From assembly GCA_964614065.1 (NCBI GenBank), contig CAZTJJ010000002.1, positions 6,878-70,877 of the forward strand: a stretch of 64,000 nt of DNA, read 5' to 3'. The position numbers and the translations under genes were made by a program. Positions 1 through 64,000 of this stretch are shown piece by piece. This DNA is from an uncultured Thermotogae bacterium. Its GTDB lineage: Bacteria > Bipolaricaulota > Bipolaricaulia > M55B111. Numbering within the stretch: the stretch's first letter is position 1; every line of letters starts with the position of its first letter. The notes under the pieces are model-generated. The model was given only the letters and a program-made list of their open reading frames with translations, was not told the DNA's origin and did no database searches.

Positions 1-1
1 C

Positions 2-1762
2 GACCTGTACTCGCCCGACAATATCACTATCCTACATCACCTTAAGGCGGCATTAAAAGCACAAGAGTTCTTTAAAAAGGATGAAGATTACATCGTCAAG
101 GACGGACGAGTCATACTTGTAGACGAATTTACTGGCAGGCTCATGCCCGATCGACGTCTATCAGATGGATTACACCAGGCTATTGAGGCCAAGGAGGGGA
201 TGATGATTCAGCGTGAAAATCAGACCTTGGCTCAAATAACTCTACAGAATTTCTTCCTGCTTTACGATGGTCTAAGCGGTATGACTGGTACTGCAAAGAC
301 TGAAGAGGACGAGTTCGAAGAGATTTACAATCTCGAAGTGGTAGTTATACCCACCAACAAACCATTGGACAGAGATAGCAAACCTGACGTTATCTTTAAG
401 ACCAAAAAGGCGAAATACAACGCTATTACTGACGAAGTAGAAAGACTCAACGAGAAAAAGCGTCCTGTCCTGGTTGGAACAAATGCCATAGAAAAATCCG
501 AGAAGCTTAGCAAACTGCTAAAAAAACTTGGCCTCTCTCATGAGGTACTTAACGCCAAAAACCACGAGCGGGAGGCTGAAATAATCAAAGATGCTGGACA
601 ACCGGGCGCAGTCACTATCGCAACCAACATGGCGGGCAGAGGCACCGATATCAAGTTAGGAGAAGGTGTTAAAGAGGTAGGTGGATTACACGTTTTGGGA
701 ACGCAACGTCATGAGAGCAGAAGAATTGACAACCAGCTTCGGGGTAGATCCGGACGACAGGGAGATCCAGGTTCCTCACAATTTTACCTTTCCCTGGAAG
801 ATGATCTATTACGAATATTCGGCGGTGACCGGATTGATTCAATAATGGATAAGGTTGGACTTGAAGACGGACAAGCAATTGAGCATCCACTGCTCACGAA
901 AGCAATTCGGCGAGCTCAGAAAAAAGTCGAGGGCTTGAACTATGAACGAAGAAAGAATGTGTTAAAATACGACCAAGTCCTCGCCCAACAGAGAAAGGCA
1001 ATATATGAACTACGGGACCATTTCGTACTAACAGAGAAAGAGAGTACATGGTCGGAAATCGACGGCTACATCCAACCGTTATTAACAGATTATGCTACGG
1101 AACTAGTAGAAAAGCACGGTGTAAATAGGAAGGGAGACGAGGAGGACATAGAGGGACTCATCAACGAATTGGAAGCATTTGATAACTTTGATAAGCCAAG
1201 TTTTACCCAAGACAACCATGATTACGATAGCTTTGTCGCCGATCTGATAGTTTCCAGCTGGGAAAAGCAATTGGAGGGGTTTAAAGACAAGGAACCGATT
1301 ACTCCTGAAATCATTAAATCAATTATAGCAAATATTATCGACCGGAAATGGAGAGAGCACCTATACTTAATAGACGATCTCAAGGCAGGTATCGGTTGGT
1401 CTTCCTACGGTGGTAAAGACCCACTGGTTGAATTCAAACGTGAATCCTATCGCCTATTTCAGAACCTCGAAAATGCAATTAGGAAGGATCTTGTCGATTT
1501 CCTAGTCAAAACCCGTATCGAAGTCTCAAAAACCACAAAACCTGTGGAGTCCGAAGTACCTACTTCAAGCTTAAGGCTGATGAGAGGAGACAATCCTCAG
1601 GGACTTGAAACAAACAAAGACTCCAATAATCAATCCAAAAGCGGAAAAGGCACAAAGGACAATCCACAGCAAAGAATTGTAGATGAAGAACCGGGAAGGA
1701 ACGACCCCTGTCCATGCGGTAGCGGTAAAAAATATAAATACTGTTGTGGAGCTGATGACTAG
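2..1762 (+). CDS. secA: Preprotein translocase ATPase SecA (5'-partial; frame is open from the window start)
   Basis: VDEFTGRLMP, GMTGTA, TNMAGRGTDI and RHESRRIDNQLRGRSGRQGDPG motifs; C-terminal SEC-C zinc motif CPCGSGKKYKYCC. The frame upstream of the ORF-track ATG (143) also reads as SecA (DEDYIVKDGRVILVDEFTG). Confidence 0.98.
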   Translation, partial: DLYSPDNITILHHLKAALKAQEFFKKDEDYIVKDGRVILVDEFTGRLMPDRRLSDGLHQAIEAKEGMMIQRENQTLAQITLQNFFLLYDGLSGMTGTAKTEEDEFEEIYNLEVVVIPTNKPLDRDSKPDVIFKTKKAKYNAITDEVERLNEKKRPVLVGTNAIEKSEKLSKLLKKLGLSHEVLNAKNHEREAEIIKDAGQPGAVTIATNMAGRGTDIKLGEGVKEVGGLHVLGTQRHESRRIDNQLRGRSGRQGDPGSSQFYLSLEDDLLRIFGGDRIDSIMDKVGLEDGQAIEHPLLTKAIRRAQKKVEGLNYERRKNVLKYDQVLAQQRKAIYELRDHFVLTEKESTWSEIDGYIQPLLTDYATELVEKHGVNRKGDEEDIEGLINELEAFDNFDKPSFTQDNHDYDSFVADLIVSSWEKQLEGFKDKEPITPEIIKSIIANIIDRKWREHLYLIDDLKAGIGWSSYGGKDPLVEFKRESYRLFQNLENAIRKDLVDFLVKTRIEVSKTTKPVESEVPTSSLRLMRGDNPQGLETNKDSNNQSKSGKGTKDNPQQRIVDEEPGRNDPCPCGSGKKYKYCCGADD

Positions 1763-1818
1763 GGGATAGTGACTAATACTTATCTTAAATATCATCGGTC
1801 AAAACGCACTTTATTTTA

Positions 1819-1846
1819 TTGACTTTTCGTCCTTACCTGTTATAAT
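1819..1846 (+). promoter_or_regulatory. Sigma70-type promoter with extended -10
   Basis: TTGACT (1819-1824), 16-bp spacer, TATAAT (1841-1846) preceded by TGT (TGn extended -10). Confidence 0.75.
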
Positions 1847-1896
1847 CATTTTAGGTTATAGTTTACAACATTATTTTTAGCTAAAGGAGGTGCAGT

Positions 1897-1995
1897 ATGA
1901 TTACTATATCTGTAACAGCGGCAGTTCTAGGATTTTTCTGGGCTTTTTGGGGAGCTGCAGTTATCTCGCTTCTGTGCTGTAATCCTTGTTGTTAA
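1897..1995 (+). CDS. Small hydrophobic protein with C-terminal CCNPCC (32 aa; below the ORF-track cutoff)
   Basis: Strong SD AAAGGAGGTG six bases before ATG; translates to MITISVTAAVLGFFWAFWGAAVISLLCCNPCC*; lies directly behind the consensus promoter. Confidence 0.7.
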   Translation: MITISVTAAVLGFFWAFWGAAVISLLCCNPCC

Positions 1996-2091
1996 TCACC
2001 GCAAGAACTTTCTTTTCCAGCACTACTTTTCAGATTACGAAGGAGACATTTTGGCTAGGCTCAGTTAACTTGAAAACGTTGTTGTAAGTGG

Positions 2092-2907
2092 GTGATTAGC
2101 TTGTTGAAGTTTAGGTCTTATTCCGTTGCAGTTTTGCTTTGTTTGTTTATATTATCATTTAGCATCGCCACAGTCGGGAGTGAAGTTACCGACAAGCTTA
2201 CACGAGTGATACAATTAAAAGTCGGATTGGATTCAGACCTTTTCCGGGTAATTGAAACGAAATACCGAGGCGAAAGGTTGATCCTTATAGTTGTTTATGG
2301 ATCTGAACGGGCATTGAACAGCGACCTCGGCGATCCCGTTAAAGCGGCTTTCAGAAAATATAAGGGTCAAAATCCTCTAGGGATAACCGTTCTTTCTAAA
2401 AGTAAATCAACAAAGTTTCACCCGTATGCGCTCAGGACCGTTAGAGGGGACGAAAAATTATCAATACAGAACGTTACAGGGATAACCGAGGGTTTCTTGG
2501 AAGGTGAAATGCCGAAAGAAGTTCCAATAGGCGAAGAAACTTTCTGGGGGAGCATGGGTGTGGTTACACTAGGAAAAGATTTTCCTGTGAATTCACCTTT
2601 CAAGGTACATTATGGAACTAGAAGTGCTTCCTTCTCACCACAAACAAGTACACAAACTCAAGTTGCTTCAATGGAGGAGCAATCAGAAACTCAGGACACC
2701 GGCAAACTATCCCCAACTGTCAACAAGCCATCGACTACAAACAACCCAGGAAATGTAGGCAATAATACTGACAACCAATGTCAATCAAAGAATCAGTGTC
2801 AAACCTCGACTTCACCATCAAACTGTGGTCAAACGCAGGGATCGGGCCTATTACTAGGTGGAATTGGGGCATCACTGCTGATGCTAACGCTCTCGCTTCT
2901 TTTTTAG
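2092..2907 (+). CDS. Hypothetical exported protein with S/T/N/Q-rich linker and C-terminal membrane anchor
   Basis: N-terminal hydrophobic signal-like segment, low-complexity linker, three Cys, then a terminal hydrophobic tail GSGLLLGGIGASLLMLTLSLLF. Confidence 0.75.
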   Translation: MISLLKFRSYSVAVLLCLFILSFSIATVGSEVTDKLTRVIQLKVGLDSDLFRVIETKYRGERLILIVVYGSERALNSDLGDPVKAAFRKYKGQNPLGITVLSKSKSTKFHPYALRTVRGDEKLSIQNVTGITEGFLEGEMPKEVPIGEETFWGSMGVVTLGKDFPVNSPFKVHYGTRSASFSPQTSTQTQVASMEEQSETQDTGKLSPTVNKPSTTNNPGNVGNNTDNQCQSKNQCQTSTSPSNCGQTQGSGLLLGGIGASLLMLTLSLLF

Positions 2908-2943
2908 AGAAATAAAACAGGCTCAAGAGAAAAAATTAACATA

Positions 2944-2981
2944 ATATAGGGCGGAAAACCTAAGTGTTTTCCGCCCTATAT
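2944..2981. terminator. Bidirectional terminator-like hairpin between convergent genes
   Basis: Perfect 16-bp inverted repeat ATATAGGGCGGAAAAC / GTTTTCCGCCCTATAT. Confidence 0.75.
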
Positions 2982-2999
2982 GTTCTTCACATAAGATAG

Positions 3000-3380
3000 C
3001 TATTCAGAAGTAAGTTTTTCGTATTCTTCCTCTGACAGAAGGCCAGCGAATTCCTCTTCGTCTTCAATGTCCAATTCCACTAGCCAACCATCTTCCCAAG
3101 GAGACTCATTGATCAATTCTGGTGCACTCTCTAAATCTTCGTTTACCGACGTTACCACACCGGAAATAGGAGCTTTCACATTTGAAACCGATTTAACTGA
3201 TTCTACCACAACCAATTCATCACCCTTTGCGAACTCCTCACCCGTCTCGGGCAACTCAACAAAAACTATGTCCCCTAGCTCATTCTGAGCAAAATCAGTT
3301 ATTCCAAGCCTTGCCACGTGACCCGTCTTTTCTACCCAATCGTGATCTTCTGTATATTTCAGATCTGTCGGTTTAGCCAT
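3000..3380 (-). CDS. gcvH: Glycine cleavage system H protein
   Basis: GITDFAQNELGDIVFVELP and lipoyl-Lys motif VVESVKSVS, INESPWEDGWL; start placed at the ATG after SD GAGGAGG. Confidence 0.95.
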   Translation of the reverse strand: MAKPTDLKYTEDHDWVEKTGHVARLGITDFAQNELGDIVFVELPETGEEFAKGDELVVVESVKSVSNVKAPISGVVTSVNEDLESAPELINESPWEDGWLVELDIEDEEEFAGLLSEEEYEKLTSE

Positions 3381-3581
3381 AATACCTCCTCTTGCCAAGA
3401 TAATATGATACTATCGAATTCTCCCCTGTTAATTCAACTTATGTCCAGATATTCTCGAGAAGATTAACACCACGTGATCAAACCTTTGACCTCCATAGCT
3501 GAAAACAGGGAAGCAATAATTGATTACAGTCGTCATTGCAACAAATAAACTCATTAAGTATATTTACTCGGTGAAATCTAC

Positions 3582-4589
3582 ATGGACTGTGTAATTTTAG
3601 CCGCAGGTAAGGGCACTCGAATGAACTCATGTTACCCCAAAGTTCTACACAAGCTCGGGAAAGTGACTATGATTGAGCATTTACTTGAAGCTTTACATCC
3701 ATTAGAATTAACCAATATCATAATAGTCACAGGTTATAAACATGAAATGGTGCAAAAGGCACTGTGTGATAGGGATGTAAAATTTGCCTATCAACAAAAG
3801 CAGCTGGGAACTGCTCATGCTCTCACTCAGGCACAAACGAAAATTCGAAGTAACAAATTTCTAGTAATGCCTGGTGATCTACCTCTAGTTACTGCATCCT
3901 CACTGTCCAAATTCCTGGAACAGTCCAACAAGTCTGGCCGGGATTTTACTTTATTAACGACTGAAAAATCTGATCCAACCGGATACGGACGAATTGTAAG
4001 AGACACTACGGGACGAGTGCTCAGAATAGTAGAAGAGCAGGATGTAAGTACAGAGGAAAGTTCCATCAACGAAATAAACACCGGAATTTATTCATTCAAA
4101 AACGATCCGTTACTTTGGAACAAATTGGACCAACTGGAAAAGGATAACGCTCAGGGCGAATATTATCTGACGGACCTGGTTGAAATCTACAACGACGAAG
4201 GGATCGAAGTATGGGCCCCAAAAAGCACTAACTCCGAGGAGTTCATGGGTGTCAACAACAGAATGGATTTAACTAACGCAATCAATATAATGAAGAAACG
4301 CAAGTTCAACCAGCTCATGAGTCACGGGGTTACCATTGTCGACCCTGGTTCCACTTTCATTGGTACCAAGGTCGAAATAGCTCAAGATTCTCTAGTCAAC
4401 CCTTTTACGATGTTGACAGGGGAAACAGTAATAGGGGAAAGATCGACCATCGGACCACATGTAGAAATCAATGACTCTAAAATACATAACGATGTGGAGG
4501 TCAAACATTCGATCATAGAAAGTTCAACTGTAAGATCTGGATCTGTAGTTGGACCTTTCCAACATATAGGACCTGAATCTACCACATAA
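3582..4589 (+). CDS. glmU: GlmU-like UDP-GlcNAc pyrophosphorylase, C-terminally short (335 aa)
   Basis: ILAAGKGTRM, QLGTAHA, YGRIVRD, EYYLTD and GVNNR motifs plus the start of the hexapeptide beta-helix; canonical glmU-prs-rplY synteny. Confidence 0.88.
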   Translation: MDCVILAAGKGTRMNSCYPKVLHKLGKVTMIEHLLEALHPLELTNIIIVTGYKHEMVQKALCDRDVKFAYQQKQLGTAHALTQAQTKIRSNKFLVMPGDLPLVTASSLSKFLEQSNKSGRDFTLLTTEKSDPTGYGRIVRDTTGRVLRIVEEQDVSTEESSINEINTGIYSFKNDPLLWNKLDQLEKDNAQGEYYLTDLVEIYNDEGIEVWAPKSTNSEEFMGVNNRMDLTNAINIMKKRKFNQLMSHGVTIVDPGSTFIGTKVEIAQDSLVNPFTMLTGETVIGERSTIGPHVEINDSKIHNDVEVKHSIIESSTVRSGSVVGPFQHIGPESTT

Positions 4590-4590
4590 T

Positions 4591-4790
4591 GTCAATTACC
4601 CCGCCCCAAGGGACGGGGCTTGTACAATACCTGTTTGGCTAAGTACATTGATCTTTTACAAAAGAAGACCCAGCAGTCAATTCGTCCTGCTCGTTTGAGC
4701 TAGAAACAGATACAACATTAGTTCCGAATTGACTGCTGGAGGTAAACCAGCCGATTCCTCCCCGTAGCAAGTTGCGGGGATTCCTCGGCT
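4591..4790 (+). mobile_element. Non-autonomous IS200/IS605 (IscB/HEARO-omegaRNA-like) remnant, about 200 bp
   Basis: Starts GTCAATTACCCCGCCCCAAGGGACGGGGCTTG and ends TTCCTCCCCGTAGCAAGTTGCGGGGATTCCTCGG, both typical subterminal hairpins; internal 15-bp inverted repeat; no ORF. Confidence 0.7.
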
Positions 4791-4844
4791 AATTTTGGTA
4801 AAGACCTCTTAAATATCGGCCAAGCATTAGAAGAGGGGATTATC

Positions 4845-5792
4845 TTGAAGGACTTAAAAGTAATTACTGGTAATTCAAATCCAGAACTGGCAAAGGAGAT
4901 TGTTGCTAATTTAGGGAAAAAATTGACCGACGCTAAGGTCAGAAAGTTTCCTGACGGAGAAATCAACGTACACGTGAAAGAAACAGTCAGAGGCGCTTAC
5001 GTTTTTATCGTTCAATCCGTTTCACCGCCAGTAAACGACAATTTCATGGAACTGCTTCTTATCATTGATGCTTTAAAACGTGCCTCTGCAAAACATATAG
5101 CTGCAGTCATCCCATATTATGGGTATGCGCGACAGGATAGGAAACAAACCGGCCGGGTTCCAATTAGTGCCAAATTGGTTGCGAACATGATTGCTACCGC
5201 CGGTGCCGACAGAGTGCTAACAGCCGACCTTCATGCTGGGCAAATCCAGGGCTTCTTTGACATTCCTGTAGACAACCTCCGGGGGGACCCGTTCCTCGCA
5301 AACTATGCCGACAGTAGAATATCACAGTCCGAGGGCGTAGTGGTAAGCCCTGACGTGGGGGGAGCGAAAAGAGCAAGAAAAGTATCGTCGAGACTCAATA
5401 TGCCACTTGCCATTGTGGAAAAGAAAAGAGATGCTGAGCAAGGGAATGTCGAAGTTCTAAACTTGATAGGAGATGTAGATTGCAAGAAATGTTTGATAGT
5501 GGATGACATCATTAGTACGGCGGGTACTCTTACAGAAGTGGCAGATACTCTAAAAGAAAGAGGATGTAAAAACATTGAAGCAATCTGTACTCATGGCGTT
5601 TTCTCCGGCAAGGCTCTGGAAAGGATCCAGTCATCCTCAATCAATGTTGTCACAGTGACCAACACTATTTACAATAAAGAGGCAAGAAAAAGCGATTTTG
5701 TGAATTACATATCTGTAGGCAATTTATTTGCGAATACAATTAAGCGGATTTACAAGGAGAAATCTGTCTCGACTTTGTTTCCTCATTCTTGA
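4845..5792 (+). CDS. prs: Ribose-phosphate pyrophosphokinase
   Basis: FPDGEI, YYGYARQDRK, DLHAGQIQGFFDIPVDNL, VSPDVGG and IVDDIISTAGT motifs; TTG start after GAGGGG. Confidence 0.97.
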   Translation: MKDLKVITGNSNPELAKEIVANLGKKLTDAKVRKFPDGEINVHVKETVRGAYVFIVQSVSPPVNDNFMELLLIIDALKRASAKHIAAVIPYYGYARQDRKQTGRVPISAKLVANMIATAGADRVLTADLHAGQIQGFFDIPVDNLRGDPFLANYADSRISQSEGVVVSPDVGGAKRARKVSSRLNMPLAIVEKKRDAEQGNVEVLNLIGDVDCKKCLIVDDIISTAGTLTEVADTLKERGCKNIEAICTHGVFSGKALERIQSSSINVVTVTNTIYNKEARKSDFVNYISVGNLFANTIKRIYKEKSVSTLFPHS

Positions 5793-5799
5793 TCCAAAA

Positions 5800-5838
5800 G
5801 TCAAGAACCCCGCCCCAAGGGACGGGGCTTCCTCGGCA
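5800..5838 (+). mobile_element. Minimal palindromic IS200/IS605 end element (left and right ends fused)
   Basis: GTCAAGAACCCCGCCCCAAGGGACGGGGCTTCCTCGGC: 24 bp identical to 4598-4621, followed directly by the TTCCTCGGC tail seen at 4781-4789. Confidence 0.65.
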
Positions 5839-5885
5839 AGTTTTAGCAACAATGATAATTACGAATAAAAGTACAAGGTGATATA

Positions 5886-6593
5886 ATGCTGACTTTACAG
5901 GCAAAAAAACGAAAAGCGGAAGTTAACCCTAATTCTCTGAGACACGACGGAAAACTACCCGCTGTATTGTACGGACCCGATCGAGAAACGGTAAGTCTTA
6001 CTATAGTTAAGAAAGAACTAACTGAGTTGATGAAAGAAATAACCAGGAGTACAAGACTGAACCTAAAACTAGACGACACAGCTAACAAGGTATTTCTAAA
6101 AGATATTCAATATAACTACTTGACGGATGAACCTGTCCACTTAGATTTCTATGAGGTGGAGGATGATCACGTTGTAGAAATGGAAATACCTATCATTACC
6201 GTGGGGACACCCGAGGGAGTCAACTCAGGAGGAATATTGGACCAATTAATGGAGACTATTATGGTCAGCGGAAAAGCTAAAGATATCCCCGAGATAATTA
6301 AGTTAGATGTGGAAGAGCTACAAATTGGGGATTCCATCCACGTATCCGACCTGGAAATGGAAGGACTCAAGCCCCAAACACCGCAGGATAGGGCGGTATT
6401 ATCCATACTATCGCCTCGAAAGGAAATCAAAATCGACCTGACCGAACCCACAATCGGCGAAGAACTACTGGTAGAAGAAGAGGAATTAGAAGCCGAAGAA
6501 GAGGAACTGGAAGAGGAATTAGAAGCCGAAGAAGAGGAACTGGAAGAGGAATTAGAAGCCGAAGAAGAGGAACTGGAAGAGGAATTAGAATAA
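5886..6593 (+). CDS. rplY: 50S ribosomal protein L25/Ctc (long form) with acidic repeat tail
   Basis: LRHDGKLPAVLYG, KDIQYNYLTDEPVHLDFYEV, IPEIIKLDVEELQIGDSIHVSDL; located after prs. Confidence 0.95.
   Translation: MLTLQAKKRKAEVNPNSLRHDGKLPAVLYGPDRETVSLTIVKKELTELMKEITRSTRLNLKLDDTANKVFLKDIQYNYLTDEPVHLDFYEVEDDHVVEMEIPIITVGTPEGVNSGGILDQLMETIMVSGKAKDIPEIIKLDVEELQIGDSIHVSDLEMEGLKPQTPQDRAVLSILSPRKEIKIDLTEPTIGEELLVEEEELEAEEEELEEELEAEEEELEEELEAEEEELEEELE
6477..6590 (+). repeat. Perfect 33-bp coding tandem repeat (3 full copies plus 15 bp)
   Basis: Unit GAAGAGGAATTAGAAGCCGAAGAAGAGGAACTG (EEELEAEEEEL) at 6477, 6510 and 6543, partial copy at 6576. Confidence 0.97.
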
Positions 6594-6709
6594 CATTGCA
6601 CGGTCTGCGTAGATGTTAAATCAATACCAAAGAGGTAAAAATATTTTGAAATTAAATAACGATATTAGATATAATTTGAGCATAAGGCACAACCTGGGAG
6701 GTGAGCTAG

Positions 6710-9193
6710 ATGAGCAATATGTATAAAAAGTTCTCAAAAAAATCGATGGAAATAATGGCTACAGCCTATGACGAAGCGGAAAAACTCAACGACGGGGCTG
6801 TCTCGGTAGAGCACTTATTATTAGCTTTGCTAAAAGCCAAGAATACCAGAGTCTACAAGTTTCTAAAGGATAACGGCCTTTCCTATCATCACGTATTGCG
6901 CGTCGTAAAAAGGAACGAAGAAGAAGAACTATCCTTACCACTCCAAGGCGAATTAGAACCTACCTCCAAGCTCAAAAAAATAATGAAGATGGGCTATGAT
7001 GAAGCTAGGACTGACAAGGGAGAAAACAAAATAGAACCTGCTCATCTCCTTATAAGCATCTTAGAAGAAGGAAATGGAATCGCCTCCTCGGTTATCAATC
7101 AATTTGGAATCACAACTAGAAAGACACGAGCATACTTTTCCATGGTACATAAAGGCGAAGGCAAACAGGGTATGGAGTTAAAACTTCAATCGACTGAATC
7201 CGGGAAAACGGAGAATGGAGTACTGGAAGAGTTTGGCCGAAACTTGATTCGCGAAGCGCAAAACGACGAGCTGGACCCCGTAATAGGGCGAGAAGAGGAA
7301 ATAAACCGCGTAATTCAAACCCTAACCCGACGTAAGAAAAACAATCCCGTACTGATTGGCGAGGCCGGCGTGGGCAAAACAGCAATCGTAGAAGGATTAT
7401 CTCAAAGCATAGCCGATAAAGAAGTTCCGAGCATACTGACAAATAAAAAGATATTTGAAGTTGATATGGCGGCGATGGTGGCCGGTACAAAATATCGAGG
7501 AGAATTTGAACAAAGATTAAAAGCACTAATAAATGAGGTAACATCGCGAAAAAACGTAATATTGTTCATCGATGAACTAAGTACGGTCGTGGGAGCCGGT
7601 GGAGCAGAAGGAGCAATTGACGCTTCATCAATACTAAAGCCACCGCTGGCATCTGGCGCAATTCAGAGTATAGGTACCGCTACATTAGACGATTACCGAA
7701 AATCTGTGGAGAAAGACCCGGCGCTGAAAAGAAGATTTAAGACAATAATGGTCGAAGAGCCTACCATCAATCACACAATAAAAATTCTAAAGGGCCTTAG
7801 AAGTCGGTATGAAAACCATCATAACGTCAAGATAACTGACGAAGCAATCGAACAAGCAACTAGATTAAGCGATAGATATGTCACCGGACAGTTTTTGCCT
7901 GACAAGGCGATTGATCTTATTGACGAAACCTCAGCCAAGGTACGGTTAGACAATTTCAACCTGCCTCCCAAATTACGGAACATATCCAGAAAAAGAATTT
8001 CTATCCAAACCAAAGAGGAAAAAGCTATCGAAGAAGGAGACTACGAACTCGCTGCAGACCTACGAGATCAACGAGAAAAACTAGCAGAGGAATTAGATGA
8101 GATGAAGAACGACCAAACTGAATCTCACAATGGCGACAGCTTGGTTGAGGGGAAAGACATAGCAGAAATGGTTTCCTCCTGGACAGGGGTGCCTGTCGGT
8201 CGCTTGCAGAAAGAAGAAAGGAAACGAATGGTGGACATGGAAAAAGAAATTCATAAACGGTTGATAGGCCAAAATGAGGCAGTCAACGCCATATCTCAAT
8301 CATTAAGGAGAGCTTATGCCGGGATTAAAGACCCCAATAGACCTATCGGCTCGTTTATGTTCCTTGGACCAACGGGTGTCGGTAAAACCGAATTAAGCAA
8401 GACCCTGGCCGAATTCTTGTTCGGCGACGAAGAAGCACTCATTCGGGTGGACATGTCGGAGTACATGGAAAAGTTCAATGTGTCGCGATTAACAGGTGCA
8501 CCGCCAGGCTATGTTGGTTACGAAGAAGCCGGAAAGTTAACAGAAGCAGTTAGACATCGACCTCATTCTGTCATTCTCTTTGACGAAATAGAGAAAGCTC
8601 ACAACGACGTCTTTAACATCTTGCTCCAGGTAATGGAGGATGGCATCTTAACCGATTCTCAAGGACGTAAGATTAACTTTAGAAACACAGTCATGATAAT
8701 GACTTCAAACCTTGGTGGAAAACTAATAACCGACAAAGCACAACTGGGATTTGGCTCAAAAGAAATAGATTCCAAGGAATCTTACAAAGAAATGAAGAAA
8801 ATGGTGATGGACAAGGTAAAAGACGAATTTAGACCAGAATTCATCAATAGACTTGATGATCTAGTGGTATTCCATCAACTGACAGAAAAAGAGCTATTCA
8901 ATATTGCCGACTTGATGTTAGATCAATTGCGATCTAGATTACTCGAAAAACACGCACTCGGCTTAGAACTCACCGCTGACGCTAAAGAGCTTTTGGTAGA
9001 CGAGGGATACGATCCAAAATATGGCGCCAGACCCATGAGGCGAGCCATAGAAAACCTAATCGAAAATAAAATCTCAGACCGTTTACTCCAGGATGACTTT
9101 GCCGACAATAATATCATCAAAGTGGATACTATCGACGAAAATATCTCAGTGGAGGGGATCAACACCAGAAGTACAGTTGGCGTTGGAGATTGA
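6710..9193 (+). CDS. clpC: ATP-dependent Clp protease ATPase ClpC
   Basis: Clp N-domain, two AAA modules (GEAGVGKT and GPTGVGKT), UVR coiled coil (AIEEGDYELAADLRD), GAPPGYVGYEE. Confidence 0.95.
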   Translation: MSNMYKKFSKKSMEIMATAYDEAEKLNDGAVSVEHLLLALLKAKNTRVYKFLKDNGLSYHHVLRVVKRNEEEELSLPLQGELEPTSKLKKIMKMGYDEARTDKGENKIEPAHLLISILEEGNGIASSVINQFGITTRKTRAYFSMVHKGEGKQGMELKLQSTESGKTENGVLEEFGRNLIREAQNDELDPVIGREEEINRVIQTLTRRKKNNPVLIGEAGVGKTAIVEGLSQSIADKEVPSILTNKKIFEVDMAAMVAGTKYRGEFEQRLKALINEVTSRKNVILFIDELSTVVGAGGAEGAIDASSILKPPLASGAIQSIGTATLDDYRKSVEKDPALKRRFKTIMVEEPTINHTIKILKGLRSRYENHHNVKITDEAIEQATRLSDRYVTGQFLPDKAIDLIDETSAKVRLDNFNLPPKLRNISRKRISIQTKEEKAIEEGDYELAADLRDQREKLAEELDEMKNDQTESHNGDSLVEGKDIAEMVSSWTGVPVGRLQKEERKRMVDMEKEIHKRLIGQNEAVNAISQSLRRAYAGIKDPNRPIGSFMFLGPTGVGKTELSKTLAEFLFGDEEALIRVDMSEYMEKFNVSRLTGAPPGYVGYEEAGKLTEAVRHRPHSVILFDEIEKAHNDVFNILLQVMEDGILTDSQGRKINFRNTVMIMTSNLGGKLITDKAQLGFGSKEIDSKESYKEMKKMVMDKVKDEFRPEFINRLDDLVVFHQLTEKELFNIADLMLDQLRSRLLEKHALGLELTADAKELLVDEGYDPKYGARPMRRAIENLIENKISDRLLQDDFADNNIIKVDTIDENISVEGINTRSTVGVGD

Positions 9194-9199
9194 TAGTGA

Positions 9200-10561
9200 A
9201 TGGCCTATAAATGCACCAACTGTGGTTTCACCTCTGTCGAATGGCTTGGGCGCTGTCCAAAATGTGGTCAATGGGACACGTTCAAAGAATCTTTTCCGTC
9301 CGAAAAAGATAAATTAGTCGAAGAATCGCCCTCTGGCGCGGATAAACTAACCCCTCTCTCGGATATAACCCCACATTCCCATAACCGATTAACTACACAT
9401 ATCGGCGAGTTTGATCGTGCCCTGGGTGGGGGTTTAGTTCGTGGATCGGTCGTACTGCTTGGAGGCGAGCCCGGAATAGGTAAATCGACACTAATGCTTC
9501 AATTAGCGGCAAGCTTGGCGACACAGGGTAAAGTACTCTATATTTCCGGAGAGGAATCGGCCAGACAGTTAAAAAGAAGGGCGAACAGGTTAAATCTATC
9601 ATCGGAAAACCTTATAATTTATAGTGGTGGAAATCTCGAAAAGGCAATAAGTAATTTGGCTCAATTAGACCCTCTTTGTGCTATCGTAGATTCCATTCAA
9701 TCAATACATAGCGTTAACAATTCTTCAACCTTAGGCAGTACAAAACAAGTAAGGAAACTGGGGCAAAGTTTTACCCGAGTAGCAAAGCAAAAAGAGATTA
9801 CGACTTTATTGATTGGCCACGTAACCAAGGCTGGTGATTTTTCTGGGCCAAAGACTATCGAACACCTAGTAGATGCCACCATATACTTCGAAGGCAAACA
9901 AGAAAGCAACCTACGCATGCTTCGACCCGAAAAGAACAGATTTGGCTCCACCCAACTGCTGGGGTTGTTTCAGATGAAGAAAGATGGATTGTTTGGAATA
10001 CCAAATCCATCCAGGTTTTTTGCTACAAACCTGAAAGACTCAAATCAACCCGGAGCAGTTACTGTCTGCAGTATGGAAGGTAACCGACCAATAATGGTAG
10101 AAATCCAAGCTCTCGTAACACATGCTAATTACGGTGGTAGTGCTCAGCGAAAAACAACGGGCTTGGACTACAACAGGGCTTCGCTGCTCCTTGCAGTGTT
10201 GAACAAACAAACAAATATAAACCTGGAAGGATTTGATATCTTCTTAAATGTCGTTGGGGGGTTTAAGATCAGCGAGACTGCTGCCGATCTAGCAATTGCT
10301 ACTGCCATAGTTTCCAGTTTCTATAACACTAAATTGCCAAAAAGAACAGTAATACTGGGCGAGATCGGGCTAAGCGGAGAAGTCAGGGCGATCCAAAACT
10401 TGCAATCCCGAATTTCGGAAGCAGAAAAACTCGGTTACCAAAAAATGTTCGTTCCCGCCAGTAACCAAAGTATCAATCAGAATAAAATTACACTTAATCT
10501 TAACAAGGTAAATAACTTATCCGAGACTTTTTCTCGCCTCAACTTGGAGGGTGGACAATGA
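9200..10561 (+). CDS. radA: DNA repair protein RadA/Sms
   Basis: CTNC..CPKC zinc finger, GGEPGIGKST, KNRFG motif, Lon-like C-terminus. Confidence 0.96.
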   Translation: MAYKCTNCGFTSVEWLGRCPKCGQWDTFKESFPSEKDKLVEESPSGADKLTPLSDITPHSHNRLTTHIGEFDRALGGGLVRGSVVLLGGEPGIGKSTLMLQLAASLATQGKVLYISGEESARQLKRRANRLNLSSENLIIYSGGNLEKAISNLAQLDPLCAIVDSIQSIHSVNNSSTLGSTKQVRKLGQSFTRVAKQKEITTLLIGHVTKAGDFSGPKTIEHLVDATIYFEGKQESNLRMLRPEKNRFGSTQLLGLFQMKKDGLFGIPNPSRFFATNLKDSNQPGAVTVCSMEGNRPIMVEIQALVTHANYGGSAQRKTTGLDYNRASLLLAVLNKQTNINLEGFDIFLNVVGGFKISETAADLAIATAIVSSFYNTKLPKRTVILGEIGLSGEVRAIQNLQSRISEAEKLGYQKMFVPASNQSINQNKITLNLNKVNNLSETFSRLNLEGGQ

Positions 10562-11619
10562 GTCTTGATTCATTAGAAGAACTGTTAGAACAAATTGCGC
10601 CAGGGGCCATTCTCCGGGATGCCTTAGACAGAATTGTCGAGCAGAGCCACGGAGGATTAATAGTCCTATCGCAGTTGGACAAAATACGGGAAATTATCAC
10701 TTCAGGCTTTAGACTGGAGGCCGAGGTAACCGCTCAACGATTGAGTGAACTGTCAAAAATGGATGGTGCCATCATACTTGAAGATAATCTATCAACAATT
10801 AGCTACGCTAATGCCCACTTAGCACCAGATCCTACTATTGAAAGTTTGGAAACTGGCACAAGACACAAAGCAGCCGAACAAACAGCAAAGCAATTCAAAA
10901 TACCGGTAATCGCAATATCGGAAAGAAGGAACAGAGTAACCATTTACATCAACAACGAACGTTACATCCTTAGAGATATTTCCACGATAATCTCAAAAGT
11001 AAACCAGGCTCTTTTAATTATGGAACAGTATCGGGGGAACTACGACGACGATCTACAAGAATTAACAGCGCTCGAATTGGACGGAAACGTTCTGCCATTT
11101 CACGTAGTTAACCCAATTACCACCATAGGGCAAATGATGACGCTAAAAAGTGAAATAAATCGAATGTTTCTCGAGCTCGGTGAGGAAAAGACGTTGCCAA
11201 GTAGACAACTCGAAAACATGATGTCCGGCATCGAAGCAGATCTCAGATTTATCATAAAGGATTTCAAGAAAGATAGTCCAAAAGACGTGGAACCTCTAGA
11301 GAACGAGATAATAGAACTCTGTTCGGACACACCGCCATCAACCAAACGCGTGATGGAACTTCTTGGGTACGATGAAGAAGATCTTGACGAATTTCTTTCA
11401 TCACGAGGATACAGGATTCTCCATAAGATACCTCGATTACCGCACGTGGTTATCGAGAGAATCGTAGACAAATTCGGAAGGCTAGAGGAGATCCTAAAAG
11501 CAAAAAGGCAAGAATTAGAAGACGTAAAAGGAGTAGCGGAAACTAGATCCAACACAATAAAGGCTGGACTTCAGAGATTAGAAAACAGAATTACTATAAT
11601 GGAGGATTTAGAACGTTGA
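10558..11619 (+). CDS. disA: DNA integrity scanning diadenylate cyclase DisA
   Basis: DAC motifs MDGA and ETGTRH(K), linker and C-terminal HhH (EDVKGVAETR); radA-disA synteny. Confidence 0.93.
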   Translation: MSLDSLEELLEQIAPGAILRDALDRIVEQSHGGLIVLSQLDKIREIITSGFRLEAEVTAQRLSELSKMDGAIILEDNLSTISYANAHLAPDPTIESLETGTRHKAAEQTAKQFKIPVIAISERRNRVTIYINNERYILRDISTIISKVNQALLIMEQYRGNYDDDLQELTALELDGNVLPFHVVNPITTIGQMMTLKSEINRMFLELGEEKTLPSRQLENMMSGIEADLRFIIKDFKKDSPKDVEPLENEIIELCSDTPPSTKRVMELLGYDEEDLDEFLSSRGYRILHKIPRLPHVVIERIVDKFGRLEEILKAKRQELEDVKGVAETRSNTIKAGLQRLENRITIMEDLER

Positions 11620-12437
11620 ACGAAAGAGACAAATTAACTAGATCCGTCAACTGGATACATGAACGCATAGATACTTTGCCAAACATCGGGATGATCCTGG
11701 GATCAGGTCTATCCGAAAGCCTTAATTTCCTCCAAGAAGTAACCGAACTGAATTGGCGAGATATCCCCGGTTTTCCACAACCAACTGTAAAAGGACACTC
11801 TGGCAAACTACTCATCGGGGAGATTTATGGAGAGCCAGTTTTAGTCCAACAAGGCCGAATTCATTGGTACGAAGGGCAGGACTGGGAGAACGTGTTATTC
11901 CCAGTTAGGGTCCAGACACTGTTGGGCGTAGAGAAGTTAATTATTACTAACGCAGCGGGAGGTATAAATCGGAATCTTCTTCCTGGAGACCTGGTGCTTA
12001 TCACCGATCACATAAACTTCTGTGGAGACAACCCACTCCGTGGGCCAAACGACGAGAGATTTGGGCTGAGGTTTCCAGACCTTACCAATGCTTATAGTAA
12101 AGACCTCGGGGCTAGAGCAGAGGCGGCCGCAACAAAACTGGACATGAATCTAAAATCCGGTGTCTACGTCATGACAACAGGCCCAAGTTACGAGACCCCT
12201 GCTGAAATTCGCGCTTTGAGAGCGCTAGGAGCAGATTTAGTGGGAATGTCGACCGTTCCAGAGGTAATAGCCGCCCGCCATGCGAATGTAGAGGTGCTCG
12301 CAATATCCTGTGTAACAAACAAGGCTGCGGGGATGCAGGATCAATTAACCCACGAAGAAGTAATTCAAGTAACTACAAACACAAACGATAAGCTAGGAAG
12401 ATTAATCCAAGAGATTGTAAACTTATTTGATAACTAG
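11616..12437 (+). CDS. punA: Purine nucleoside phosphorylase (trimeric family)
   Basis: ILGSGL, GHSGKL, QGRIHWYEG, TNAAGG, GPSYETPAE, VGMSTVPE, ISCVTN. Confidence 0.93.
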   Translation: MNERDKLTRSVNWIHERIDTLPNIGMILGSGLSESLNFLQEVTELNWRDIPGFPQPTVKGHSGKLLIGEIYGEPVLVQQGRIHWYEGQDWENVLFPVRVQTLLGVEKLIITNAAGGINRNLLPGDLVLITDHINFCGDNPLRGPNDERFGLRFPDLTNAYSKDLGARAEAAATKLDMNLKSGVYVMTTGPSYETPAEIRALRALGADLVGMSTVPEVIAARHANVEVLAISCVTNKAAGMQDQLTHEEVIQVTTNTNDKLGRLIQEIVNLFDN

Positions 12438-12503
12438 GAACTCCGGTCAGGGATTATCGATATGAGTCCTTTTGGAGGATAGAGCTAGGCTTAGTGGGAA
12501 TAA

Positions 12504-13460
12504 TTACTCTTCCTTCGTAACTCGCTTAAAGCTACCTATGTTTCTGTATCGTTCGTGCCGCTTGGCCAGAAGCGTCTCCCGGTCTAGCTCAAGTAATTGA
12601 CTCAAATTTCGATTCAAAGACTCCTCAAGACTTGACACGGTAACCTCGAGATTTTTGTGAGCACCCTCTGGGCCTTCACCGATGATCTCATCCACAATCC
12701 CGAGCTCCTTTGCGTGATCCGCAGTTAACCTTAACGCGCGAGCGGCTTCATCGGCGCTATTTTCATCATTCCACAAGATAGCTGCACAACCTTCAGGCGA
12801 AATAACCGAGTATATAGAATTTTCTAACATTAACACTCTATCAGCTGCCCCGATCGCTACCGCACCACCGCTACCACCTTCACCAATAACCACAGACATG
12901 GTGGGTACGTCAACTGACACCATCTTTGATATACTTCTGGCGATCATTCCCCCGATGTTCTTTTCCTCAGCGTCCTTGCCCGGGTAAGCTCCCGGTGTAT
13001 CGATTAAAGTCAAAATAGGGAAACCAAACTTCTCCGCCAGATCCATTAATCGGTGAGCTTTTCTATAACCTTCTGAACGGAGCATTCCGAAGTTTGTTTC
13101 TTTGGACTTCGATGCGTTCCCCCCCTTGCTTTGGGCAATCACCATTACAGACTGCTCATTAAACTTTGCCATTCCCCCAATTAAAGCTTTATCGTCCCCC
13201 AGTAGACGATCTCCATGAAGAGAATAAAAATCGTCAGTTAGCCTATCGATATAAACCTTGGAACTTGGTCTATCCGGGTGCCGTGCAAGCTTAACGATAT
13301 CCCACTCATCCAGTTCTTCCTTGGCACTTTCCTGTCTTTCAGCCAATTTTTCAGCCAAGTTATCAATTTCCGCAGAGAGATCCAATCCATTCTTGGCATT
13401 GAGGTTTTTGAGCTGCTCTATCTGTTTCTCCAGCTCTTGTAGCGTTCTTTTTTCACTCAT
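12504..13460 (-). CDS. accA: Acetyl-CoA carboxylase carboxyltransferase alpha subunit
   Basis: LARHPDRP, EGYRKAHRLM, IDTPGAYPG, IGEGGSGGA, SVISPEGCAAILW. Confidence 0.96.
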   Translation of the reverse strand: MSEKRTLQELEKQIEQLKNLNAKNGLDLSAEIDNLAEKLAERQESAKEELDEWDIVKLARHPDRPSSKVYIDRLTDDFYSLHGDRLLGDDKALIGGMAKFNEQSVMVIAQSKGGNASKSKETNFGMLRSEGYRKAHRLMDLAEKFGFPILTLIDTPGAYPGKDAEEKNIGGMIARSISKMVSVDVPTMSVVIGEGGSGGAVAIGAADRVLMLENSIYSVISPEGCAAILWNDENSADEAARALRLTADHAKELGIVDEIIGEGPEGAHKNLEVTVSSLEESLNRNLSQLLELDRETLLAKRHERYRNIGSFKRVTKEE

Positions 13461-13466
13461 AGCAAT

Positions 13467-14303
13467 TCAAAAGAATTTCAGGACTTCTGACAATTCAGAT
13501 CTGAGGTTATCTCTTTCCACTACAGCATCTACCATGCCATGATCGTAGGCAAATTGACTTGACTGAAAATCTGGAGGCAATTCTTCACCTATTGTCTTTT
13601 CGATAACGTTCCTCCCGGCAAAACCGATCAACGCTCCTTTTTCTGCCAGTATGATATCACCAAGACTGGCAACGCTCGCTTCTACTCCAGCGGTCGTTGG
13701 ATAGGTCATGATCGAAATAAAAGGTAAGCCTTCCCGGTCAAGGAGGTTTCTAGCAGAAGTCGTTTTCACCATTTGTAGAAGTGATAGGAGGCCTTCCTGC
13801 ATCCTCGCTCCGCCCGAGGAAGAAACTAGAACAAACGGAAACTTCTTTTCAGCAGCGAGTTCAATTCCGTTAACGATTTGTTCGCCGACCACAGAACCCA
13901 TGGACCCGCCAATAAATCTAAAGTCCATCACTGCCAGAACCAATGACATGCTCTCTATCTCCGCGGTGCCGGCTATAATGGCATCAAACATTCCGGTTTC
14001 CTTCTGGGCCTCATTCACTCTCTGTTCATAGGGCTTCACATCGATAAACCCCAGAGGGTCATCGGATTCTATCCTCCTCGTTTCGTCCACAAACGACTCC
14101 GAATCAACTAACGTCTTGATCCTTTCCTTGGCGGTCAAAAAGAAGTAAGCTCCACAATTGGGGCAAATATGGTTGTTCTCTTGCAATTTCTTTTTGAATA
14201 TAAGTTTGCCACAAGACTTACATTTGACCCACAGGGCCTCATCCTTTTCTTGTTTTTCCTCAAAATCAACCCTTAAATATTCCTCGTCACGAAACAGTGG
14301 CAT
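13467..14303 (-). CDS. accD: Acetyl-CoA carboxylase carboxyltransferase beta subunit
   Basis: LWVKCKSC..CPNC zinc finger, MDFRFIGGSMGSVVGE, SGGARMQEG, IGFAGRNVIE. Confidence 0.96.
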   Translation of the reverse strand: MPLFRDEEYLRVDFEEKQEKDEALWVKCKSCGKLIFKKKLQENNHICPNCGAYFFLTAKERIKTLVDSESFVDETRRIESDDPLGFIDVKPYEQRVNEAQKETGMFDAIIAGTAEIESMSLVLAVMDFRFIGGSMGSVVGEQIVNGIELAAEKKFPFVLVSSSGGARMQEGLLSLLQMVKTTSARNLLDREGLPFISIMTYPTTAGVEASVASLGDIILAEKGALIGFAGRNVIEKTIGEELPPDFQSSQFAYDHGMVDAVVERDNLRSELSEVLKFF

Positions 14304-14305
14304 AC

Positions 14306-14977
14306 TTACTGGTCACCCATAAGTTCCTCTCCAACTCTATTGTCCAAAAATTTGGCTGGTATTACAATGCCCATAGATAGAACAAGCCTTAAACCTTCTT
14401 CTATGGTAAGACCAAGATAAGTCAGATCTTCTTTGGGTACTATTACTATCATGCCACTCAGCGGGTTAGGAGTTGTGAATATGAAAACAGCAACGACCTC
14501 ATCTCCAATAATTTGGTTCAATTTGCCGAGTTTGTTATTTGTGACAAACCCCACGGTATAACATCCCTTTCTTGGATACTCCAGTAGTACAACGTCCCGA
14601 AACGTAGAGGAATTACGGCTCAGTATAGCATTGATAATCTGTTTAACAGTAATATACATCTTGTTTACAATGGGGGTTGAACCGATAGCTCGGTCAATTA
14701 AAGAATAGACCTTTCTTCCCACGTAGATTCTGGTAATTACACCCATAAAAACTATTAATAGAAGTGTAAAGATCGCACCTATCCCCGGAAACCACTCCTG
14801 ACCGATTGTCATCATCAAAAAATTACTGATGAGGTTTCCGAAGTCCGATCCTCTGCCCGTAAACCTCACTATCATACGATATATCAACCACAAAACATAA
14901 AAAGTAAGGCCCACTGGCAAGATGACAAGCAAACCGTTAATAAAACTGTTCTTAAGATACGCCAAAACCCTGCGCAT
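14306..14977 (-). CDS. DUF502 family membrane protein
   Basis: GLLVILPVGLT, two TM segments, VVLLEYPRKG..VGFVT, FIFTTPNPLSG, EEGLRLVLSMG. Confidence 0.85.
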   Translation of the reverse strand: MRRVLAYLKNSFINGLLVILPVGLTFYVLWLIYRMIVRFTGRGSDFGNLISNFLMMTIGQEWFPGIGAIFTLLLIVFMGVITRIYVGRKVYSLIDRAIGSTPIVNKMYITVKQIINAILSRNSSTFRDVVLLEYPRKGCYTVGFVTNNKLGKLNQIIGDEVVAVFIFTTPNPLSGMIVIVPKEDLTYLGLTIEEGLRLVLSMGIVIPAKFLDNRVGEELMGDQ

Positions 14978-15083
14978 ATGTCCCTCTCTAAGTTAACATT
15001 TGTGATATTAATTCTACATAACTTGAGTTATTCTGACACGTTCTTTATAACATTAGGCTATTCGTATGTTCAATTCCATGTGG

Positions 15084-15112
15084 TTGGAACGGGGTATTTA
15101 TTATAATATAAT
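15084..15112 (+). promoter_or_regulatory. Putative sigma70 promoter giving a leaderless RHH mRNA
   Basis: TTGGAA (15084-15089), 17 bp, TATAAT (15107-15112); ATG 15120 lies 7 nt after the -10. Confidence 0.5.
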
Positions 15113-15119
15113 CAGGTTA

Positions 15120-15296
15120 ATGAGAAGAGTAAATTGGACAATAACCGAAAAACAACATAAAGAATTGCAGCGTCTATCACGTAGAACGGGGCTTCCTATT
15201 TCAGAGCTTGTCAGACGCTCTTTGGATAAGTATCTTGGATTAGTTGGGGAAGAACCTCTTCGCAATATCGATGATGAAATGAATCATTCTTCTTAA
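15120..15296 (+). CDS. Ribbon-helix-helix (CopG/Arc/MetJ-like) DNA-binding protein, 58 aa
   Basis: MRRVNWTITEKQHKELQRLSRRTGLPISELVRRSLDKYL fits the beta-strand, helix, G-x-x-S-E-L-V-R helix pattern. Confidence 0.8.
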   Translation: MRRVNWTITEKQHKELQRLSRRTGLPISELVRRSLDKYLGLVGEEPLRNIDDEMNHSS

Positions 15297-15313
15297 ATGT
15301 ATAGGAGGTAATT

Positions 15314-16471
15314 ATTTTTAACGTAGCATCAGAAAAGGAAATAAAGGGAGGAAAAGTAACTGATGTATATTTCAAGCGCACCCAAGAAATACTCAGGAAA
15401 AACGATATCGATAAACATGTCAAGATGGAGATTAGAACCAAATCGATCCCTGGAAAAGAAGCTGGTGTGTTTGCCGGCTTGGATGAAACCTTAGAGTTAC
15501 TCCAAAACACCGGCATGTCCGTTTGGTCAATTCCAGAAGGAAGCTCATTCCTCCCTTACGAACCGGTTATGATAGTCGAAGGTTTGTACCGGAGCTTTTC
15601 CCCTATGGAAACCCCTCTCCTCGGTTTTATATGCCAAGCAAGTGGCATCGCCACAAAGGCTCGGATAATAACCAGAGCTGCGAAAGACAAACCCGTCTTC
15701 CATTTCGGCTCGCGGAGGATGCATCCAGCAATTGCACCTATGATTGGTAGAAGCGCATACATAGGTGGTTGCGATGGTGTTGCAGTAACGAAAACTGCAA
15801 AAATGCTCGGCCTGGAACCCGTAGGCACGATCCCCCATGCCTTAATCCTCCTGCTGGAGGATTCCACGACTGCAACTGGTATGTTTGAAGAAATCTTCGG
15901 AGACAAAATCAACACCGTAGCACTTGTTGATACTTTCGGCGATGAAAAATTCGAAGCGCTGGAAAACGCTGATCTGACCGAGGGATTAAACGCTGTCAGG
16001 CTGGACACTCCCTCCTCACGTAGAGGTAGTATGCTCCAGATTGCTAAAGAGGTCAGATGGGAACTTGATCTGCACGGCTTTCAAGACGTCGATATCTTTA
16101 TCTCGGGGGGGCTCAACGAAAACACCATTCCCGAGCTAAACGAGATCGCCAGTGCATATGGCGTTGGAACATCAATTTCCAACGCACCCGTCGTCGATTA
16201 CTCACTGGATATTGTTGAAATCGAAGGGGAACCAATCGCCAAGCGCGGAAAACGTTCAGGAGCCAAGCAGCTCTATGTGTGTGACAAATGTGGGAATAGA
16301 GAGGTAACTCCATGGAACGTGGACGAGCTTAACTGCCCGGTCTGCGGCCGCCCAATGTCAAAACAATTAGTAAAAATGATAGAGGACGGGAAAATTATCG
16401 CGGATGATCGGTCAGCTCAAGAAATAAAAGAGTACTCCTTACAGAATTCGATAGAAGTCGAGGAGGAATAG
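15314..16471 (+). CDS. pncB: Nicotinate phosphoribosyltransferase (archaeal/Thermoplasma-like type), probable ATT start
   Basis: FGSRR, GTIPHA, LVDTF, VRLDTPSSRRG, ISGGL, YGVGT; the conserved N-terminus FNVASEKEIKGGKVTDVYFKRT lies upstream of the ORF-track ATG (15425). Confidence 0.88.
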   Translation: MFNVASEKEIKGGKVTDVYFKRTQEILRKNDIDKHVKMEIRTKSIPGKEAGVFAGLDETLELLQNTGMSVWSIPEGSSFLPYEPVMIVEGLYRSFSPMETPLLGFICQASGIATKARIITRAAKDKPVFHFGSRRMHPAIAPMIGRSAYIGGCDGVAVTKTAKMLGLEPVGTIPHALILLLEDSTTATGMFEEIFGDKINTVALVDTFGDEKFEALENADLTEGLNAVRLDTPSSRRGSMLQIAKEVRWELDLHGFQDVDIFISGGLNENTIPELNEIASAYGVGTSISNAPVVDYSLDIVEIEGEPIAKRGKRSGAKQLYVCDKCGNREVTPWNVDELNCPVCGRPMSKQLVKMIEDGKIIADDRSAQEIKEYSLQNSIEVEEE

Positions 16472-16629
16472 AGATTCGGCAATCAGCGTGGAAACGAATC
16501 CGAATTCTTAAGACACAGTCCAACAATTGAAACCTTCATACTTTATTCACATCCATTGCATATGCTGTTTAACAGTATGTTGAATTAACCCTAATGATAA
16601 CTAACAATTACTCTACTGAGGTGATATTG

Positions 16630-17373
16630 GTGAATTTCACAAAGAAAACTGTATTAGTCCTTGTATTAATATCTGCTCTGGTTTTTTCCTCGTTCGCTAT
16701 ACTTGCACAGGATGGCTCAGATCAAAAAGGTAATTCAGAACAACAACCAACCATCGTAGCTACAGTTAACGGAGAAAAAATAACTCAACAGGAACTTTCT
16801 CAATCGACACAGGTCTATCAGATCATCATGACCTTATCTCAACAATACAGAACATTTGCTCAATTTTTGATGACCAGCGAATCCGGTAGTAAATTCCTCA
16901 CAGAATACCGTAAATACGTGTTGGACCAACTAATCACTCAAAACCTTAGGGCTCAACAAATCGAGGAAATGGATATTACGGTTCCGGACGACGAGGTTCA
17001 AACAGAGATTGATAATATCATCGAAAACAATAAACAATTCAAAGACGAAAAAGCCTTGGAAGATTACCTCAAAAACAACCAAAATATGACTATGGATAAT
17101 TTAGAATCTATGATCAGGGACAACTTAAAAGTGCAAAAGTTAAAAGAAGAAGTGAGCAAGGACGTTAGCGTAAGCGAAGAGGAAATCCAGGAATTTTACA
17201 ACAATAATAAGGAAAGCTACAAGGACGACGAAGGTAACGTAAAACCGCTGGAGGAAGTCAGAGAACAAATAACGAACTCGTTAATGAATCAAAAGCAGAA
17301 TGAGTCCTACAATAATTGGCTTGAGAAAGTCAAGGAATCAGCGGAGATCGAGAAAAAAGAAGAGAACATCTAA
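16630..17373 (+). CDS. SurA/PrsA N-terminal-domain chaperone-like exported protein (no parvulin domain)
   Basis: Signal peptide, IVATVNGEKITQQEL, LDQLITQNL, VSVSEEEIQEFYNNNKESY; GTG start after SD GAGGTG. Confidence 0.75.
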   Translation: MNFTKKTVLVLVLISALVFSSFAILAQDGSDQKGNSEQQPTIVATVNGEKITQQELSQSTQVYQIIMTLSQQYRTFAQFLMTSESGSKFLTEYRKYVLDQLITQNLRAQQIEEMDITVPDDEVQTEIDNIIENNKQFKDEKALEDYLKNNQNMTMDNLESMIRDNLKVQKLKEEVSKDVSVSEEEIQEFYNNNKESYKDDEGNVKPLEEVREQITNSLMNQKQNESYNNWLEKVKESAEIEKKEENI

Positions 17374-17405
17374 ACTAGTTGTATATCTCTTTGAGCAATG
17401 TCTCT

Positions 17406-17450
17406 TCCAGGAGAGTTAGATAAAGTTACTCCTGTTATCGCTCTCCTGGA
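17406..17450. terminator. Hairpin between convergent genes
   Basis: 10-bp stem TCCAGGAGAG / CTCTCCTGGA with an inner GATAA/TTATC pairing. Confidence 0.55.
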
Positions 17451-17465
17451 TTTGACCCGTCAAAT

Positions 17466-17996
17466 CTAGAACTTACTTTCGTATAAACGTTGAGCTTTTT
17501 CTATGGAGCGTTTCGCCTCCTCTCTCCCCGACCAGCCTAGTGTTTCTACCTCTTTTCCTCCTTCCAACTCTTTATACACCTCAAACATATGTGAGATCTC
17601 ATCCAAGATATGATCAGGTACATCATCAATATCTTTGTAACCCTCGTACCTGGGATCGTTCAATGGAACCGCAAGAATTTTATCGTCTCTTTCACCAGTA
17701 TCCAGCATTCCCAGGATACCAATTGGTCTTGCTTCCATAATACAGCCTGGAAAAGTAGGATTAGTCACAAGTACGAGAATATCCGCAGGGTCTCCGTCCT
17801 CGTCATAAGTCCTTGGAACGAACCCATAATCACCAGGATAATGTACCGCGGTATGTAGAACTCTGTCTAGTACAATTTCTCCCTTTTCGATGTCGTACTC
17901 ATACTTGTTCTCGCTCCTGCGGGGGTTCTCGATAACAGCATGCACAATCCTTGGGGAATCCGGACCGGTCTCCAGATCACGCCACTTATCTTTCAT
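17466..17996 (-). CDS. ppa: Soluble inorganic pyrophosphatase, family I
   Basis: KYEYD, LDRVL, YPGDYGFVPRT, DGDPADILVL, DDKIL. Confidence 0.96.
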   Translation of the reverse strand: MKDKWRDLETGPDSPRIVHAVIENPRRSENKYEYDIEKGEIVLDRVLHTAVHYPGDYGFVPRTYDEDGDPADILVLVTNPTFPGCIMEARPIGILGMLDTGERDDKILAVPLNDPRYEGYKDIDDVPDHILDEISHMFEVYKELEGGKEVETLGWSGREEAKRSIEKAQRLYESKF

Positions 17997-18037
17997 GTTA
18001 GACCTCCCTGTTGCTTTTCGCCGTCTAGCGTTAACAT

Positions 18038-19006
18038 TCAGGCATCAGAGCCGCTGGATCTGTCGCATAATGCGCTGAAAACCATATTTTCCACTAGCTC
18101 TTGAAAACCTATTCCGGCATAACTGGCAGCAAACGGTAAATCGCTCATTTTCGTCATTCCCGGAAGAGTATTGACCTCTAAAGCGTAAACCCCTCCATCC
18201 AAGTCTACACGGAAATCTACCCTACTGTATCCACGGCAATGATGAGCACGGTGCGCTTTCATAGCTAACTCCTTTACCTCTTCCGTAATCTCATCGGACA
18301 ATCTTGCAGGTACAATAAATTCGGCCTTGCCAGCACTATATTTAGCTTCATAATTGAAAAACCTCTCTTCAGTAACATTCAGTTCAACCAGGGGCAAGGG
18401 AGTTAATTTACCGTTTAATTCAAGCATACCTGCAGTGATCTCCTTCCCAGTAATGTATTCCTCGATAAAGACCTTTTCATAATTCTTCCTAACCTCCGCC
18501 GTAGCCTCGATTATTGCTTCTTTATCGTCAACAATTTTTATCCCTCTACTAGAACCTTCGCTTACCGGTTTGACAACGAAGGGAAAACCCAAACTTGAGA
18601 TAATCTTTTCCCTATCGATCTCCTCAGATTGACCTATTTCAATGTACTCCGGTACATTAACCCCGGCTCGCTGAAAAGATTTTTTGGAATATAGTTTATC
18701 CATTGCTAGCGCACTTCCATAAGGACCAGTACCCGTATAGGGGATATCCAGTAATTCAAGCAAAGTTTGCACTGTACCATCTTCGCCTATTCCACCGTGA
18801 AGGCAATTAAACACCAAATCAGCTCCGATTACTAAATCTAACAGTTCACTCGGACCGGAGAATTCCCCTCTTACTGCGTTAAACTGTTTATCACTTTTCA
18901 CTAAAGATTCGTAGACGTTGGTACCACTATGCAAAGAGACATCACGTTCGGAAGAGTTACCCCCCATCAGAACGCATATCTCTATGGGTACATTTCTATC
19001 GGTCAT
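18038..19006 (-). CDS. ddl: D-alanine--D-alanine ligase
   Basis: GGNSSERDVSLHSG, LHGGIGEDG, KPVSEGSS, YEAKY, LEVNTLPGMT. Confidence 0.95.
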   Translation of the reverse strand: MTDRNVPIEICVLMGGNSSERDVSLHSGTNVYESLVKSDKQFNAVRGEFSGPSELLDLVIGADLVFNCLHGGIGEDGTVQTLLELLDIPYTGTGPYGSALAMDKLYSKKSFQRAGVNVPEYIEIGQSEEIDREKIISSLGFPFVVKPVSEGSSRGIKIVDDKEAIIEATAEVRKNYEKVFIEEYITGKEITAGMLELNGKLTPLPLVELNVTEERFFNYEAKYSAGKAEFIVPARLSDEITEEVKELAMKAHRAHHCRGYSRVDFRVDLDGGVYALEVNTLPGMTKMSDLPFAASYAGIGFQELVENMVFSALCDRSSGSDA

Positions 19007-19171
19007 TGTACTTTTTCCTAATAATAAAAAACCGTGGTCCGACTTTCAGTACGAAATTGTACATTTAGGTTACCCCAATCTCAAAAAGTTGTTCAAGGTT
19101 AGAAATCAGTTAAATGTGAATACGAATTGCAGACATTGAGCATTCAACCTTCAGAAAACTTTCTGACCACC

Positions 19172-19204
19172 AAAAAAAATCCTTCCCCAATTAAGGGGAA
19201 GGAT
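19172..19204 (-). terminator. Intrinsic terminator after folD
   Basis: 10-bp stem ATCCTTCCCC / GGGGAAGGAT followed on the minus strand by T8. Confidence 0.8.
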
Positions 19205-19236
19205 AAAATTAACTTAGCGCGATATTTATATGTTAT

Positions 19237-20118
19237 TCAACTAGTTAAGAGTTTCGCCGCTTTGACAGTATTCGCCATAATTAAGGTCGTAGTCATTGGT
19301 CCAACGCCTCCAGGCACGGGAGTAATGTAATCGGCTTTTTCCTTAACATTCTCGTAATCTACGTCTCCGGTTATCCCACCCTCAACCTCATTGATACCGA
19401 TATCGACAACTACGGCGCCTTCAGAGACCATATCTTCGGTAATAAAATCTATCTTTCCGACAGAAGAACAAAGAATATCCGCTTGCCTGGTCTTTTCTGG
19501 TAGGTCCTCAGTTTGATACTCGCAAATGGTGACAGCCGAGTAACCTTTCCTAAGTGCTAACATAGATAGTGGTAAACCAACAGCCCCACCGCCTACGACT
19601 ACGAATTCCGTACCTTCTAGATCTATACCCGAGTAATCCAATATTTCCATAACTGCATAAGGCGTCGCAGGAAGCAACGCTTCTGGATCATTTTTTAAGT
19701 CATCGTAGCTTGCCCGGAACGCACCGCCAGATAATAGTTTTCCACTATTAATTGGGTTAATACAGTCAATATCCTTTTTAGGGTCTATCTCGGTACGTAA
19801 CTCTCCAATCTCCAGATTCTCTGGAAGAGGTAGTTCTACGAAAAGCCCATGCACGGTCGGATCGCCATTTAATTCCCTAATTTTACCTACCAAATCTTTC
19901 TTAGAAATATCCGCATCTAGTTTAACACCGTCGTAATTAATTCCGAGATCCTCGGCCAGGCGCTTTTTCGTCCTATAGTATACTTTGGCACCAGGATCGT
20001 CACCAACTAAGACTGGAGCGATAGTTGGGTTTACACCCTGATCCTTAAGCTCAGATATTTCTTCTTTAAGTTCGCTCCGATACTCTTCCGCTATTTTATT
20101 TCCATTTAGTTTTTTCAT
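19237..20118 (-). CDS. folD: Methylene-THF dehydrogenase/cyclohydrolase (divergent)
   Basis: YxxxK (YYRTK), LPLP, PATP, VVVDIGIN, ITPVPGGVGPMT. Confidence 0.92.
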   Translation of the reverse strand: MKKLNGNKIAEEYRSELKEEISELKDQGVNPTIAPVLVGDDPGAKVYYRTKKRLAEDLGINYDGVKLDADISKKDLVGKIRELNGDPTVHGLFVELPLPENLEIGELRTEIDPKKDIDCINPINSGKLLSGGAFRASYDDLKNDPEALLPATPYAVMEILDYSGIDLEGTEFVVVGGGAVGLPLSMLALRKGYSAVTICEYQTEDLPEKTRQADILCSSVGKIDFITEDMVSEGAVVVDIGINEVEGGITGDVDYENVKEKADYITPVPGGVGPMTTTLIMANTVKAAKLLTS

Positions 20119-20147
20119 TTTACCTCCTTATCAAAAAATGAAACGGG

Positions 20148-20705
20148 TCAACTTTCGATTAGAGATAGCGCTTCGTCTCGAGCAGCTTTATCAGTCGTAA
20201 ACTTCCCACGTATTGCTGATGTCACCATCTTTGTCCCCGGTTTTTCAACTCCTCGAATCGTCATACACAAGTGTTCAGCCTTGATCTCAACAAGAACGCC
20301 ATACGGGTCAAGCTTTTCCATTAGTACGTCAGCTACCTGAGAAGTGAGCCTTTCCTGAATTTGCGGTTTGCTCGAAGCCACTTGCAGCGCCCGAGCCAAC
20401 TTACTCGCCCCGACAACACGTTTCTCCTTCGGCATATAGACAATACTTGCACTACCTAGAATAGGAAGCAAATGATGCTCACACAACGAATGAAACGGAA
20501 TGTTGTTTAGCAACACCATTTCTTTGTAATCCTCTTGAAAGAAAGTTGAAACTACGTCGCCCGGGTCTTTGTGGAGCCCATAGCAAAGCTCTTCCATCAT
20601 TCTAGCTACCCTGCTGGGAGTGTCCTTTAACCCAGGCCTACTTGGATCTTCCCCTATTCCTTCTAGGATTAATTCAGTTCCTCTTTCAATCTTTTCCTGA
20701 TTCAA
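20148..20705 (-). CDS. folE: GTP cyclohydrolase I
   Basis: DTPSRVARM, SLCEHHLLP, PQIQERLT, EHLCMTIRGV. Confidence 0.95.
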   Translation of the reverse strand: MNQEKIERGTELILEGIGEDPSRPGLKDTPSRVARMMEELCYGLHKDPGDVVSTFFQEDYKEMVLLNNIPFHSLCEHHLLPILGSASIVYMPKEKRVVGASKLARALQVASSKPQIQERLTSQVADVLMEKLDPYGVLVEIKAEHLCMTIRGVEKPGTKMVTSAIRGKFTTDKAARDEALSLIES

Positions 20706-20745
20706 TTCAAACTCCTAATACTACAATTATTTAGTCAAAGTTCGA

Positions 20746-22479
20746 TCAGAACAAACCAACTACGTTCCCTTCGTCATCAAGATCGACGTCCATATAAGCT
20801 GGCTCCGACGGTAACCCGGGCATAGTGCTCATCTCACCGCAAAGTGGATATACAAAACCCGCACCCACACTTGCACGGACCTCCCTTACTGGTAATGTAA
20901 ATCCAGTTGGTACTCCTTTTTTCTCCGCGTCATGTGAAAGTGAGAGATGAGTTTTCGCCATACACAAAGGAAGATCGCCAAAACCAGACTCTTCGTAATC
21001 TGAAATTTGTTTTTCAGCCTTACTGCTGTAATCCACTCCGTCAGCGCCATATACCTCTTTTGCGATTGTTTCGATCTTTTCTTTAATTGATTTGTCTATA
21101 TCGTAGAGGAATTCAAAGTTCGACTCCTCATCGGTCGCTTCTACGACGGCTTCCGCTAAATCAACAGAACCTGCACCACCTTCAGTAAAGTGGCTTGAGC
21201 CAACCGCATCGTAAGCGCCAGCCTCTATAGCCTTCTCCTTAACTAACTCAACTTCCTTGTCGGTATCCGTTTGAAACCTATTGACAGCAACTACAACAGG
21301 TACTCCAAACTTCTGAGCTATTTCAATATTCTTAGCCAGGTTAGCCGCCCCTTTCTCGAGCAACTCCAGGTTTTCCTCCGTATATGCTGAATCAAGATCT
21401 TTACCGGCAACGACCTTTGGCCCTCCACCGTGCATTTTCAAGGCTCTCACTGTAGCAACTAAAACGACGGCATCAGGTATAAGACCGCTGTAACGACATT
21501 TAATGTCGAAGAATTTCTCCATACCGATATCAGCACCAAATCCAGATTCGGTAACTACGTAATCGGCCAACTTCAAGCCAACCATGTCCGCCAGGATTGA
21601 ACTGTTTCCATGTGCGATGTTAGCAAATGGTCCAGCGTGTACAAATGCAGGCTGTCCTTCTAGAGTTTGCAACAGGTTGGGCTTAATTGTGTCTTTCATT
21701 AATACAGTCGCCGCACCCGCAGCACCGAGGTCTTCAACGCTAACAGGCTCTCCGTCCCAATTGTAACCTATCACTACTTTTCCGATTCGCTCACGTAAGT
21801 CGTCCAGCCCGTTGGTAAGACCCAATATAGCCATTAACTCCGAAGCGACCGTTATGTCAAACCCACTTTCACGCGGAAATCCATCCCACTTGCCACCGAG
21901 TCCTACATTGATGTTCCTTAACTCACGGTCGTTAACGTCAACAACGCGATTCCAGGTAATAGAATATGGATTGATATTTAACTTCTCCAAACCTTTTTTG
22001 GCCCAGGCCTGGTCAGAGTAATTGCGCTCATGCATCATTCGAGCGTCAATTGCAGCAGCAATGAGATTATGAGCTGCCCCTATTGCGTGGATGTCTCCCG
22101 TCAAATGAAGGTTGAAATCCTCCATAGGTATTACCTGGGAGTATCCTCCACCAGCGGCTCCACCTTTAATCCCAAAAGTGGGGCCCTGCGAGGGCTGACG
22201 GATGGCGGTCATTACATTCTTGCCAATCTTACCAAGTGCCTGAGTAAGACCAATGTTTGTAGTCGTTTTTCCCTCTCCCAAAGGTGTGGGGGTAATGGCC
22301 GTTACATCAATATACTTTCCGTCCGGTTCATTTTTTCTTTCTTCGTATGCATCAAGTTTAACTTTCGCCTTGTAGTCTCCATAAAGCTCCAACTCGTCTC
22401 TCCTTAGACCAACTTTTTCAGCAATATCTGTTATTGGCTTAAGATCCGCTTCTTGAGCAATTTGAATATCGCTCTTCAT
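20746..22479 (-). CDS. fhs: Formate--tetrahydrofolate ligase
   Basis: [68 protein letters not shown]. Confidence 0.97.
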
Positions 22480-22921
22480 GGGTGTAATTACCTCCTAAAT
22501 TTAATTGTAAAGTAAATGTAAACTCTAGATTTAGTAATACTTAAATTAAACGGTTTTCTCCCTTCTAATTAATCTCTACCAAAGAATACAAGTAGAAATT
22601 ACTCCTCTTTCATAAACTGTATTCTCTCATCCAGTAAGTGCAACCTAATCGAGGTCATTCAATTTTCTTTTGAAAAATCTGACCAGCACCTAGTTGAATA
22701 TTGACAAACGGAGATCGATGAAAACTTCGTGCTAGGTTTTAACTGCAGGTAAATCTCATTAACTAGGTACACATTAAGCTGGGTGCTGCACCAACTCTCT
22801 ATTCTCAAATTGAACGTACGGCTAACCGAAATTTTTCAATAAACGTGTAAAAACCACTCAGCCTAGGTAATAAAATCCTCCTTGAAAAGGGCGCGGTCAC
22901 GGTCCCTCGCATTTGTTACCG

Positions 22922-23710
22922 TTATGACTTACTTCTTATATATTTGAGGTAACCCAGACAACTTTTGTCCTCTCCAAGTAAGGCTTCTGCTGCCTTTAAG
23001 GTGTCCATCATCGGAGTGTCAGTTGGATCGATTAAAGCAGCATCCAATCCTGCCTCCAGAAGCATTGCAAACACCGTACGATTGATTAAACATCTGTCTG
23101 GAAGGCCAAAAGATACATTGCTTAATCCGATATTTGTTTTAACGCCGAATTCCTCCTTAATCTGCAGGACGGAGTCTATAACGTACTGACCCTGCTCTTG
23201 ATTGCTACCAATGGTCATTGCTATTACGTCAACGTATAGCTGATCTTTGGCAATACCCAGTTCATCGCATTTTTCGAGCAGGGCTTCAGTTTCGTTCAAT
23301 CTATCCTCGACTGTCATGGGCATCCCTTCGGCGCCCATTGCCAAACCTATGATATCGGCATCATAGCCTGAAGCGATTTCGCGGGCGTCCTGTTTATCTT
23401 TCTCGTTACTTATCGAATTTATGACAGGTTTATGTTTTACCTTCTCTAAACCAAATTCCAGTACCTCCGGATCCGGAGTATCAATAGCGATCCTCACGTC
23501 TTCGATTTCGTCTTCAACGACGTCTATTAACCATTCCATATCGCTTTTTTCCTTCTCTCTCGATTCACCAGCGTTCAGATCGATCGCATCTGCGCCAGCC
23601 TCAGTTTGTGCCCTTGCTAACCTACGAATAAAATCTTCATCTTTCTCTTTTAATGCCTTTTTTACCTCATCCCTTGTAGAGTTAATTAATTCACCAATGG
23701 TCAAAAACAT
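22922..23710 (-). CDS. Methyl-corrinoid:tetrahydrofolate methyltransferase (pterin-binding; AcsE/MtgA-like)
   Basis: IGELINSTR, GADAIDLNAG, IDT, INSIS, GLSNVSFGLP.R..IN, GLDAALIDP. Confidence 0.9.
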   Translation of the reverse strand: MFLTIGELINSTRDEVKKALKEKDEDFIRRLARAQTEAGADAIDLNAGESREKEKSDMEWLIDVVEDEIEDVRIAIDTPDPEVLEFGLEKVKHKPVINSISNEKDKQDAREIASGYDADIIGLAMGAEGMPMTVEDRLNETEALLEKCDELGIAKDQLYVDVIAMTIGSNQEQGQYVIDSVLQIKEEFGVKTNIGLSNVSFGLPDRCLINRTVFAMLLEAGLDAALIDPTDTPMMDTLKAAEALLGEDKSCLGYLKYIRSKS

Positions 23711-23961
23711 ATACAGTTACCTCCGAATTAAAATTTTATAACAATTGTCAAACTGTAAGTACTAATTCAAACGTTTACAAGTGAATAGCTTAAGCCAAAA
23801 AGCCGTAACTCAATTATAGAATATAACTAATGTGTTCACAAACACATGAGTTATAAATCTTAATTTAAGAAACCCTGTTGGATTTTTAATCTTACTCAAA
23901 CGGAACAACATCTACTCAGAAAACTTAAAGATTCCCTGCTCAATAAGGGTAAACCGGGCAT

Positions 23962-25416
23962 CTAACTCTGGCCAGAGTTGGTCCACCTCAATATGGGGTT
24001 CCGAGCAGCTTGTGTTTCATTTAGCCTTCCCACCGGTGTTTCAGTGGGTGCGTTGTGAAGAAGCTCAGGATCATCTGCCGCCTCTTGGGCAATACTTACC
24101 ATGGCCTGAAAGAAGCTATCAAGCGTTTCTTTGGTTTCAGTCTCCGTTGGTTCTATCATCAATGCTTCCTGGACAATCAAGGGGAAGTATACTGTTGGGG
24201 GGTGGTAACCGTAATCTAACAGCCGCTTTGCGATATCTATTGTCTTTACCCCTTCTCCCAAACCGCCGCCATTCAGAACAAACTCATGCTTACAGGTCCC
24301 TTTGTAAGCCAAGGTATAGACTTTCTGCAACTTCTCCTTTAAATAATTCGCATTCAAGACAGCATTTTCGCTGACCCGTTTTAGACCTTCGTCACCCAGA
24401 GCCAGTATATAGCAGTATGCTTTAACTAATACTCCAAAAGCACCAGGAAAACTATTTACCCGACCGATCGACTTCGGCCTGTCATAGCCAAACTGATATT
24501 CTTCATTATTCTTCTCTACTATCGGGACTGGGAGATACGGTTCGAGGTTTTCTTTCACAGCAACTGGTCCCGATCCAGGTCCCCCACCGCCATGTGGGGT
24601 ACTGAAAGTTTTGTGAAGGTTGAAGTGAGTGATATCCATTCCCAAGTCCCCGGGCTTGACCTTGCCGAGAAATGCATTTAAATTGGCACCATCGAAATAA
24701 CATAACCCACCAACATCATGAACAATGCTAGCGACTTCTAGTATATCCTTTTCAAATATCCCCAGCGTATTTGGAACTGTGAGCATAATACCTGCAGTAT
24801 TCTCGTCTGCTACTTCCTTTAGCCCATCAATGTCGACAGTTCCTTGATCGTTAGATTTCACCTCTATCGCCTCAAAGCCCGCTACCGCTGCAGAAGCGGG
24901 GTTCGTGCCGTGGGACGAATCGGGCAGTAGGATTTTATTTCGCTTGTCCAACTGGCCGTTTTCATGGTGATACTTCCTAATCATCAACATTCCTGTCAAC
25001 TCTCCATGCGCGCCTGCAGACGGCTGAAGAGTAATAGCATCCATGCCAGAGATCTTCTTTAGCAGTTGACCCAACTCATAGGATAACCTTAAGTTACCCT
25101 GAACAAGGTCATAAGACGCCAAGGGATGGTGTCCCTGGAATTCTTCAATTCTGGCTATATCCTCGTTCGGTTTCGGGTTATGTTTCATAGTACAAGAGCC
25201 AAGAGGATATAGACCATCGTCGACTCCGTAGTTCAACTTTGACAGTCTTACGTAATGTCGCACCAAGTCAGGTTGAGTCACCTCAGGTAAGCCAGGCTTT
25301 TCCGAACGAATCAAGCCATTATCTAACTCCGATTCCGGATCTTCCGAAAGCCAGTCTAGATAAGGAAAGAAAGTTGATTGTCGCCCTGATTTACTAATAT
25401 CGAAGATCGTTTCCAT
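23962..25416 (-). CDS. gcvPB: Glycine dehydrogenase (decarboxylating) subunit 2
   Basis: YPLGSCTMKHNP, LQPSAGAHGE, HGTNPASA, PLP-lysine NLHKTFSTPHGGGGPG, LMIEPTETE. Confidence 0.96.
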   Translation of the reverse strand: METIFDISKSGRQSTFFPYLDWLSEDPESELDNGLIRSEKPGLPEVTQPDLVRHYVRLSKLNYGVDDGLYPLGSCTMKHNPKPNEDIARIEEFQGHHPLASYDLVQGNLRLSYELGQLLKKISGMDAITLQPSAGAHGELTGMLMIRKYHHENGQLDKRNKILLPDSSHGTNPASAAVAGFEAIEVKSNDQGTVDIDGLKEVADENTAGIMLTVPNTLGIFEKDILEVASIVHDVGGLCYFDGANLNAFLGKVKPGDLGMDITHFNLHKTFSTPHGGGGPGSGPVAVKENLEPYLPVPIVEKNNEEYQFGYDRPKSIGRVNSFPGAFGVLVKAYCYILALGDEGLKRVSENAVLNANYLKEKLQKVYTLAYKGTCKHEFVLNGGGLGEGVKTIDIAKRLLDYGYHPPTVYFPLIVQEALMIEPTETETKETLDSFFQAMVSIAQEAADDPELLHNAPTETPVGRLNETQAARNPILRWTNSGQS

Positions 25417-25422
25417 CTCAGC

Positions 25423-26763
25423 TCACAACTCCCTTTCCAATAATTCAGCAAAATGATCCATATCTTCCTTGCGAATCTTTTCAGTGACGGCAAGCATAAG
25501 ATTCCGATCTAGACCCATATGCTTAAGATGCTTAGGATGTAACAAATCTATCCCTTCCTGTTTCATACTTTTCCAAATTCTTTCAGGATCATTACCAATA
25601 GTAATTACAAACTCGTTGAAAAACGGCTTCTCCCAGGTAAGCTGGACATTATCTATTTCTACTAATTTGCGGGCAAGATAGTGTGAAACCTGCCAGTTAA
25701 TTTCAGCCAATCTGGAAAACCCAGCTGGACCCAAAGCACTTAAATACACGGTAGCGGCCAGAGCGTTGAGAGCCTGATTTGTACAAATATTAGAAGTAGC
25801 TCTCTCTCTTCTGATGTGTTGTTCTCTTGTCTGTAAGGCCATCACGAAACCTTCGTTTCCTTCACCATCCGTTGTTTTCCCGCTTACTCTTCCCGGTAGA
25901 TACCTCAAATATTCTTTCCTGGTCGCAAATAAACCCAGCAAAGGACCTCCAAAACTAATCGGATTTCCTAACGGTTGACCCTCCCCTACCACGATGTCGG
26001 CGCCAAATTGACCTGGCGGTTCGAGCAGGCCAAGAGAAATTGGGTTTGAACTTACTATTAGGAACCCATCATTCACCTTTTCCTTTAATCCACGCAAATC
26101 CTCAATTAGCCCAAAATAATTGGGGGATTGCAAGACTAGTGCAGCTAAATCATCATTGCTGGACACCGTCCTTTCTAGAGCATTTGTATCGATAGTACCA
26201 TTGTTATCGGGTAGTTGGATAACCGAGTCGTCAGGATCTGGTAAGTAAGTTTCTATTACTTCCCTATACGCTGGATTTAGCGTATTTGCTACTACAACTG
26301 ATCTATTGCCCGTGTACTCTTGAGCCATTAACACCGCTTCCGCAGCCGCCGAGCCACCGTCATATAAAGAGGAATTCGCGATATCCATGCCGGTTAGCTC
26401 AGAGATCGCGGTCTGATACTCAAACATCCAAGTTAAAGTTCCCTGGCTAATTTCCGCCTGGTATGGCGTATAGGCACTATAAAACTCCGACCTACCGGTA
26501 ACGTGAGAGACAACTGAAGGAATAAAGTGATCATAAAGCCCGGCGCCAATGAAGTTGACACGGTCACCGGGCTTAGCATTCTCTTTTGCAAGGCTACCAA
26601 CTTCGTTCTTTAATTCCAGTTCAGTTCTTCCTTCTTCACCAATTAGCTCCCCTTGCACCTGCACTTCACTTGGAATATCGGAGAAGAGCTCAGCAATGGA
26701 GTCAACCCCAATTTCCTCCAACATTTCCCTCTTGTCTTCGTCCGTGTTGGGTATAAAGTCCAT
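25423..26763 (-). CDS. gcvPA: Glycine dehydrogenase (decarboxylating) subunit 1
   Basis: AYTPYQAEISQG, NSSLYDG, GEGQPLG, LQTREQHIRRERATSNICTNQ. Confidence 0.96.
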   Translation of the reverse strand: MDFIPNTDEDKREMLEEIGVDSIAELFSDIPSEVQVQGELIGEEGRTELELKNEVGSLAKENAKPGDRVNFIGAGLYDHFIPSVVSHVTGRSEFYSAYTPYQAEISQGTLTWMFEYQTAISELTGMDIANSSLYDGGSAAAEAVLMAQEYTGNRSVVVANTLNPAYREVIETYLPDPDDSVIQLPDNNGTIDTNALERTVSSNDDLAALVLQSPNYFGLIEDLRGLKEKVNDGFLIVSSNPISLGLLEPPGQFGADIVVGEGQPLGNPISFGGPLLGLFATRKEYLRYLPGRVSGKTTDGEGNEGFVMALQTREQHIRRERATSNICTNQALNALAATVYLSALGPAGFSRLAEINWQVSHYLARKLVEIDNVQLTWEKPFFNEFVITIGNDPERIWKSMKQEGIDLLHPKHLKHMGLDRNLMLAVTEKIRKEDMDHFAELLEREL

Positions 26764-26775
26764 CTGGATGAATAA

Positions 26776-27423
26776 TTAGTTTCTTAGCTCTTTGACCAAG
26801 TTTTTGATTAAAGTCGTGGCGGAAGCTGCATCGGGTGCGTACCCATCTGCCCCAATCTCCTCACAGTAATCCTGTGATACGGGAGCACCACCTATTGCTA
26901 CTTTAACGTCATCCCTCAAGCCTTCCTCTTTGAGTGCCTCAATCACTTCCGGCATATGCGTCATGGTGGTGGTCAAGAGAGCAGACATACCTACGACGTC
27001 AGGCTCTAACTCTTTAGCCTTCTCAACAAATTCTTCAACCGGGGTTTCCGCACCTAGGTTCTCTACTTCAAAGCCAGCACCTTCTATCATCATGCCAACC
27101 AGGTTCTGTCCTATGTCGTGTAAGTCCCCCTCCACTGTACCAAGTATGACTTTGCCCGCAGGCTCTACACCTGATTCCGTCAGTAACGGCCTCAACAGCT
27201 TCATTGCCCCCTTCATGGCCTCCGCGGATAGCAACATTTCGGGAACGTACCTATCTCCATTTTCGTATTCTTCCCCAACTCTATCCATAGCGGGAACGAG
27301 GGAATCGTTCAAAAGTACCTCGGGATCCATTCCTTCATCTAATGCCTGTTCGGTTAACTCCACCGTTGTATCTTCATCCATATCAAATACTGCTTTACCT
27401 AAATCTTCCAGTAAGTCACTCAT
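26776..27423 (-). CDS. Methyltransferase cognate corrinoid protein (MtgC/MttC-like)
   Basis: B12 cap domain plus DxHxxG (GDLHDIG), SxL (MSALLTTTM) and GGAP motifs. Confidence 0.95.
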   Translation of the reverse strand: MSDLLEDLGKAVFDMDEDTTVELTEQALDEGMDPEVLLNDSLVPAMDRVGEEYENGDRYVPEMLLSAEAMKGAMKLLRPLLTESGVEPAGKVILGTVEGDLHDIGQNLVGMMIEGAGFEVENLGAETPVEEFVEKAKELEPDVVGMSALLTTTMTHMPEVIEALKEEGLRDDVKVAIGGAPVSQDYCEEIGADGYAPDAASATTLIKNLVKELRN

Positions 27424-27468
27424 ATTATTAGAAACCTCCTGTTTCTTGCGTAATCAATTGTTAAATTG

Positions 27469-27496
27469 ATTATATACTGTCATCATAGTCATACAA
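27469..27496 (-). promoter_or_regulatory. Putative promoter for corrinoid protein-gcvPA-gcvPB
   Basis: Minus strand TTGTAT, 16 bp, TATAAT upstream of SD AGGAGG. Confidence 0.55.
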
Positions 27497-27600
27497 GTGA
27501 AAAGGTGGGAGGATTTATCCCACACAACTACGTTCCCTTGTGGATTATCAAGAGGGCGCTGAACATTAAACAGTGAAGCCTAAATGTTGATAACTCCATA

Positions 27601-27630
27601 AAAAAAGTGGGGATAGCCTGTATCCCCACT
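27601..27630 (-). terminator. Intrinsic terminator after the second ProX gene
   Basis: 10-bp stem AGTGGGGATA / TATCCCCACT plus a T-run on the minus strand. Confidence 0.8.
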
Positions 27631-27657
27631 TGATTGATATCATTTCTTAAGCGATAT

Positions 27658-28569
27658 TTACTCTATCGCTGAAGGACCTCTAACCCAATAATCTACTAAA
27701 TGCGGATGGTTTTCTGCAAATTGCTGCCCTGCTGCGTAAGCATCACCCAATTCATTGTAATATCTCGTTAATTCCACCTCCATCGAAAAAGGCAGGTGCA
27801 ACCGTGACAAGAATTCACTGACCTCATTCGGAAAGACACTCATAAAATCTTCTCGCCCAATTATGTTAATATGTTCCTCCCCGCCAAGAACATTTTTCGG
27901 TTCTTCCAAAGAATGTAAATCATAAAGCGCGTAAGCATCATGGGGTGCCCACAAGGTTACCACTATCCAGGATTTTTCTTGAACCGCTTTCTGTAACGCC
28001 TCGGTCATACTTTTATCAGTTCCTTCAGCCAGTTCATATCCCTCAAGCTCAGGGTATTCCTTTTCTATCATCAACTTCGAATGTTGCATGATGCCGGAAT
28101 TGGGGTCGATCCCTGTTATCTTTCCACTCAATTTCTTTTTTACTTCCGAGCTCCCTAAATCCGTCACCGAACGAACCCCTGCTTCGTAAACGTAATCCGG
28201 CACAGCCCATGTTAGTCCAGCATCCTCGTAAACTGGGCCAAAATTCAAAACATACCGTGATACTCTATTCCAGTAGTTCTCGTGGGTCCTAGGGAGCCAT
28301 GCTTCAATCATCAAGTCCAATCTCTTATTTTTAATGTCATTATAAGCCCTGCCCACATCAGGATTCGACAACTTGACCTGCATACCAATTTCCGTTTCCA
28401 ATAGATATTCAATCAACCCACCTAGGGCTATGGATTCCGACCACGGGACCACACCAAACCTAATCGTATCCTCATTTTCTTCTGCCACTGGTGACATGCC
28501 AACAAGAAACATCATTAAAATCACCGTCAACACGGCAAGCCGGACAAAGTATCTTTCTTTGTTAAACAA
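27658..28569 (-). CDS. Glycine betaine/quaternary amine ABC substrate-binding protein (ProX/OpuAC family), copy 2
   Basis: Signal peptide; FGVVPWSES, AWLPRTHENYW, ITGIDPNSGIM, VTLWAPH; close paralog of 28859-29758. Confidence 0.9.
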   Translation of the reverse strand: MFNKERYFVRLAVLTVILMMFLVGMSPVAEENEDTIRFGVVPWSESIALGGLIEYLLETEIGMQVKLSNPDVGRAYNDIKNKRLDLMIEAWLPRTHENYWNRVSRYVLNFGPVYEDAGLTWAVPDYVYEAGVRSVTDLGSSEVKKKLSGKITGIDPNSGIMQHSKLMIEKEYPELEGYELAEGTDKSMTEALQKAVQEKSWIVVTLWAPHDAYALYDLHSLEEPKNVLGGEEHINIIGREDFMSVFPNEVSEFLSRLHLPFSMEVELTRYYNELGDAYAAGQQFAENHPHLVDYWVRGPSAIE

Positions 28570-28858
28570 GGTAACCTCCTTTCATTATTTGTAGCAAGAT
28601 CTATAGCATAACTAATCTGGTGACTAATCCTTTTGAGAAGCCTCAGTTTATCACATTTTTCGATTTCGCTACATTGAAAAAAACAGTTATGCTCTAAGCC
28701 TACTTGGAAAGACAGTAATTTTATTCACTAACTAATCAAATACGTAAGAATCAAAAAAGCGGGAGATCCTTATCCGCAGACCTCCCGCTTAATTAGCTGT
28801 TCATTTATACTGCAATACACCTATCGAAAAAGGAACACGAATTCTACTATCAATTCTC

Positions 28859-29758
28859 TTATAGAGCTTCTATTCCGTTTATCCAGTAGTCGACAAGCTC
28901 TGGATATTTGTTTGCAAACTTTCCACCAGCAGCGTCCCCGTATTCATCGTGCATATCCGTAAGTTCATTAACTTTACCAATTGGGAGGTAGAAGCGGCTC
29001 AAGAACTCACTGACCTTATTTGGGAAGACACTCATAAAGTCCTTCCTGCCGACCATGTGTATACGCTCTTCCGCGCCAAGTATTTTCTTTGGTTCGTCGA
29101 TAGTGCGAATGTCAAATCGGGCAAATGCATAGTGTGGTTTCCACAGCGTTACTACGGTCCATTCGTCTCTCTGCATTCTTCTCTTTAACTCGGCTACCAT
29201 CGCGTAGTCACTGGAATCTTTAAGCTCCCAACCTTCAAGAACAGGGTATTCTTTCATCATGACCTCGGAATGTTGCATCAAACCTGCGCCAGGATCAATT
29301 CCAACTATTTCTCCGCCCATCTTCTCCTTGACCTCTGGTTTACCTAGGTCTTCAACTGAGCTGACTACGTCTTCGGGCACGTAATTCGGGACTGCCCAGC
29401 AGAGTAGCGCGTCTTCGTAGATAGGGCCAAAGTCACATAGATCAGCTGCAGATTTTTCCCAGTAGGCTTCGTGGGTCAATGGAAGCCAGGATTCTACAAA
29501 CAGATCCATGTCACCCTGTTTAATCGCAGTATAAGCTGCACCTATGTTAGGGTTCATCGTATCAACATTCATGCCAAGCTCGACCGTAAGAACATGGTTT
29601 ACTAAACTACCAATTGCAAGTGACTCGGACCACGGAACTATACCAAAGGTTAGGGAGTTTTTCTTTTCAGCCGTAGCAACTAGCGAAAAGCTGCTCAAAC
29701 CAATGATTAGTGCTAGTGCGATAACAGAAACTGTAAATAGTTTACTCTTGTTAAACAC
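28859..29758 (-). CDS. Glycine betaine/quaternary amine ABC substrate-binding protein (ProX/OpuAC family), copy 1
   Basis: FGIVPWSES, SWLPLTHEAYW, IVGIDPGAGLM, VTLWKPHY. Confidence 0.9.
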   Translation of the reverse strand: MFNKSKLFTVSVIALALIIGLSSFSLVATAEKKNSLTFGIVPWSESLAIGSLVNHVLTVELGMNVDTMNPNIGAAYTAIKQGDMDLFVESWLPLTHEAYWEKSAADLCDFGPIYEDALLCWAVPNYVPEDVVSSVEDLGKPEVKEKMGGEIVGIDPGAGLMQHSEVMMKEYPVLEGWELKDSSDYAMVAELKRRMQRDEWTVVTLWKPHYAFARFDIRTIDEPKKILGAEERIHMVGRKDFMSVFPNKVSEFLSRFYLPIGKVNELTDMHDEYGDAAGGKFANKYPELVDYWINGIEAL

Positions 29759-29874
29759 TTAAATGCACCTCCTATAGTTGTGCAAAAAAGGTTCTAAAAT
29801 TAAGACTTGCCAAACTTTGCACTCTCCGAGTTAGCTTCATCACCCCCCTGAGCATGAACGCTATTTAGAGTTCT

Positions 29875-30885
29875 TTAAGTTTCTTTTGCGGTTTGACCAA
29901 TGTTTGACGTAGCTCTATCAAGGATCATAGCTACAAACACAACCGCCAAGCCACCGACAAATCCTTCACCAACACGCATGCGTTGAATACCTCGCACGAC
30001 AACTCCACCTAAACCGCCGGATCCAACCAAACCTGCAACAACCGCCATTGATAAGGCAAGCATGATAGTCTGATTCACACCAGCCATTATATTAGGCCGA
30101 GCAACAGGCAGCTGCACTTTAGTTAGTAATTGTAAACTGTTACAGCCAAAAGATTGCCCCGCTTCGATTAACTCCGTTGGAACACCCCTGATGCCCAAAT
30201 TTGTTAGTCGTACCGAAGGTGGGTATGCAAAGATAATTGTGGCCACAGCTCCCGGTGCAGGGCCAATACCAAAAAACAAAACAGCAGGGATCAAATAAAC
30301 AAATACCGGCATGGTCTGCATTAAGTCTAGTACTGGTCGCATGATCGTGTCCACCGTATCGTTAATAGCAGCCAGTATTCCGGAAGGAATACCTAAAACC
30401 AAAGCTAAAAAGGCAGAAGTCAGGGTCAACGAAAAAGTCTCCAGAATTTCCGGCCAATAACCAAAATTTGCGCTCAACCACAGCATGACCAATCCACCTA
30501 AACCGGTCACTATACTGCCCGACAACCACCACATCAAGAGGAAAACCAGACCGCTCAAAAGTGGGAATTGAACTGTGGTACCAACTATATTAATTATAAA
30601 GACGCCCGAATAATGCCAGTAGCCAAAATTGAGGATAGTCAAGATTGCGTCGTTAACTCTATTTACAACATAAGTAATCCCATCGAAAAAAGGCCGCAAG
30701 TTAAGAGCCATCCAGTCAACAGCAGTTGTAACCCAATTTTCAATCGGAATAAACCCACCACCGGTCCCCAACAATTTGTCTTGAAGACTCTCAGCATTCC
30801 CGCTACAGGAGATCATTAGCATAAAACCTATAGCAATCACAAAAACAATCGTTATGAGAGTTAAATAGCTGTATCTCGTCTTCAT
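29875..30885 (-). CDS. proW: Glycine betaine ABC permease (ProW/OpuAB)
   Basis: MRPVLDLMQTMPVFVYLIP, PPSVRLTNLGIR, EAGQSFG, IMAGVNQTIMLALSM. Confidence 0.92.
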   Translation of the reverse strand: MKTRYSYLTLITIVFVIAIGFMLMISCSGNAESLQDKLLGTGGGFIPIENWVTTAVDWMALNLRPFFDGITYVVNRVNDAILTILNFGYWHYSGVFIINIVGTTVQFPLLSGLVFLLMWWLSGSIVTGLGGLVMLWLSANFGYWPEILETFSLTLTSAFLALVLGIPSGILAAINDTVDTIMRPVLDLMQTMPVFVYLIPAVLFFGIGPAPGAVATIIFAYPPSVRLTNLGIRGVPTELIEAGQSFGCNSLQLLTKVQLPVARPNIMAGVNQTIMLALSMAVVAGLVGSGGLGGVVVRGIQRMRVGEGFVGGLAVVFVAMILDRATSNIGQTAKET

Positions 30886-32054
30886 ATTTCCTTCCTCCCT
30901 TTCTCCAACAAACCGTGTAAAATGTTTCTTTCCGTGACGTAACCAGTTAATTTCCCATCCTTAATAATCACTACTGGTGTCGTTGCATAACTCAACCTTG
31001 CACGCATAATTTTGCTAATCGGTGTATCTGGAGAAGTTGACAGTACGGCATCCTCATTCAGTCCCTCAATTTCATCAAGAGGTTTTACTGATATTGGAGT
31101 ATCAGATAGGAATCCTTGGACCACTTGTCCATCGGAATCTATTTCTACTTCCACACTTTCCGTGAGAGCAACCCGGTTGTTCTGATCCGGATTGATGTCA
31201 GTTGAGGCAATTGTCTCCGCCCGCAATACATCAGATGGATCGGCATTCTCTACAAAATCTGCCACGTACTCCGTTTTTGGACTTACAATAATTTGCTCAG
31301 GGGTACCTAGCTGAACCATTTTACCGGCTTCCATGATCGTTATACGATCTCCAAGCTTCAGAGCCTCGTCGAGATCGTGGGTTACAAACAAGATGGTTCT
31401 CTCCATCTCCTGTCTCAGATCTAATAATTCATCCTGCATTTCCACCTTGATTAAAGGATCCAGTGCCGAAAAAGGTTCGTCCATCAGTAAAATATCTGCA
31501 CCAGTGGCAAGACCTCTGGCCAACCCTACTCGCTGTTGCATTCCTCCGGAAAGCTGTGAAGGGTAAGATTCCCCAAAACCCTCCAAACCCACAACCTCGA
31601 TCAACTCTTTTGCCTTTCGACTTCTCTCCTTTTTGTCTATTCCCTGTATCTCCAACCCGAACGCAACGTTATCAACGACAGATCTGTGAGGGAACAAGGC
31701 AAAATTCTGAAAAACCATACTCATCTGTGTTTCTCTTATCTGTCTCAAAGTTTCCGTATCTGCGTCAACAACATTATAATCCTGGCCATCGGTATGCAGA
31801 ACAATTTTGCCTGACGTCGGTTCAACCAATCTGTTAACACACCGTAAAAGAGTGGATTTTCCCGAGCCTGAAAGCCCCATAATAACGAACAGCTCGTTCT
31901 CTTGAATATCAAAACTGATACCTCGAACCCCGACTACCTGGCCAGTTTCAGACTGTATCTCGTCTTTATCCTTGCCTTCCTTCAACATATCAAGGGCAAG
32001 ATCCGGCTCCTCACCAAAGATCTTATAGACTTCCTCTAGTTCAATCGAAGGCAT
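30882..32054 (-). CDS. proV: Glycine betaine ABC ATPase (ProV/OpuAA)
   Basis: YKIFG, GLSGSGKST, LSGGMQQRVGLAR, MDEPFSALDPLI, FVTHDLDEA; CBS-like C-terminus. Confidence 0.93.
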   Translation of the reverse strand: MPSIELEEVYKIFGEEPDLALDMLKEGKDKDEIQSETGQVVGVRGISFDIQENELFVIMGLSGSGKSTLLRCVNRLVEPTSGKIVLHTDGQDYNVVDADTETLRQIRETQMSMVFQNFALFPHRSVVDNVAFGLEIQGIDKKERSRKAKELIEVVGLEGFGESYPSQLSGGMQQRVGLARGLATGADILLMDEPFSALDPLIKVEMQDELLDLRQEMERTILFVTHDLDEALKLGDRITIMEAGKMVQLGTPEQIIVSPKTEYVADFVENADPSDVLRAETIASTDINPDQNNRVALTESVEVEIDSDGQVVQGFLSDTPISVKPLDEIEGLNEDAVLSTSPDTPISKIMRARLSYATTPVVIIKDGKLTGYVTERNILHGLLEKGRKEI

Positions 32055-32109
32055 ATTCCTCCTCCTATGAGCAAATAAATAGCTACCTTCTATTTAATTA
32101 AGAAACTTA

Positions 32110-32135
32110 AGGGGGATCTTTTTTAAGATCCCCCT
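32110..32135 (-). terminator. Terminator-like hairpin after the second MttB gene
   Basis: Perfect 11-bp stem AGGGGGATCTT / AAGATCCCCCT. Confidence 0.7.
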
Positions 32136-32147
32136 GCTTAACCAACG

Positions 32148-33596
32148 TTACAATTTATCTATGACTGCATCTATCTTCTCAATAACATCATCAGATAGAG
32201 GCTTCGGCTCTTGCTCTTCCAATATGGTGTTAACCTTCTCTTCCAACCTTTCTTCCATGGATTTCGACCCTTTGTTCTTCCAGGTATCAGGGACATCTCT
32301 ATCCATCAATGTGGGCTCCCAAGCCACCTCTTTAAAGTTATCCAAAGTATGCTTGTGTGTCAAATGATTCCCGCCTGGACCCACTTCATCTATGACGTCC
32401 AAGGCCAACGTGTAGTCATTTACCTCTACTCCATCGACGAATTTCTTGATCATGCCTACAATTTCGTCGACCATGGCTATCTCGCTGAGAGAGCCTGTGG
32501 TGCCAGATTCCATGTAACCGACATCGTGGACGAGATTGGCCCCACTGAGTGCAGAGAAGAGAACCGACAAGGTGGTCTCAATTCCCATTTGCTGATCAAC
32601 TACCTTGGAATCAGCACAACCAGCTGTACCAAATGTCGGAAGATCGTAGTAATGCGATATATCCATGTATGCAGCTGTAGCAAGTTCCTTCTCCGGAGCA
32701 CCGTAAGCAAGAATCGCCGTCTGCATGTCCATGATAGAAAATACACCCCCGATGAAGAACGGCAAACCCTCACGTTTTACCTGAGAGATTACAAGCCCGG
32801 AAAGGTTTTCCGCGTTTCCTTGAGCAAGCTGACCGGCCAAGGTAACGGGTGCGCTCGCACCTGCTTGAGGAATCGGGGTATGGACAGTCGGTATACCGTA
32901 CTCCGCCGTAAGAAGTAGCTTTTTTGACGCTTCTTTGTCGTGGGTTAGTGGAGAGATAGGCTCGGAATAGGAAACTACAAACGGCTTATGGAGAAATTCC
33001 TCCTTACTTCCCGATACAGCCGTGGCCATCTCCATAATATCCTTCAGGCCTTCATTTGTATAACTCCAAGCTACGATTGGTTTAGTCGTATTCTTTACCA
33101 TTGCCTGAAACTCATGCCGATCAGACAACTCGTGAGGAACATCGTCAATTGTACCTAGACCGGACACCCAGTCTATATTGTCCAACGCGTCCACCAAACG
33201 AGCGGCATTTACTGTATCTTGTTTTCGAAAAGGTCTCCTTTCTCCGGTCTCCGGGTCCCGCATCTTAAGGAGCGTTGGGCCCAGACCAAACGTTACGTTA
33301 TGTCCGCCGAGCGTCAGGGGATTTTTCCCTTCTCTATTGAACAGATAGGTACGGCTCGGGGCAGCATCAATGGCCCACTCAACCAAACCCGGAGGGAGAA
33401 AGACCCTTTCACCTTCAACCAAGCACCCTGCGTCCTTTAACAGATCCCTGGTCTCTTTGAGATGTATATTCACTCCAGTGTTCTTTAAAATTTCTAACGA
33501 GGCTTGATGTATATCTTTCACTTGTGATTCGCTAAGCACGTTAAAACTAACCTTATCCTGGGAAGACCTATTGGTAAAAAGTTGATTTTTTAACAT
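32148..33596 (-). CDS. Trimethylamine methyltransferase superfamily protein, non-pyrrolysine (MtgB-like), copy 2
   Basis: IHQASLEILKNTG, PISPL, GASAPVTLAG, GAPE, DSKVVDQQ, GANLVHDVGYMESG; no in-frame TAG. Confidence 0.92.
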   Translation of the reverse strand: MLKNQLFTNRSSQDKVSFNVLSESQVKDIHQASLEILKNTGVNIHLKETRDLLKDAGCLVEGERVFLPPGLVEWAIDAAPSRTYLFNREGKNPLTLGGHNVTFGLGPTLLKMRDPETGERRPFRKQDTVNAARLVDALDNIDWVSGLGTIDDVPHELSDRHEFQAMVKNTTKPIVAWSYTNEGLKDIMEMATAVSGSKEEFLHKPFVVSYSEPISPLTHDKEASKKLLLTAEYGIPTVHTPIPQAGASAPVTLAGQLAQGNAENLSGLVISQVKREGLPFFIGGVFSIMDMQTAILAYGAPEKELATAAYMDISHYYDLPTFGTAGCADSKVVDQQMGIETTLSVLFSALSGANLVHDVGYMESGTTGSLSEIAMVDEIVGMIKKFVDGVEVNDYTLALDVIDEVGPGGNHLTHKHTLDNFKEVAWEPTLMDRDVPDTWKNKGSKSMEERLEEKVNTILEEQEPKPLSDDVIEKIDAVIDKL

Positions 33597-33605
33597 TTTT
33601 CCTCC

Positions 33606-35063
33606 TTAATAACGAACCTCTCGGTTTTCTCTTTCTTCTTCAATTAACGCATCGAGCTCCTTCGTCTTCGCTTCTTCCAGAACTTCAGGCTCGTGTGTTT
33701 CCAAGATTTCTTCTGTACTCTCGTGAATTCGCTCACCCATCGTTTTACTCCCATTGCTCTCCCATTTCTCAAAGTTGGTCCGATCCATCAAGCTGGGTTG
33801 CCATTGTTCTTTTTTAAAATTATCCATAGTATGAGATGTACTGAGAAAGTTGCCTTTGGGTCCCACTTCGTTGATAACATCGAGCGGAATTCTGTCCCCT
33901 GAAGTATCTATTCCTCTCATAATTCTTTTCACCATTCCGATTATCTCGTTGCTCATTACTAGTTGATCATAGGAGTAAAGGAGTCCAGAAGACAGGTAAC
34001 CCACGTCGTGGATCAAGTTCGCACCAACGAGAGCCTGGGTTGCGATGTTGAAGGTGGCTTCAATCGCCGCTTGAGTATCGACCAACTTCGAATCCGATAC
34101 ACCTGCGGTTCCAAACATCGGTAATTCCAGATAATTGCTCATTTCTGTGACAGCTGCGTTCATCAGGGCAAACTCCGGTCCACCGTAGACATAACCTGAG
34201 GTTTTCATATCCAAGATCGAGTAGATTCCACCAGTAACCATAGGCGCACCTTTTTTCACCAGCTGTGATAAAGTTATTCCTGTCAAAGATTCAGCTAGGC
34301 CCAAAGCAATGGATCCCGCCAAAGTCATTGGACTCACAGCACCAGCCGATGGCATCGGAGTATAGATAGTGGGTAAGTTATTTTTCGCCCCGAAAATAAC
34401 CTGAGCGGCGACTTCCTTGCTATGACTCAGGGGAGTAACGGGTTCGATATAGTGAATAATGTACGGTTTTGCCTTCAACTTGTCCTCCCCACCAACCGCA
34501 ATTGCCGCCATGTCAAATATGTCCTTTGTACCTCTGTCATCCCAAGAGCAGAACATAACAGGTTTAGTGGTATTAGCCATTACCTGGCGTGCCTCCAATA
34601 TATCTTGGATATTCTCCGGCTGCTTCCGTAGAAGGCCAGTTGGAGAAGAAAAATCAATGTTGTCAAGGTAGTCACATATCCTAGCCCATTTGGCGATATC
34701 TTCCGCCGTAGTTTGCCTCATCTCGCCATTTTCATCCAAAGTCCTTGGTACGTCCGTCCCAGATCCGAAATAAGAATTTGTTCCCCCTAACCGCATCGCC
34801 ATTTCTCCGTTTCTATCGTACATGAGGATCTTCTTGGGGGCTTCCTTGACGGCCTCGTCAACCAGATGCGAAGGTATATGGACCATCTCACCTTCCACTG
34901 TTGCTCCTGCATCGGAGAAAATCTTCCTTGCTTCTTCGTGCTCGATCTTTACCCCCGTGTTCTGAAGTATTTCCAGGGACGCATCGTAAATTTGAGCTCT
35001 GTCATCCTCGGATAATATATTCAGCTGAGGGGTCTTGTTGACTAACTTATTCGACTCTAACAT
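33606..35063 (-). CDS. Trimethylamine methyltransferase superfamily protein, non-pyrrolysine (MtgB-like), copy 1
   Basis: IYDASLEILQNTG, PVTPL, GAVSPMTLAG, GGPE, DSKLVDTQA, GANLIHDVGYLSSG; start at the ATG after GGAGG. Confidence 0.92.
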   Translation of the reverse strand: MLESNKLVNKTPQLNILSEDDRAQIYDASLEILQNTGVKIEHEEARKIFSDAGATVEGEMVHIPSHLVDEAVKEAPKKILMYDRNGEMAMRLGGTNSYFGSGTDVPRTLDENGEMRQTTAEDIAKWARICDYLDNIDFSSPTGLLRKQPENIQDILEARQVMANTTKPVMFCSWDDRGTKDIFDMAAIAVGGEDKLKAKPYIIHYIEPVTPLSHSKEVAAQVIFGAKNNLPTIYTPMPSAGAVSPMTLAGSIALGLAESLTGITLSQLVKKGAPMVTGGIYSILDMKTSGYVYGGPEFALMNAAVTEMSNYLELPMFGTAGVSDSKLVDTQAAIEATFNIATQALVGANLIHDVGYLSSGLLYSYDQLVMSNEIIGMVKRIMRGIDTSGDRIPLDVINEVGPKGNFLSTSHTMDNFKKEQWQPSLMDRTNFEKWESNGSKTMGERIHESTEEILETHEPEVLEEAKTKELDALIEEERENREVRY

Positions 35064-35084
35064 ATGAACCTCCATAGTATTATT

Positions 35085-35099
35085 TCTGTTTTAAACAGA
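35085..35099. promoter_or_regulatory. Palindromic candidate operator upstream of MttB copy 1
   Basis: TCTGTTT-T-AAACAGA perfect 7-bp inverted repeat just upstream of the SD; adjacent GntR gene. Confidence 0.35.
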
Positions 35100-35261
35100 G
35101 TGATATATCGTTAATATACTACCCTGCTCCAAATACAATTTCAAATTAGGAAAATAAATCCCAAATCAAACTCCATTATGTTGTTTTCGAGGTGAATCAC
35201 GATAATTAGTTAGGTGCTGGCTCTTGGTCCAAATCGGCAAAGTGGGTGGATACTTTCCAGA

Positions 35262-35897
35262 TTAAGTCTCCATGTGCCCCGCGGTAATAAACTGTTCCTT
35301 TATTTCCCTGACGAAATCATTCATGTGTGAAGCCAGTATATTTCCACTTTTGACCTCGTCGCCATCCGCAAGAGCTTCAATCAATCCACTAAACTCTTCA
35401 CCAAACGAGCTCATGAAGTCTTTACGCCTTGGGAAAACCCAAATTCTAACAGTCTGCTGGCGGAGCTTCCTCAAACTCTCTGCCAACACTTTATTATGTG
35501 TGGCGTTATTGATAATCTCGTGCCCCTCTGAATCCAACTTCATGAGTTTTTTAGAATCAGTTTCTTTCTTCAATTTTTTTACCAGTTTTTTCAGCTCTTC
35601 CAATTGCTTTTGTTGTATGCGGCGCGCAGCCAACCTACCGGCTAATTTTATCAAATAGCTTCGTACTTCGAACAGATCTCTAAGCTCGTGGAAACTCACA
35701 GTTGAGACGTAAGTTCCACTATGGGGAACGGTAGTGATCAAACCCTCTGTCTCTAGTTTGATAAATATCTCTCGAAGGGGGGTCCTCCCGATATCATACT
35801 CCTCTCGAAGCTCCTTCTCCCTTAACTGCTTGCCGGGCTCATAATCGAGATAGACGATTTTCTCCCTAATAATTTTTAGAACTTCATCTCTTTCCAT
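35262..35897 (-). CDS. GntR family transcriptional regulator (FCD domain)
   Basis: wHTH with GRTPLREIFIKLETEGLI..PHSG; C-terminal FCD with His residues. Confidence 0.92.
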   Translation of the reverse strand: MERDEVLKIIREKIVYLDYEPGKQLREKELREEYDIGRTPLREIFIKLETEGLITTVPHSGTYVSTVSFHELRDLFEVRSYLIKLAGRLAARRIQQKQLEELKKLVKKLKKETDSKKLMKLDSEGHEIINNATHNKVLAESLRKLRQQTVRIWVFPRRKDFMSSFGEEFSGLIEALADGDEVKSGNILASHMNDFVREIKEQFITAGHMET

Positions 35898-36043
35898 TAG
35901 TAAACACTTATCCCTTACTTCATTGAATTCTTCGTTTAACCTGGTTAAAAAGAAGTTTTAAGAGTCCAGGCAATTAAATGTTAATCTTCACACAGTTACC
36001 TTAAACACGCAATAGTAACTAACGAAGAAGGTATTCACAAATT

Positions 36044-36991
36044 TCAGTCAGACTTCTTGACCACAAAGAAACTCCTATAAAGGGCCGAAATTCCACCTGG
36101 GTAGAATATCATAACTGCAATCAACACTACACCATAGATTATTAATCTCAATTCCATAAGCGGTTGGAGGTAGGTAAGCACCGGTATAAAAATCATTGCA
36201 GCGATTAACGAGCCCCAGACACTTCCTCTGCCTCCGACGTAAGCCAAGGCCATAATCTCGATTGTTTGACTTGTTTCCATAACGCTAGGGGTGAGTATTC
36301 CCATAAAATGGGCATAAAAACCACCAATTAATCCCGCTATGGCTGTAGACACAGTAAAGTTCAAAACTCTATAGTGTACCGGATTGACTCCGGATGCTTT
36401 TGCAGCGTCCTCATCTTGACCTATAGCTCGAAAAAACAGACCAACTTTTGAATTTGCGATTGCTAATAGTACGACCAAGCTGAACGCCGCCATCACCAGT
36501 ATTACGTAGAAATAGGGTTGACGATCCATAGTGTCAAAAAACATTGGACTCATTAAACCCAGAGGACCACGGGTCAAACTCGTCCAGTTAGTAATCACTG
36601 ACATCAACGCTAAGCCGGTAAACCACGCCATCACAGCTGCAAAGATACCATGTAACCGCAAAGTCAATAACCCAACAAACAAACCCAGCAAAGCCGAAAT
36701 TAGAAACCCGGCAAAAATTCCCAACCAAGGTGTTACTCCTAATTTCGCCGCAAGCAGGGCCGAGGTATACCCCCCAATTCCCCAAAACGCCGCAAAACCA
36801 AAGTTCACCACGTTAATAAAACCCACCGTAAAATCGAATGCCATAGCCAGAGTGCCAAACATCAACGCAGATATAAGGAGCTGTAATATATATTGATCGG
36901 AGACAAAAAGTGGTACAAAAGCCAACACGATTAGCAATGCCAAGCCAGGATTGGTATAGTTAGATTTGGCAAGCCGTTCTATCAATTGCAT
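36044..36991 (-). CDS. HAAT (branched-chain amino acid type) ABC permease LivM-like
   Basis: GFINVVNFGFAAFWGIGGY, GPLGL, RAIGQDEDAAKASGV, AYVGGRGS. Confidence 0.9.
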   Translation of the reverse strand: MQLIERLAKSNYTNPGLALLIVLAFVPLFVSDQYILQLLISALMFGTLAMAFDFTVGFINVVNFGFAAFWGIGGYTSALLAAKLGVTPWLGIFAGFLISALLGLFVGLLTLRLHGIFAAVMAWFTGLALMSVITNWTSLTRGPLGLMSPMFFDTMDRQPYFYVILVMAAFSLVVLLAIANSKVGLFFRAIGQDEDAAKASGVNPVHYRVLNFTVSTAIAGLIGGFYAHFMGILTPSVMETSQTIEIMALAYVGGRGSVWGSLIAAMIFIPVLTYLQPLMELRLIIYGVVLIAVMIFYPGGISALYRSFFVVKKSD

Positions 36992-36998
36992 TAGTTAC

Positions 36999-37904
36999 TT
37001 ACCTCTCCCATATGCCTTTAACATCGGATCCAAATAGCCCTCTCGGCTTGAACAAAAGAATCAGTATTATCAGAGCCAGACTGAAAAGTCTCTGCCACCC
37101 CGACCCAAAACCATACGCCGCAAACGTCTCTATTAAACTTATTATCAAAGCCCCAACAGGTACAGCAGCGATATTGCCCAAACCGACCAAGATCACCACA
37201 AACCACGAGGAAAACAAAGGCATTAAACCCATGGTCGGATAAGCCGGATTGAGCGATAATAACGAGGCTCCTGCAACACTCGCCAGCATGGCAGAAAGCG
37301 CAAAAGTTAAAGTATGAATAGTATCCAAGTTAATACCAACTACCTTGGCCCCCACCTCGTTCTGAGCAACGGCTCTAATTGCCTTGCCCATCGTGGTCTT
37401 CTGCAAAAATAACCAAAAAATGATCACTACGATAATCGCAATCGCTACCCCAACCAGCCTGTCAATGGAGACCGAAATTCCTGTAATTCTTAAACTACCC
37501 TGCCAGTAGCTGTCGATACCCCTGTATTTAGTACCAGCAATTACTTGTATAAGATTCTTCAACAGCAGCGAAAGGCCTACAGTTACTAAAAAAGTGTTCA
37601 TTATCCATATCTTACGTCTTTCTGATCTCTTCCGGAGGGGATAGAAGACGCTTTTCTCTATTATCGCGCCAATTACAAAACCACCAATTCCCGCAAATAG
37701 TATAGCTACCAAAGGAGGTAAACTTAGCCCACTAAAAGTGAACACCGCTATATATGCCCCAATCATATACAGTTCTCCATGAGCAAAATTTGGAACGTTC
37801 ATAACACCAAAGATAAGAGACAATCCGGTTGCCGACAGAGTATATAGACCAGCTCTAACTATCGCAGCAACCAATAAGCTTGCCAGCGTAGGACCTGAAA
37901 TCAT
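36999..37904 (-). CDS. HAAT ABC permease LivH-like
   Basis: GLSLIFGVMNVPNFAHGE, RAVAQN..AKVVGI, LVGLG. Confidence 0.9.
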   Translation of the reverse strand: MISGPTLASLLVAAIVRAGLYTLSATGLSLIFGVMNVPNFAHGELYMIGAYIAVFTFSGLSLPPLVAILFAGIGGFVIGAIIEKSVFYPLRKRSERRKIWIMNTFLVTVGLSLLLKNLIQVIAGTKYRGIDSYWQGSLRITGISVSIDRLVGVAIAIIVVIIFWLFLQKTTMGKAIRAVAQNEVGAKVVGINLDTIHTLTFALSAMLASVAGASLLSLNPAYPTMGLMPLFSSWFVVILVGLGNIAAVPVGALIISLIETFAAYGFGSGWQRLFSLALIILILLFKPRGLFGSDVKGIWER

Positions 37905-37914
37905 CGTTTACCCT

Positions 37915-38628
37915 CTATAACCAGTCTTTAATAACTTCTTTTACGTCAGCAAATTCCTCTCGAGAACCTTGTGTTTTGTTTTTCCCCAATTCTACCGCGT
38001 AAATGTAGTCCGATATCTCAATTGCCTTTCGGATATTCTGATCGACCAATAGTATAGTAATCCCGTCGTCGGTTAACCTGGTTAACATATCATACATGCT
38101 CTGAGCTAGATTTGGTGCTAGACCAGCAGTCGGTTCGTCCACCAAAAGCATCTCTGGAGCACTCATCAGTGCTCGCCCCAGGTCGACCATCCTTTGCTGG
38201 CCGCCAGAAAGGTTACCAACGGATGTATTTTGTTTTTCTTCAAGAATAGGAAATCTCTCAAAATTATCACTAATCCGCTGGTTGATAATTTCTTTATCTC
38301 GTCTGATCGTCCAGGCTCCCAGTTGGAGGTTTTCTTTCACTGTCATCCGTTGAAATAGGGTAAGCTGCTGAGGCAAGTAAACTATTCCTCTCGTAATTGC
38401 CTTAAACGGTTTTATTCCCGTTATGGAGTTATCTTTATACTTGATGTCTCCGGAGTTTGGATCAAGGAAACCGCTGATTGATTTAAGCAACGTCGACTTA
38501 CCGACACCATTCGGCCCCAAGACCGCCGTAATCTGCTGTTTCTCAGCTTCCAGGCTTAATCCCTGTAATATATTAATATCCTCGTAATACCCGACGTACA
38601 GGTTCTCTACTTTCAGCAAATTAATCAC
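37915..38628 (-). CDS. HAAT ABC ATPase LivF-like
   Basis: GPNGVGKST, LSGGQQRM, DEPTAGLAP, LLVDQN. Confidence 0.9.
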   Translation of the reverse strand: MINLLKVENLYVGYYEDINILQGLSLEAEKQQITAVLGPNGVGKSTLLKSISGFLDPNSGDIKYKDNSITGIKPFKAITRGIVYLPQQLTLFQRMTVKENLQLGAWTIRRDKEIINQRISDNFERFPILEEKQNTSVGNLSGGQQRMVDLGRALMSAPEMLLVDEPTAGLAPNLAQSMYDMLTRLTDDGITILLVDQNIRKAIEISDYIYAVELGKNKTQGSREEFADVKEVIKDWL

Positions 38629-39337
38629 CTAGATAAGCTTCCAGAACGGCCTCTTCCTCCCTTACGATTTCGGGAGGTCCTTCAGTTAACTTTTTTCCCT
38701 GGGCAAAGACTATTACTCGCTCGCTTAACTTAAAGATGGATTCCATATCGTGGCTTATGATTAAAAAGGACTTCCCTGCCCGGTATAGCTCGTTAATGTG
38801 AGAATGTAAGTCAGAACGCAATTCCGGATGAACACCAGCAAACGGTTCATCCAACACAATGATATTAGGGTCAAGCATCATAACCCTACCCAGCTCCAGC
38901 AATTTCTTCTGTCCACCTGACAAATTCACCGATAACTCCTCTTCCAAGTGTCTAATCAAGAGAAAATCCATTATCTCCTGCGCCTTCTTTTTCACTTCCT
39001 CCCGATTACTGCGTTTTGTAGCAAGAGCTGGGACCAGCAAATTCTCAGTTACCGTAAGTTGTTCAAAACCTCTGGTGATTTGGAAGGTCCTGCCCATGCC
39101 TAATGCTGCGATTTTATAGGACGGGAGACCCATTATCTCCTGATCGCCGAGCTTTATGGAACCGGTATCAGCGGGCAACAATCCCGTAATGACGTTGACA
39201 AAGGTCGTTTTACCTGCACCGTTTGGTCCAATCAATCCCGCTAGTTGTCCTTCTTCTATAACGACGTCAACTCCATCTAATGCCTTTACTCCACCAAAAT
39301 ATTTCTTCAAACCACTGACAACTAGATTAATTAGCAT
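38621..39337 (-). CDS. HAAT ABC ATPase LivG-like
   Basis: FGGVKALDGV, GPNGAGKTT, GRTFQ, LSGGQKKLLE, DEPFAG, VLEAYLG; start at the ATG after GGGAGGG. Confidence 0.9.
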   Translation of the reverse strand: MLINLVVSGLKKYFGGVKALDGVDVVIEEGQLAGLIGPNGAGKTTFVNVITGLLPADTGSIKLGDQEIMGLPSYKIAALGMGRTFQITRGFEQLTVTENLLVPALATKRSNREEVKKKAQEIMDFLLIRHLEEELSVNLSGGQKKLLELGRVMMLDPNIIVLDEPFAGVHPELRSDLHSHINELYRAGKSFLIISHDMESIFKLSERVIVFAQGKKLTEGPPEIVREEEAVLEAYLGD

Positions 39338-39395
39338 CCCTCCCATAAAGACAATGGGAGGCCCGGTGAAGCCCCCCATTATTCAGCGTTCCTGA

Positions 39396-40670
39396 TTATT
39401 TCAAATACGGAGGAATCTCAAATTTTCCTTCCGCCCACGCCTGGGGCCATATAACGGTTCCTTCTCCCTCATGATATTGAATGACCGGGTAAATGTAGAA
39501 ATTCTTGCCGACCACAGGATCTGGAGAAGATTCTGGTGTATACTTGTACTCCTTCATAAGAATACCGTCAGTGTAAGTTAAATCACCTGTCCTAACCAAA
39601 TAGTGATTTACTTTTTGAATGGTCTCCGAGTTTATCTCTCCGTAAAGTTGATAGGTCTTTCTCAATATTTTGATAAGGTAATTCGCTCCATCGAATGCCA
39701 AACCAGAAGAAGACGCACTGGGTTTGACGTTCCATTCCTCCTCGAACCTTTCCTTAAATGCCTTGGCCTCCTTACTTGCAAACTGAGGTATTTCATCCAG
39801 CACGTAGTCGGAAGCATCTCCAGCCAGGTCATACCATTCGCCCATCCAGCCAAGTCCATCAGCTATGATAATACCCTTTAAACCTACCTCTCTAGCCTGC
39901 TTGACCAACGCGGCAAACGAAGAAGGCACTGTAGACGTCCCGGCAACTACTGATACTTTCTTTTCCTTCCATTTGGTTAAGAGTGGATAGAACTTCGTTT
40001 GCTTCATTTCAAAGTAATCTTTTGAAAGTACGTTCCATCCGGCTTCTTCGAACTGCTGGGCTATCGCTCCACCAAAGCTTCTACCCCAATCCGTATTCTC
40101 TCCATAGATTGCCACGTTCATGGTGGGTGCTTCCCACACACCATCTTCAACTGCTTCGGTAAGCGTAGTCACGTAAGCAACAGACAACTTCCTGGGTGTA
40201 GGCCAGAACTTACCGCTATCGTAATATTGGTACTTCTCGGGATTCTCGTGATACTTATCCAGAATCACTTGAGTCGCAGCTCCACCAAAGAAATGTGGGA
40301 TTTCATACTTTGCCGCCATATCCATCAGCGCTACGGAGACCGAACTGTGCCAGTTAAAGGTCGTGACATCTACGCCTTTTCTGGTTACTGCCTGCATATA
40401 GTTACGCGTTGCTTTTTCGGGAACAGATTCAGTATCTACTTTTACGAGTTTTACGTCGTAGCTCCCTATTTTATTGTTGATGTCATCAAAGGCCATGTTA
40501 TAAGATCGCCATATTTCGCTCCCCACGCGGGCATTCGGCCCAGTAAAAGGGCCAGTAACGCCTACAACCACTTCTTCTCCAACCACACCTAAACTGGAAA
40601 AACCGACAAAAAGTAAAGACAACATAAAGAACACTATTAAACTTTTGGTTGTCGAATTAACTGTTATCAA
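39396..40670 (-). CDS. HAAT ABC substrate-binding protein (LivK/LivJ-like fold)
   Basis: Signal peptide, VGVTGPFTGPNA..G, VKVDTES.PE, ENTDWGRS; TTG start after GAGGTG (ORF track starts 40685). Confidence 0.85.
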   Translation of the reverse strand: MITVNSTTKSLIVFFMLSLLFVGFSSLGVVGEEVVVGVTGPFTGPNARVGSEIWRSYNMAFDDINNKIGSYDVKLVKVDTESVPEKATRNYMQAVTRKGVDVTTFNWHSSVSVALMDMAAKYEIPHFFGGAATQVILDKYHENPEKYQYYDSGKFWPTPRKLSVAYVTTLTEAVEDGVWEAPTMNVAIYGENTDWGRSFGGAIAQQFEEAGWNVLSKDYFEMKQTKFYPLLTKWKEKKVSVVAGTSTVPSSFAALVKQAREVGLKGIIIADGLGWMGEWYDLAGDASDYVLDEIPQFASKEAKAFKERFEEEWNVKPSASSSGLAFDGANYLIKILRKTYQLYGEINSETIQKVNHYLVRTGDLTYTDGILMKEYKYTPESSPDPVVGKNFYIYPVIQYHEGEGTVIWPQAWAEGKFEIPPYLK

Positions 40671-41089
40671 TGAATCCACCTCCATTAGGTGACGATTTAG
40701 TCTACAAATCGACTGCTTATTTTTAAAAAGAAAAAAATACCAACTCCCTCCTGGAGTACCACCTCCTTCTTCAACAATTAGTACGAAACCAATATATTGC
40801 CTTCATAAAAAGATTATACATCAATAATTAAATCCTTCAAATAAATTTTAAGACTACTGTACTTCCAGCCCAAAAAGTAGACATAGAGGGAGAAAAAAGC
40901 TAGAAAGAAGCAAAACACTTAGGTACACGTTTTATCGAGGTTTTAGCTAGAGGAACTACAAATTCTCGCCAGCAGGGTTGAGTAACTGCCATTGTAGGTT
41001 AAACTTTCCCTGACCTAGGTTGCGCGATTCTTACACGTTTATCGAAAAATATAGGTTAGCAAATTACACTGGACGCCAAGGAGGTTCTA

Positions 41090-43012
41090 TTGCGATACGG
41101 AATTGGAGTTGATTCCGGGGACACATTTACTGACGCCGTTTTGTTCGACATAAAAGAAGACAAAGTAATCATTACTACTAAGGTACTTACTACCCACGAA
41201 GATTTATCCAATGGGATATTTGAAGCGATAGACCAAATTACTGCTCAGATCGATACCTCAGATGTCGCGCAGGTCGCAGTTTCATCAACATTGGCCACTA
41301 ATGCAATTGTAGAGGGTAGAGGCGGACATGTCGGCCTGTTTATTCTGGGATGGGAACCCGATAAAAGTCAGGAATTTCCAAAATCCAAGCGGATTTACCT
41401 GAACGGAAAATTTAATCCAAGGGGTAAAGAACTGGAGCCCTTAGACGAAAGCAAGGTGAAAACCAATGTCGCGCAGTACAAATCCCAGGTCGAAGGCTTT
41501 GCAATTGCTGGCTACTTTAGCGTTCGCAACCCCCGACACGAAAACAGGGTAAAAGAAATAATTCAAAAACAAACAGATAAACCCACAATATCCAGTCACG
41601 AGCTTTCTCCAAAACTTGGCTTATACGAACGTGCAGTGACCGCCGTCTTAAATGTAAAAGTAATTCCAATTATCACTTCTTTTCTGGAAAGCGCAAAGTC
41701 AGCGCTAGAACGGAGAGGAATTTCAGCTCCGTTAATGGTCGTAAAAAGCGACGGTTCACTTGGAGGAGAACGAGAAATAAAACAAAAACCAATAGAAACC
41801 ATCTTTTCTGGGCCAGCCGCCAGCGCCATAGGTGCAAGATGGTTATCCGGTAAAGACACTGGTGTAGTTATAGACATCGGTGGAACCACAATTGACATCG
41901 CTACCCTTAAAAGCGGGCTCCCAAACCTATCAACAGAAGGGGCTCGAGTTGGCAAATGGCAAACCAAGGTCAAATCCATGGATCTCCGAACTGCCGGTCT
42001 GGGAGGCGACAGCGAAATTCAAATCGATAAAGAAGGCAACATCAAAATTGGTCCTACCACGGCTAAACCCCTTGCATTCTGCAACTTGTCCAACAACGAA
42101 TTGGAAAAAATGCACATTCACGATAACCCAGCATTTTTAAAACGTCGCAACTTACAGACAAGTATGAAAAACAGAAGCAGCACATTATCCGGGGCTCCAA
42201 GTAGACTTCTCCAATTGGTAAGAAAAGAACCAATCAACGAGGCACAATTATTGGAAACTGCCAGGGAACAGAAGTTGTTACGAGGTCCGACCTATCTTAG
42301 AGAACTGGAAAGCTTAGGGTTGTTACAGAGAATAGCACTGACCCCAACGGACTTACTTCACATCCTCGGCGAATATCTAGCCGGAAACACCAAAGCTCCG
42401 CGCCAGGGTGCGGAGGTTTTGGCAAGCATGAAGGAGAAAAACCCAGTCAAATTCGCACAAAAAGTAAAAGACGAATTCGAGCGTGAAATTGCCCTGGAGG
42501 TTGTAAAAAAATACGTCCTCGAGGAGAACCCTTCAATCACTTTTGAGGATAATTCGCTCTGGAGTTTCTACCGGAAGAACAAAAGCCCGGACCTTGACGT
42601 GAATTTTACTTTAAACATCCCATTAATCGGTATCGGGGCACCAGCAGCTGCTTTCTTACCGCAGGTGGCCGATCGCCTGGGCACAGAGTTCGTTCAAGTT
42701 GAAAATTATAGCGTGGGCAACGCTATAGGAGCGATCACCAGCCAGATAGTAAGGCGAATTAAGATATTAGTTATAGAAAGTCCGGAAACTGAGGAGTTTT
42801 TCCTCTTTTTACCCGACAGACGTGTAGTCCTTAGCGTTGAAGATGAGGATAAAGCGATGACCGAATCAGAAAAGCTCGCCAAAAAAGAAGCGGAACGACT
42901 AGCTCGTGAAGCAGGCGGTGTAAACATTTCATTTTCAGTTAATAGAAACGAGTTTAAATATGGCAGGGGAAAAATAGAGGTAGTTGCTATTGGAAATCCT
43001 GCGGCATCATAA
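41090..43012 (+). CDS. Hydantoinase/oxoprolinase A-family ASKHA ATPase, single chain
   Basis: GVDSGDTFTDAV, ERAVTAVLN, VKSDGS, SGPAASAIGA, IDIGGTTIDIA, GLGGDS, TPTDLLH, VGNAIGA. Confidence 0.85.
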   Translation: MRYGIGVDSGDTFTDAVLFDIKEDKVIITTKVLTTHEDLSNGIFEAIDQITAQIDTSDVAQVAVSSTLATNAIVEGRGGHVGLFILGWEPDKSQEFPKSKRIYLNGKFNPRGKELEPLDESKVKTNVAQYKSQVEGFAIAGYFSVRNPRHENRVKEIIQKQTDKPTISSHELSPKLGLYERAVTAVLNVKVIPIITSFLESAKSALERRGISAPLMVVKSDGSLGGEREIKQKPIETIFSGPAASAIGARWLSGKDTGVVIDIGGTTIDIATLKSGLPNLSTEGARVGKWQTKVKSMDLRTAGLGGDSEIQIDKEGNIKIGPTTAKPLAFCNLSNNELEKMHIHDNPAFLKRRNLQTSMKNRSSTLSGAPSRLLQLVRKEPINEAQLLETAREQKLLRGPTYLRELESLGLLQRIALTPTDLLHILGEYLAGNTKAPRQGAEVLASMKEKNPVKFAQKVKDEFEREIALEVVKKYVLEENPSITFEDNSLWSFYRKNKSPDLDVNFTLNIPLIGIGAPAAAFLPQVADRLGTEFVQVENYSVGNAIGAITSQIVRRIKILVIESPETEEFFLFLPDRRVVLSVEDEDKAMTESEKLAKKEAERLAREAGGVNISFSVNRNEFKYGRGKIEVVAIGNPAAS

Positions 43013-43081
43013 TTCCCCGCAGCTGGAAGTCACCCCAGTTGTAGTTGTGACTGGTAACTGCTCAAGCTAAAATTTGGAACG

Positions 43082-44026
43082 ATGTTAAACTTGAGAGCCA
43101 ACAAACATTATTTTAGTATGCTGCCATTGTTTATCCTACTAGCGCTATTAGGAACAGGGCAAGCTTTATATCACATAAGTATAACTATAAATGGAGAAAT
43201 TTACGGGACCCCCCGTGGGGAGATAAAGCAAGCCACACCAGAAAACTGGGGACTGCCTTATGAAAACGTCACGTTCCCAACGGAAGAAGACCTGATGTTA
43301 CAAGGTTGGTATATCGACAACAACGAGACAAAAAGAACAATCGTGCTTACTCCGGGTAGAGGAACAAACAAATGGGATATCTTGGAAGAAGGTCCAGTAG
43401 ATCACCTCTTTAAAAATGGCTTCGACATTTTGCTCTTTGATCCACGGTCGACTGGACAGAGCGACGGGACTAAATACGGCTTTGGCTATTACGAAAGCCA
43501 AGACATAATAAATGCAGCCAAGTTCCTGCTTGAAGAAAAAGGTGCGTCAACTGTAGGAGTTTGGGGCGGATCCGCAGGCGCGTCAGCGGCAATTATGGCC
43601 GCCTTAGAATCCAACAAAATAGACGCAATCGTCGCTGATAGTCCTTACGCTAACCTACAAATGGCCGCTTCAAGCTACCGTAAATTTGAAGAGGATGCGG
43701 GCCTCCAGATATTTTTCCCTCTATACATGGGTATAGCAAGACTGGCACTGGATTTCGATCTGGGGGCAGAGACCAATTTAACTGCGAGGGTACCAAATTT
43801 AACCACACCTCTGTTTCTCATTCACGGACTCGCGGACAAAGCACTCGATCCATTAAACTCACAAATGCTCTACGAAAAAACCGGAGGGCCACGGAGATTG
43901 TGGCTTGCAGAAGGAGCTTGGCACGTGGGTACCTTCGAAGTATACCCGGAAGAATACAGAAAACGCGTCACCTGCTTTTTTAACAATTACATGCCCAAAA
44001 AAACGGCCGGGATGATCGTTGAATGA
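43082..44026 (+). CDS. Alpha/beta hydrolase with N-terminal membrane anchor
   Basis: LQGWY, FDPRSTGQSDG, nucleophile elbow GGSAG, LIHGLADK, GAWHVG. Confidence 0.85.
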   Translation: MLNLRANKHYFSMLPLFILLALLGTGQALYHISITINGEIYGTPRGEIKQATPENWGLPYENVTFPTEEDLMLQGWYIDNNETKRTIVLTPGRGTNKWDILEEGPVDHLFKNGFDILLFDPRSTGQSDGTKYGFGYYESQDIINAAKFLLEEKGASTVGVWGGSAGASAAIMAALESNKIDAIVADSPYANLQMAASSYRKFEEDAGLQIFFPLYMGIARLALDFDLGAETNLTARVPNLTTPLFLIHGLADKALDPLNSQMLYEKTGGPRRLWLAEGAWHVGTFEVYPEEYRKRVTCFFNNYMPKKTAGMIVE

Positions 44027-45111
44027 AGATCAGTAAACTCAAGGTCGCTGGTTTCAGAAATTTAACAGAGTCAGAGATAAAACCAAATGAGCACCTAAAC
44101 ATACTCTTTGGTCCTAATGGTTCGGGTAAAACCAACTTATGTGAATCGATACATTTCGTTTCCACGGGCAATAACCTAAAAGGTAACCGCCAGCAAGAAC
44201 TAATCAACTGGGATTCGGACGATGCACTGATCAAAGTAAACCTGTCAACCGACGATCAAATAATAGTATACCTAAAGCGGGGAGAACAGAAGCAAGTACG
44301 GTACAACTCGAATCCAAAGACCCAATCAAAACTTCGAAAACTTTTTGCAACTTACACTTTCATCCCAGAAGACCTATACCTGTCAAAAGGATCTCCCCAG
44401 CGTCGGAGGACAATGATTAACGATCAACTGACTCTACTCGACGGAGACTACAAACAGACACTCACAAAATATAACGACGAATTAAAGAAAAAAAACAACT
44501 TGCTGAAAAAAGACGAGATTAACATCGAGTTTCTCACGGTTCTAAATACTCGACTCTCTGAACTTGGAGCTGAGATTATCGTAAGTCGAATGCGCTATCT
44601 AAAACGGTTAAACAACACATTACCAAAAACGTATCAGGAATTCTCCTCTACCGATCATAAACTCACGTTGAATTACTCTGACCAGAGGTATTCTAACAAG
44701 ACTTGTGAAGAAATTAAGGCAATGTTAGGAGAAGAGTTGGAAGAAAAATACGAAAAGGAAAGAGAAATTGAAACAACTATTGTCGGTCCTCACAGAGATA
44801 AATTCCTGTTTAATTTACAGGGAAGAAACCTTCGTAAATACGGCTCACAGGGAGAGCAACGTACCGCTGTAATATCCACATACTTTTCCAACATTCAACT
44901 CTATAAAGAGAACGAGGGAGAGTGGCCAATCCTAATTTTCGACGATATTCTGAGCGAACTAGATACCAACAGGGGCAATGCTTTGTTAAACAATATACCA
45001 ACAGAACCTCAAAGATTTATGACAACCGCAACTAGAAATCCCGCGTTCAAAAAGCTATCGGGAGAGTTTTCAGTATTCCAGCTAACCGGGGGGACAATCA
45101 AAGAAAAATGA
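44023..45111 (+). CDS. recF: DNA replication and repair protein RecF
   Basis: GPNGSGKTNL, PEDL..KGSP..RR, VGPHRD, YGSQGEQR, FDDILSELD. Confidence 0.93.
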   Translation: MKISKLKVAGFRNLTESEIKPNEHLNILFGPNGSGKTNLCESIHFVSTGNNLKGNRQQELINWDSDDALIKVNLSTDDQIIVYLKRGEQKQVRYNSNPKTQSKLRKLFATYTFIPEDLYLSKGSPQRRRTMINDQLTLLDGDYKQTLTKYNDELKKKNNLLKKDEINIEFLTVLNTRLSELGAEIIVSRMRYLKRLNNTLPKTYQEFSSTDHKLTLNYSDQRYSNKTCEEIKAMLGEELEEKYEKEREIETTIVGPHRDKFLFNLQGRNLRKYGSQGEQRTAVISTYFSNIQLYKENEGEWPILIFDDILSELDTNRGNALLNNIPTEPQRFMTTATRNPAFKKLSGEFSVFQLTGGTIKEK

Positions 45112-45644
45112 ACGCAAACCACGAGCTCCTTTACATGATTTTTAAGAAAAACAACCTATTGTCAGAATATAGAACCCAGGAGCCAATCTTTGTCTGGACC
45201 AACGTTTCCGGGGAGCTAGGAAAAATAGCCCGGCCAAAGAAAGTACAGGGTAAGACGTTGATAATTGACGTTCCCTCGGCAGCGGCCAAGGAAGAACTGT
45301 CATATCTCGAAGAGGATCTGCTGGACAAACTGAATGATGAACTGAGGACATCAACCGTAACCAGTTTAAAATTCCAGATCGGGGAATTCCCATCAAGAAC
45401 CCGGAACAACACAGCTAAATACTCGGTTGAAGACGTTACCGTATCAACAGAAGAGCTCCAGGAAATATCCAATGCGGTATCCGATAGAGGTTTAAGTCAA
45501 CAAGCACAAGATAGCTTAAAATCGCTGCTGATAACCCAGTTGAAAAGTCGGAAAGTTAGAATACAAGATGGCTGGAAAGAATGTCCAAATTGTGGCGGAA
45601 TATACGACGGCATCCGATGTCCTTATTGCGGAATCAAGAAGTGA
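45108..45644 (+). CDS. DUF721/DciA family protein with C-terminal zinc ribbon
   Basis: W..VSGELGKIARPKKVQGKTLIIDVPSAA..EELSY.E..LL.KLN; CPNC..CPYC; directly after recF. Confidence 0.8.
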   Translation: MNANHELLYMIFKKNNLLSEYRTQEPIFVWTNVSGELGKIARPKKVQGKTLIIDVPSAAAKEELSYLEEDLLDKLNDELRTSTVTSLKFQIGEFPSRTRNNTAKYSVEDVTVSTEELQEISNAVSDRGLSQQAQDSLKSLLITQLKSRKVRIQDGWKECPNCGGIYDGIRCPYCGIKK

Positions 45645-45687
45645 TGAAGTTGATACTGCAATATGGAGTCGGTACACTTCTACAACT

Positions 45688-46263
45688 ATGACCAACAACC
45701 AGACGGCGCATAATCAAAACACAGCAATAAATTCTACTACCATTGTTGGTATTAGATCCCCAGAAAGAAAACAGGCTATTGTCGCTTCCGATGGTCAAGC
45801 AACTATGGAAGATACGGTAATTAAGAACAATACGAACAAGGTTAGAAAACTTTACCAGGGAGAAGTACTGGTTGGATTTGCCGGTTCAACTGCTGACGCT
45901 CTCACCCTTTTTGACAAATTTGAAGGGCAACTTGAGCAGTATAGCGGGAACTTAGAACGTGCCGCAGTGGAATTGACGAAGGAGTGGCGAACGGACAAAG
46001 TATTACGAAAACTAGAGGCATTGATGATCGTGGTCAATAAGGACTCATTGCTGTTGATATCCGGCGGAGGAGACGTCCTCAGACCCGACCAAAACGTAAT
46101 CGGGATTGGTTCTGGTGGCTCCTATGCGCTGGCGGCGGCGCGGGCACTGATGGAAAACTCTGACTTATCGCCCAAAGAAATCGCTCAAAAAGCAATACAA
46201 CTTACAGCATCTATCGATATTTACACCAACGACCAGATTTCTTTAGAGGCTATTGAATGGTAA
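45688..46263 (+). CDS. hslV: ATP-dependent protease peptidase subunit HslV
   Basis: TTIVGI, ASDGQAT, GFAGSTADA, WRTDKVLRKLEA, GIGSGGSYALAAARAL, IDIYTN. Confidence 0.95.
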   Translation: MTNNQTAHNQNTAINSTTIVGIRSPERKQAIVASDGQATMEDTVIKNNTNKVRKLYQGEVLVGFAGSTADALTLFDKFEGQLEQYSGNLERAAVELTKEWRTDKVLRKLEALMIVVNKDSLLLISGGGDVLRPDQNVIGIGSGGSYALAAARALMENSDLSPKEIAQKAIQLTASIDIYTNDQISLEAIEW

Positions 46264-46282
46264 TAAAAGGGGATGCACTTGT

Positions 46283-47647
46283 ATGGTCAACTTGCCGACC
46301 ATCTTAGACGAGTCCAACAGAGAACTAACTCCTCAACAGATAGTAAGTAACCTCGATGACTACATAGTCGGTCAGGACGATGCAAAGAAATCAGTAGCAA
46401 TAGCTATCCGCAATAGAATTCGCCGACAAAAGGTCAAAGAGGATATCAAGGACGAAATTCAGCCAAAAAACATACTGATGATTGGCCCCACGGGAGTAGG
46501 TAAGACCGAGATATCTCGCCGCCTGGCCCGTATAGTAAAGGCACCGTTTCTGAAGGTAGAAGCAACCAAGTTTACAGAAGTCGGTTACGTGGGTCGGGAC
46601 GTAGAATCGATGATTCGAGATTTAATGAATAAGGGCATTGACATGGTTAGACAGGCAGAGATTGAAAAAGTAGAAGACAAAGCTGAGGACATGGTGGAAG
46701 AACGCATTCTCGATAAGCTACTGCCTGTAGAAAAAGACAAGGAGAGATCTGAGAGCCGGGACAGAACGCGCGCCAAGCTAAAACAGAAATTACGAAGCGG
46801 TGATCTCGACGAACGCTATATAGAGATAACCGTCCAAAAATCAAGCATACCGCAGGTAGAAGTATTCTCTAACCAAGGAAGCGATCAAATGGGAATAGAT
46901 ATGGGAGACATGCTTGGCAACATTTTTCCGTCAAAATCTGAAACCAAAAGAGTCAAGATATCGAAAGCCAGGGATTTACTATTTGATCAGGAGGTAGGCA
47001 AGCTTCTAAACGAAGAAGAGATCAAAAGAGAAGGGAAGAGACTTGCAGAAGAGGAAGGCATAATATTTTTAGATGAAATAGACAAAATAGCTGGAGATAG
47101 ACCAGGTGAGTCCGGCCAAGGACCTGGAGTCTCCCGGCAGGGTGTTCAAAGAGATATTCTGCCTTTGCTGGAAGGTTCCACAGTCAGAACCAAGCAAGGA
47201 ACGATGCATACGGAGAACATACTTTTTATTACCGCCGGCGCATTTAACGTATCCAAACCTTCCGACCTTATTCCTGAGCTTCAGGGAAGATTACCTATTC
47301 GAGTAGAACTGGATAGTCTAGGTGCCGGGGAATTTCAACAAATATTAACGGAACCAAAAGACGCACTGGTTAAACAGTATACAGCACTCATGGAAGTAGA
47401 AGGTATCAATCTGGAATTTACTCCAGAAGCAATTGAAGAAATCGCCAAGACATCTGAAAAGTTAAACGAGACGACGGAGAACATAGGAGCCAGAAGACTG
47501 GAAACGGTTATGGAAAAATTAATGGAGGAACTGTCATTTAATGCTCCAGATGTCCATGAAGAAACCAAAGAGATCGACAAAGATTATGTTAAATCTAAGC
47601 TGGAAAAGATCGTAGAGGACCGTGACCTGTCACGTTACATCCTTTAA
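46283..47647 (+). CDS. hslU: ATP-dependent protease ATPase subunit HslU
   Basis: LTPQQIV..LD.YIVGQ, GPTGVGKTEI, EATKFTEVGYVG, GVQRDILP, ELQGRLPIRV, NIGARRL. Confidence 0.97.
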   Translation: MVNLPTILDESNRELTPQQIVSNLDDYIVGQDDAKKSVAIAIRNRIRRQKVKEDIKDEIQPKNILMIGPTGVGKTEISRRLARIVKAPFLKVEATKFTEVGYVGRDVESMIRDLMNKGIDMVRQAEIEKVEDKAEDMVEERILDKLLPVEKDKERSESRDRTRAKLKQKLRSGDLDERYIEITVQKSSIPQVEVFSNQGSDQMGIDMGDMLGNIFPSKSETKRVKISKARDLLFDQEVGKLLNEEEIKREGKRLAEEEGIIFLDEIDKIAGDRPGESGQGPGVSRQGVQRDILPLLEGSTVRTKQGTMHTENILFITAGAFNVSKPSDLIPELQGRLPIRVELDSLGAGEFQQILTEPKDALVKQYTALMEVEGINLEFTPEAIEEIAKTSEKLNETTENIGARRLETVMEKLMEELSFNAPDVHEETKEIDKDYVKSKLEKIVEDRDLSRYIL

Positions 47648-47690
47648 TTACATTTACTATTTCTATTAATTACATATTGAGGTGAATTTC

Positions 47691-49616
47691 ATGGAAATCA
47701 CACTACCAGATGGAGATAAAATCGACATAGAGCGAGGAACCAAGGTAATAGAAATTGCTTACGATATTGGTCAGGGATTAGGAAAAGCGACGGTGGGGGC
47801 CACACTCGACGGAGAAAGGTTAGACCTCAGGGACCCAATAACGAAAGAAGGAACGCTAGAAATAATAACGCTTGATTCACCTCAAGCTCTGGAAATACTG
47901 CGCCATACCACGACCCACGTTATGGCCCAGGCAGTTAAACGAGTTTTCGATGACGTCAAATTGGCCATCGGTCCGGCAATAGACGACGGTTTTTACTACG
48001 ACTTCGACCTCTCTCGCTCGCTTTCAGAAGAAGACTTCGAGGCGATAAAACGGGAGATGAAGGAGATAATTGAAGCAGACTACGAACTAGAGCGATATGC
48101 GCTGCCAATAGACGAAGCACGAGAATATCTCGCAGAACAAGATGAAAAATACAAACTGGAGCTCATTGACGACTTCGCGGAAGAAGGAGAAACCGAGGTA
48201 ACTTTCTACCGTCAAGATGGTTTTACCGACCTCTGCAGGGGCCCCCACTTACAGAGTACCGGTCAAATTGACCATTACGAGTTGCTTGACGTCGCTGGAG
48301 CTTACTGGCGGGGAGACGAAAACAACAAAATGCTTCAGCGAATTTACGGTACTGCGTTTACCAGTAAATCGGATCTCGAACAATTTGTAACCAGAAGAGA
48401 AGAAGCCCAAGAACGAGATCACAGACGCCTAGGTCCAGAACTTGATTTATTTACCTTCCATCCCGAAGTAGGCCCAGGCTTAGTGTACTGGCATCCAAAA
48501 GGCACAGAAATCCTAAACGTAATTAAGAATTTCTGGAGATCCAAGCACAAGGAAGCTGGTTACGAGTTTGTTTCAACCCCGCACATTGGCAAAAGCCAGC
48601 TTTGGGAAAAAAGCGGCCATCTTGATTACTTCAGAGAGGATATGTTTCCTCCCATGCATGAGAGCAACCAAGAGTATTTTCTCAAGCCAATGAACTGTCC
48701 ATTTCACATAGAGATCTACCAAAGTAGGACAAGAAGCTATCGAGACCTGCCATTACGGTGGGCGGAGTTGGGCACAGTATATCGTCACGAACGATCTGGC
48801 GTGCTACACGGACTTCTGCGCGCCCGGGGATTCACCCAGGACGATGCACACATCTTTGCTACTCCGGAACAGGTAAAGAACGAGGTTATCGGGGTCTTGA
48901 ACTTAACTTTCAACATTCTTTCGGCGTTTGGATTCAAAGATTACAAGGTTGTTCTCTCTACTAAACCGGAGAAATCCGTTGGAGAAATAAGCAAATGGGA
49001 CAAAGCCACAGAATCTTTAAAGCAGGCACTCAAAGAACTGGAGCTGGAGTACGAAATTCAAGAAGGAGAAGGTGCTTTTTACGGGCCCAAAATAGACGTT
49101 CAATTGGAGGACGCCTTGGGCAGATTATGGCAAACTACCACTGTACAATTTGATTTCAACTTACCTGAACGTTTCGGCATGACTTATATGGGCTCGGACG
49201 GAAGAGAACATCAACCATACATGATACACCGGGCTTTATTAGGTACGTTAGAACGCTTCTTTGGAATACTGGTTGAACACTATAAAGGTGCATTTCCGGT
49301 TTGGCTTTCGCCCGTGCAAACAGTAGTCCTACCCGTGACCGAAGATAATAACGAGTACGCGGAGAAGGTAGCCGATAAGATTTCCGAAGCCGGAATCAGA
49401 GTAGAAGCGCGAACCGAAATGGACGAGCAACTTTCCAGACAAATCCATCAGGCTCAACTGGATAAAATACCGTACATGCTCGTGGTCGGAGACAACGAAG
49501 AGGAGACCGGCGAGGTTTCACTTAGACTACGGACAGAAGAAGATTTGGGGCCACGCCCTCTGGACGAATTCGTAGATTTCGCTCAGGAAAAAATTGCCGG
49601 AAAAGCTCTATTGTAG
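47691..49616 (+). CDS. thrS: Threonine--tRNA ligase
   Basis: TGS domain, LRHTTTHVMAQA, DLCRGPH, RDHRRLG, KPMNCPFH, RGFTQDDAH, FYGPKID, IHRA. Confidence 0.98.
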   Translation: MEITLPDGDKIDIERGTKVIEIAYDIGQGLGKATVGATLDGERLDLRDPITKEGTLEIITLDSPQALEILRHTTTHVMAQAVKRVFDDVKLAIGPAIDDGFYYDFDLSRSLSEEDFEAIKREMKEIIEADYELERYALPIDEAREYLAEQDEKYKLELIDDFAEEGETEVTFYRQDGFTDLCRGPHLQSTGQIDHYELLDVAGAYWRGDENNKMLQRIYGTAFTSKSDLEQFVTRREEAQERDHRRLGPELDLFTFHPEVGPGLVYWHPKGTEILNVIKNFWRSKHKEAGYEFVSTPHIGKSQLWEKSGHLDYFREDMFPPMHESNQEYFLKPMNCPFHIEIYQSRTRSYRDLPLRWAELGTVYRHERSGVLHGLLRARGFTQDDAHIFATPEQVKNEVIGVLNLTFNILSAFGFKDYKVVLSTKPEKSVGEISKWDKATESLKQALKELELEYEIQEGEGAFYGPKIDVQLEDALGRLWQTTTVQFDFNLPERFGMTYMGSDGREHQPYMIHRALLGTLERFFGILVEHYKGAFPVWLSPVQTVVLPVTEDNNEYAEKVADKISEAGIRVEARTEMDEQLSRQIHQAQLDKIPYMLVVGDNEEETGEVSLRLRTEEDLGPRPLDEFVDFAQEKIAGKALL

Positions 49617-49619
49617 AAT

Positions 49620-50804
49620 CTACAATAGAGCTTCTTTGAGCCCTTTTACCCGATCGATTTCTTCCCAGCGAAGGTCGAGTTCGTCACGGCCAAAGTGGCC
49701 ATAAGCAGATAGAGGGGTATAGAGGGGCTTTTGCAGCTGAAGGTGGTCAATTATAGCTGCGGGCCGCAGGTCAAAAACTTGATCAATAGCATTTCTAATC
49801 TTTGAATCTTTTACCTGTGCCGACCCGAAACTATCAACGGTAACCGCTAACGGCTTGGCCTTACCAATTGTATAAGCAATTTGGATTTCGCATTCTTCAC
49901 TGATTCCAGCTGCAACTATATTCTTCGCAACGTACCGCGCCATATAAGAGCCAGACCTGTCAACTTTGGTCGGATCCTTACCGGAAAACGCTCCACCCCC
50001 GTGACTACCGTAGCCACCATAAGTATCCACAATTATTTTTCGACCGGTCATACCGGTATCTGCAGGGGGGCCACCTTTGATAAATTTACCGGAGGAATTA
50101 ACGAAAACGTGTGTCTCATCGTCCAACCAGCGTCCCAAAACAGGTTGCACGACTTCCTTGAAGAGTTTGTCCGCCAATTTTTCTTCACTAATATCCGGAT
50201 CGTGCTGAGCAGCCAGAATAACCGTATGAGCCCTGATAGGTTGGCTATTTTCGTACTCAATGGTGACCTGAGACTTTCCATCTGGCCTGAGATATGGAAC
50301 AATATTCTCTTTTCTTATCTTGGCCAGTCTTTTTGTCAACCTGTGTGCCAATGTTATGGGTAGAGGCATAAAGGACTTGGTTTCCTTACACGCATAACCG
50401 TAGACTATCCCCTGGTCTCCAGCACCAAGGGTATTATAATGGTTTTCCACTCGTTCTTTATCCCTAACCTCTTCGGGAGTATTGACTCCTTCAGAGATGT
50501 CCGGTGATTGTTCATCAATACTAGTAAGCACCGCACAGCTTTCGCCGTCAAAACCATATTCACGCTTGTTGTACCCTACGTCCAGGACAGTATCTCGAGC
50601 TATTTTAGAAATATCTACGTAGGAATCAGTTGTGATTTCACCACCAACCAGCACAAGGCCAGTTGAAACAAAAGTTTCGCAAGCGACCCTTCCTTGAGGA
50701 TCGTTCTCCAGCACGTGGTCCAACACAGAATCAGAGATTCTATCAGCGACTTTATCCGGATGCCCTTCCGTTACGGATTCAGAAGTAAAATATCTTCCTT
50801 TCAT
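49620..50804 (-). CDS. metK: S-adenosylmethionine synthetase
   Basis: FTSESVTEGHPDK, GAGDQG, PDGKSQVT, GRKIIVDTYGG, GGGAFSGKDPTKVDRS; ATG after GAGGGGAG. Confidence 0.98.
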   Translation of the reverse strand: MKGRYFTSESVTEGHPDKVADRISDSVLDHVLENDPQGRVACETFVSTGLVLVGGEITTDSYVDISKIARDTVLDVGYNKREYGFDGESCAVLTSIDEQSPDISEGVNTPEEVRDKERVENHYNTLGAGDQGIVYGYACKETKSFMPLPITLAHRLTKRLAKIRKENIVPYLRPDGKSQVTIEYENSQPIRAHTVILAAQHDPDISEEKLADKLFKEVVQPVLGRWLDDETHVFVNSSGKFIKGGPPADTGMTGRKIIVDTYGGYGSHGGGAFSGKDPTKVDRSGSYMARYVAKNIVAAGISEECEIQIAYTIGKAKPLAVTVDSFGSAQVKDSKIRNAIDQVFDLRPAAIIDHLQLQKPLYTPLSAYGHFGRDELDLRWEEIDRVKGLKEALL

Positions 50805-51011
50805 TATGTACACTCCCCTCGTTGGTAATGAATAAGTGTATAAAATAACTTTCATCCAATCAATACAACAGGTTCAATTCGCTTTCACACCGTGGGAATA
50901 GTGACTGGCAGGGTCCTGAAGAAACCAAATTCTTTTCGTATTCGAAGACATCGGTGCCTGTGGCGCTTTCACTTCATTTAAGTTATCGTAATAGTAGAGA
51001 GGTGATCTTCC

Positions 51012-51566
51012 ATGAAATGGATCCTCGTTGGGTTAATACTACTTCCTGCACTATTTTTAATTGGGGGAGACGCTGAAGGGCCAAGAGAACTTCAAACCGT
51101 TGACAAGCTCGATGTTAACAGATACCTCGGCGAATGGTACGCCGTGGCCAGCATTGTCAAATTTTTTAACCGCTACTGTGCCTGGGGAAATAAAGCAGAG
51201 TACAGCCTGCGGGAGGATGGTCGGATAGACGTACTTAATAGTTGCTATAAGGAAAACGGTGAAAAAAGCGAAGTAAGAGCAGCCGCCTGGGTGCCGGACA
51301 AGTCCGAACCCGGAAAATTAAAGGTCAGCTTTATTCCCCTTTTTGGATATCGCCTCTTCCCGGCTGACTACTGGGTACTGGAGCTTGGAGAGGACTACGA
51401 CTACGCGGTGGTTGGACATCCCTCGAGAAATTTCGGTTGGATTCTCAGCAGAACTCCAAAAATGGACGAAGGAAAGCTAAATGAGATCGCCCAAAACCTA
51501 GTACAGATTGGATATGACTTCTCAGATTTCAAAATTAATCCCCAGAGTCCACCAGAAGGAAGCTAG
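51012..51566 (+). CDS. Bacterial lipocalin (Blc-like), no lipobox Cys
   Basis: DVNRYLGEWY, GKLKVSF, YWVLELGEDYDYAVVG, WILSRTP. Confidence 0.9.
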   Translation: MKWILVGLILLPALFLIGGDAEGPRELQTVDKLDVNRYLGEWYAVASIVKFFNRYCAWGNKAEYSLREDGRIDVLNSCYKENGEKSEVRAAAWVPDKSEPGKLKVSFIPLFGYRLFPADYWVLELGEDYDYAVVGHPSRNFGWILSRTPKMDEGKLNEIAQNLVQIGYDFSDFKINPQSPPEGS

Positions 51567-51636
51567 CTCAACTTCAAAGACCCTTAGCGTATCAAAAAGA
51601 TACAATTTGAAGATGATCTCCCTATACAAAGACAAT

Positions 51637-52620
51637 CTACGATTCATAGCTAATCCTCGGGTCCAGATACGCGTACGCCACGTCGGCTATGAAGTTTAAA
51701 CTTATCACAAAAATAGACATTACAAAAAAAGTTCCCTGGGCCACTGGATAATCACTCCCCAGCACGGCTTGAACCATAGCTGTGCCCATACCGGGCCAGG
51801 CAAAAACCGTCTCTATGATTACCTGCCCCCCAATGGCCAGTCCTGCAGTAGTTGCAAATGTAGTTATCAACGGTAATAGTGCATTTCTTGCGGCGTGGCG
51901 GAACATGATTCGGTTTTCGGAAAGCCCTTTGGCCTGAGCGAGCATGATGTAATCGGAACCAAGGGTTTTCAGCATTGTCCCACGCATTATCAGTAAAGGT
52001 GTAGCTGTATAGAACACGACAACGGTAATGACAGGCAGTACAAGATGGCGTAGAAAGTCCACGTTGAAATATTTTTCGATAAATCCGCTGTAAGTAAATA
52101 TCGCAGAATGCATCTTTGCAGTAGGCAAAACTCCAAGCCTGATAGCAAATAAGTATACCAACCCAATTCCGATCAAGAAAAGTGGAGTGGATCGAAATAT
52201 CAAGCTCAGAATTACGGTCCATTTATCCAGTCTGGAATTTCTGAACCAGGCGGTAACGGTGCCCAAAGCGAAGGCAATAGTAAATGCAAAAAACAACCCG
52301 ATTCCCATTAGAAAGACAGTATTTAAAGCCCTCTGCCTTATGATTGCGCTGACCGGCTGCCGGGTGTGGAAAGACCTACCCAGCTGGAAAGTAGCCATGT
52401 TCTTTATATAGAGCAAGTATTGAATTCCCAAGGGTTTGTCTAAACCATACGTCCTGGTCAAAGACCTTTGTGCTTCCGGGGAGAGACTTTCCCCGAGCAT
52501 AATTTTTGTAGGATCAGAGGGGTACAACCGAAATAACACAAACAAAATGGTAGCTACGACGAAAAAAGTGAGTAAAGTTTGCCAGCCTCTTCTAATGATA
52601 AATTTCTGCAACCCGGTCAT
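51637..52620 (-). CDS. Peptide/nickel ABC permease (DppB/OppB)
   Basis: YGLDKPLGIQY, DYIMLAQAKGL, HAARNALLP, ETVFAWPGMG, DYPVAQG. Confidence 0.92.
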   Translation of the reverse strand: MTGLQKFIIRRGWQTLLTFFVVATILFVLFRLYPSDPTKIMLGESLSPEAQRSLTRTYGLDKPLGIQYLLYIKNMATFQLGRSFHTRQPVSAIIRQRALNTVFLMGIGLFFAFTIAFALGTVTAWFRNSRLDKWTVILSLIFRSTPLFLIGIGLVYLFAIRLGVLPTAKMHSAIFTYSGFIEKYFNVDFLRHLVLPVITVVVFYTATPLLIMRGTMLKTLGSDYIMLAQAKGLSENRIMFRHAARNALLPLITTFATTAGLAIGGQVIIETVFAWPGMGTAMVQAVLGSDYPVAQGTFFVMSIFVISLNFIADVAYAYLDPRISYES

Positions 52621-52674
52621 GGCCGTCTCCTCATTTACTCGTAAAAATCATGGACCTGATCAATATTCTCATAA

Positions 52675-53688
52675 CTACGATTCTTCTCCTACAAGATGAC
52701 AGGCAACTTGATGTCCGACTTCCCTTTCATTTTCAGTTGACTTGCTTACATCCACTAATTCAGGGAGGCGTCGTTTGCAAACTTCCACAGCTTCCGGGCA
52801 CCTTGGTTCGAATATACATCTGTCCCTCTCGCCCCCAGTTGTTGAAATACTGCCCTTGATCTGAAGCTCTTCATGCTGGTAGTTAGGGTCTGGGACAGGT
52901 ACTGCAGAAGTAAGTGCCTTTGTATAGGGGTGAAGAGGTTTCGAGAGAACCTCTACGGCTTTCCCTACCTCCACAACCCTCCCCAAATACATAATGGCAA
53001 CGTTATCGACTACGTGCTTTAACACGGATAAATCATGCGAAATATAGAGCCTGGTCAGATTCAACTCGGGAGTAAGTACATCCTCGATAAGGTCCAAAAT
53101 GCTCGCCCTAATAGAAACATCTAGCATTGATACCGGTTCATCCGCGACTATCAGCTCGGGATTTAACACTATCGCAGATCCAATCATTAACCTCTGGCAC
53201 TCGCCTCCACTCAGCTCAAACGGCAACTTGTCCTTATAATCATCCGGGTCTAAATTAACTTGTTCTAACGCCCGAAGAACATTTTCCCTCTTTTCTTTCT
53301 TGGTCTGGGCGATGCCCAAAGCATCCAACCCTTCCTTGATCGTGCCAAACGCCGAGAGCCTGGGGTTAAGAGATTCATATGGATCCTGAAAAATCATCTG
53401 TACTTTTTTGCGATAACTTTTGAGCTCCTTACCCGCTAGATTCGTGATATCACGATCGTTGAACATTATTCTTCCTTCTGTGGGTTCGTGCAGCTTCATT
53501 ACCAGCTTCCCCGTCGTGGTCTTGCCGCATCCACTCTCGCCAGCCAACCCAAAGCTCCCTCCCTTATCTAAAGTAAAGTCCACGTGATCAACCGCTCTGA
53601 GTTTTTCGGGGTTACCAAAGACAAATCTTAAAAAGCCGCTTGATAGAAAAAACTCTTTGGTTATCCCTTCTACTTTCAATAAAGGCAA
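52675..53688 (-). CDS. Peptide ABC ATPase (DppF/OppF)
   Basis: AVDHVDF, GESGCGKTT, QMIFQDPYESLNPR, ADEPVSMLDVS, HPYTKAL, C-terminal Cys cluster. Confidence 0.92.
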   Translation of the reverse strand: MPLLKVEGITKEFFLSSGFLRFVFGNPEKLRAVDHVDFTLDKGGSFGLAGESGCGKTTTGKLVMKLHEPTEGRIMFNDRDITNLAGKELKSYRKKVQMIFQDPYESLNPRLSAFGTIKEGLDALGIAQTKKEKRENVLRALEQVNLDPDDYKDKLPFELSGGECQRLMIGSAIVLNPELIVADEPVSMLDVSIRASILDLIEDVLTPELNLTRLYISHDLSVLKHVVDNVAIMYLGRVVEVGKAVEVLSKPLHPYTKALTSAVPVPDPNYQHEELQIKGSISTTGGERDRCIFEPRCPEAVEVCKRRLPELVDVSKSTENEREVGHQVACHLVGEES

Positions 53689-53698
53689 GCTAACACTC

Positions 53699-54688
53699 CT
53701 AGCCTGAACTACTTCGTTTTGCCACTACATGGCATCGATAGAATGAATCTTCACCTGTATTTGTGGATGCCGGTAACTCTTCTTTACAAATCGCCTCGGA
53801 TTCCTCACATCTGGGCTGGAAAGGACAACCCTGAATTTCTTTCCGAAGTGAGGGAGGCGAACCTGGAATGGAGACCATTTTCTGCTCTGCCAATTTGATA
53901 TTGGGAATGGAGTTAATAAGACCTTTGGAGTAAGGGTGACGGGGGGCGGAAAAAATATTCTCGCTGATATCATACTCCATTATCATACCAGCGTACATGA
54001 TGGCGACATTGTCGCAGGTCTCCGCCACGGAGGCAGCATCGTGTGTTATAATGATCATCGAACAACCTAATTGCTCACCTAGTTCCGAGATCTTCTTTAA
54101 GATCTGGAATTGCACGATGACGTCAAGAGCCGTGGTCGGCTCATCCGCAACTATAAGGCTTGGATCGAGAGCAAGTGCCATAGCGATTAACGAGCGTTGC
54201 TTCATCCCACCGCTCAATTGATGGGGGTAGCTATCGATCCTTTTTGGATCAAGTCCCACCAGAGAAAATAGCTCTTCAATTCTTCGTCTCATTTCCTTTC
54301 TGGTCAATCCCGACTCTCGTTTCTCCCGAAGAACCTCAGTTATCTGGTCCCCCACCGTATACACCGGGTTTAAGGAGTTCATAGCGCTTTGAGGAATGTA
54401 GGAAATCTCATTCCACCGGATTTTTCGATTGAACTTTTTCTTTGGCATCTTCATCAAGTTACATTCCTCTCCGGTTTGAGTAATAAAGTCCATTCTACCG
54501 CCGGTGATCTTTCCGGAACTAGGCAACAATCTTAGTATCGATTTAGCCATCGTAGTTTTGCCGCAACCTGACTCTCCAATGATACCGAGGTTCTCCCCCT
54601 GGTCTATTTTAAAGGAGACATCGTTAACTGCCCTAACAATGTTCTCTCCATCCTCATACCTTACGTAGAGATCAGTTATCGATAACAT
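53699..54688 (-). CDS. Peptide ABC ATPase (DppD/OppD)
   Basis: GESGCGKTT, YPHQLSGGMKQR, ADEPTTALDV, HPYSKGL, GCPFQPRC. Confidence 0.92.
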   Translation of the reverse strand: MLSITDLYVRYEDGENIVRAVNDVSFKIDQGENLGIIGESGCGKTTMAKSILRLLPSSGKITGGRMDFITQTGEECNLMKMPKKKFNRKIRWNEISYIPQSAMNSLNPVYTVGDQITEVLREKRESGLTRKEMRRRIEELFSLVGLDPKRIDSYPHQLSGGMKQRSLIAMALALDPSLIVADEPTTALDVIVQFQILKKISELGEQLGCSMIIITHDAASVAETCDNVAIMYAGMIMEYDISENIFSAPRHPYSKGLINSIPNIKLAEQKMVSIPGSPPSLRKEIQGCPFQPRCEESEAICKEELPASTNTGEDSFYRCHVVAKRSSSG

Positions 54689-55566
54689 TACATTTGTTTC
54701 ATCTTTGGATTACCTACTTCCTCATAGGCCTGCCCGATCAAAAAGCCCGAAAGCACAAACAGGACGATACAAATTGCCGGAGGGAAAATCCACCACCAGG
54801 CAAAGGAGATCGCCCCGGAGATAAACACCCTGTAGAGCATAAATCCCCAGCTCGGTGTAGCTGGATTACCAAAGCCCAGGAAAGTTACGCTGGCCTCCGT
54901 TAAAACTGCCCAAACCATGGAAAGTGCGGTATAAAGAGTGATAATTGGTAAAACATTTGGAGCTATATGTTTGTAGAGAATCCTCAAGTGGCTGCCGCCT
55001 TTTGACCTGGCCCATGTAACAAATTCTCTTTGTTTTATTGACATTACCTCGGCCCTCACCGTTCGGGCCGTAGTTCTCCACAGTAAAGCAGCTATCCCGA
55101 TAACCAAAGTAAAGATATTCCCTCCTCCCCCTCCACCTGAGGTCAAAGCAATTAAAACAAGTACAAAGGGGAGAAAAGGCATCCCGTAGGCTATATCGGT
55201 AACACGCATAAAAAAGTCGTCGAGAACACCGCCGAAATATCCGGACAACAACCCTATGTTAGCACCAAAAAAGACGGCAATTATTGCAGAAAATATACCG
55301 ACCAAAAATGTCGACCTGGCTCCATATAGAACTTGAGAGAGTACATCTCTACCCTGCCAGGTAGTACCAAAGATATGTCCCGCTGTCGGGGGGCTAAACC
55401 GAGCCAGGGCCTCGTCCCCCGTAAAGCACTTTTCTTGAGGGCCAAATGGAGCCACAAAGGGGCCTATGATGGCCATAATGAAAAAAACTAAAAGCAGGAG
55501 GAGCCCTATCTGCCCCCTCCTGCTTTTCTTAAAGATTTGTACCTGATTCGCTAGTAACGATCTCAT
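54688..55566 (-). CDS. Peptide ABC permease (DppC/OppC)
   Basis: HIFGTTWQGRDV, RVTDIAYGMP, HIAPN, SVTFLGFG, PSWG. Confidence 0.92.
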   Translation of the reverse strand: MRSLLANQVQIFKKSRRGQIGLLLLLVFFIMAIIGPFVAPFGPQEKCFTGDEALARFSPPTAGHIFGTTWQGRDVLSQVLYGARSTFLVGIFSAIIAVFFGANIGLLSGYFGGVLDDFFMRVTDIAYGMPFLPFVLVLIALTSGGGGGGNIFTLVIGIAALLWRTTARTVRAEVMSIKQREFVTWARSKGGSHLRILYKHIAPNVLPIITLYTALSMVWAVLTEASVTFLGFGNPATPSWGFMLYRVFISGAISFAWWWIFPPAICIVLFVLSGFLIGQAYEEVGNPKMKQM

Positions 55567-55621
55567 AGGTTAATTTTTGCACGAGAGGATACTTTCATTT
55601 TTTTCGTCTAACCACCCTTCG

Positions 55622-57259
55622 TTAAGTTTCCGGCTTTGGCGGATAATGAATGTAACCCTGATCGTCCCACCAGTAACCTGCATCTTCAAGAATATCGCGG
55701 GCTTTATCCAAATCGAACTCGTATGGTTTGACCACTGGATTATTCCAGAATTTGTTTGCGGGGGCTATCGCAGATGCACCCTTTTCAGCGTGACCCTCAA
55801 AAACTTGCTCTATAATTGTGTCTTTGGGAATTGCATGTGCTAAGGCTTTTCTAAAGGCCGGATCGCTGGTCGGTTTCTTGGCACAATCGTGATTTATGAT
55901 GTAGAATCCAAAGTTGGAAAACTCTCCAACCTCGATATTTGGATTTCCAGCTAGCTTGTCCGCTTCCAGCGCTTTCAGATGAGTGGTAACCAAATCTAAC
56001 TCGTTTGATTGCATTGCCCTTACGATACCGCTCAAGTTACTATAAGCCAACCGGACGTAGCCATTGATAGTCGGTGGATGAAAGTGTTCCTTATTCGCCG
56101 AGAGCACGTACTTCGATCCCGGTTCCCATGCTTCAAATTTGAACGGACCACTCCCTATCCACTCTTTAGGAGTCCAGTCCTGCGGTTTCTCCACATCCAC
56201 TTCACCGGGGATCTTGCTCCAGATGTGCTCCGGCAAAATGAACAATCGAGTAAGGAAGAAACCTTTGTAAGGAGCAAAAGGCTTGGTGAACTTTAAACCC
56301 ACAGTATACTCGTCGACCGCTTCCGCTCCTTCTATGTAGCTAAGCGATGAGGCGTAATACGGAGCATCCCATTTCTTCAGATAATTCACCGTAAAAGCTA
56401 CATCCTCTGCAGTTACAGGTTCACCATCGTGAAACTTGTGGCCCTCCCGGATAGAGATGTTTACCTCTGTATCGCTCACTACCTCAATGTCTTCCGCCAA
56501 CCAGGGTATAGGTTTTAAATTCTTATCGAATACGTACAGTCTATCATAGATAAGGCGGAGAGCTCTAAAGTCAGTAGCAAATATTTGTCCAAAAGGATTT
56601 AGGGTCTGAATCCTGCCAGGGTAACCACCCCGTAAAACCTGCCTATTTTTAGGTTCGATCTCAAGAATATTCCAGAATGACGCATATCCTTCCCCGGGCA
56701 GTGGAACAGGATTTTTGAAATTATCGGACCGGTAAGCGTTCATGACGGTAGAATTGAGGATGATATTCGAGGGTTGCTTTTCGTGAACGAGCTTTTGCGC
56801 CTCGTATATTATCTCTCTTCTGCGTTCAGTGTCGTATTCCTCGCGTTCGGCGTCCAGAAGAGCATCCACTGCGGCATTGCTAAACTGGGTGTCATTAAAT
56901 GCACCCTGTGGCTTTGACCGAAACAACCTATAAAGGAAGTAATCTGGGTCAAGTCTCTGTGGAGATCCTGTCCACCAAGTCATGTTCCAGTGCCACTCAT
57001 GAGGAACTTCGTACTCCCGGGCAATCATTGTTTTGTATTCGAGAGTACTGAGTTTCATCTCCACGCCGATTTTTTTAAACTCGTCCTGAATAAGTCGTGC
57101 AGTTTCTACAATCAATGGATTGGCTTCAGCTGTAAACGTTATCAGCTTTAACTCGCCGATACGGCCATCGGCCTCCTCGTCCGCTAAAGCCGCTCCCCCA
57201 AACACTAAAAACAATGACAGAACAAGAATCACAAAAAAGCTTGTTTTCAAACTCTTCAT
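55622..57259 (-). CDS. Peptide ABC substrate-binding protein (family 5)
   Basis: Signal peptide, PWLAE, FHDGEPVTAEDVAFT, IGSGPFKF, FRKALAHAI.K, YEFDLDKARDILEDAGY. Confidence 0.92.
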   Translation of the reverse strand: MKSLKTSFFVILVLSLFLVFGGAALADEEADGRIGELKLITFTAEANPLIVETARLIQDEFKKIGVEMKLSTLEYKTMIAREYEVPHEWHWNMTWWTGSPQRLDPDYFLYRLFRSKPQGAFNDTQFSNAAVDALLDAEREEYDTERRREIIYEAQKLVHEKQPSNIILNSTVMNAYRSDNFKNPVPLPGEGYASFWNILEIEPKNRQVLRGGYPGRIQTLNPFGQIFATDFRALRLIYDRLYVFDKNLKPIPWLAEDIEVVSDTEVNISIREGHKFHDGEPVTAEDVAFTVNYLKKWDAPYYASSLSYIEGAEAVDEYTVGLKFTKPFAPYKGFFLTRLFILPEHIWSKIPGEVDVEKPQDWTPKEWIGSGPFKFEAWEPGSKYVLSANKEHFHPPTINGYVRLAYSNLSGIVRAMQSNELDLVTTHLKALEADKLAGNPNIEVGEFSNFGFYIINHDCAKKPTSDPAFRKALAHAIPKDTIIEQVFEGHAEKGASAIAPANKFWNNPVVKPYEFDLDKARDILEDAGYWWDDQGYIHYPPKPET

Positions 57260-57680
57260 TTAAACCTCCTGTTAAAATACTTTCAGATTTTCTTTGTTGA
57301 CATTACCTGAATTTCAACTGTAAAAATTTGACAATCTACAGGTTTCTAGTATAAATTTATAAAAGTTAATCACCTCCTTTACCTTAACTTTACGATCTCA
57401 TTATATTCTATCAAGTGTCAAGATCAACTTGGGCTACGACTAACCCCTTTAGCCAGATCACTCGGTATGCCTATCGAGCTGTTCGTTCTTTTACCGTAAA
57501 AAAACGTCCATCTTAAGCCAAGAAACATTAGGGGGGACATTTTTGGAAGGGTTTTCATTCCAGGCTTAAATTCAACCTGCTGGACCACTTGTGGAGTTTC
57601 TAGCCGAGGAAAAAATAGGGTGGTCCCTCTGAAAAGTAAGTCAACCGGGGAGGAAAGATTTACGAAGCTACTGTGAAGGC

Positions 57681-57887
57681 TTAGCCTTGGTCAACCATTT
57701 GGTTCAAAGATTTGCCGAATGATGGTTTTGTAATGCCCTTTTCCGCAATGATCCCAGGGATGTTTTCTGCAGGGGATACGTCAAAACCCGGATTGTAAAC
57801 ATCTATTCCTTCCGGAGCTATTCTTGTGTCATCTATTTCCAGAACTTCATCTGGAGAACGCTCTTAAATTTCAATTCCGTCAAAGAG
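57681..57887 (-). pseudogene. mtnA: C-terminal fragment of methylthioribose-1-phosphate isomerase (MtnA/eIF2B-like) with an in-frame stop
   Basis: Hand translation: [67 protein letters not shown], matching the MtnA signature IEER..EEV...IAP.G..VYNPAFDVTP..LI..IITEKG. Confidence 0.85.
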
Positions 57888-58667
57888 CTAAAGTGTTTCC
57901 CCAAGTATTGTCAAATAGAAATCTTGAACGCTAGCTAATTTGTGGAGTTTTTCTTCATCTTTGATCGTAACTTTGCTGTCATGGGTGGAGATAGTTTCCG
58001 ATTCTTTTAACCTTTTAATTAATCGTCTAAGAGTTTCGGCTGAGACACCCGTCAAGTCCGCGAGTGTGTGTCGGGGTAATTTTAGATCTATTTGACTTCC
58101 TGATTCGACCTTTTTACCATACTTCTCATTGAAACCCAGGAGCAAAGTAGCGAAATTTTGCAAGGAACCCTCCGAAGTTTCTCGAGTGAGTTTAAACTCC
58201 AGCATGGCCACCTCTCTAGCAAACCACATACACAAATCATATAAAGCGTTCGGGCAATTGGTAACAAAGTCGTTAAACGCCGAGGCCTCGATGGAGATCA
58301 ACTCGGAATCTAAAACAGCACGAGCAAATTGGATGTTGGTACGCTGATTAGGAAGAAATAATACTTCTAACCCGAACCACTCCCTCGAGCCTAGAAATCT
58401 TAGAACTCGCCTTTTTCTTGGTTTTGAATACTTGCCTATCTTGACAAGACCACTACGGACGATATAAATACTCGAAGAAAGCGATCCTTCTTGCACAACG
58501 AGGTCCCCACCAGAGTATTGAACCAAGAAAATGGAATCACTAAGTTTCTCTATTTCATCTGAAGGCACATCTTTCAGGGAAGAAGAAAGAAATGAAATAA
58601 TCTGGCTGAAATCCGGTTTCTTCCTGTCTGAGGTAGTATTATTATCGATCTTATTCCTTTCTGACAT
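57888..58667 (-). CDS. Crp/Fnr family regulator, copy 2
   Basis: Cupin-like cNMP domain (VVQEGSLSSSIYIVRSGLVKI) and C-terminal HTH (LADLTGVSAETLRRLIKRLKE). Confidence 0.92.
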   Translation of the reverse strand: MSERNKIDNNTTSDRKKPDFSQIISFLSSSLKDVPSDEIEKLSDSIFLVQYSGGDLVVQEGSLSSSIYIVRSGLVKIGKYSKPRKRRVLRFLGSREWFGLEVLFLPNQRTNIQFARAVLDSELISIEASAFNDFVTNCPNALYDLCMWFAREVAMLEFKLTRETSEGSLQNFATLLLGFNEKYGKKVESGSQIDLKLPRHTLADLTGVSAETLRRLIKRLKESETISTHDSKVTIKDEEKLHKLASVQDFYLTILGETL

Positions 58668-58831
58668 TTAATTAGAGGAAGTCTTTTTCTATAGCATGAA
58701 CTAAAAACACCAATGCTTCTAGCATTTCTTAATTTTAATTATGTAACCTGCATATAACTTAATCAATATTTTTGCTTTAAAGATATTGCTTTAAAAAAGA
58801 AGGTGACAAAAAAATTTCAGGCATTATTAAC

Positions 58832-59578
58832 TCAAATGAAATTGTTCAGCTTCTTTGTGTCATTGATGCAAATTTTCTCATCTTTGAGAGACAGAAATCC
58901 GTTTTTTTCAAGCTTGTTCAAAGTTCGACTTATTGAACCTTCAGATACTCCTAAAATGCCGGCAAGGACTTTTCTTTGTAACTTGAGGCATACACGATGT
59001 CCCGCGTTCTTTCTGGTACCCCTCTGATTATAGATCTTAATTAATAACTTTGCTAAACGTTTGTCTGTGGTTAGGAAACCTTCGTTGAGTAGCTTGTATT
59101 CAAATTCTTTTAGGCTCGAAGAAAGATAGTCACACATATCATGAAATGCGTCGGGAGTATGATAGAGAAAATTAATGAATCTACTTTTCTCCAAAAACAC
59201 TAGATCCACGTCAACTATACACCTTGCGTAACCAAATCGGGATTTGCTATCCTGACCAAATACAGTTTCTTCTCCAATGAGATCACCCGGCCCCAGCAAC
59301 TTGAATATTCTACTACGTCCAGTTTCCCCCTTAAGTTGTTTTCCATAAACAACAACACCGTTGCATATTAGATAAATTCCGTCCGAGAGTGATCCCTCCT
59401 GAAATAGAAGGTCTCCTTGGTGATAGTTTACTGGAAGCATTATCTCTTCTAGCTCTTCGGTTTGTTTTTGATTTAAGCTCGGAAAAATATTATAGTGCAA
59501 AGGCACTTCAGATGATTTTTGCCATTCCACTTGATCTTTATTGATTTCCGAGTCTTTGGTATTTATCTGAAAATTCAT
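58832..59578 (-). CDS. Crp/Fnr family regulator, copy 1
   Basis: LFQEGSLSDGIYLICNG, LGPGDLIGE...SR, HTH LAGILGVSEGSISRTLNKLEKNG. Confidence 0.92.
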   Translation of the reverse strand: MNFQINTKDSEINKDQVEWQKSSEVPLHYNIFPSLNQKQTEELEEIMLPVNYHQGDLLFQEGSLSDGIYLICNGVVVYGKQLKGETGRSRIFKLLGPGDLIGEETVFGQDSKSRFGYARCIVDVDLVFLEKSRFINFLYHTPDAFHDMCDYLSSSLKEFEYKLLNEGFLTTDKRLAKLLIKIYNQRGTRKNAGHRVCLKLQRKVLAGILGVSEGSISRTLNKLEKNGFLSLKDEKICINDTKKLNNFI

Positions 59579-59606
59579 TTTACCTATTTTTTTATATTAT
59601 TTGGAT

Positions 59607-60152
59607 TCAAGTACTGAGGTTTTTATCAGAGTTATCGGGTTCCCATATCTTGATAGGAGCGTAATGGACGGAGGTGAGCACAGCTCCGTAACCTCGCCTG
59701 CTTTTGATATCACTTTCGTCAACCAACTGTACATCAAGAAAGCCTGTGTAGTCGTCCCCAAAGAACTTGGTTCCTAGCAACTGGTTATAATAAAACTCAA
59801 GTTCACCGCTGAGCGTGGTTAGTAATAACTCCAACTCCTCTACCTTTTTCGTGGTTAAAATAATTAAATCAATATCAGACGCAGGTCCCGAGGAGTTTTC
59901 TACGGAACTCCCATGTATATATATGCCTTTAAAGTTATTACTTAAAGATCCTATATAACGACTGATCTGATGTGCGAGTCCATATCTAAAATAACTGTGT
60001 GCCGACGAATCTTCCTGTCTTAGCAGTTGAATAGCTTCTTCTCTGTCTCGGTTAATTTTCTCCGTACAAAAGTCAATTGCTCCGGCAAAAGTTACTTCAC
60101 AATCAAAGTGAAGCCCTGTAGTAGTACCAAGTAACCCATCATTAATCAGCAT
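59607..60152 (-). CDS. Stand-alone Pol-beta-superfamily nucleotidyltransferase-domain protein
   Basis: GIYIHGS.....GPASDIDLIIL (hG[GS]x9-13DhD) plus a third acidic residue in LDVQLVD; helical N-terminal extension. Confidence 0.75.
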   Translation of the reverse strand: MLINDGLLGTTTGLHFDCEVTFAGAIDFCTEKINRDREEAIQLLRQEDSSAHSYFRYGLAHQISRYIGSLSNNFKGIYIHGSSVENSSGPASDIDLIILTTKKVEELELLLTTLSGELEFYYNQLLGTKFFGDDYTGFLDVQLVDESDIKSRRGYGAVLTSVHYAPIKIWEPDNSDKNLST

Positions 60153-61242
60153 AACTACCGCTCCAAAAGTTTTTATCTACCTCTTTCAGTTGAGTGTCTG
60201 TAGTCTGGATTGACCGGTGAACTGCCAGTGAGTATGCACTTGTCTTAATGGATATAGAATTTTCCCGGGAATAGCTCCAAACGTCCCGGAATAGATCCGT
60301 CACTAGTTGAAGGCTTTTTCTTTGAATCTCTTTGCGTCCAAGGTGGCAATAGCTATTGTGAGTTAGCCATTCAGTATAAAACTGTATAAGGTTCGGTGCA
60401 GACACTACGATGTCTGGTATAATTTCAATCTCTCTTTCTGCAAGAATCAGTTGCGCTTCTGGAGTAATTATTCCATTCCTGCCTTCTATAATAGTGTGCG
60501 TCCGAATTCTTCTCGCATTCAGCATGGATACTTTTTTTTCGGTCAAGATGAATACATCTACCAATTGAGAATATCCATTCTTCGTGGGCAAAACAGCGAA
60601 TTTATCCTCAGGTAGTTGTTTAAGAATGCCATTGGTGAGATCATTGCCCAAGTCACTAGTTATCCTAATCCGCTCTTTATTCGGGTATTTGTAGGCTTTA
60701 ATTAGCTCGATTAACTTGGCTAAGCATTTAGTAGATAGATATGAGCCTGAAATATCACCAGTTCGAAAAGGCTTCACTCTTAAAAGTTTGTTGTGTGAGC
60801 CCAAGCATGAAAAAATAGATTCCTGTAAGCTATCTTCAAGTTTTAGTTGTTCAAACGAGGACAAAAAATCTTCCCGATATTTGATTCCAACCAACAGGAA
60901 TTCAAAGGGTATGCGGAGCAACCTAGCCTGCAAGTGTACCCCAAGAGCCTTCGCTTTGAGCCAATCAAGATAAACCCCAGGATCGAAAATTATCCCTCCG
61001 AGAATACGTTTTTTGGGACCTCTATGTACAATTGCATGCCCACTTAGTACTTTCGTACCGCCGTTCAACCCTTTTATTGGTAGTACACAGGACAGTTCGC
61101 GGTAAGGTTTCTCCAGTACTTGCCGCTGATATTCATCGATCTGGTTCTTACGACAGATGTACTTGAGCTGCGATTGTAATATACGGTAGGGATTCTCGTC
61201 ACGGGGTAGTACCGACTTTTTTCTTTCTCCTTTCGTTTTCAT
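60142..61242 (-). CDS. Degenerate Glu/Leu/Phe/Val dehydrogenase paralog (pseudoenzyme)
   Basis: Aligns by eye with the neighbouring GdhA (ENPY, P.RE..LPIK..G.T..L.G, GGI.F.P; IIEGRNGIITPEAQLILAE..I.IIPD..EW) but lacks the catalytic and NAD-binding motifs. Confidence 0.8.
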   Translation of the reverse strand: MKTKGERKKSVLPRDENPYRILQSQLKYICRKNQIDEYQRQVLEKPYRELSCVLPIKGLNGGTKVLSGHAIVHRGPKKRILGGIIFDPGVYLDWLKAKALGVHLQARLLRIPFEFLLVGIKYREDFLSSFEQLKLEDSLQESIFSCLGSHNKLLRVKPFRTGDISGSYLSTKCLAKLIELIKAYKYPNKERIRITSDLGNDLTNGILKQLPEDKFAVLPTKNGYSQLVDVFILTEKKVSMLNARRIRTHTIIEGRNGIITPEAQLILAEREIEIIPDIVVSAPNLIQFYTEWLTHNSYCHLGRKEIQRKSLQLVTDLFRDVWSYSRENSISIKTSAYSLAVHRSIQTTDTQLKEVDKNFWSGSYAD

Positions 61243-61720
61243 TTATGTCCTCATTGCAAATCGACTTAATTTTGTGACTGAGCTTCTATTTCAAATAAAT
61301 TTAACGCTAATTTAGAGTAAAACGATACGATATTACTCAATGTGACCCTCCAATGTCGTAGGAAAAAATAGAGTTAGTTCATGTGCAAATATCGATCATT
61401 TGACTGGGTAATAACACACGGGTGAGGGAGAAGGATGATATATCTCGAACCAGATTATCCAAAGTCTAACCTCGATTAACCAGATAGGTTTTGGGACAGA
61501 AGCAAATATATTCAACAAATCATGTAGTAACGCGAGGGATAGAAATCCTTAAAGAGAATGTAAGCTATTTGTTGAATGTCATTTTCTGGAAAGCAAGTTA
61601 GTTCTATCATCTGATTGTTAACCTCAATAAAGTCTTTAGAGGTGTTACTACACTACAAAGTAAAGACGAAGCAGGACAGCAAGTGATAGATATATATTCG
61701 GTCCATAGGAGATGATTCAG

Positions 61721-63025
61721 ATGGTCAGTAGAACTTCAACAATACCAAGAGAAAAACCACAAAAAGAAGAAAACCCTTTTGAAGTCGCAAGAAAACAGCT
61801 TGACGAGGTCGCATCGTTATTGGGATTGGATGGTCCCGTTTATCAACTGTTGAGAAATCCTATGAAGGAATTCCACTTTACAATACCCGTAAAAATGGAC
61901 TCCGGTAAGACCGAGATCTTTGATGGTTACAGGGTACAATACAACTCTGCGCTTGGTCCTACAAAAGGTGGTATAAGATTTCACCCAGGGGAGACACTGA
62001 ACACAATCAGAGCGCTTTCCGCCTGGATGACATGGAAGTGTGCCCTCTTGAATTTACCTTACGGCGGCGCGAAAGGTGGAGTAGTATGCAACCCTCAAGA
62101 AATGAGCGATGATGAACTAGAGAGGTTATCAAGAGGATACATAAGGGGGCTGAGTTCGCTAATTGGTCCTCATAAAGACATACCTGCACCCGACGTTAAC
62201 ACGAACCAGCAAATAATTGCTTCCATGATGGACGAATTCTCTAAACTAAAAGATTACAGCTGTCCCGGGGTTATCACAGGCAAGCCACTTTCTGTTGGTG
62301 GTTCTATAGGAAGAGATGACGCTACTGCCCGTGGCGGTATGTACGTGCTTCGTAATTTTGCCCAAAAGGCTGGAACAGACCTAAGAGACGCAACCGTTGC
62401 AATACAGGGGTACGGAAATGTGGGTTCTCACGCTCACAAATTAGTAGAAGAGCTGTTTGGCGCAAAAGTCGTAGCACTAAGCGATGTAGAAGGGGCAATT
62501 TATTCAAAGGAAGGCCTAAAGTACGAGGATATATCCAAGAATCTGAAAAGCCCCGGTGTTTTTTCTAAAGAAGTTCAGAGAGCAGAACTGCTGGGTCGTG
62601 GGAATGATGGAAATAAAGAACTTTTAAAGCTACCAGTAGACATACTAATTCCTGCTGCAATAGAAAACGTTATCACCGACGAAAACGCAGAGGACGTAAA
62701 TGCGGGGGTTATTTTAGAGTTGGCAAACGGACCTTTAACCCCTGAAGCGGACGAGATTTTACATGAAGCAGGAACCCTGATAATTCCAGATTTTCTAGCA
62801 AACGCAGGTGGGGTTACGGTTTCTTACTTTGAATGGGTTCAAAACCTCACGGGTTATTACTGGGATATTGATAGAATCCATGAGAGGCTGGATAGAAAGA
62901 TGACTGCCGCGTTTAACGAAGTATACGATACCAGTATTGAGAAAAACATTACCTATCGACAAGCAGCCTACGTGGTTGCGGTACAAAGAGTTGTCGAAGC
63001 AATGAAATTCCGAAAATGGGTATAG
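61721..63025 (+). CDS. gdhA: Glu/Leu/Phe/Val dehydrogenase, most likely glutamate dehydrogenase
   Basis: GPTKGGIRFHP, MTWKCA, GGAKGG, DIPAPDVNT, ITGKP..GGS.GR..AT, IQGYGNVG, ELANGP, PDFLANAGGVTVSYFEWVQN; second ATG preferred from SD spacing. Confidence 0.95.
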   Translation: MVSRTSTIPREKPQKEENPFEVARKQLDEVASLLGLDGPVYQLLRNPMKEFHFTIPVKMDSGKTEIFDGYRVQYNSALGPTKGGIRFHPGETLNTIRALSAWMTWKCALLNLPYGGAKGGVVCNPQEMSDDELERLSRGYIRGLSSLIGPHKDIPAPDVNTNQQIIASMMDEFSKLKDYSCPGVITGKPLSVGGSIGRDDATARGGMYVLRNFAQKAGTDLRDATVAIQGYGNVGSHAHKLVEELFGAKVVALSDVEGAIYSKEGLKYEDISKNLKSPGVFSKEVQRAELLGRGNDGNKELLKLPVDILIPAAIENVITDENAEDVNAGVILELANGPLTPEADEILHEAGTLIIPDFLANAGGVTVSYFEWVQNLTGYYWDIDRIHERLDRKMTAAFNEVYDTSIEKNITYRQAAYVVAVQRVVEAMKFRKWV

Positions 63026-63050
63026 ACAGATTGTCTGAAAAAAATTGATC

Positions 63051-63201
63051 GGACAAACAACTCCGGATCAAGGGTTTTCCGGAGTTGTTTGTCCTCAGTT
63101 ACTTCTCGTTGGAGTAACAGAATTTGTGGCTCACATAACAATGTATGTGGGCCACAACTCTTTTTGAGCGGGAGATTCATTAACCCGTTTAGTTGTTTGT
63201 C
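63051..63201. other. Cluster of strong hairpins downstream of gdhA (includes the likely terminator)
   Basis: 17-bp perfect stem 63051-63094, 8-bp stem 63098-63118, 14-bp stem 63124-63157 followed by CTCTTTTT. Confidence 0.7.
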
Positions 63202-63661
63202 AAACCCGTCATTTGAGCTCACACTTTCTTCGATCATTTGGGGTTCCTCCTCTTTTACAAATTCATTCTACTGGAGGATACCCCATTTTTAGATTAATAC
63301 ACTACCTATTATAGGATATGAGGATTGCTAAAACGGTGCAATTACTAGCCAATTTATCACCTATCTAGCTAACAAATGGGGTTTATATATCAGTTGAAAA
63401 AGAAATAATTATGCTTGTGGTTGTCGTTGGCAAGTAATTTATACAGAGAACGGACACCTAGCAGACTGTAGAGTATAACAACTAGAAACCGGAATTAGAA
63501 AATAAAATTTTGCACAATCAATTAGTTATGCTCAGAAAGCCTCTTGACAAGGGAATTTTAATAAGAGTACCCAATAGTCTAGATATATAGGTTCAACCAA
63601 TTTTTGCATGGAAATTGCGAGTCTATAAGAATTGATTTTCTTATAAACAAGGAGGCAAGCC

Positions 63662-64000
63662 ATGAACGAGAGATTAGAAGAAGCCTTTAACAAAAAGAAA
63701 GCCACATACAGATGTGGTAACTTTTGGATTTCATCTACGATCTTACTGTGCTGGATCGGTTTCATAATATTTGCATTTACGGTGTGGTTAACCGGATGGC
63801 ATACTGGCTCTAATTTCGTCTATCACCCCTCTTTAACAACTCCAGACAAACAAGGGCTGGCATCTTTTTTCTACACTATCGCTCTTTTTGCGATTGCGGG
63901 AAGTACAGTAAGTCATATACTTGGGATATTTTATAAGTTCTGGCAAATTGAAAGAGATCCCACCATCAACCAGGATATCGACATAATAGAATTTCTTAAC
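63662..64000 (+). CDS. Hypothetical membrane protein, 3'-partial
   Basis: SD AAGGAGG then ATG; open to the window end; MNERLEEAFNKKKATYRCGNFWISSTILLCWIGFIIFAFTVWLTG..., two hydrophobic segments. Confidence 0.75.
   Translation, partial: MNERLEEAFNKKKATYRCGNFWISSTILLCWIGFIIFAFTVWLTGWHTGSNFVYHPSLTTPDKQGLASFFYTIALFAIAGSTVSHILGIFYKFWQIERDPTINQDIDIIEFLN

Follow-up and report, generated by a model that had tools for sequence, protein, structure and literature searches.

The 32-codon open reading frame (ORF) that separates secA from the gene of an exported protein in an uncultured bacterium of the candidate phylum Bipolaricaulota raises two questions: whether it is a gene at all, and, if so, what its product does in the membrane. 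The ORF lies in a window of 64,000 nucleotides, the whole stretch of DNA that was analysed and to which all coordinates refer; the downstream gene is termed c1. An earlier sequence-only reading placed a promoter, a Shine-Dalgarno (SD) sequence and a 32-aa ORF in the region, and the sequence read-out and the ORF list confirm each of them at exactly these positions.

Organization of the locus

The following features were recognized around the ORF.

2–1762, plus strand: 3' part of secA (Pfam SecA P-loop, Wing/Scaffold and SEC-C motif), the upstream neighbour, outside the two-gene unit
1819–1846, plus strand: sigma-70-type promoter, TTGACT (1819–1824), a 16-nt spacer and the extended -10 element TGtTATAAT (1838–1846)
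1883–1892, plus strand: SD sequence AAAGGAGGTG, 4 nt ahead of the microprotein ATG
1897–1995, plus strand: microprotein gene, 32 aa, ATG at 1897, stop codon at 1993–1995, tail CCNPCC
1996–2100, plus strand: spacer between the microprotein gene and c1, without a terminator, with a GGTGAT SD at 2091–2096
2092–2907, plus strand: c1 ORF as listed, its likely true start being the TTG at 2101
2944–2981, no strand assigned: 16-bp hairpin between the convergent c1 and gcvH genes, a likely terminator of the microprotein-c1 unit

The microprotein promoter matches 11/12 of the consensus and has the TG extension, and it is the sole plus-strand site in a consensus scan of positions 1600–3500. The other three promoter-like sites in this interval match at 9–10 of 12 positions, and all are on the minus strand, at a distance from the microprotein ORF. 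These four sites compare with 3.1 +/- 1.9 in shuffled sequences, so the signals alone are no proof of a gene; the proof is supplied by conservation.

The promoter is followed in order by the microprotein gene (perfect SD, ATG start), c1 (weaker SD, TTG start) and the putative terminator. No terminator-like site was found between the microprotein ORF and c1 in the scan of 1600–3500. The hairpin at 2944–2981 was called by the scan on the minus strand; since its stem is palindromic, it would also form in the plus-strand transcript and could serve there as a terminator. With a single strong promoter, no terminator before c1 and a hairpin after it, the microprotein gene and c1 are predicted to constitute one transcription unit that starts from the strong promoter ahead of the microprotein. 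GGTGAT followed by a TTG or ATG start is conserved ahead of c1 in relatives, and therefore c1 of the window likely starts at the TTG at 2101.

The predicted fold of the spacer RNA is no better than that of shuffled sequences (z = +0.85), and a search of positions 1500–3600 against Rfam at E <= 10 returned only chance-level matches to eukaryotic and viral families. The spacer also contains, at 2040–2069, an AAGGAG followed after 6 nt by a TTG that opens a five-codon frame. This frame is probably due to chance, since it is unconserved and the spacers of relatives are about 30–45 nt long.

Downstream of c1 lie the convergent gcvH, a GlmU-like gene, prs and the gene of ribosomal protein L25. The L25/Ctc protein (5886–6593; Pfam L25p and TL5_C) ends in a long, almost perfect acidic repeat of Glu, Leu and Ala, an unusual tail that is perhaps a salt adaptation.

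A conserved single-pass microprotein with a variable Cys tail

The proposal of a new gene had been made to depend on conservation in relatives that keep the secA synteny, and the ORF is indeed present in all 18 other genomes of the window's family, Ca. Bipolaricaulota/Acetothermia, that were searched by tblastn with the 32-aa product. In total, 23 of 41 related genomes gave matches at E <= 10; outside the window's family these were weak and limited to 4 of 22 genomes (E 0.088–0.32). An intact frame of 29–44 codons behind a GGAGG-type SD was observed in 19 of the 20 stored tblastn loci, the twentieth (L020) being unrelated. The GGAGG-type SD precedes the ORF in all 19 family loci, and likewise precedes the copies in other families. 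Of the 28 distinct upstream regions compared in the family, 20 have a promoter of the type TTGAnn...TAnAAT downstream of secA and ahead of the ORF; the remaining eight belong mostly to paralogues and have TTGACA with a poorer -10 element.

The invariant positions in 17 aligned family sequences are LGFFW, a second Trp, one Ala and two Cys. The codon analysis covered 18 ungapped core codons in 26 distinct sequences, which represent 43 copies. Variable columns at codon positions 1, 2 and 3 number 11, 3 and 16 of the 18 codons, respectively, and the estimates are pS 0.72, pN 0.13 and pN/pS 0.18, with synonymous sites near saturation. This codon pattern indicates that purifying selection acts on the amino-acid sequence of the microprotein, and the ORF is almost certainly a real conserved gene.

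The AlphaFold2 model, built from an alignment of 21 rows, comprises a single helix at residues 2–27 and a coil tail at residues 28–32 (mean pLDDT 84), in agreement with the one transmembrane (TM) helix suggested earlier. The microprotein is best read as a single-pass integral-membrane protein. Ile, Thr and Val abound in its first 5–10 residues, where one Asp or Glu is frequent and a basic residue is almost never seen; by the usual rules this composition weakly suggests an orientation with the N-terminus outside and the C-terminus inside.

Across the phylum, the only near-invariant part of the microprotein is the Phe-Trp core. The two vicinal Cys pairs that the sequence-only reading emphasized are present in this window, but they do not hold for the family, where only two Cys are invariant. 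The tail Cys in the window's family form CxxC or CxxxC, and the four-Cys tail of this window recurs in one type of stand-alone paralogue. In family f4 the tail is a CxxxC that follows a Trp pair, and in family f6 Cys pairs are found at both ends of the peptide. Microproteins of f5, f7 and most of f10 have no Cys. A Cys tail had been ascribed to the downstream protein as well; it is seen in c1 of the window and of one family relative, but is missing from the other 17 distinct aligned family sequences.

In several f6 loci (L066, L067, L070, L075, L081 and L092) the c1 linker is packed with Cys before the C-terminal helix, in the form of CxxC and C-D-P-C repeats. By eye, Cys-rich c1 linkers are found only where the peptide has Cys (f6, this window and L018), and Cys-free microproteins go with Cys-free linkers; co-variation is possible. 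Strict co-variation is absent, since many Cys-bearing peptides have Cys-free partners.

The microprotein is encoded by a single copy in the window's genome. A scan of genome contigs with a word specific to the window's family gave two matches outside Bipolaricaulota (Acidoferrum and Acidiferrales; E 3e-4 and 8e-4), and neither contains a peptide-like ORF. Twelve records of metagenome-assembled genomes (MAGs) titled 'uncultured Thermotogae bacterium' (within L022–L045) bear the Bipolaricaulota gene pair and synteny, and one record with such a title is the same contig as a genome assigned to the window's family. The titles of those 12 records look like mislabels.

The microprotein has no family in Pfam, NCBIfam or Rfam, consistent with its first description as an unannotated membrane microprotein of no recognized family. 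The window peptide itself matches no Pfam family. When 31 members were compared one by one at E <= 10, 13 Pfam families were listed, none of them in more than two members, and six NCBIfam families, none in more than three; models of the tiny_TM_bacill or YjcZ type are absent among these six. The sorting-signal model JDVT-CTERM (NF033191) matched three of the 31 members below its cut-off (best E 0.025); signals of this type end larger exported proteins, whereas the microprotein is a free-standing gene with its own SD. Public protein sets contain 71 entries at E <= 0.01 among 5.8 billion clusters, all without a Pfam family and named 'hypothetical protein' at most. No description of such a microprotein was found in the literature searched. 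Fused or longer forms were not observed either: the eight matches of 79–109 aa are ORFs called too long, with the peptide at their C-terminal end. The absence of a microprotein-c1 fusion is only weak evidence.

Two described groups resemble the microprotein in architecture. In the first, the shared features are an N-terminal TM helix followed by a Cys- and Gly-rich C-terminal tail, and a metal-transporter neighbour. PMC8749426 describes it as a small oligopeptide encoded downstream of feoB, with the motif Cx3-5Cx2-3Cx6-8C. One microprotein paralogue adjoins a CopA-type ATPase, as the feoB-linked protein adjoins a metal transporter. In contrast to the feoB-linked protein, the microprotein has a tail of 4–8 residues with 0–4 Cys and no basic linker, its partner is an exported beta-sandwich protein rather than feoB, and it occurs in a different phylum. 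The Pfam model of the feoB-linked family matches none of the 31 microprotein members at E <= 10, and there is no FeoB domain among the scanned microprotein neighbours. CYSTM (PMC2804304) is a eukaryotic tail-anchored Cys-rich TM module, for which chelation or redox chemistry at the membrane was proposed, and it likewise consists of a short membrane protein with one TM helix and a Cys cluster. The Cys cluster of the microprotein, unlike that of CYSTM, comes after the helix as the very last part of the chain, and some members lack it; no CYSTM model is among the 13 Pfam families listed at E <= 10 for the 31 members. Judged by these profile comparisons, the microprotein belongs to neither the feoB-linked family nor CYSTM.

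Pairing with an exported beta-sandwich protein

The c1 protein has about 260 aa (271 aa as listed). It consists of an N-terminal signal or anchor helix, a beta-sandwich of about 140 aa, a polar or acidic linker and a C-terminal TM helix. The beta-sandwich is modelled confidently (pLDDT about 80–96) and the linker is variable. The C-terminal helix is conserved in sequence, free of charges and ends the protein. We considered the c1 tail as a general sorting signal and rejected this idea because no other tail of this kind occurs in the window's genome. The helix is kept by c1 homologues of families f1, f3, f5, f6, f7 and f10. The two-domain (tandem) c1 forms of family f4 have no C-terminal helix, yet they are accompanied by the peptide.

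No Pfam or NCBIfam family matches c1, and 20 of its remote relatives gave nothing in Pfam except one sub-threshold DUF. The c1 profile retrieved 46 representative clusters among 1.84 billion proteins. A Foldseek comparison of c1 with the PDB gave nothing at E <= 0.001, and a look-up in the ESM Atlas gave no usable match. The best structural matches all have Z under 8, a range that the structural tool rates as possibly just a common arrangement:

YcdA (4r4g, 4r4g_A): Z 7.8, rmsd 2.8, 101 residues aligned (VIA-align); a common arrangement is possible
YjhA (3cfu): Z 6.6; possibly a common fold only
CrdA, a copper protein: Z 6.4; possibly a common fold only
MPT63 (1lmi): Z 5.7; possibly a common fold only
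CopC, a copper protein: Z 5.4; possibly a common fold only

The DUF4352-type Ig-like lipoproteins (YcdA and YjhA of B. subtilis, MPT63 of M. tuberculosis) are the best structural matches of c1, and like c1 they are exported, membrane-proximal, single-domain sandwiches. In contrast to these lipoproteins, c1 has no Pfam match and no lipobox, and a TM helix forms its C-terminal end. None of its Cys, His or Met residues is invariant. The c1 proteins apparently constitute an unnamed, phylum-restricted exported family.

In the window's family, c1 follows the microprotein gene on the same strand in 31 of 43 loci; the rest are three loci at which the contig ends right after the ORF and nine paralogues located elsewhere. 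The distance from the microprotein stop codon to c1 is 29–44 nt in genus g2 and 87–97 nt in g1 and g3. The upstream neighbour is secA in 28 of the 31 family loci with c1. In other families the pair adjoins other genes, and hence the secA linkage is local; it was rejected as functionally meaningful on this ground. The flanking genes, depending on the family, are secA, Arg/Orn decarboxylase and Maf, a histone-deacetylase-like gene, MutY, or MacB/FtsX.

Outside the family, 31 loci were inspected, and in 30 of them an ORF of 24–35 aa with a single aromatic TM helix and an SD directly precedes the c1 homologue on the same strand. The exception is G107, where the microprotein and c1 genes are unlinked. 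A new family was delimited as an ORF of 24–44 aa with an aromatic TM helix (Phe-Trp core) and an SD, followed directly and on the same strand by a c1-family gene; the window conforms to it, as do the 31 family loci and the 30 loci of other families. The c1 profile has matches in 123 of 184 genomes of the phylum, and a broader peptide profile in 116 of 184. Among the listed matches, a peptide is located at most 900 nt upstream of c1 on the same strand in 95 of 121 genomes, mostly at 14–155 nt. This count takes for each genome the c1 place that lies furthest upstream (121 genomes, 122 places), and all 150 listed peptide places; second-domain rows, nine unlisted c1 matches and 11 further peptide places fall outside it. 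On inspection by eye, five of the 26 misses (G022, G031, G086, G100 and G101) do have the peptide. Family f5 is among the misses: the profile, which did not cover it, detected 0 of 18, yet the peptide is present in all three inspected f5 loci.

The two genes are also absent together. In genera g8 and g23, c1 was found in 0/14 and 0/11 genomes and the peptide in 1/14 and 1/11, with weak E-values; the genomes with this joint absence include closed ones, 96–99% complete. We count it in favour of a partnership. The comparative counts come from related, mostly incomplete MAGs, and since the genomes of one phylum are kin, all pair counts overstate independence. Across the phylum, the pair is conserved while its neighbourhood changes.

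Stand-alone copies and the possible role of the pair

Many genomes have 2–5 peptide matches, and 54 of the 150 listed profile matches, some of them weak, are microprotein copies without c1. The 20 stand-alone loci that were fetched all contain intact ORFs, nearly all behind a strong GGAGG-type SD; one of them (L112) turned out to be linked to c1. In 11 genomes, a second copy is located about 150–210 nt upstream of, and on the same strand as, a gene for a CopA-type P1B ATPase with two HMA domains. These are seven of the eight genomes of genus g47 and four of the eight of g53, both in family f4 (ATPase-linked loci L096, L097, L099, L106, L107 and L108). A CDF cation-efflux gene lies just upstream of the microprotein copy in L098 and L107. 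Among the listed matches of the window's family, microprotein copies and CopA never occur on one contig.

Other stand-alone copies precede exported proteins that have a signal peptide and no Pfam family, one of 276–313 aa (L100, L102 and L103) and another, unrelated, of 274 aa (L110 and L111). These loci suggest that the peptide gene has been placed repeatedly ahead of exported-protein genes.

The reading that we favour, with a probability of about 0.55, is that of a single-pass microprotein that is produced along with c1 and cooperates with it in the membrane, with the terminal thiols as an accessory site at the interface. The microprotein gene would be the first cistron of a transcript that it shares with c1 and that starts at its own strong promoter. 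The c1 protein would be exported by the Sec pathway and held at the membrane by its charge-free C-terminal helix. The microprotein would be its membrane-embedded partner in presumed direct contact, with the aromatic helix and its invariant Phe-Trp core packing against the membrane segment or segments of c1 and thereby stabilizing or tethering the surface protein. As the f4 c1 proteins have the peptide and no C-terminal helix, a contact, if conserved, cannot involve that helix alone. The terminal Cys pair, situated at the membrane-water interface, could be an accessory thiol site for metal ligation, disulfide formation or acylation that was dropped in some lineages. We consider it probable that the microprotein is a functional partner of c1; any specific chemistry at its Cys residues is much less certain. 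The topology of the microprotein and the biological role of the pair are inferred. The partnership is called into question by the copies without c1, which precede a heavy-metal ATPase gene or the genes of two further, unrelated exported proteins, and by G107 with its unlinked pair.

Single-TM microproteins that are encoded in an operon with, or next to, the membrane partner that they bind include KdpF, CcoS/FixS, CydX, MgrB and AcrZ. The microprotein is similar to them in size class, in its single helix and in the position of its gene next to that of the partner. It has no sequence relation to them according to Pfam and NCBIfam, and its partner is a monotopic or bitopic exported protein rather than a transporter or an oxidase.

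The main rival to this partnership, and one compatible with it, is a metal-handling role in which the thiols bind a soft metal (Cu or Zn) at the membrane surface and either hand it on to transporters or surface proteins or sense it on their behalf, c1 being only one of several clients. We regard such a role as possible but rather doubtful. Tails with CxxC, CxxxC or CC would suit it, but the Cys spacing is variable, and the peptides of three families lack Cys entirely or in part. The second copies upstream of the P1B ATPase in 11 genomes, together with the CDF genes, are circumstantial support; however, the ATPase link is limited to two related genera, and no contig sharing between a copy and CopA was listed for the window's family. 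The matches of the c1 fold to CrdA and CopC are middling and lie below the level that the tool calls meaningful, and c1 has no invariant Cys, His or Met.

The three other explanations are each unlikely. A precursor peptide that undergoes modification or lipidation (RiPP-like, with Cys acylated, or prenylated at a CaaX-like end) would explain why the Cys motifs are at the very C-terminal end of the chain, and the sub-threshold JDVT-CTERM matches (3/31 members, E 0.025) point in the same direction; but no conserved gene for a modifying enzyme adjoins the locus, the neighbours vary, Cys is dispensable in three families, and it is the helix rather than the tail that is conserved, so this explanation seems improbable. 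A leader peptide or upstream ORF that serves only to control c1 expression through its own translation, an option of the sequence-only reading, fits the position directly upstream of c1 (gap 0–45 nt in many lineages) and an SD far stronger than that of c1. Against it stand the selection on the amino-acid sequence, with its low pN/pS and invariant residues, the intact stand-alone copies with their own promoter and SD, the conserved SD of c1 itself, and the spacer, which has neither a stable or unusual RNA structure nor an Rfam match; we consider it very improbable. Equally little can be said for a type I toxin or a self-acting membrane-perturbing peptide of a toxin-antitoxin or bacteriocin-like kind. 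Type I toxins such as Hok, TisB, Ibs and Fst are short hydrophobic peptides, at times present in several copies, and the microprotein is likewise small and very hydrophobic, with strong expression signals and up to five profile matches per genome. In contrast to these toxins, it has no antisense promoter, with no minus-strand promoter-like site at 1800–2600 in the consensus scan, and no Rfam match; it is a single-copy gene in the window's genome, has a fixed syntenic position among housekeeping genes across the phylum, and is paired with the gene of an exported protein rather than with an antisense RNA locus.

More speculatively, and with no great confidence, the microprotein and c1 could be a Bipolaricaulota-specific envelope module. 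A free helix of 30 residues would be the membrane subunit dedicated to anchoring or assembling a surface beta-sandwich protein. Through the interface thiols the module would be coupled to the metal or redox status, as would a copper-exporting ATPase in some lineages. If this is true, the microprotein would be a portable, thiol-bearing membrane adaptor for several exported and membrane clients.

Bacterial membrane microproteins are badly under-annotated, and this one has been called as a protein only sporadically, even though few small genes of the whole candidate phylum are as tightly conserved. Its exported partner is equally obscure. The pair offers a clean, testable case of a free 30-residue helix that serves a larger protein, and, for organisms so far never cultivated, an envelope marker specific to their phylum. 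A natural experiment on what interface thiols contribute to such a helix is provided by the variation of the Cys tail, together with the link of one paralogue to copper and zinc exporters.

Follow-up and report, generated by a model that had tools for sequence, protein, structure and literature searches.

The window, a 64,000-nucleotide stretch from a salt-lake Bipolaricaulota bacterium, contains a single conserved block of genes for import of betaine-type osmolytes, B12 demethylation, C1 oxidation, and glycine decarboxylation. As the original prediction had it, the run from 19237 to 40685 lies entirely on the minus strand (19 of 19 ORFs), and the gene list drawn up for it, from the HAAT transporter to folD, is borne out by Pfam and NCBIfam matches. 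The features are as follows.

41090-43012, plus strand: Hyd640, a hydantoinase-A/MutL-like ASKHA ATPase (Pfam Hydant_A_N and Hydantoinase_A)
39396-40685, minus strand: HAAT substrate-binding protein (Pfam)
36044-39379, minus strand: LivG, LivF, LivH, and LivM (Pfam)
35262-35897, minus strand: GntR/FCD protein (Pfam)
33606-35075, minus strand: MttB1 (Pfam MTTB, 384 bits), signature T/F/H/G, Val at the Pyl column
32148-33596, minus strand: MttB2 (Pfam/NCBIfam), signature P/F/H/G, Cys at the Pyl column
30882-32054, minus strand: ProV, an ABC ATPase with a weak CBS match (Pfam)
29875-30885, minus strand: ProW permease of an OpuA-type importer (Pfam), overlapping ProV by 4 bp
28859-29758, minus strand: ProX1, an OpuAC-type binding protein (Pfam OpuAC)
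27658-28569, minus strand: ProX2, OpuAC-type, 50% identical to ProX1
27505-27523, minus strand: palindrome GTGGGAT-N5-(c)TCCCAC, a candidate operator ending 8 nt 5′ of the CoP promoter's -35 box
27469-27496, minus strand: promoter TTGTAT-16-TATAAT, 5′ of CoP-gcvPA-gcvPB
26776-27423, minus strand: corrinoid protein (CoP), MtgC-like, with B12-binding_2 and B12-binding domains (Pfam)
25423-26763, minus strand: gcvPA, glycine decarboxylase (P-protein) subunit (NCBIfam equivalog, 570 bits against a cut-off of 364)
23962-25416, minus strand: gcvPB, glycine decarboxylase (P-protein) subunit (NCBIfam equivalog, 730 against 441)
22922-23710, minus strand: methyl-corrinoid:THF methyltransferase, MtgA/AcsE-like (Pfam Pterin_bind), with a promoter-like site at 23841-23813
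20746-22479, minus strand: fhs (Pfam), single copy
20148-20705, minus strand: folE (Pfam), single copy
19237-20118, minus strand: folD (Pfam), single copy
3000-3398, minus strand: gcvH, lipoyl carrier of the glycine cleavage system (GCS) (PF01597, 141.7 bits), apart from gcvPAB and missing from the original gene list

A reading of the whole block as one operon was rejected, as terminator hairpins and internal promoter-like sites divide it into at least six transcription units. Strong hairpins lie 3′ of MttB2 (32135-32110), ProX1 (28790-28757), ProX2 (27631-27605), and FolD (19204-19179), the last of which ends fhs-folE-folD, while promoter-like sites precede CoP and the pterin-binding methyltransferase.

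The placement of gcvP between the corrinoid protein and the THF methyltransferase, noted originally, proves to be a tight CoP-gcvPA-gcvPB operon with gaps of 12 and 6 bp (about 5-20 bp between CoP and gcvPA in the relatives). Its promoter is invariant as TTGTAA-16-TATAAT in five relatives, and the palindrome is kept in all relatives despite the diverged surrounding spacer. The only other good palindrome site in the genome lies 5′ of btuFCD-cobOSUT, and the relatives have 2-4 sites per genome, located 5′ of CoP-gcvPA, btuF, and cbiMNQ; the CoP palindrome is otherwise limited to B12 and cobalt uptake operons. No glycine riboswitch was found at the gcvPAB operon. CoP itself scores 205-207 with the NCBIfam MtgC models, below their cut-offs, and shares 60-70% identity with the corrinoid proteins that accompany MttB1/2 modules in other phyla.

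How widely is this arrangement conserved? Six halophilic Bipolaricaulota genomes of another genus contain the core Hyd-GntR-MttB1-MttB2-ProVW-ProX-ProX-CoP-gcvPA-gcvPB-MT-fhs-folE-folD, with an identical order from GntR to folD. Since this order is kept while GcvPA is only 69-71% identical to that of the window, selection acts on the arrangement, and chance does not account for it. Uptake of quaternary amines, corrinoid-dependent methyl transfer, oxidation of folate-bound C1 units, and glycine decarboxylase are linked here as predicted, and the linkage is conserved. The CoP-gcvPA-gcvPB adjacency is retained in L023-L028 and in G004, while other Bipolaricaulota have only gcvH-gcvPA-gcvPB, with gcvH directly 5′ of gcvPA in the non-halophilic members. 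Moreover, the halophilic clade carries 6-12 MttB copies as compared to 0-2 outside, and the expansion is confined to this clade. We interpret the block as a C1 supercluster conserved among halophilic (KB1-like) Bipolaricaulota. In the halophilic family the MttB1/2 module has merged with the cell's only gcvPAB and only fhs-folE-folD.

The HAAT operon occurs at the matching place in a genome of the same genus (G002; 84-92% identity) and is absent between Hyd and GntR in the next genus (G043); it is a genus-level addition outside the family-wide core. A similar MttB locus in H. silvermanii is flanked by an unrelated HAAT system. The hydantoinase-like ATPase, which has no B subunit, belongs to the system as a conserved accessory gene of such corrinoid methyltransferase loci: its G043 ortholog (56% identity) is directly 5′ of GntR, a homolog in L107 (37%) lies between CoP and RACo, and further homologs occur in H. 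silvermanii, 3′ of the CoP-MttB pairs, and in an MSBL1 archaeon, next to RACo and MtbB. Fig. 5 of PMC9768040 likewise lists HydA in clusters for glycine betaine methyltransferases. GntR paralogs or orthologs are located 5′ of MttB1-MttB2 pairs on contig C95 of the same genome and in L107, L108, and L111, and the GntR/FCD protein probably regulates the MttB pair locally.

Among solved structures, those nearest to ProX1 are the glycine betaine binders 3TMG, 2B4L, and 7AHC, and those nearest to ProX2 likewise bind glycine betaine. Both proteins retain the three Trp residues of the OpuAC prism. The OpuA-type importer and its two binding proteins take up trimethylammonium-type osmolytes.

Neither of the two MttB methyltransferases is MtgB-like. 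As compared to the reference signature MtgB Y97/R312/H348/F356 (PMC13080624), both lack Y97, R312, and F356, and they form two sister clades apart from MtgB. Arg312 is conserved in all characterised enzymes with acidic substrates (PMC13080624). All three residues are retained in L107_a and in a paralog on contig C112, the sole MtgB-type protein of the genome. The pyrrolysine-containing trimethylamine MttB of Methanosarcina barkeri (PDB 7XCL) has V/Y/G at the MtgB Y97/R312/F356 positions, small or aromatic as in the window MttBs, which score 227 bits with 7XCL and 250 with MtgB. In contrast to that enzyme, Val or Cys replaces pyrrolysine (Cys in 112 of 119 MttB2 homologs), neither window gene has an in-frame stop codon, and the TIGR02369 match stays under the cut-off (446 against 525 for MttB1). 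As judged from their sequences, MttB1 and MttB2 belong to a widespread non-pyrrolysine tandem-pair subfamily. The pair is kept across phyla with orthologous GntR, ProX, CoP, MT, and Hyd, and is accompanied there by RACo, FolD, and MetVF. In the Mono Lake sediment contigs L107 and L108, an MtgB-type protein, MttB1, and MttB2 are encoded in one operon together with a single OpuA, MT, and CoP, which fits a three-step demethylation. In H. silvermanii, MttB1 and MttB2 each have a CoP of their own and are therefore probably separate enzymes.

The THF methyltransferase scores 263.8 with PRK07535 (cut-off 259) and is 35% identical to an AcsE-like paralog beside ACS on contig C5. Of the parts expected outside the window, three metF genes, two RACo genes, and Lpd candidates were found, while a search of the assembly detected no gcvT. 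In this class gcvT occurs fused to SHMT, and it is probably such a fusion, truncated by a contig end. ACS is also encoded elsewhere in the genome, and together with the three metF and two RACo genes it marks a Wood-Ljungdahl organism. No glycine reductase (Grd) was detected in the genome by a search whose control was silent.

The system resembles MtgB/MtgC/MtgA of Desulfitobacterium hafniense and Acetobacterium woodii (PDB 2QNE, 9YCE) in combining an MttB-fold MTI, a small corrinoid protein, and a pterin-binding MTII with a betaine importer and the Wood-Ljungdahl methyl branch, and its genome encodes a true MtgB-type paralog. It differs in that the MTIs are a tandem pair from two other clades, the importer is an OpuA-type ABC transporter and not BCCT, a hydantoinase-like ATPase accompanies it, and gcvPAB lies between CoP and MTII. 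As judged by the published figure (PMC9768040 Fig. 5), it also resembles the "second architecture" of strain DCMF, Sporomusa ovata, and "Ca. Frackibacter", which comprises CoP, MTI, HydA, MTII, RACE, and ProX. Those hosts use sarcosine reductase for the last step; the present cluster contains glycine decarboxylase instead. Canonical gcvT-gcvH-gcvPA-gcvPB operons often have a glycine riboswitch. The present system matches them in having true GcvPA and GcvPB equivalogs and a GcvH, but its gcvH lies apart, its gcvT is probably part of an SHMT fusion elsewhere, and its operon begins with a corrinoid protein. A further precedent is the KB1 single-cell genome from the Orca Basin (Nigro et al. 2016, PMC4993014), a halophilic OP1/Bipolaricaulota relative with a compact ProVWX cassette adjoining MttB-family methyltransferases and Wood-Ljungdahl genes. 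Its authors noted glycine decarboxylase and floated possible complete demethylation to glycine, while finding no enzyme that demethylates dimethylglycine; no description of the tandem MttB pair, the CoP-gcvPAB operon, the Hyd gene, or the shared operator appears in the main text of that paper.

What does the block do? In general terms, it very probably serves uptake, corrinoid methyl transfer to THF, and C1 oxidation. We propose that N-methyl groups would pass from MttB to Co(I)-CoP and on to methyl-THF, which would be oxidised via MetF, FolD, and Fhs, with ATP formed at Fhs, or routed to acetyl-CoA. Demethylation of glycine betaine leaves glycine as its carbon skeleton, which would be the reason for inducing glycine decarboxylase together with the corrinoid methyl-transfer genes; GcvPAB, GcvH, and the SHMT-GcvT fusion would then convert the glycine to methylene-THF, CO2, NH3, and serine. 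A complete anaerobic route from betaine to glycine is plausible. The premise that demethylation halts at dimethylglycine is too narrow, as strain DCMF proceeds stepwise to sarcosine, and the HydA-type architecture is found in organisms whose demethylation goes past dimethylglycine (PMC9768040). The likeliest division of labor would have the C112 MtgB-type paralog convert glycine betaine to dimethylglycine, and MttB1 and MttB2 carry out the remaining demethylations, of the tertiary and secondary amines, to glycine, since their quaternary-amine cage is lost and they resemble the trimethylamine MttB at those sites. We regard this specific cascade as doubtful, while the chances of the whole proposal, with glycine as the end product, appear evenly balanced. 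Several observations count against it. The carboxylate-binding Arg312, missing here, would be expected to be necessary for dimethylglycine and sarcosine. The genome holds three MttB1/2 pairs, which cannot all serve glycine derivatives, and most MttB1/2 modules elsewhere have no MtgB-type neighbor and adjoin an OpuA-type importer for quaternary ligands. In addition, no GcvP gene lies near the MttB1/2 module in any other lineage examined, gcvT was not found in the assembly, and G004, of the same family and 78% complete, keeps CoP-gcvPAB with MttB absent.

The positions of gcvPAB, gcvH, fhs, folE, and folD, all sole copies in the genome, could instead reflect housekeeping C1 clustering. MttB1/2 would then remove one or not all methyls from a non-acidic or other quaternary amine, such as a choline-like one, with the product excreted, and gcvPAB, fhs, folE, and folD would be co-located merely as folate/C1 genes, with the GCS serving general glycine/C1 balance instead of betaine catabolism. 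This explanation is the less probable one. In its favor, folE is biosynthetic, strong terminators split the block, Arg312 is missing, FolD, MetV, and MetF are commonly linked to MttB modules in other phyla without GcvP, and the ProX proteins score best, weakly, with the NCBIfam choline SBP model. However, their closest solved relatives bind glycine betaine, gcvPAB is flanked by CoP and the partner methyltransferase in six genomes of another genus, and the only P-protein stands under a candidate operator common to B12-uptake genes, which is hard to explain without a functional tie.

Alternatively, GcvPAB, GcvH, and SHMT-GcvT might run synthetically, producing glycine, serine, and pyruvate from methyl-derived methylene-THF, CO2, and NH3, with the donor skeleton discarded. 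The co-transcription of gcvPAB with CoP, a general methyl carrier, instead of with one particular MttB, the CoP-gcvPA-gcvPB-SHMT~GcvT order of G004 without MttB nearby, and the adjacency of fhs and folD, as in reductive glycine clusters, are in line with this, as is the SHMT-GcvT fusion, which couples glycine/serine interconversion but equally suits catabolic conversion of glycine to serine. We consider the reverse direction improbable, as ACS with AcsE and RACo already supplies acetyl-CoA from C1 units, and the glycine reductase search was negative (control silent).

Finally, it is very improbable that two SoxB/proline-dehydrogenase-like flavoenzyme complexes (C107, C110), instead of MttB1/2, perform the dimethylglycine and/or sarcosine steps on the way from betaine to glycine, as they have no GCV_T-type folate domain alongside, are unlinked to the cluster or a betaine importer, and belong to a family better known as L-proline dehydrogenase in anaerobes. 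Nevertheless, their arrangement of DAO (381 aa), Pyr_redox_2, and 4Fe-4S ferredoxin is present twice, the C107 copy is accompanied by aldehyde:ferredoxin oxidoreductase (AFOR) and a GntR/FCD paralog that shares 35% identity with the window regulator, and a "sarcosine oxidase" gene was reported in the KB1 paper (PMC4993014).

The ORF listing, Pfam and NCBIfam show that all the genes named in the original prediction are present at 19237-40685, without exception on the minus strand. The MAG holding the window is 2.0 Mb in size and 88.7% complete. The proteins most relevant to demethylation are encoded as follows.

Demethylation genes of the cluster
33606-35075, minus strand: MttB1, MttB-superfamily protein
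32148-33596, minus strand: MttB2, MttB-superfamily protein
26776-27423, minus strand: CoP, corrinoid protein
22922-23710, minus strand: MT, methyl-corrinoid:THF methyltransferase

MttB1 and MttB2 match the TIM-barrel fold of the MttB superfamily (PF06253, 384 and 329 bits, respectively), and GcvPA and GcvPB, which make up the P-protein, both exceed their NCBIfam equivalog cut-offs. In CoP, both the B12-binding_2 cap and the B12-binding Rossmann domain were detected; it scores 212.3 with TIGR02370 (cut-off 215.3) and 205-207 with the MtgC-specific NCBIfam models (cut-offs 310-370). MT is a pterin-binding barrel that scores 263.8 bits with PRK07535, the methyl-THF:corrinoid methyltransferase model (cut-off 259), and it differs from the AcsE-like copy on contig C5 of the same genome.

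The 21 kb were divided on the basis of the intergenic gaps and a terminator scan, with the following signals.

Signals within the cluster
28790-28757: strong hairpin/T-run terminator after ProX1 (terminator scan)
27631-27605: strong hairpin/T-run terminator after ProX2 (terminator scan)
19204-19179: strong hairpin/T-run terminator after FolD (terminator scan)
32135-32110: hairpin after MttB2 (terminator scan)
27469-27496: promoter-like site before CoP
23841-23813: promoter-like site before MT

The cluster is thus likely to comprise the transcription units HAAT, GntR, MttB1-MttB2, ProVW-ProX1, ProX2, CoP-gcvPA-gcvPB, MT and fhs-folE-folD. The gaps within CoP-gcvPA-gcvPB are only 12 and 6 bp. 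The gcvPA, gcvPB, gcvH, fhs, folE and folD genes each occur once in the genome. A search for RNA runs holding the locus found none; DNA runs that contain this population do exist. Two perfect palindromes were also observed: ATCAATTTAACAATTGAT, at about 27453-27470, overlaps the start region of the CoP promoter, and ATGTGTTTGTGAACACAT, at about 23820-23837, overlaps the -35 box of the MT promoter.

How is the CoP-gcvPA-gcvPB unit controlled? The spacer between ProX2 and CoP has diverged among the relatives, save for GTGGGAT-N5-ATCCCAC and TTGTAA-16-TATAAT, which follows at a distance of 8 nt. Copies of this palindrome are found at the following places.

Copies of the palindrome
27505-27523, window: copy before CoP
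30848-30866, contig C7 of the same genome: sole other good copy, 5′ of btuF-btuC-btuD-cobO-cobS-cobU-cobT
compared loci L122-L139: further copies

Nine of the ten relatives contain 2-4 copies, as compared to 0-1 for the reversed control, and these stand before CoP-gcvPA, btuFC and cbiMNQ. The palindrome lies at about +7 to +25 at btuF and cbiM, after a conserved -10-like box, and is centered near -52 at CoP. A hairpin acting as an RNA attenuator upstream of CoP was rejected, as the element lies upstream of the conserved promoter, its arms are conserved in sequence, two relatives (L027 and L028) carry uncompensated changes, and the same sequence stands downstream of the btuF and cbiM promoters. 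The Rfam search, with both gathering scores and the E-value mode, detected no riboswitch for glycine or cobalamin in the whole window, including the region 5′ of CoP-gcvP, and no cobalamin riboswitch was found at the btuF or cbiM loci. The other intergenic regions yielded no convincing shared GntR-type operator. We therefore read the palindrome as a putative DNA operator, common to a corrinoid/cobalt regulon of btuFCD-cobOSUT, cbiMNQ and CoP-gcvPAB; its positions suggest that the uptake operons are repressed through it and that CoP is activated. One shared operator of this kind would couple the sole P-protein genes in the genome to the machinery for corrinoid methyl transfer; these genes appear to be tied neither to a glycine sensor nor to the MttB/ProU promoters. 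The operator also suggests that B12 control is exerted by a protein here, whereas a riboswitch is usual. We found no published description of either the CoP-gcvPAB operon or the shared operator.

The gene order GntR-MttB1-MttB2-ProVW-ProX-ProX-CoP-gcvPA-gcvPB-MT-fhs-folE-folD-Ddl-PPase is kept in six contigs of halophilic Bipolaricaulota, from the Great Salt Lake, Tobar and other sites, with GcvPA 69-71% identical. Among other Bipolaricaulota, about 35 contigs have gcvH-gcvPA-gcvPB alone, and other phyla have gcvT-gcvH-gcvPA-gcvPB. The genome studied here encodes 11 MttB copies and four relatives with the cluster encode 6-12, in contrast to 0-2 in seven other Bipolaricaulota; the MttB expansion is confined to the cluster-bearing clade. 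A genome of the same genus has the HAAT operon at the same place. In the next genus, the position directly 5′ of GntR is taken by an ortholog (56% identical) of the hydantoinase-like ATPase encoded at 41090-43012, without the HAAT operon. Accordingly, the HAAT transporter was rejected as a core part at the family level and retained at the genus level. In G004, a 78%-complete genome of the same family, the order is CoP-gcvPA-gcvPB-SHMT~GcvT, with the fusion directly after gcvPB (L021:2848-10398), and neither an MttB match nor a palindrome copy was found. If these gaps are real, then the corrinoid protein beside gcvP has a non-MttB partner there.

The original prediction listed metF, gcvT, lipoamide dehydrogenase and a corrinoid activator as missing from the window. 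Most of these parts are encoded elsewhere in the genome: three MTHFR (metF), two RACo activators and three L-protein candidates, which are Pyr_redox_dim proteins with the best one on C11. The H-protein gene gcvH lies inside the window (3000-3398, 141.7 bits). On C5, ACS adjoins the AcsE-like paralog and RACo. This gene content, with ACS, AcsE-like MT, MetF and RACo all in the genome, identifies the host as a predicted Wood-Ljungdahl organism. The T-protein is the exception, as the 88.7%-complete assembly has no GCV_T match. In this Bipolaricaulota class, gcvT was found only within a fusion of SHMT, a partial GcvT-like module and GcvT, and the GCV_T of the relatives sits in such proteins of 1070-1230 residues (L021:6865-10398; L019:9179-12397). 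Here, contig C69 breaks off after the first 61 residues of the fusion (8781-8954), and the MAG has no other SHMT; thus, an assembly break is the likeliest cause of the missing gcvT. A true absence was rejected as the main reading, since the relatives carry SHMT~GcvT and its start stands at the C69 end. A search with PF07355 (GrdB-family component B) gave no match in the genome, but the control genomes were silent too.

Next, we compared MttB1 and MttB2 with MtgB. In the betaine site of MtgB, Y97 and F356 form cation-pi interactions and R312 and H348 bind the carboxylate, and R312 is conserved in all characterized family members (PMC13080624). The sequences of 9YCE and 7XCL were recovered from HMMER alignments, the numbering offset was fixed, and all 11 paralogs were aligned. 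At the Y97/R312/H348/F356 positions, MttB1 has T/F/H/G and MttB2 has P/F/H/G, in agreement with the pairwise alignment; only the paralog on C112 has Y/R/H/Y. The two signatures are close to that of M. barkeri MttB (V/Y/Y/G). In contrast to that pyrrolysine enzyme, the proteins have Val (MttB1) and Cys (MttB2) in the pyrrolysine column and score 446-449 with TIGR02369, the Pyl-dependent MttB model, below its cut-off of 525. None of the 11 paralogs has an in-frame internal stop (UAG/pyrrolysine). The MttB2 pattern of P/S, W/F, H and G/A is constant among 119 homologs, and Cys occupies the pyrrolysine column in 112 of these, as it does in most proteins of the MttB1 type.

In the maximum-likelihood tree, the C112 paralog and a protein of the Mono Lake contig L107 (L107_a) group with D. 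hafniense MtgB (support 100/99), while the window MttBs fall into two other clades (each at least 99/97). These are sister clades, each holding three paralogs from this genome together with members from unrelated contigs. The genome has three MttB1-MttB2 tandem pairs, on C2 (the window contig), C95 and C76. The C95 locus (147-6408) is a second GntR-MttB1-MttB2 set. Next to it come genes for an ornithine cyclodeaminase/mu-crystallin protein and for a HAAT binding protein, and these neighbors hint at a proline-type betaine as the substrate. The idea that each pair stands beside a catabolic enzyme for its demethylated amino acid was only partly borne out, by C95; C76 has no telling neighbor. We found no published description of the pair as a distinct subfamily. 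It represents a widespread, wholly uncharacterized branch of the MttB superfamily, which may show how tertiary and secondary amines lose methyl groups without pyrrolysine.

The module also occurs in other lineages. Two Mono Lake sediment contigs (L107 and L108) have GntR-[MtgB-type]-MttB1-MttB2-ProVWX-MT-CoP-Hyd-RACo-FolD-MetV, where Hyd is the hydantoinase-like ATPase. L109 and L111 have the MttB pair with MT-CoP-RACo, with MetV-MetF also in L111, and L118 has the pair with OpuA. The cultured haloalkaliphile Halarsenatibacter silvermanii (FNGO01000002.1:112022-133992) has HAAT-CoP-MttB(2-type)-CoP-MttB(1-type)-Hyd-DUF1638-DAO-...-MetV-MetF, and is a possible laboratory model for the pair. The identities to the window proteins (MttB1 50-53%, MttB2 57-62%, CoP 60-70%, ProX1 63%, MT 53%, GntR 47% and Hyd 37%) clearly indicate orthology. 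In L107 and L108, the trio has a single importer, MT and CoP in common, as a three-step betaine demethylation would require. The separate CoP for each MttB type in H. silvermanii argues that MttB1 and MttB2 are two separate enzymes. None of the seven contexts examined in other phyla has a GcvP gene beside the module.

The importer set is complete and of the OpuA type, with OpuAC-fold binding proteins, the ProW permease and the ProV ATPase (Pfam). The closest solved structures to both ProX1 and ProX2 are the glycine betaine binders 3TMG, 2B4L and 7AHC, and both keep Trp at the positions that align with W330, W377 and W484 of the L. lactis protein, which we take to be the three-Trp prism (roles as in Wolters et al. 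2010). The nearest solved relatives and the retained prism point to a trimethylammonium-type head group in the ProX ligand.

How far does the demethylation proceed? The transfer of osmolyte N-methyl groups to methyl-THF, followed by reverse methyl-branch oxidation and acetyl-CoA formation in a Wood-Ljungdahl organism, is well supported and fits the known physiology of methylotrophic acetogens. The further prediction of complete stripping to glycine is plausible from the trio operon, the loss of the quaternary-amine cage in MttB1/2 and the conserved CoP-gcvPAB operon with its B12-type control. It is still a step that we infer, because an Arg for carboxylate binding is missing from MttB1/2 as well, an MtgB partner is absent from most modules elsewhere, the presence of three MttB pairs implies that there are several substrates, the C1 genes are single-copy housekeeping genes, and glycine cleavage could operate in the opposite direction. 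A flavoenzyme route to sarcosine oxidation may serve instead: two SoxB/proline-dehydrogenase-like complexes with Pyr_redox_2, 4Fe-4S ferredoxin and DAO components (C107:1-5942 and C110:1-5626) may oxidize N-methyl amino acids anaerobically. An aldehyde:ferredoxin oxidoreductase is encoded with the C107 complex, as is a GntR/FCD protein paralogous to the window regulator.

Returning to corrinoid-dependent stripping, we tentatively propose a joint reading, which is rather unlikely to hold in all of its parts. The MtgB-type protein, MttB1 and MttB2 would form an oxygen-free cascade from betaine through dimethylglycine and sarcosine to glycine. MttB1 and MttB2, lacking the aromatic cage and Arg312 and with Val or Cys in the pyrrolysine column, would be the first corrinoid methyltransferases to act on tertiary and secondary amines without pyrrolysine. 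At the shared palindrome, a B12-sensing transcription factor would replace the usual cobalamin riboswitch, repressing B12/cobalt uptake and activating the CoP-glycine decarboxylase operon. Among the organic osmolytes of hypersaline sediments, glycine betaine is the main one, and its anaerobic fate sets the amount of trimethylamine, and hence of methane, that is formed. If the proposal is correct, then complete stripping of betaine by such a clade, with glycine, CO2, NH3 and acetate as products, would act as a sink outside the methanogenic route. A single-cell study of KB1, a halophile lineage of the Orca Basin, described a ProVWX cassette beside MttB-family and Wood-Ljungdahl genes, noted glycine decarboxylase and already raised complete demethylation (PMC4993014). 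The other literature on halophilic Bipolaricaulota mentions mttB only in passing.

Finally, a lone hydantoinase-A/MutL-like ATPase, without a B subunit, recurs in bacterial corrinoid methylamine methyltransferase loci.

Occurrences of the hydantoinase-like ATPase
41090-43012, plus strand: window
16221-18155: L107, Mono Lake sediment
10001-11971: L140, H. silvermanii
3736-5664: L141, compared locus

We found no published description of this partner beyond one figure legend. A HydA-containing “second architecture” is listed in organisms that go beyond dimethylglycine (PMC9768040). As a recurrent companion of corrinoid methyltransferases, the ATPase may be a chaperone or activator that depends on ATP, or may function in substrate activation. 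In an MSBL1 archaeon, it stands beside RACo and a Pyl-type MtbB.

Follow-up and report, generated by a model that had tools for sequence, protein, structure and literature searches.

A conserved gene for a glutamate dehydrogenase-shaped protein without catalytic residues adjoins a nucleotidyltransferase gene

Gene content of the locus

Throughout this work, the window denotes the whole stretch of DNA that was analysed, 64,000 nucleotides from an uncultured bacterium. It contains a canonical glutamate dehydrogenase (GDH) gene and, divergent from it, a GDH-like gene (pseudo-GDH) that is followed by genes for a nucleotidyltransferase (NTase) and two regulators of the Crp/Fnr family. The features are:

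61712..63025, plus strand: canonical GdhA, 437 aa, with all motifs (GPTKGG, MTWK, GGAKGG, PAPD, GYGNVG), divergent from pseudo-GDH
61243..61711, no strand: divergent intergenic region between pseudo-GDH and gdhA, 469 bp; identity to the sister locus 84.7%, 7 indel runs
61327..61353, minus strand: non-coding element with the conserved sequence TTGG-N9-TTGA[GC]-N6-TCGT, located some 85 nt 5' of the pseudo-GDH start
60142..61242, minus strand: pseudo-GDH gene (GDH-fold pseudoenzyme, 366 aa), ATG start, 366 codons
59607..60152, minus strand: NTase of the MNT type (Pol-beta superfamily), 181 aa, with an intact GS..DxD motif
58832..59578, minus strand: Crp/Fnr-family regulator 1 (Crp1), with a cNMP-binding domain and HTH_Crp_2, 28 nt downstream of the NTase
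57888..58667, minus strand: Crp/Fnr-family regulator 2 (Crp2), 164 nt downstream of Crp1
63124..63157, plus strand: terminator-like hairpin (14 pairs) with a T-run, downstream of gdhA, the only convincing terminator in the scan

A preliminary description of this DNA had reported the pseudo-GDH as an intact reading frame, and the frame is found at exactly that position and strand, with no internal stop. A Shine-Dalgarno sequence (GAGGA) lies 5' of its ATG. The start codon of the NTase lies within the last codons of pseudo-GDH, giving an overlap of 11 nt, with GGAG 8 nt upstream. Both regulators are generic members of the Crp/Fnr family; an identity as NtcA was rejected (28-32 bits against the NCBIfam cutoff of 245).

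The core bases of the non-coding element are invariant in 6 of the 6 loci with upstream sequence and are not palindromic. The element is a candidate promoter or operator. No palindromic site of the Crp/Fnr/NtcA type is conserved across loci in the divergent promoter, sigma-70 promoter-like sites are not enriched (13 versus 14.0 ± 4.2 in shuffled sequence), and an Rfam scan of positions 57000-64000 returned chance-level matches only. A remnant of an IF-2B-family gene is found at 57670-57876.

Loss of the active site and retention of the fold

At 366 aa, pseudo-GDH falls 71 aa short of the adjacent GdhA, close to the 70 aa estimated previously. In a BLASTP comparison both proteins align in two collinear blocks (59 and 55 bits), comprising residues 8-153 of pseudo-GDH (25% identity to GdhA, E 8e-13) and residues 228-347 (30% identity, E 5e-14). 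The Pfam family ELFV_dehydrog (PF00208) matches with 48.6 bits (cutoff 23.4, E 1.1e-12) in its C-terminal part only (profile positions 98-237 of 241), and the N-terminal dimerisation domain ELFV_dehydrog_N (PF02812) reaches 17.4 bits, below the cutoff of 25.3. A profile of the pseudo-GDH family matches residues 27-126 of the Thermotoga GDH with 39 bits. The NCBIfam family GdhA_Arch (cutoff 750) scores 88 bits on pseudo-GDH and 552 bits on the neighbouring GdhA.

To compare motifs, the pseudo-GDH family was aligned with the adjacent GdhA and three other real GDHs. The losses of GPTKGG, MTWK, GGAKGG, PAPD, and GxGxxG relative to GdhA, which had been noted before, are each seen in this alignment. 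GPTKGGIRF is changed to KKRILGGIIF, with the substrate Lys replaced by Leu; MTWK is changed to VHLQ, with the Lys that binds the substrate carboxylate replaced by Gln; and YGGAKGGV is changed to FEFLLVGI, with the catalytic Lys (K125 in the numbering of Clostridium symbiosum) replaced by Leu. The latter position is occupied by L, P or V in all members of the family. The segment IPAPDV, including the Asp of PAPD, has no alignable counterpart, and the respective stretch has a pLDDT below 50 in the structural model. The dinucleotide-binding motif in IQGYGNVG reads TSDLGNDL, and this stretch is not conserved across the family either (TDSGGS, SSEASS, STGKTP, ASKINS, ASNPDP). NAGGVTVS is changed to SAPNLIQF, replacing the specificity Ser. 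Two segments are missing as well, some 26 aa of the GKP..GGS.GR..ATG.G linker and some 33 aa that in GdhA follow the second strand of the Rossmann domain. The losses of catalytic residues are common to every family member, and both the resemblance to GDH and the motif losses are well beyond chance.

The AlphaFold2 model of pseudo-GDH (pLDDT 69.6, pTM 0.72) matches hexameric GDHs in a Foldseek search with a TM-score, normalized to the query, of about 0.70 (range 0.66-0.73, E ~1e-16); its N-terminal domain is of moderate confidence (pLDDT 50-70). The protein hence keeps the GDH fold, namely domain I, the C-terminal helices and a trimmed Rossmann domain, and none of the chemistry. Since all residues that bind substrate and dinucleotide are gone, the sequence argues against a role as a sensor of glutamate, 2-oxoglutarate or NAD(P).

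Distribution of the family and purifying selection

Relatives were sought by an exhaustive scan of 1.84 billion representatives, which returned five full-length proteins (352-376 aa, E 1e-35 to 3e-66) as well as fragments; real GDHs enter the same match list only from E 1e-22. The family consists of six full-length lineages with 27-47% identity and one very distant partial copy, with family-specific motifs in common. Within the family 29 columns are invariant, and the invariant residues Y28, E44, S51, L100, L233, P283, R319 and S329 differ from every real GDH aligned. Other searches added little: a word-indexed search with the single protein returned one close relative only (P0001), a metagenome scan with alignment A3 came back empty, and a second scan with alignment A7 added only L021-L023. 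A scan of GTDB genomes, where the species of the window is not among the species representatives, returned only the known Bipolaricaulota MAG. Loci L012 and L016 belong to Ca. Bipolaricaulota bacterium M55B111, and the cassette probably originates from Bipolaricaulota. The contigs were obtained from JGI samples 3300026197 and 3300009061 and from ENA ERZ27257089. As regards the origin of the paralogue, the family HMM does not place the neighbouring GdhAs above other real GDHs: the GdhA of L012 ranks about 27th and that of L014 about 32nd, and the GdhA of the window is not among the best 40 matches. This ranking speaks neither for nor against a local tandem duplication.

The ratio of nonsynonymous to synonymous substitutions was estimated against a sister locus that is 86% identical to the window (729 nt compared). 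The resulting omega of 0.32 (bootstrap 95% interval 0.21-0.50, Fisher p 1e-7) is significantly below 1, and substitutions are distributed over the three codon positions as 29/25/49. The compared 729 nt contain no indel, with 11.1 expected at the intergenic rate (P 1.4e-5), and 103 random substitutions would leave the frame free of stop codons with a probability of only 0.005. Four further contigs carry the allele of the window with 0-1 nt differences in pseudo-GDH and are uninformative with respect to polymorphism.

Pseudo-GDH is the fastest-evolving gene of the cassette, and constraint on it is therefore weak. Between the window and L012, identity amounts to 38% for pseudo-GDH, 52% for the NTase, 59% for Crp1, 78% for Crp2 and 81% for GdhA. 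In addition, the copy of the sister lineage (L001-L005) is truncated by a single deletion:

58742..60513, no strand: segment of 1772 bp missing in the sister lineage L001-L005

Lost with it are codons 244-366 of pseudo-GDH, the NTase and Crp1 genes and a portion of the spacer, and a TAA stop arises exactly at the deletion junction, such that pseudo-GDH ends at codon 243. gdhA and Crp2 are retained, and the pseudo-GDH/NTase module is dispensable in this lineage. In L022, homology ends near codon 149, and this copy may be truncated as well.

Fast evolution, the truncated copy of the L001 lineage and possibly of L022, and other gene loss nearby (the IF-2B-family remnant) would also be expected if pseudo-GDH were a dead duplicate of gdhA whose frame is open by chance. 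We consider such a decaying pseudogene extremely improbable, and for the family this reading is effectively refuted: even the upper bootstrap bound of omega is 0.50, stop codons and indels are missing where about 11 indel events are expected, full-length frames with family-specific invariant residues persist in six lineages down to 27% identity, and the Shine-Dalgarno sequence, the tight junction to the next gene and the upstream non-coding element are all conserved. Of the decay among homologs against which the preliminary description had weighed its proposal, the truncations at codon 243 and near codon 149 are thus found, whereas the omega of 0.32 speaks against it. The substitution pattern indicates that pseudo-GDH is under purifying selection, and the original view of a pseudoenzyme kept under selection agrees with omega, the six full-length lineages and the family's own invariant residues. 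In summary, pseudo-GDH is a conserved gene for a GDH-shaped protein without catalytic residues.

The nucleotidyltransferase and the order of the cassette

The preliminary description had missed that the NTase, followed by Crp/Fnr regulators, is a constant neighbour of pseudo-GDH. The window, L012/L016, L014/L015 and L010 all have the gene order pseudo-GDH, NTase, Crp, Crp, and its beginning is also seen on L013 and L011, which are shorter contigs. In 7 of the 7 lineages with downstream sequence, pseudo-GDH abuts or overlaps an NTase of about 180 aa whose GS..DxD motif is intact. The junctions of the six cassette loci lie between a 9-nt gap (L014) and an overlap of 38 nt as called (L010), the other four being overlaps of 7-11 nt. 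In the distant L024, whose NTase is about 30% identical, a GDH-derived frame (hhalign probability of 96.5% against the pseudo-GDH family) shares 4 nt with the NTase gene, and the beginning of a Crp gene comes next. A copy of Crp1 is present in all loci with enough downstream sequence. Crp2, with 71-85% identity between lineages and an omega of 0.09, is surpassed in conservation only by GdhA among the cassette genes. The GdhAs of cassette-bearing lineages are 75-81% identical. A divergent upstream gdhA is found in 4 of the 5 lineages that can be checked (window/L001, L012, L014/15 and L022); the L011/L023 lineage has a PAC2-family gene upstream of pseudo-GDH and no adjacent gdhA. Due to this absence, the constant partner of pseudo-GDH is the NTase gene, not gdhA.

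The NTase conforms to the MNT pattern hG[GS]-x9-13-DxD with a third carboxylate. H80-G81-S82, S92-D93-x-D95 and D140 are invariant in six cassette members, and on this basis the enzyme is predicted to be catalytically competent. Pfam matches are just above the respective cutoffs (Polbeta 27.1 bits, cutoff 26.9; NTP_transf_2 23.4 bits, cutoff 21), and the NCBIfam model of MntA, for which the cutoff is 60, gives 22 bits. The protein carries an N-terminal helical extension of about 65 aa with the invariant residues F22, A25, F28, C29, H52-S53 and F55-R56-Y57. The structures nearest to its model (pLDDT 79) are protein-AMPylating MntA antitoxins, HI0073 and aminoglycoside NTases; these matches are weak (best E 3e-3), and E. 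coli GlnE (3k7d) is likewise a weak neighbour (E 0.045).

More distant homologues of the NTase are again associated with glutamate metabolism. P0162 and P0163 directly follow split glutamate synthase operons, and in L017 a canonical GDH gene comes immediately after the homologue. The homologues linked to glutamate synthase are without the GS..DxD motif; therefore the family-wide constant may be binding, not catalysis.

Relation to two-protein nucleotidyltransferase systems

The systems MntA-HepT (type VII toxin-antitoxin) and HI0073/HI0074 are the nearest neighbours of the NTase in both structure and sequence. Like the cassette, they consist of a minimal Pol-beta NTase with a GS..DxD motif that forms a tight two-gene unit with a protein that is not an NTase. 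MntA AMPylates its operon partner, and PDB titles include a tri-AMPylated HEPN toxin in complex with MNT. Unlike in both systems, the partner in the cassette has a GDH fold and not a HEPN fold, the NTase has its N-terminal extension, and the cassette sits in a chromosomal context linked to glutamate metabolism.

An MNT-HEPN-type module for toxin-antitoxin or anti-phage function, with the GDH-like protein standing in for the HEPN toxin, would be consistent with the proximity of the NTase to MntA-type antitoxins in sequence and structure, with the two overlapping genes, and with marginal PADLOC matches of the NTase to the candidate systems PDC-S09 and PDC-M05A (E ~5e-4). We nevertheless regard this explanation as very unlikely: PADLOC returned no defence-system match for pseudo-GDH and its fold is not that of HEPN, the cassette holds a stable position in a housekeeping chromosomal context among genomes whose GdhAs are 75-81% identical and is not flanked by mobile-element genes, and relatives of the NTase occur inside glutamate synthase operons.

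As a rule, MNT proteins act together with a second subunit. Accordingly, the GDH-fold protein could have been re-purposed as a substrate-binding or regulatory subunit of an NTase whose function is unrelated to GdhA and whose target is a small molecule, the Crp regulators or another protein, with the adjacency of gdhA being a relic of the duplication that gave rise to the gene. Every lineage, L024 included, has the junction of pseudo-GDH with the NTase; the structural neighbours of the NTase include HI0073/HI0074 and MntA/HepT; and the own invariant residues of pseudo-GDH suggest a new surface or pocket. A precedent is ADLP of Thermus, an alanine-dehydrogenase-like pseudoenzyme that regulates a CoA transferase encoded nearby, and thus a dead amino-acid dehydrogenase acting on a different enzyme (bioRxiv 10.1101/2025.10.31.685773). 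Such independence from GdhA is in our view improbable, as glutamate synthase and GDH genes also lie next to distant homologues of the NTase, which would be difficult to account for in an NTase family unconnected with glutamate metabolism, and the adjacency of gdhA is kept across lineages whose pseudo-GDHs are only 27-38% identical.

Relation to regulatory pseudoenzymes

Dead paralogues of metabolic enzymes that are kept as regulators are known from several systems and resemble the reading of pseudo-GDH proposed here. The prozymes of trypanosomatids, for example the AdoMetDC prozyme, heterodimerise with their own paralogue and thereby activate it (PMC5201418). ADLP keeps NAD(H) binding as a sensory function (bioRxiv 10.1101/2025.10.31.685773); in contrast, the GxGxxG motif is conserved in no member of the pseudo-GDH family.

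The closest parallel is GdhA of Thermus thermophilus. In agreement with the earlier comparison to a regulatory partner of GdhB, this protein is the catalytically inactive regulatory subunit of a GdhA/GdhB hetero-hexamer (Tomita et al. 2010, 2011, 2019; PDB 3AOE) that shows allosteric activation by leucine, and a second pseudoenzyme, APRTh, joins the complex. Similar to pseudo-GDH, Thermus GdhA is a GDH paralogue without catalysis that is encoded next to an active GDH gene; a role in regulating GDH is plausible for both, and APRTh parallels the theme of accessory proteins in the cassette.

Domain I and the C-terminal helices build GDH oligomers, and these are the blocks that pseudo-GDH retains. 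Together with the adjacent gdhA in 4 of 5 checkable lineages and the Thermus precedent, this would fit a hetero-hexamer of pseudo-GDH and GdhA with allosteric modulation, the NTase and Crp genes being mere neighbours. We consider this arrangement rather unlikely. Thermus GdhA is full length (419 aa) and matches the GdhA of the window over the full length with 284 bits (3aoe_E), whereas pseudo-GDH matches its own neighbour only in the two blocks of 59 and 55 bits, lacks 71 aa through deletions and no longer has a substrate or a dinucleotide site; the preliminary description was thus right to call it far more degenerate than the Thermus case. Moreover, gdhA adjacency is not universal and the tight NTase junction is, even in L024. 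The gene is divergent from gdhA rather than co-operonic with it, and it abuts an NTase, a partner of which the available parts of the Thermus literature make no mention.

A putative regulatory cassette

The constant NTase junction, usually beside gdhA, suggests a hitherto undescribed control of glutamate metabolism; our literature search found no description of the pseudo-GDH family or of a GDH-linked NTase. We tentatively read pseudo-GDH as a protein of GDH fold without catalytic function that partners the NTase in a regulatory cassette linked to glutamate, a reading for which doubt slightly outweighs confidence. Pseudo-GDH would be the obligate partner of the NTase, in the place of the HEPN-type subunit of other two-protein MNT systems, and its GDH-like scaffold would serve protein recognition. 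It could dock on or co-assemble with GdhA, or could itself be the modified regulatory subunit. The NTase would then nucleotidylylate a partner protein and thereby tune glutamate dehydrogenase activity, by analogy with MntA/HepT, GlnE and GlnD, and the Crp/Fnr pair would constitute the transcriptional arm. The physical interaction, the modification with its target, and the effect on GDH activity are all putative. Tyr19 and Tyr28 of pseudo-GDH, both invariant in the family, would be candidate acceptors of the modification.

GlnE and GlnD are Pol-beta NTases that control nitrogen assimilation by nucleotidylylating a Tyr, acting on glutamine synthetase and PII, respectively. Unlike the NTase of the window they are large multidomain enzymes, no specific sequence relationship between it and either of them is detectable, and we know of no pseudoenzyme adaptor for GlnE or GlnD. 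A modification of GDH by the NTase is purely hypothetical. In its most specific form, the proposal is a post-translational control of GDH in which the dead paralogue brings the NTase to the GdhA hexamer, or is itself the nucleotidylylated subunit within it, as a GlnE-like covalent switch, the motif-less homologues beside glutamate synthase being non-catalytic cousins. We offer this version as speculative and doubtful.

That dead paralogues regulate their live counterparts is already known from Thermus GdhA and the trypanosome prozymes. Within the literature searched, as far as its available parts go, Thermus GdhA is the only bacterial GDH example, with mild degeneration and no enzymatic accessory. 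The pseudo-GDH family is distinct in that the scaffold is stripped of every catalytic and ligand-binding motif, yet the gene has long been kept, and in that it is hard-wired to an NTase with an intact catalytic motif and to Crp/Fnr regulators. The family hence provides a clean test case of how far an enzyme fold can erode while still being selected. If the pair acts on GdhA, covalent nucleotidylylation would join the bacterial balancing of carbon and nitrogen at the 2-oxoglutarate/glutamate node, and one of the many orphan MNT-type NTases would gain a function.

Sequence, fold and relatives of the GDH-derived protein

The GDH-derived protein (pseudo-GDH) and the canonical glutamate dehydrogenase next to it (GdhA) are encoded as follows:

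60142..61242, minus strand: pseudo-GDH, ATG start, 366 codons
61712..63025, opposite strand to pseudo-GDH and 469 bp upstream of it: canonical GdhA, 437 aa

The reading frame lies exactly where the preliminary description had placed it. BLASTP aligns the two proteins in two collinear blocks, comprising residues 8-153 (25% identity, E 8e-13) and 228-347 (30% identity, E 5e-14) of pseudo-GDH. Pfam detects the C-terminal half only of ELFV_dehydrog (48.6 bits), and the N-terminal dimerisation domain stays below threshold (17.4 versus 25.3 bits); the archaeal-type GdhA model of NCBIfam (cutoff 750 bits) assigns 88 bits to pseudo-GDH and 552 bits to the neighbouring GdhA. A multiple alignment of the pseudo-GDH family with GdhA and three other real GDHs bears out all catalytic-motif substitutions already proposed: GPTKGG is replaced by KRILGG, MTWK by VHLQ, GGAKGG by EFLLVG and QGYGNVG by SDLGNDL, and PAPD has no counterpart. 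A further loss, not listed before, is the replacement of NAGGVTVS by SAPNLIQF. The protein, described as about 70 aa shorter than GdhA, lacks 71 residues, mainly in the interdomain linker (~26 aa) and after Rossmann strand 2 (~33 aa). An AlphaFold2 model built from the family alignment (pLDDT 69.6, pTM 0.72) has a confidence of 85-93 in the C-terminal half, a moderate one in domain I and a low one at the former catalytic-loop sites; Foldseek groups it with hexameric GDHs (TM ~0.70, E ~1e-16). Pseudo-GDH retains a GDH fold, with a dead active site and its ligand sites lost. A role as a sensor had been suggested; sensing of glutamate, 2-oxoglutarate or NAD(P)H is unlikely, because all relevant residues are lost and the positions are unconserved.

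A word-indexed search with pseudo-GDH recovers almost no relatives. An exhaustive scan of 1.84 billion cluster representatives finds five full-length relatives (352-376 aa) that match end to end with 29-38% identity (E 3e-66 to 1e-35), as well as two fragments (P0018 and P0020), whereas real GDHs match from E 6e-22 onward only and as two separate blocks. The motif losses are common to all members, which also have motifs of their own, namely IKSQLxYFYRE, (F/Y)DP, HLQARL, IPFEP..GI, LAE..I..PN and SLTSAAFALA. Eight of the 29 family-invariant residues (Y28, E44, S51, L100, L233, P283, R319, S329) occur in no real GDH of the alignment, and the family has a conserved surface of its own. Pseudo-GDH is therefore a member of a gene family and not a wrecked gene. 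The family comprises about eight 50%-identity clusters, all from uncultured organisms, and no description of it was found in the literature searched.

Pairing with a nucleotidyltransferase

The most interesting element, missed by the preliminary description, is the invariant pairing of pseudo-GDH with a gene for an MNT-type nucleotidyltransferase (NTase). In all loci with enough sequence, pseudo-GDH is followed by the NTase (174-188 aa) and by two Crp/Fnr regulators of ~250 aa and ~257 aa, Crp1 and Crp2 in the window. At the pseudo-GDH/NTase junction of six such loci, four show an overlap of 7-11 nt, and the extremes are a 9-nt gap (L014) and a 38-nt overlap as called (L010). In the window the ATG of the NTase sits within the end of pseudo-GDH (T-ATG-CTG-ATT-AA), with GGAG 8 nt upstream. 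The remainder of the window encodes ordinary bacterial housekeeping proteins, including SecA, Prs, L25, ClpC, RadA, DisA and AccA.

Canonical gdhA divergently adjoins pseudo-GDH in the window/L001, L012, L014/15 and L022 lineages; L011/L023 have a PAC2-family gene in that upstream position. The L012-type locus is from "Candidatus Bipolaricaulota bacterium isolate M55B111", and the 78-81% identity of GdhA and Crp2 suggests that the window comes from the same phylum. A very distant cassette, L024, contains a partial GDH-derived ORF (3-905, 300 aa) that overlaps the start of an NTase (902-1462) by 4 nt. This ORF resembles the family with an hhalign probability of 96.5% and 23% identity across the C-terminal 122 residues (ELFV_dehydrog 23.2 bits); its NTase is ~30% identical to the cassette NTase with the HGS..SDID motif intact, and next to it, at 1496-1687, a Crp-type gene begins. 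The pairing thus predates the link to gdhA and varies less than that link does. An NTase holoenzyme whose function is unrelated to GdhA would agree with this constancy; the frequent gdhA adjacency points the other way, and we consider such a function rather unlikely.

The Pol-beta-superfamily catalytic signature (H80-G81-S82, S92-D93-x-D95, D140) is kept in all six cassette NTases, and the window NTase scores narrowly above the Pfam thresholds for Polbeta and NTP_transf_2. Its nearest NCBIfam/PDB relatives are MntA-type antitoxins, Sulfolobus MNT and aminoglycoside NTases. The model (pLDDT 79) places three N-terminal helices before the NTase core and weakly matches MntA/HepT complexes, HI0073 and ANT enzymes (best E 3e-3). 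These likenesses would suit a toxin-antitoxin or defence module; MNT-HEPN systems, however, have only the NTase half in common with the cassette, the partner protein being different, and we regard this reading as very improbable.

Profile searches retrieve distant NTase homologues, P0162 and P0163 (29-39% identity depending on alignment), which lie directly 3' of split glutamate synthase operons (FAD/Fer4, FrhB-like, GXGXG, Glu_synthase). Homologues of ~180 aa following such operons are:

L017 5891-6445, directly upstream of a canonical 416-aa GDH
L018 6001-6534
L019 3929-4462
L020 1391-1924

By gene neighbourhood, the NTase family is linked to glutamate metabolism independently of the cassette. 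A Pfam scan recognises no domain in these four homologues. GS..DxD is lost, with GT..SIN and CT..GIN in its place, and they therefore resemble pseudo-nucleotidyltransferases associated with glutamate synthase; for the same reason, the property common to the family may be binding rather than catalysis.

Selection and lineage-specific deletions

The sister locus (L001-L005; Logan assemblies, six contigs) is 86% identical to the window in DNA and shares 243 codons of pseudo-GDH with it. Nei-Gojobori estimates over these codons are dN 0.110 and dS 0.343, hence an omega of 0.32 (bootstrap 95% 0.21-0.50; Fisher p 1e-7 for pN versus pS), with 29/25/49 differences at codon positions 1/2/3. No indel occurs in 729 nt, against 11.1 expected from the flanking intergenic region (7 indel runs in 458 aligned nt; P(0) = 1.4e-5), and 103 randomly scattered substitutions would leave the frame free of stops in 0.5% of cases only. 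Pseudo-GDH is under purifying selection, as had been proposed, and the constraint is real but relaxed (Crp2 omega 0.09). The value of 0.32 is a mean over both branches, including the truncated sister copy; if that copy is drifting freely, the intact lineage is constrained more strongly than 0.32 indicates. Identities over a longer distance give the same picture of a constraint that is present and relaxed.

Amino acid identity, window versus L012 (Bipolaricaulota MAG locus)
GdhA: 81%
Crp2: 78%
Crp1: 59%
NTase: 52%
Pseudo-GDH: 38%

The truncation in L001-L005 is a clean deletion of 1772 bp (window 58742..60513) spanning codons 244-366 of pseudo-GDH, the entire NTase gene, Crp1 and some of the spacer, and its junction, CTGAATGCG joined to TAATTA, provides a stop codon; gdhA and Crp2 are retained. 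In L022 (1119-1715), the 198-aa copy P0020 adjoins an intact gdhA and shows family homology to ~codon 149 only, followed by unrelated AT-rich sequence; either the gene was truncated a second time, independently, or the 1.8-kb contig is a chimera. The decay of homologues thus receives a divided answer: omega and the full-length relatives argue against it, while the sister copies are truncated and the L022 copy possibly so. A pseudogene is highly improbable.

Downstream of Crp2 the sister locus carries an intact IF-2B-family gene (MtnA/eIF-2B-like, 347 aa; L001 2534..3577), of which the window retains ~208 nt directly after Crp2 (57670-57876, minus strand; 86% identical to the 3' end). The window has lost ~1.08 kb here, spacer plus the first ~850 nt of the gene, so that each sister lineage has its own 1-2 kb deletion beside Crp2. 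At 55622-57259 (minus strand), the window encodes a 545-aa oligopeptide/nickel-type ABC substrate-binding protein with NCBIfam matches in two stretches. Behind the signal peptide, the first ~215 residues look like the C-terminal lobe of this protein type and precede the ..TLNP.. sequence with which the N-terminal part normally begins; the protein may have arisen by permutation or fusion.

The divergent spacer

The spacer between gdhA and pseudo-GDH (61243-61711) is unusually long with 469 bp, and similarly 444-468 bp in other loci; neither an Rfam family nor a noteworthy ORF lies in it. An element TTGG-N9-TTGA[GC]-N6-TCGT (61327-61353, minus strand) precedes the start of pseudo-GDH by ~85 nt. 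Its core is invariant, at the same relative position, in six of six loci (window, L001, L011, L012, L013, L014), with flanks that cannot be aligned across distant lineages. The element is not palindromic, and the spacing from its GG to the downstream TTGA exceeds that of a sigma-54 -24/-12 promoter by one base. Closer to gdhA, a second block (AAATGAC..CAAAT..TAC) is conserved as well.

Possible function and known systems

Pseudo-GDH may act as a non-catalytic partner subunit of the NTase, much as HEPN does in other MNT systems. The GDH scaffold would then recognise GdhA or make pseudo-GDH a GDH-like regulatory subunit, and the target modified by the NTase would be a partner protein, as HepT is for MntA. 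GlnE and GlnD likewise modify protein partners in nitrogen control. Evidence for this model is the motif-intact NTase at a constant junction, the Crp/Fnr genes downstream, the frequent adjacency of gdhA and the glutamate-pathway link of the wider NTase family; as a whole we hold it tentatively, as a reading with a little less than an even chance.

The nearest functional precedent is Thermus GdhA, and a pure hetero-hexamer with GdhA of the Thermus kind would suit the fold and the neighbouring gene. Thermus GdhA, however, has kept the full length and a well-conserved GDH sequence, with a score of 284 bits against the window GdhA, and the descriptions of it consulted mention no NTase partner. Pseudo-GDH is more degenerate, as had been noted, and, not being near full-length and closely similar, is not to be classed with it; we find such a hexamer rather unlikely. 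The pseudoenzyme interpretation as a whole is partly supported. Thermus ADLP (bioRxiv 10.1101/2025.10.31.685773) is a precedent for the regulation of a different enzyme by a dead amino-acid dehydrogenase. The pseudo-GDH family would belong to this known theme, a pseudoenzyme paralogue used in regulation.
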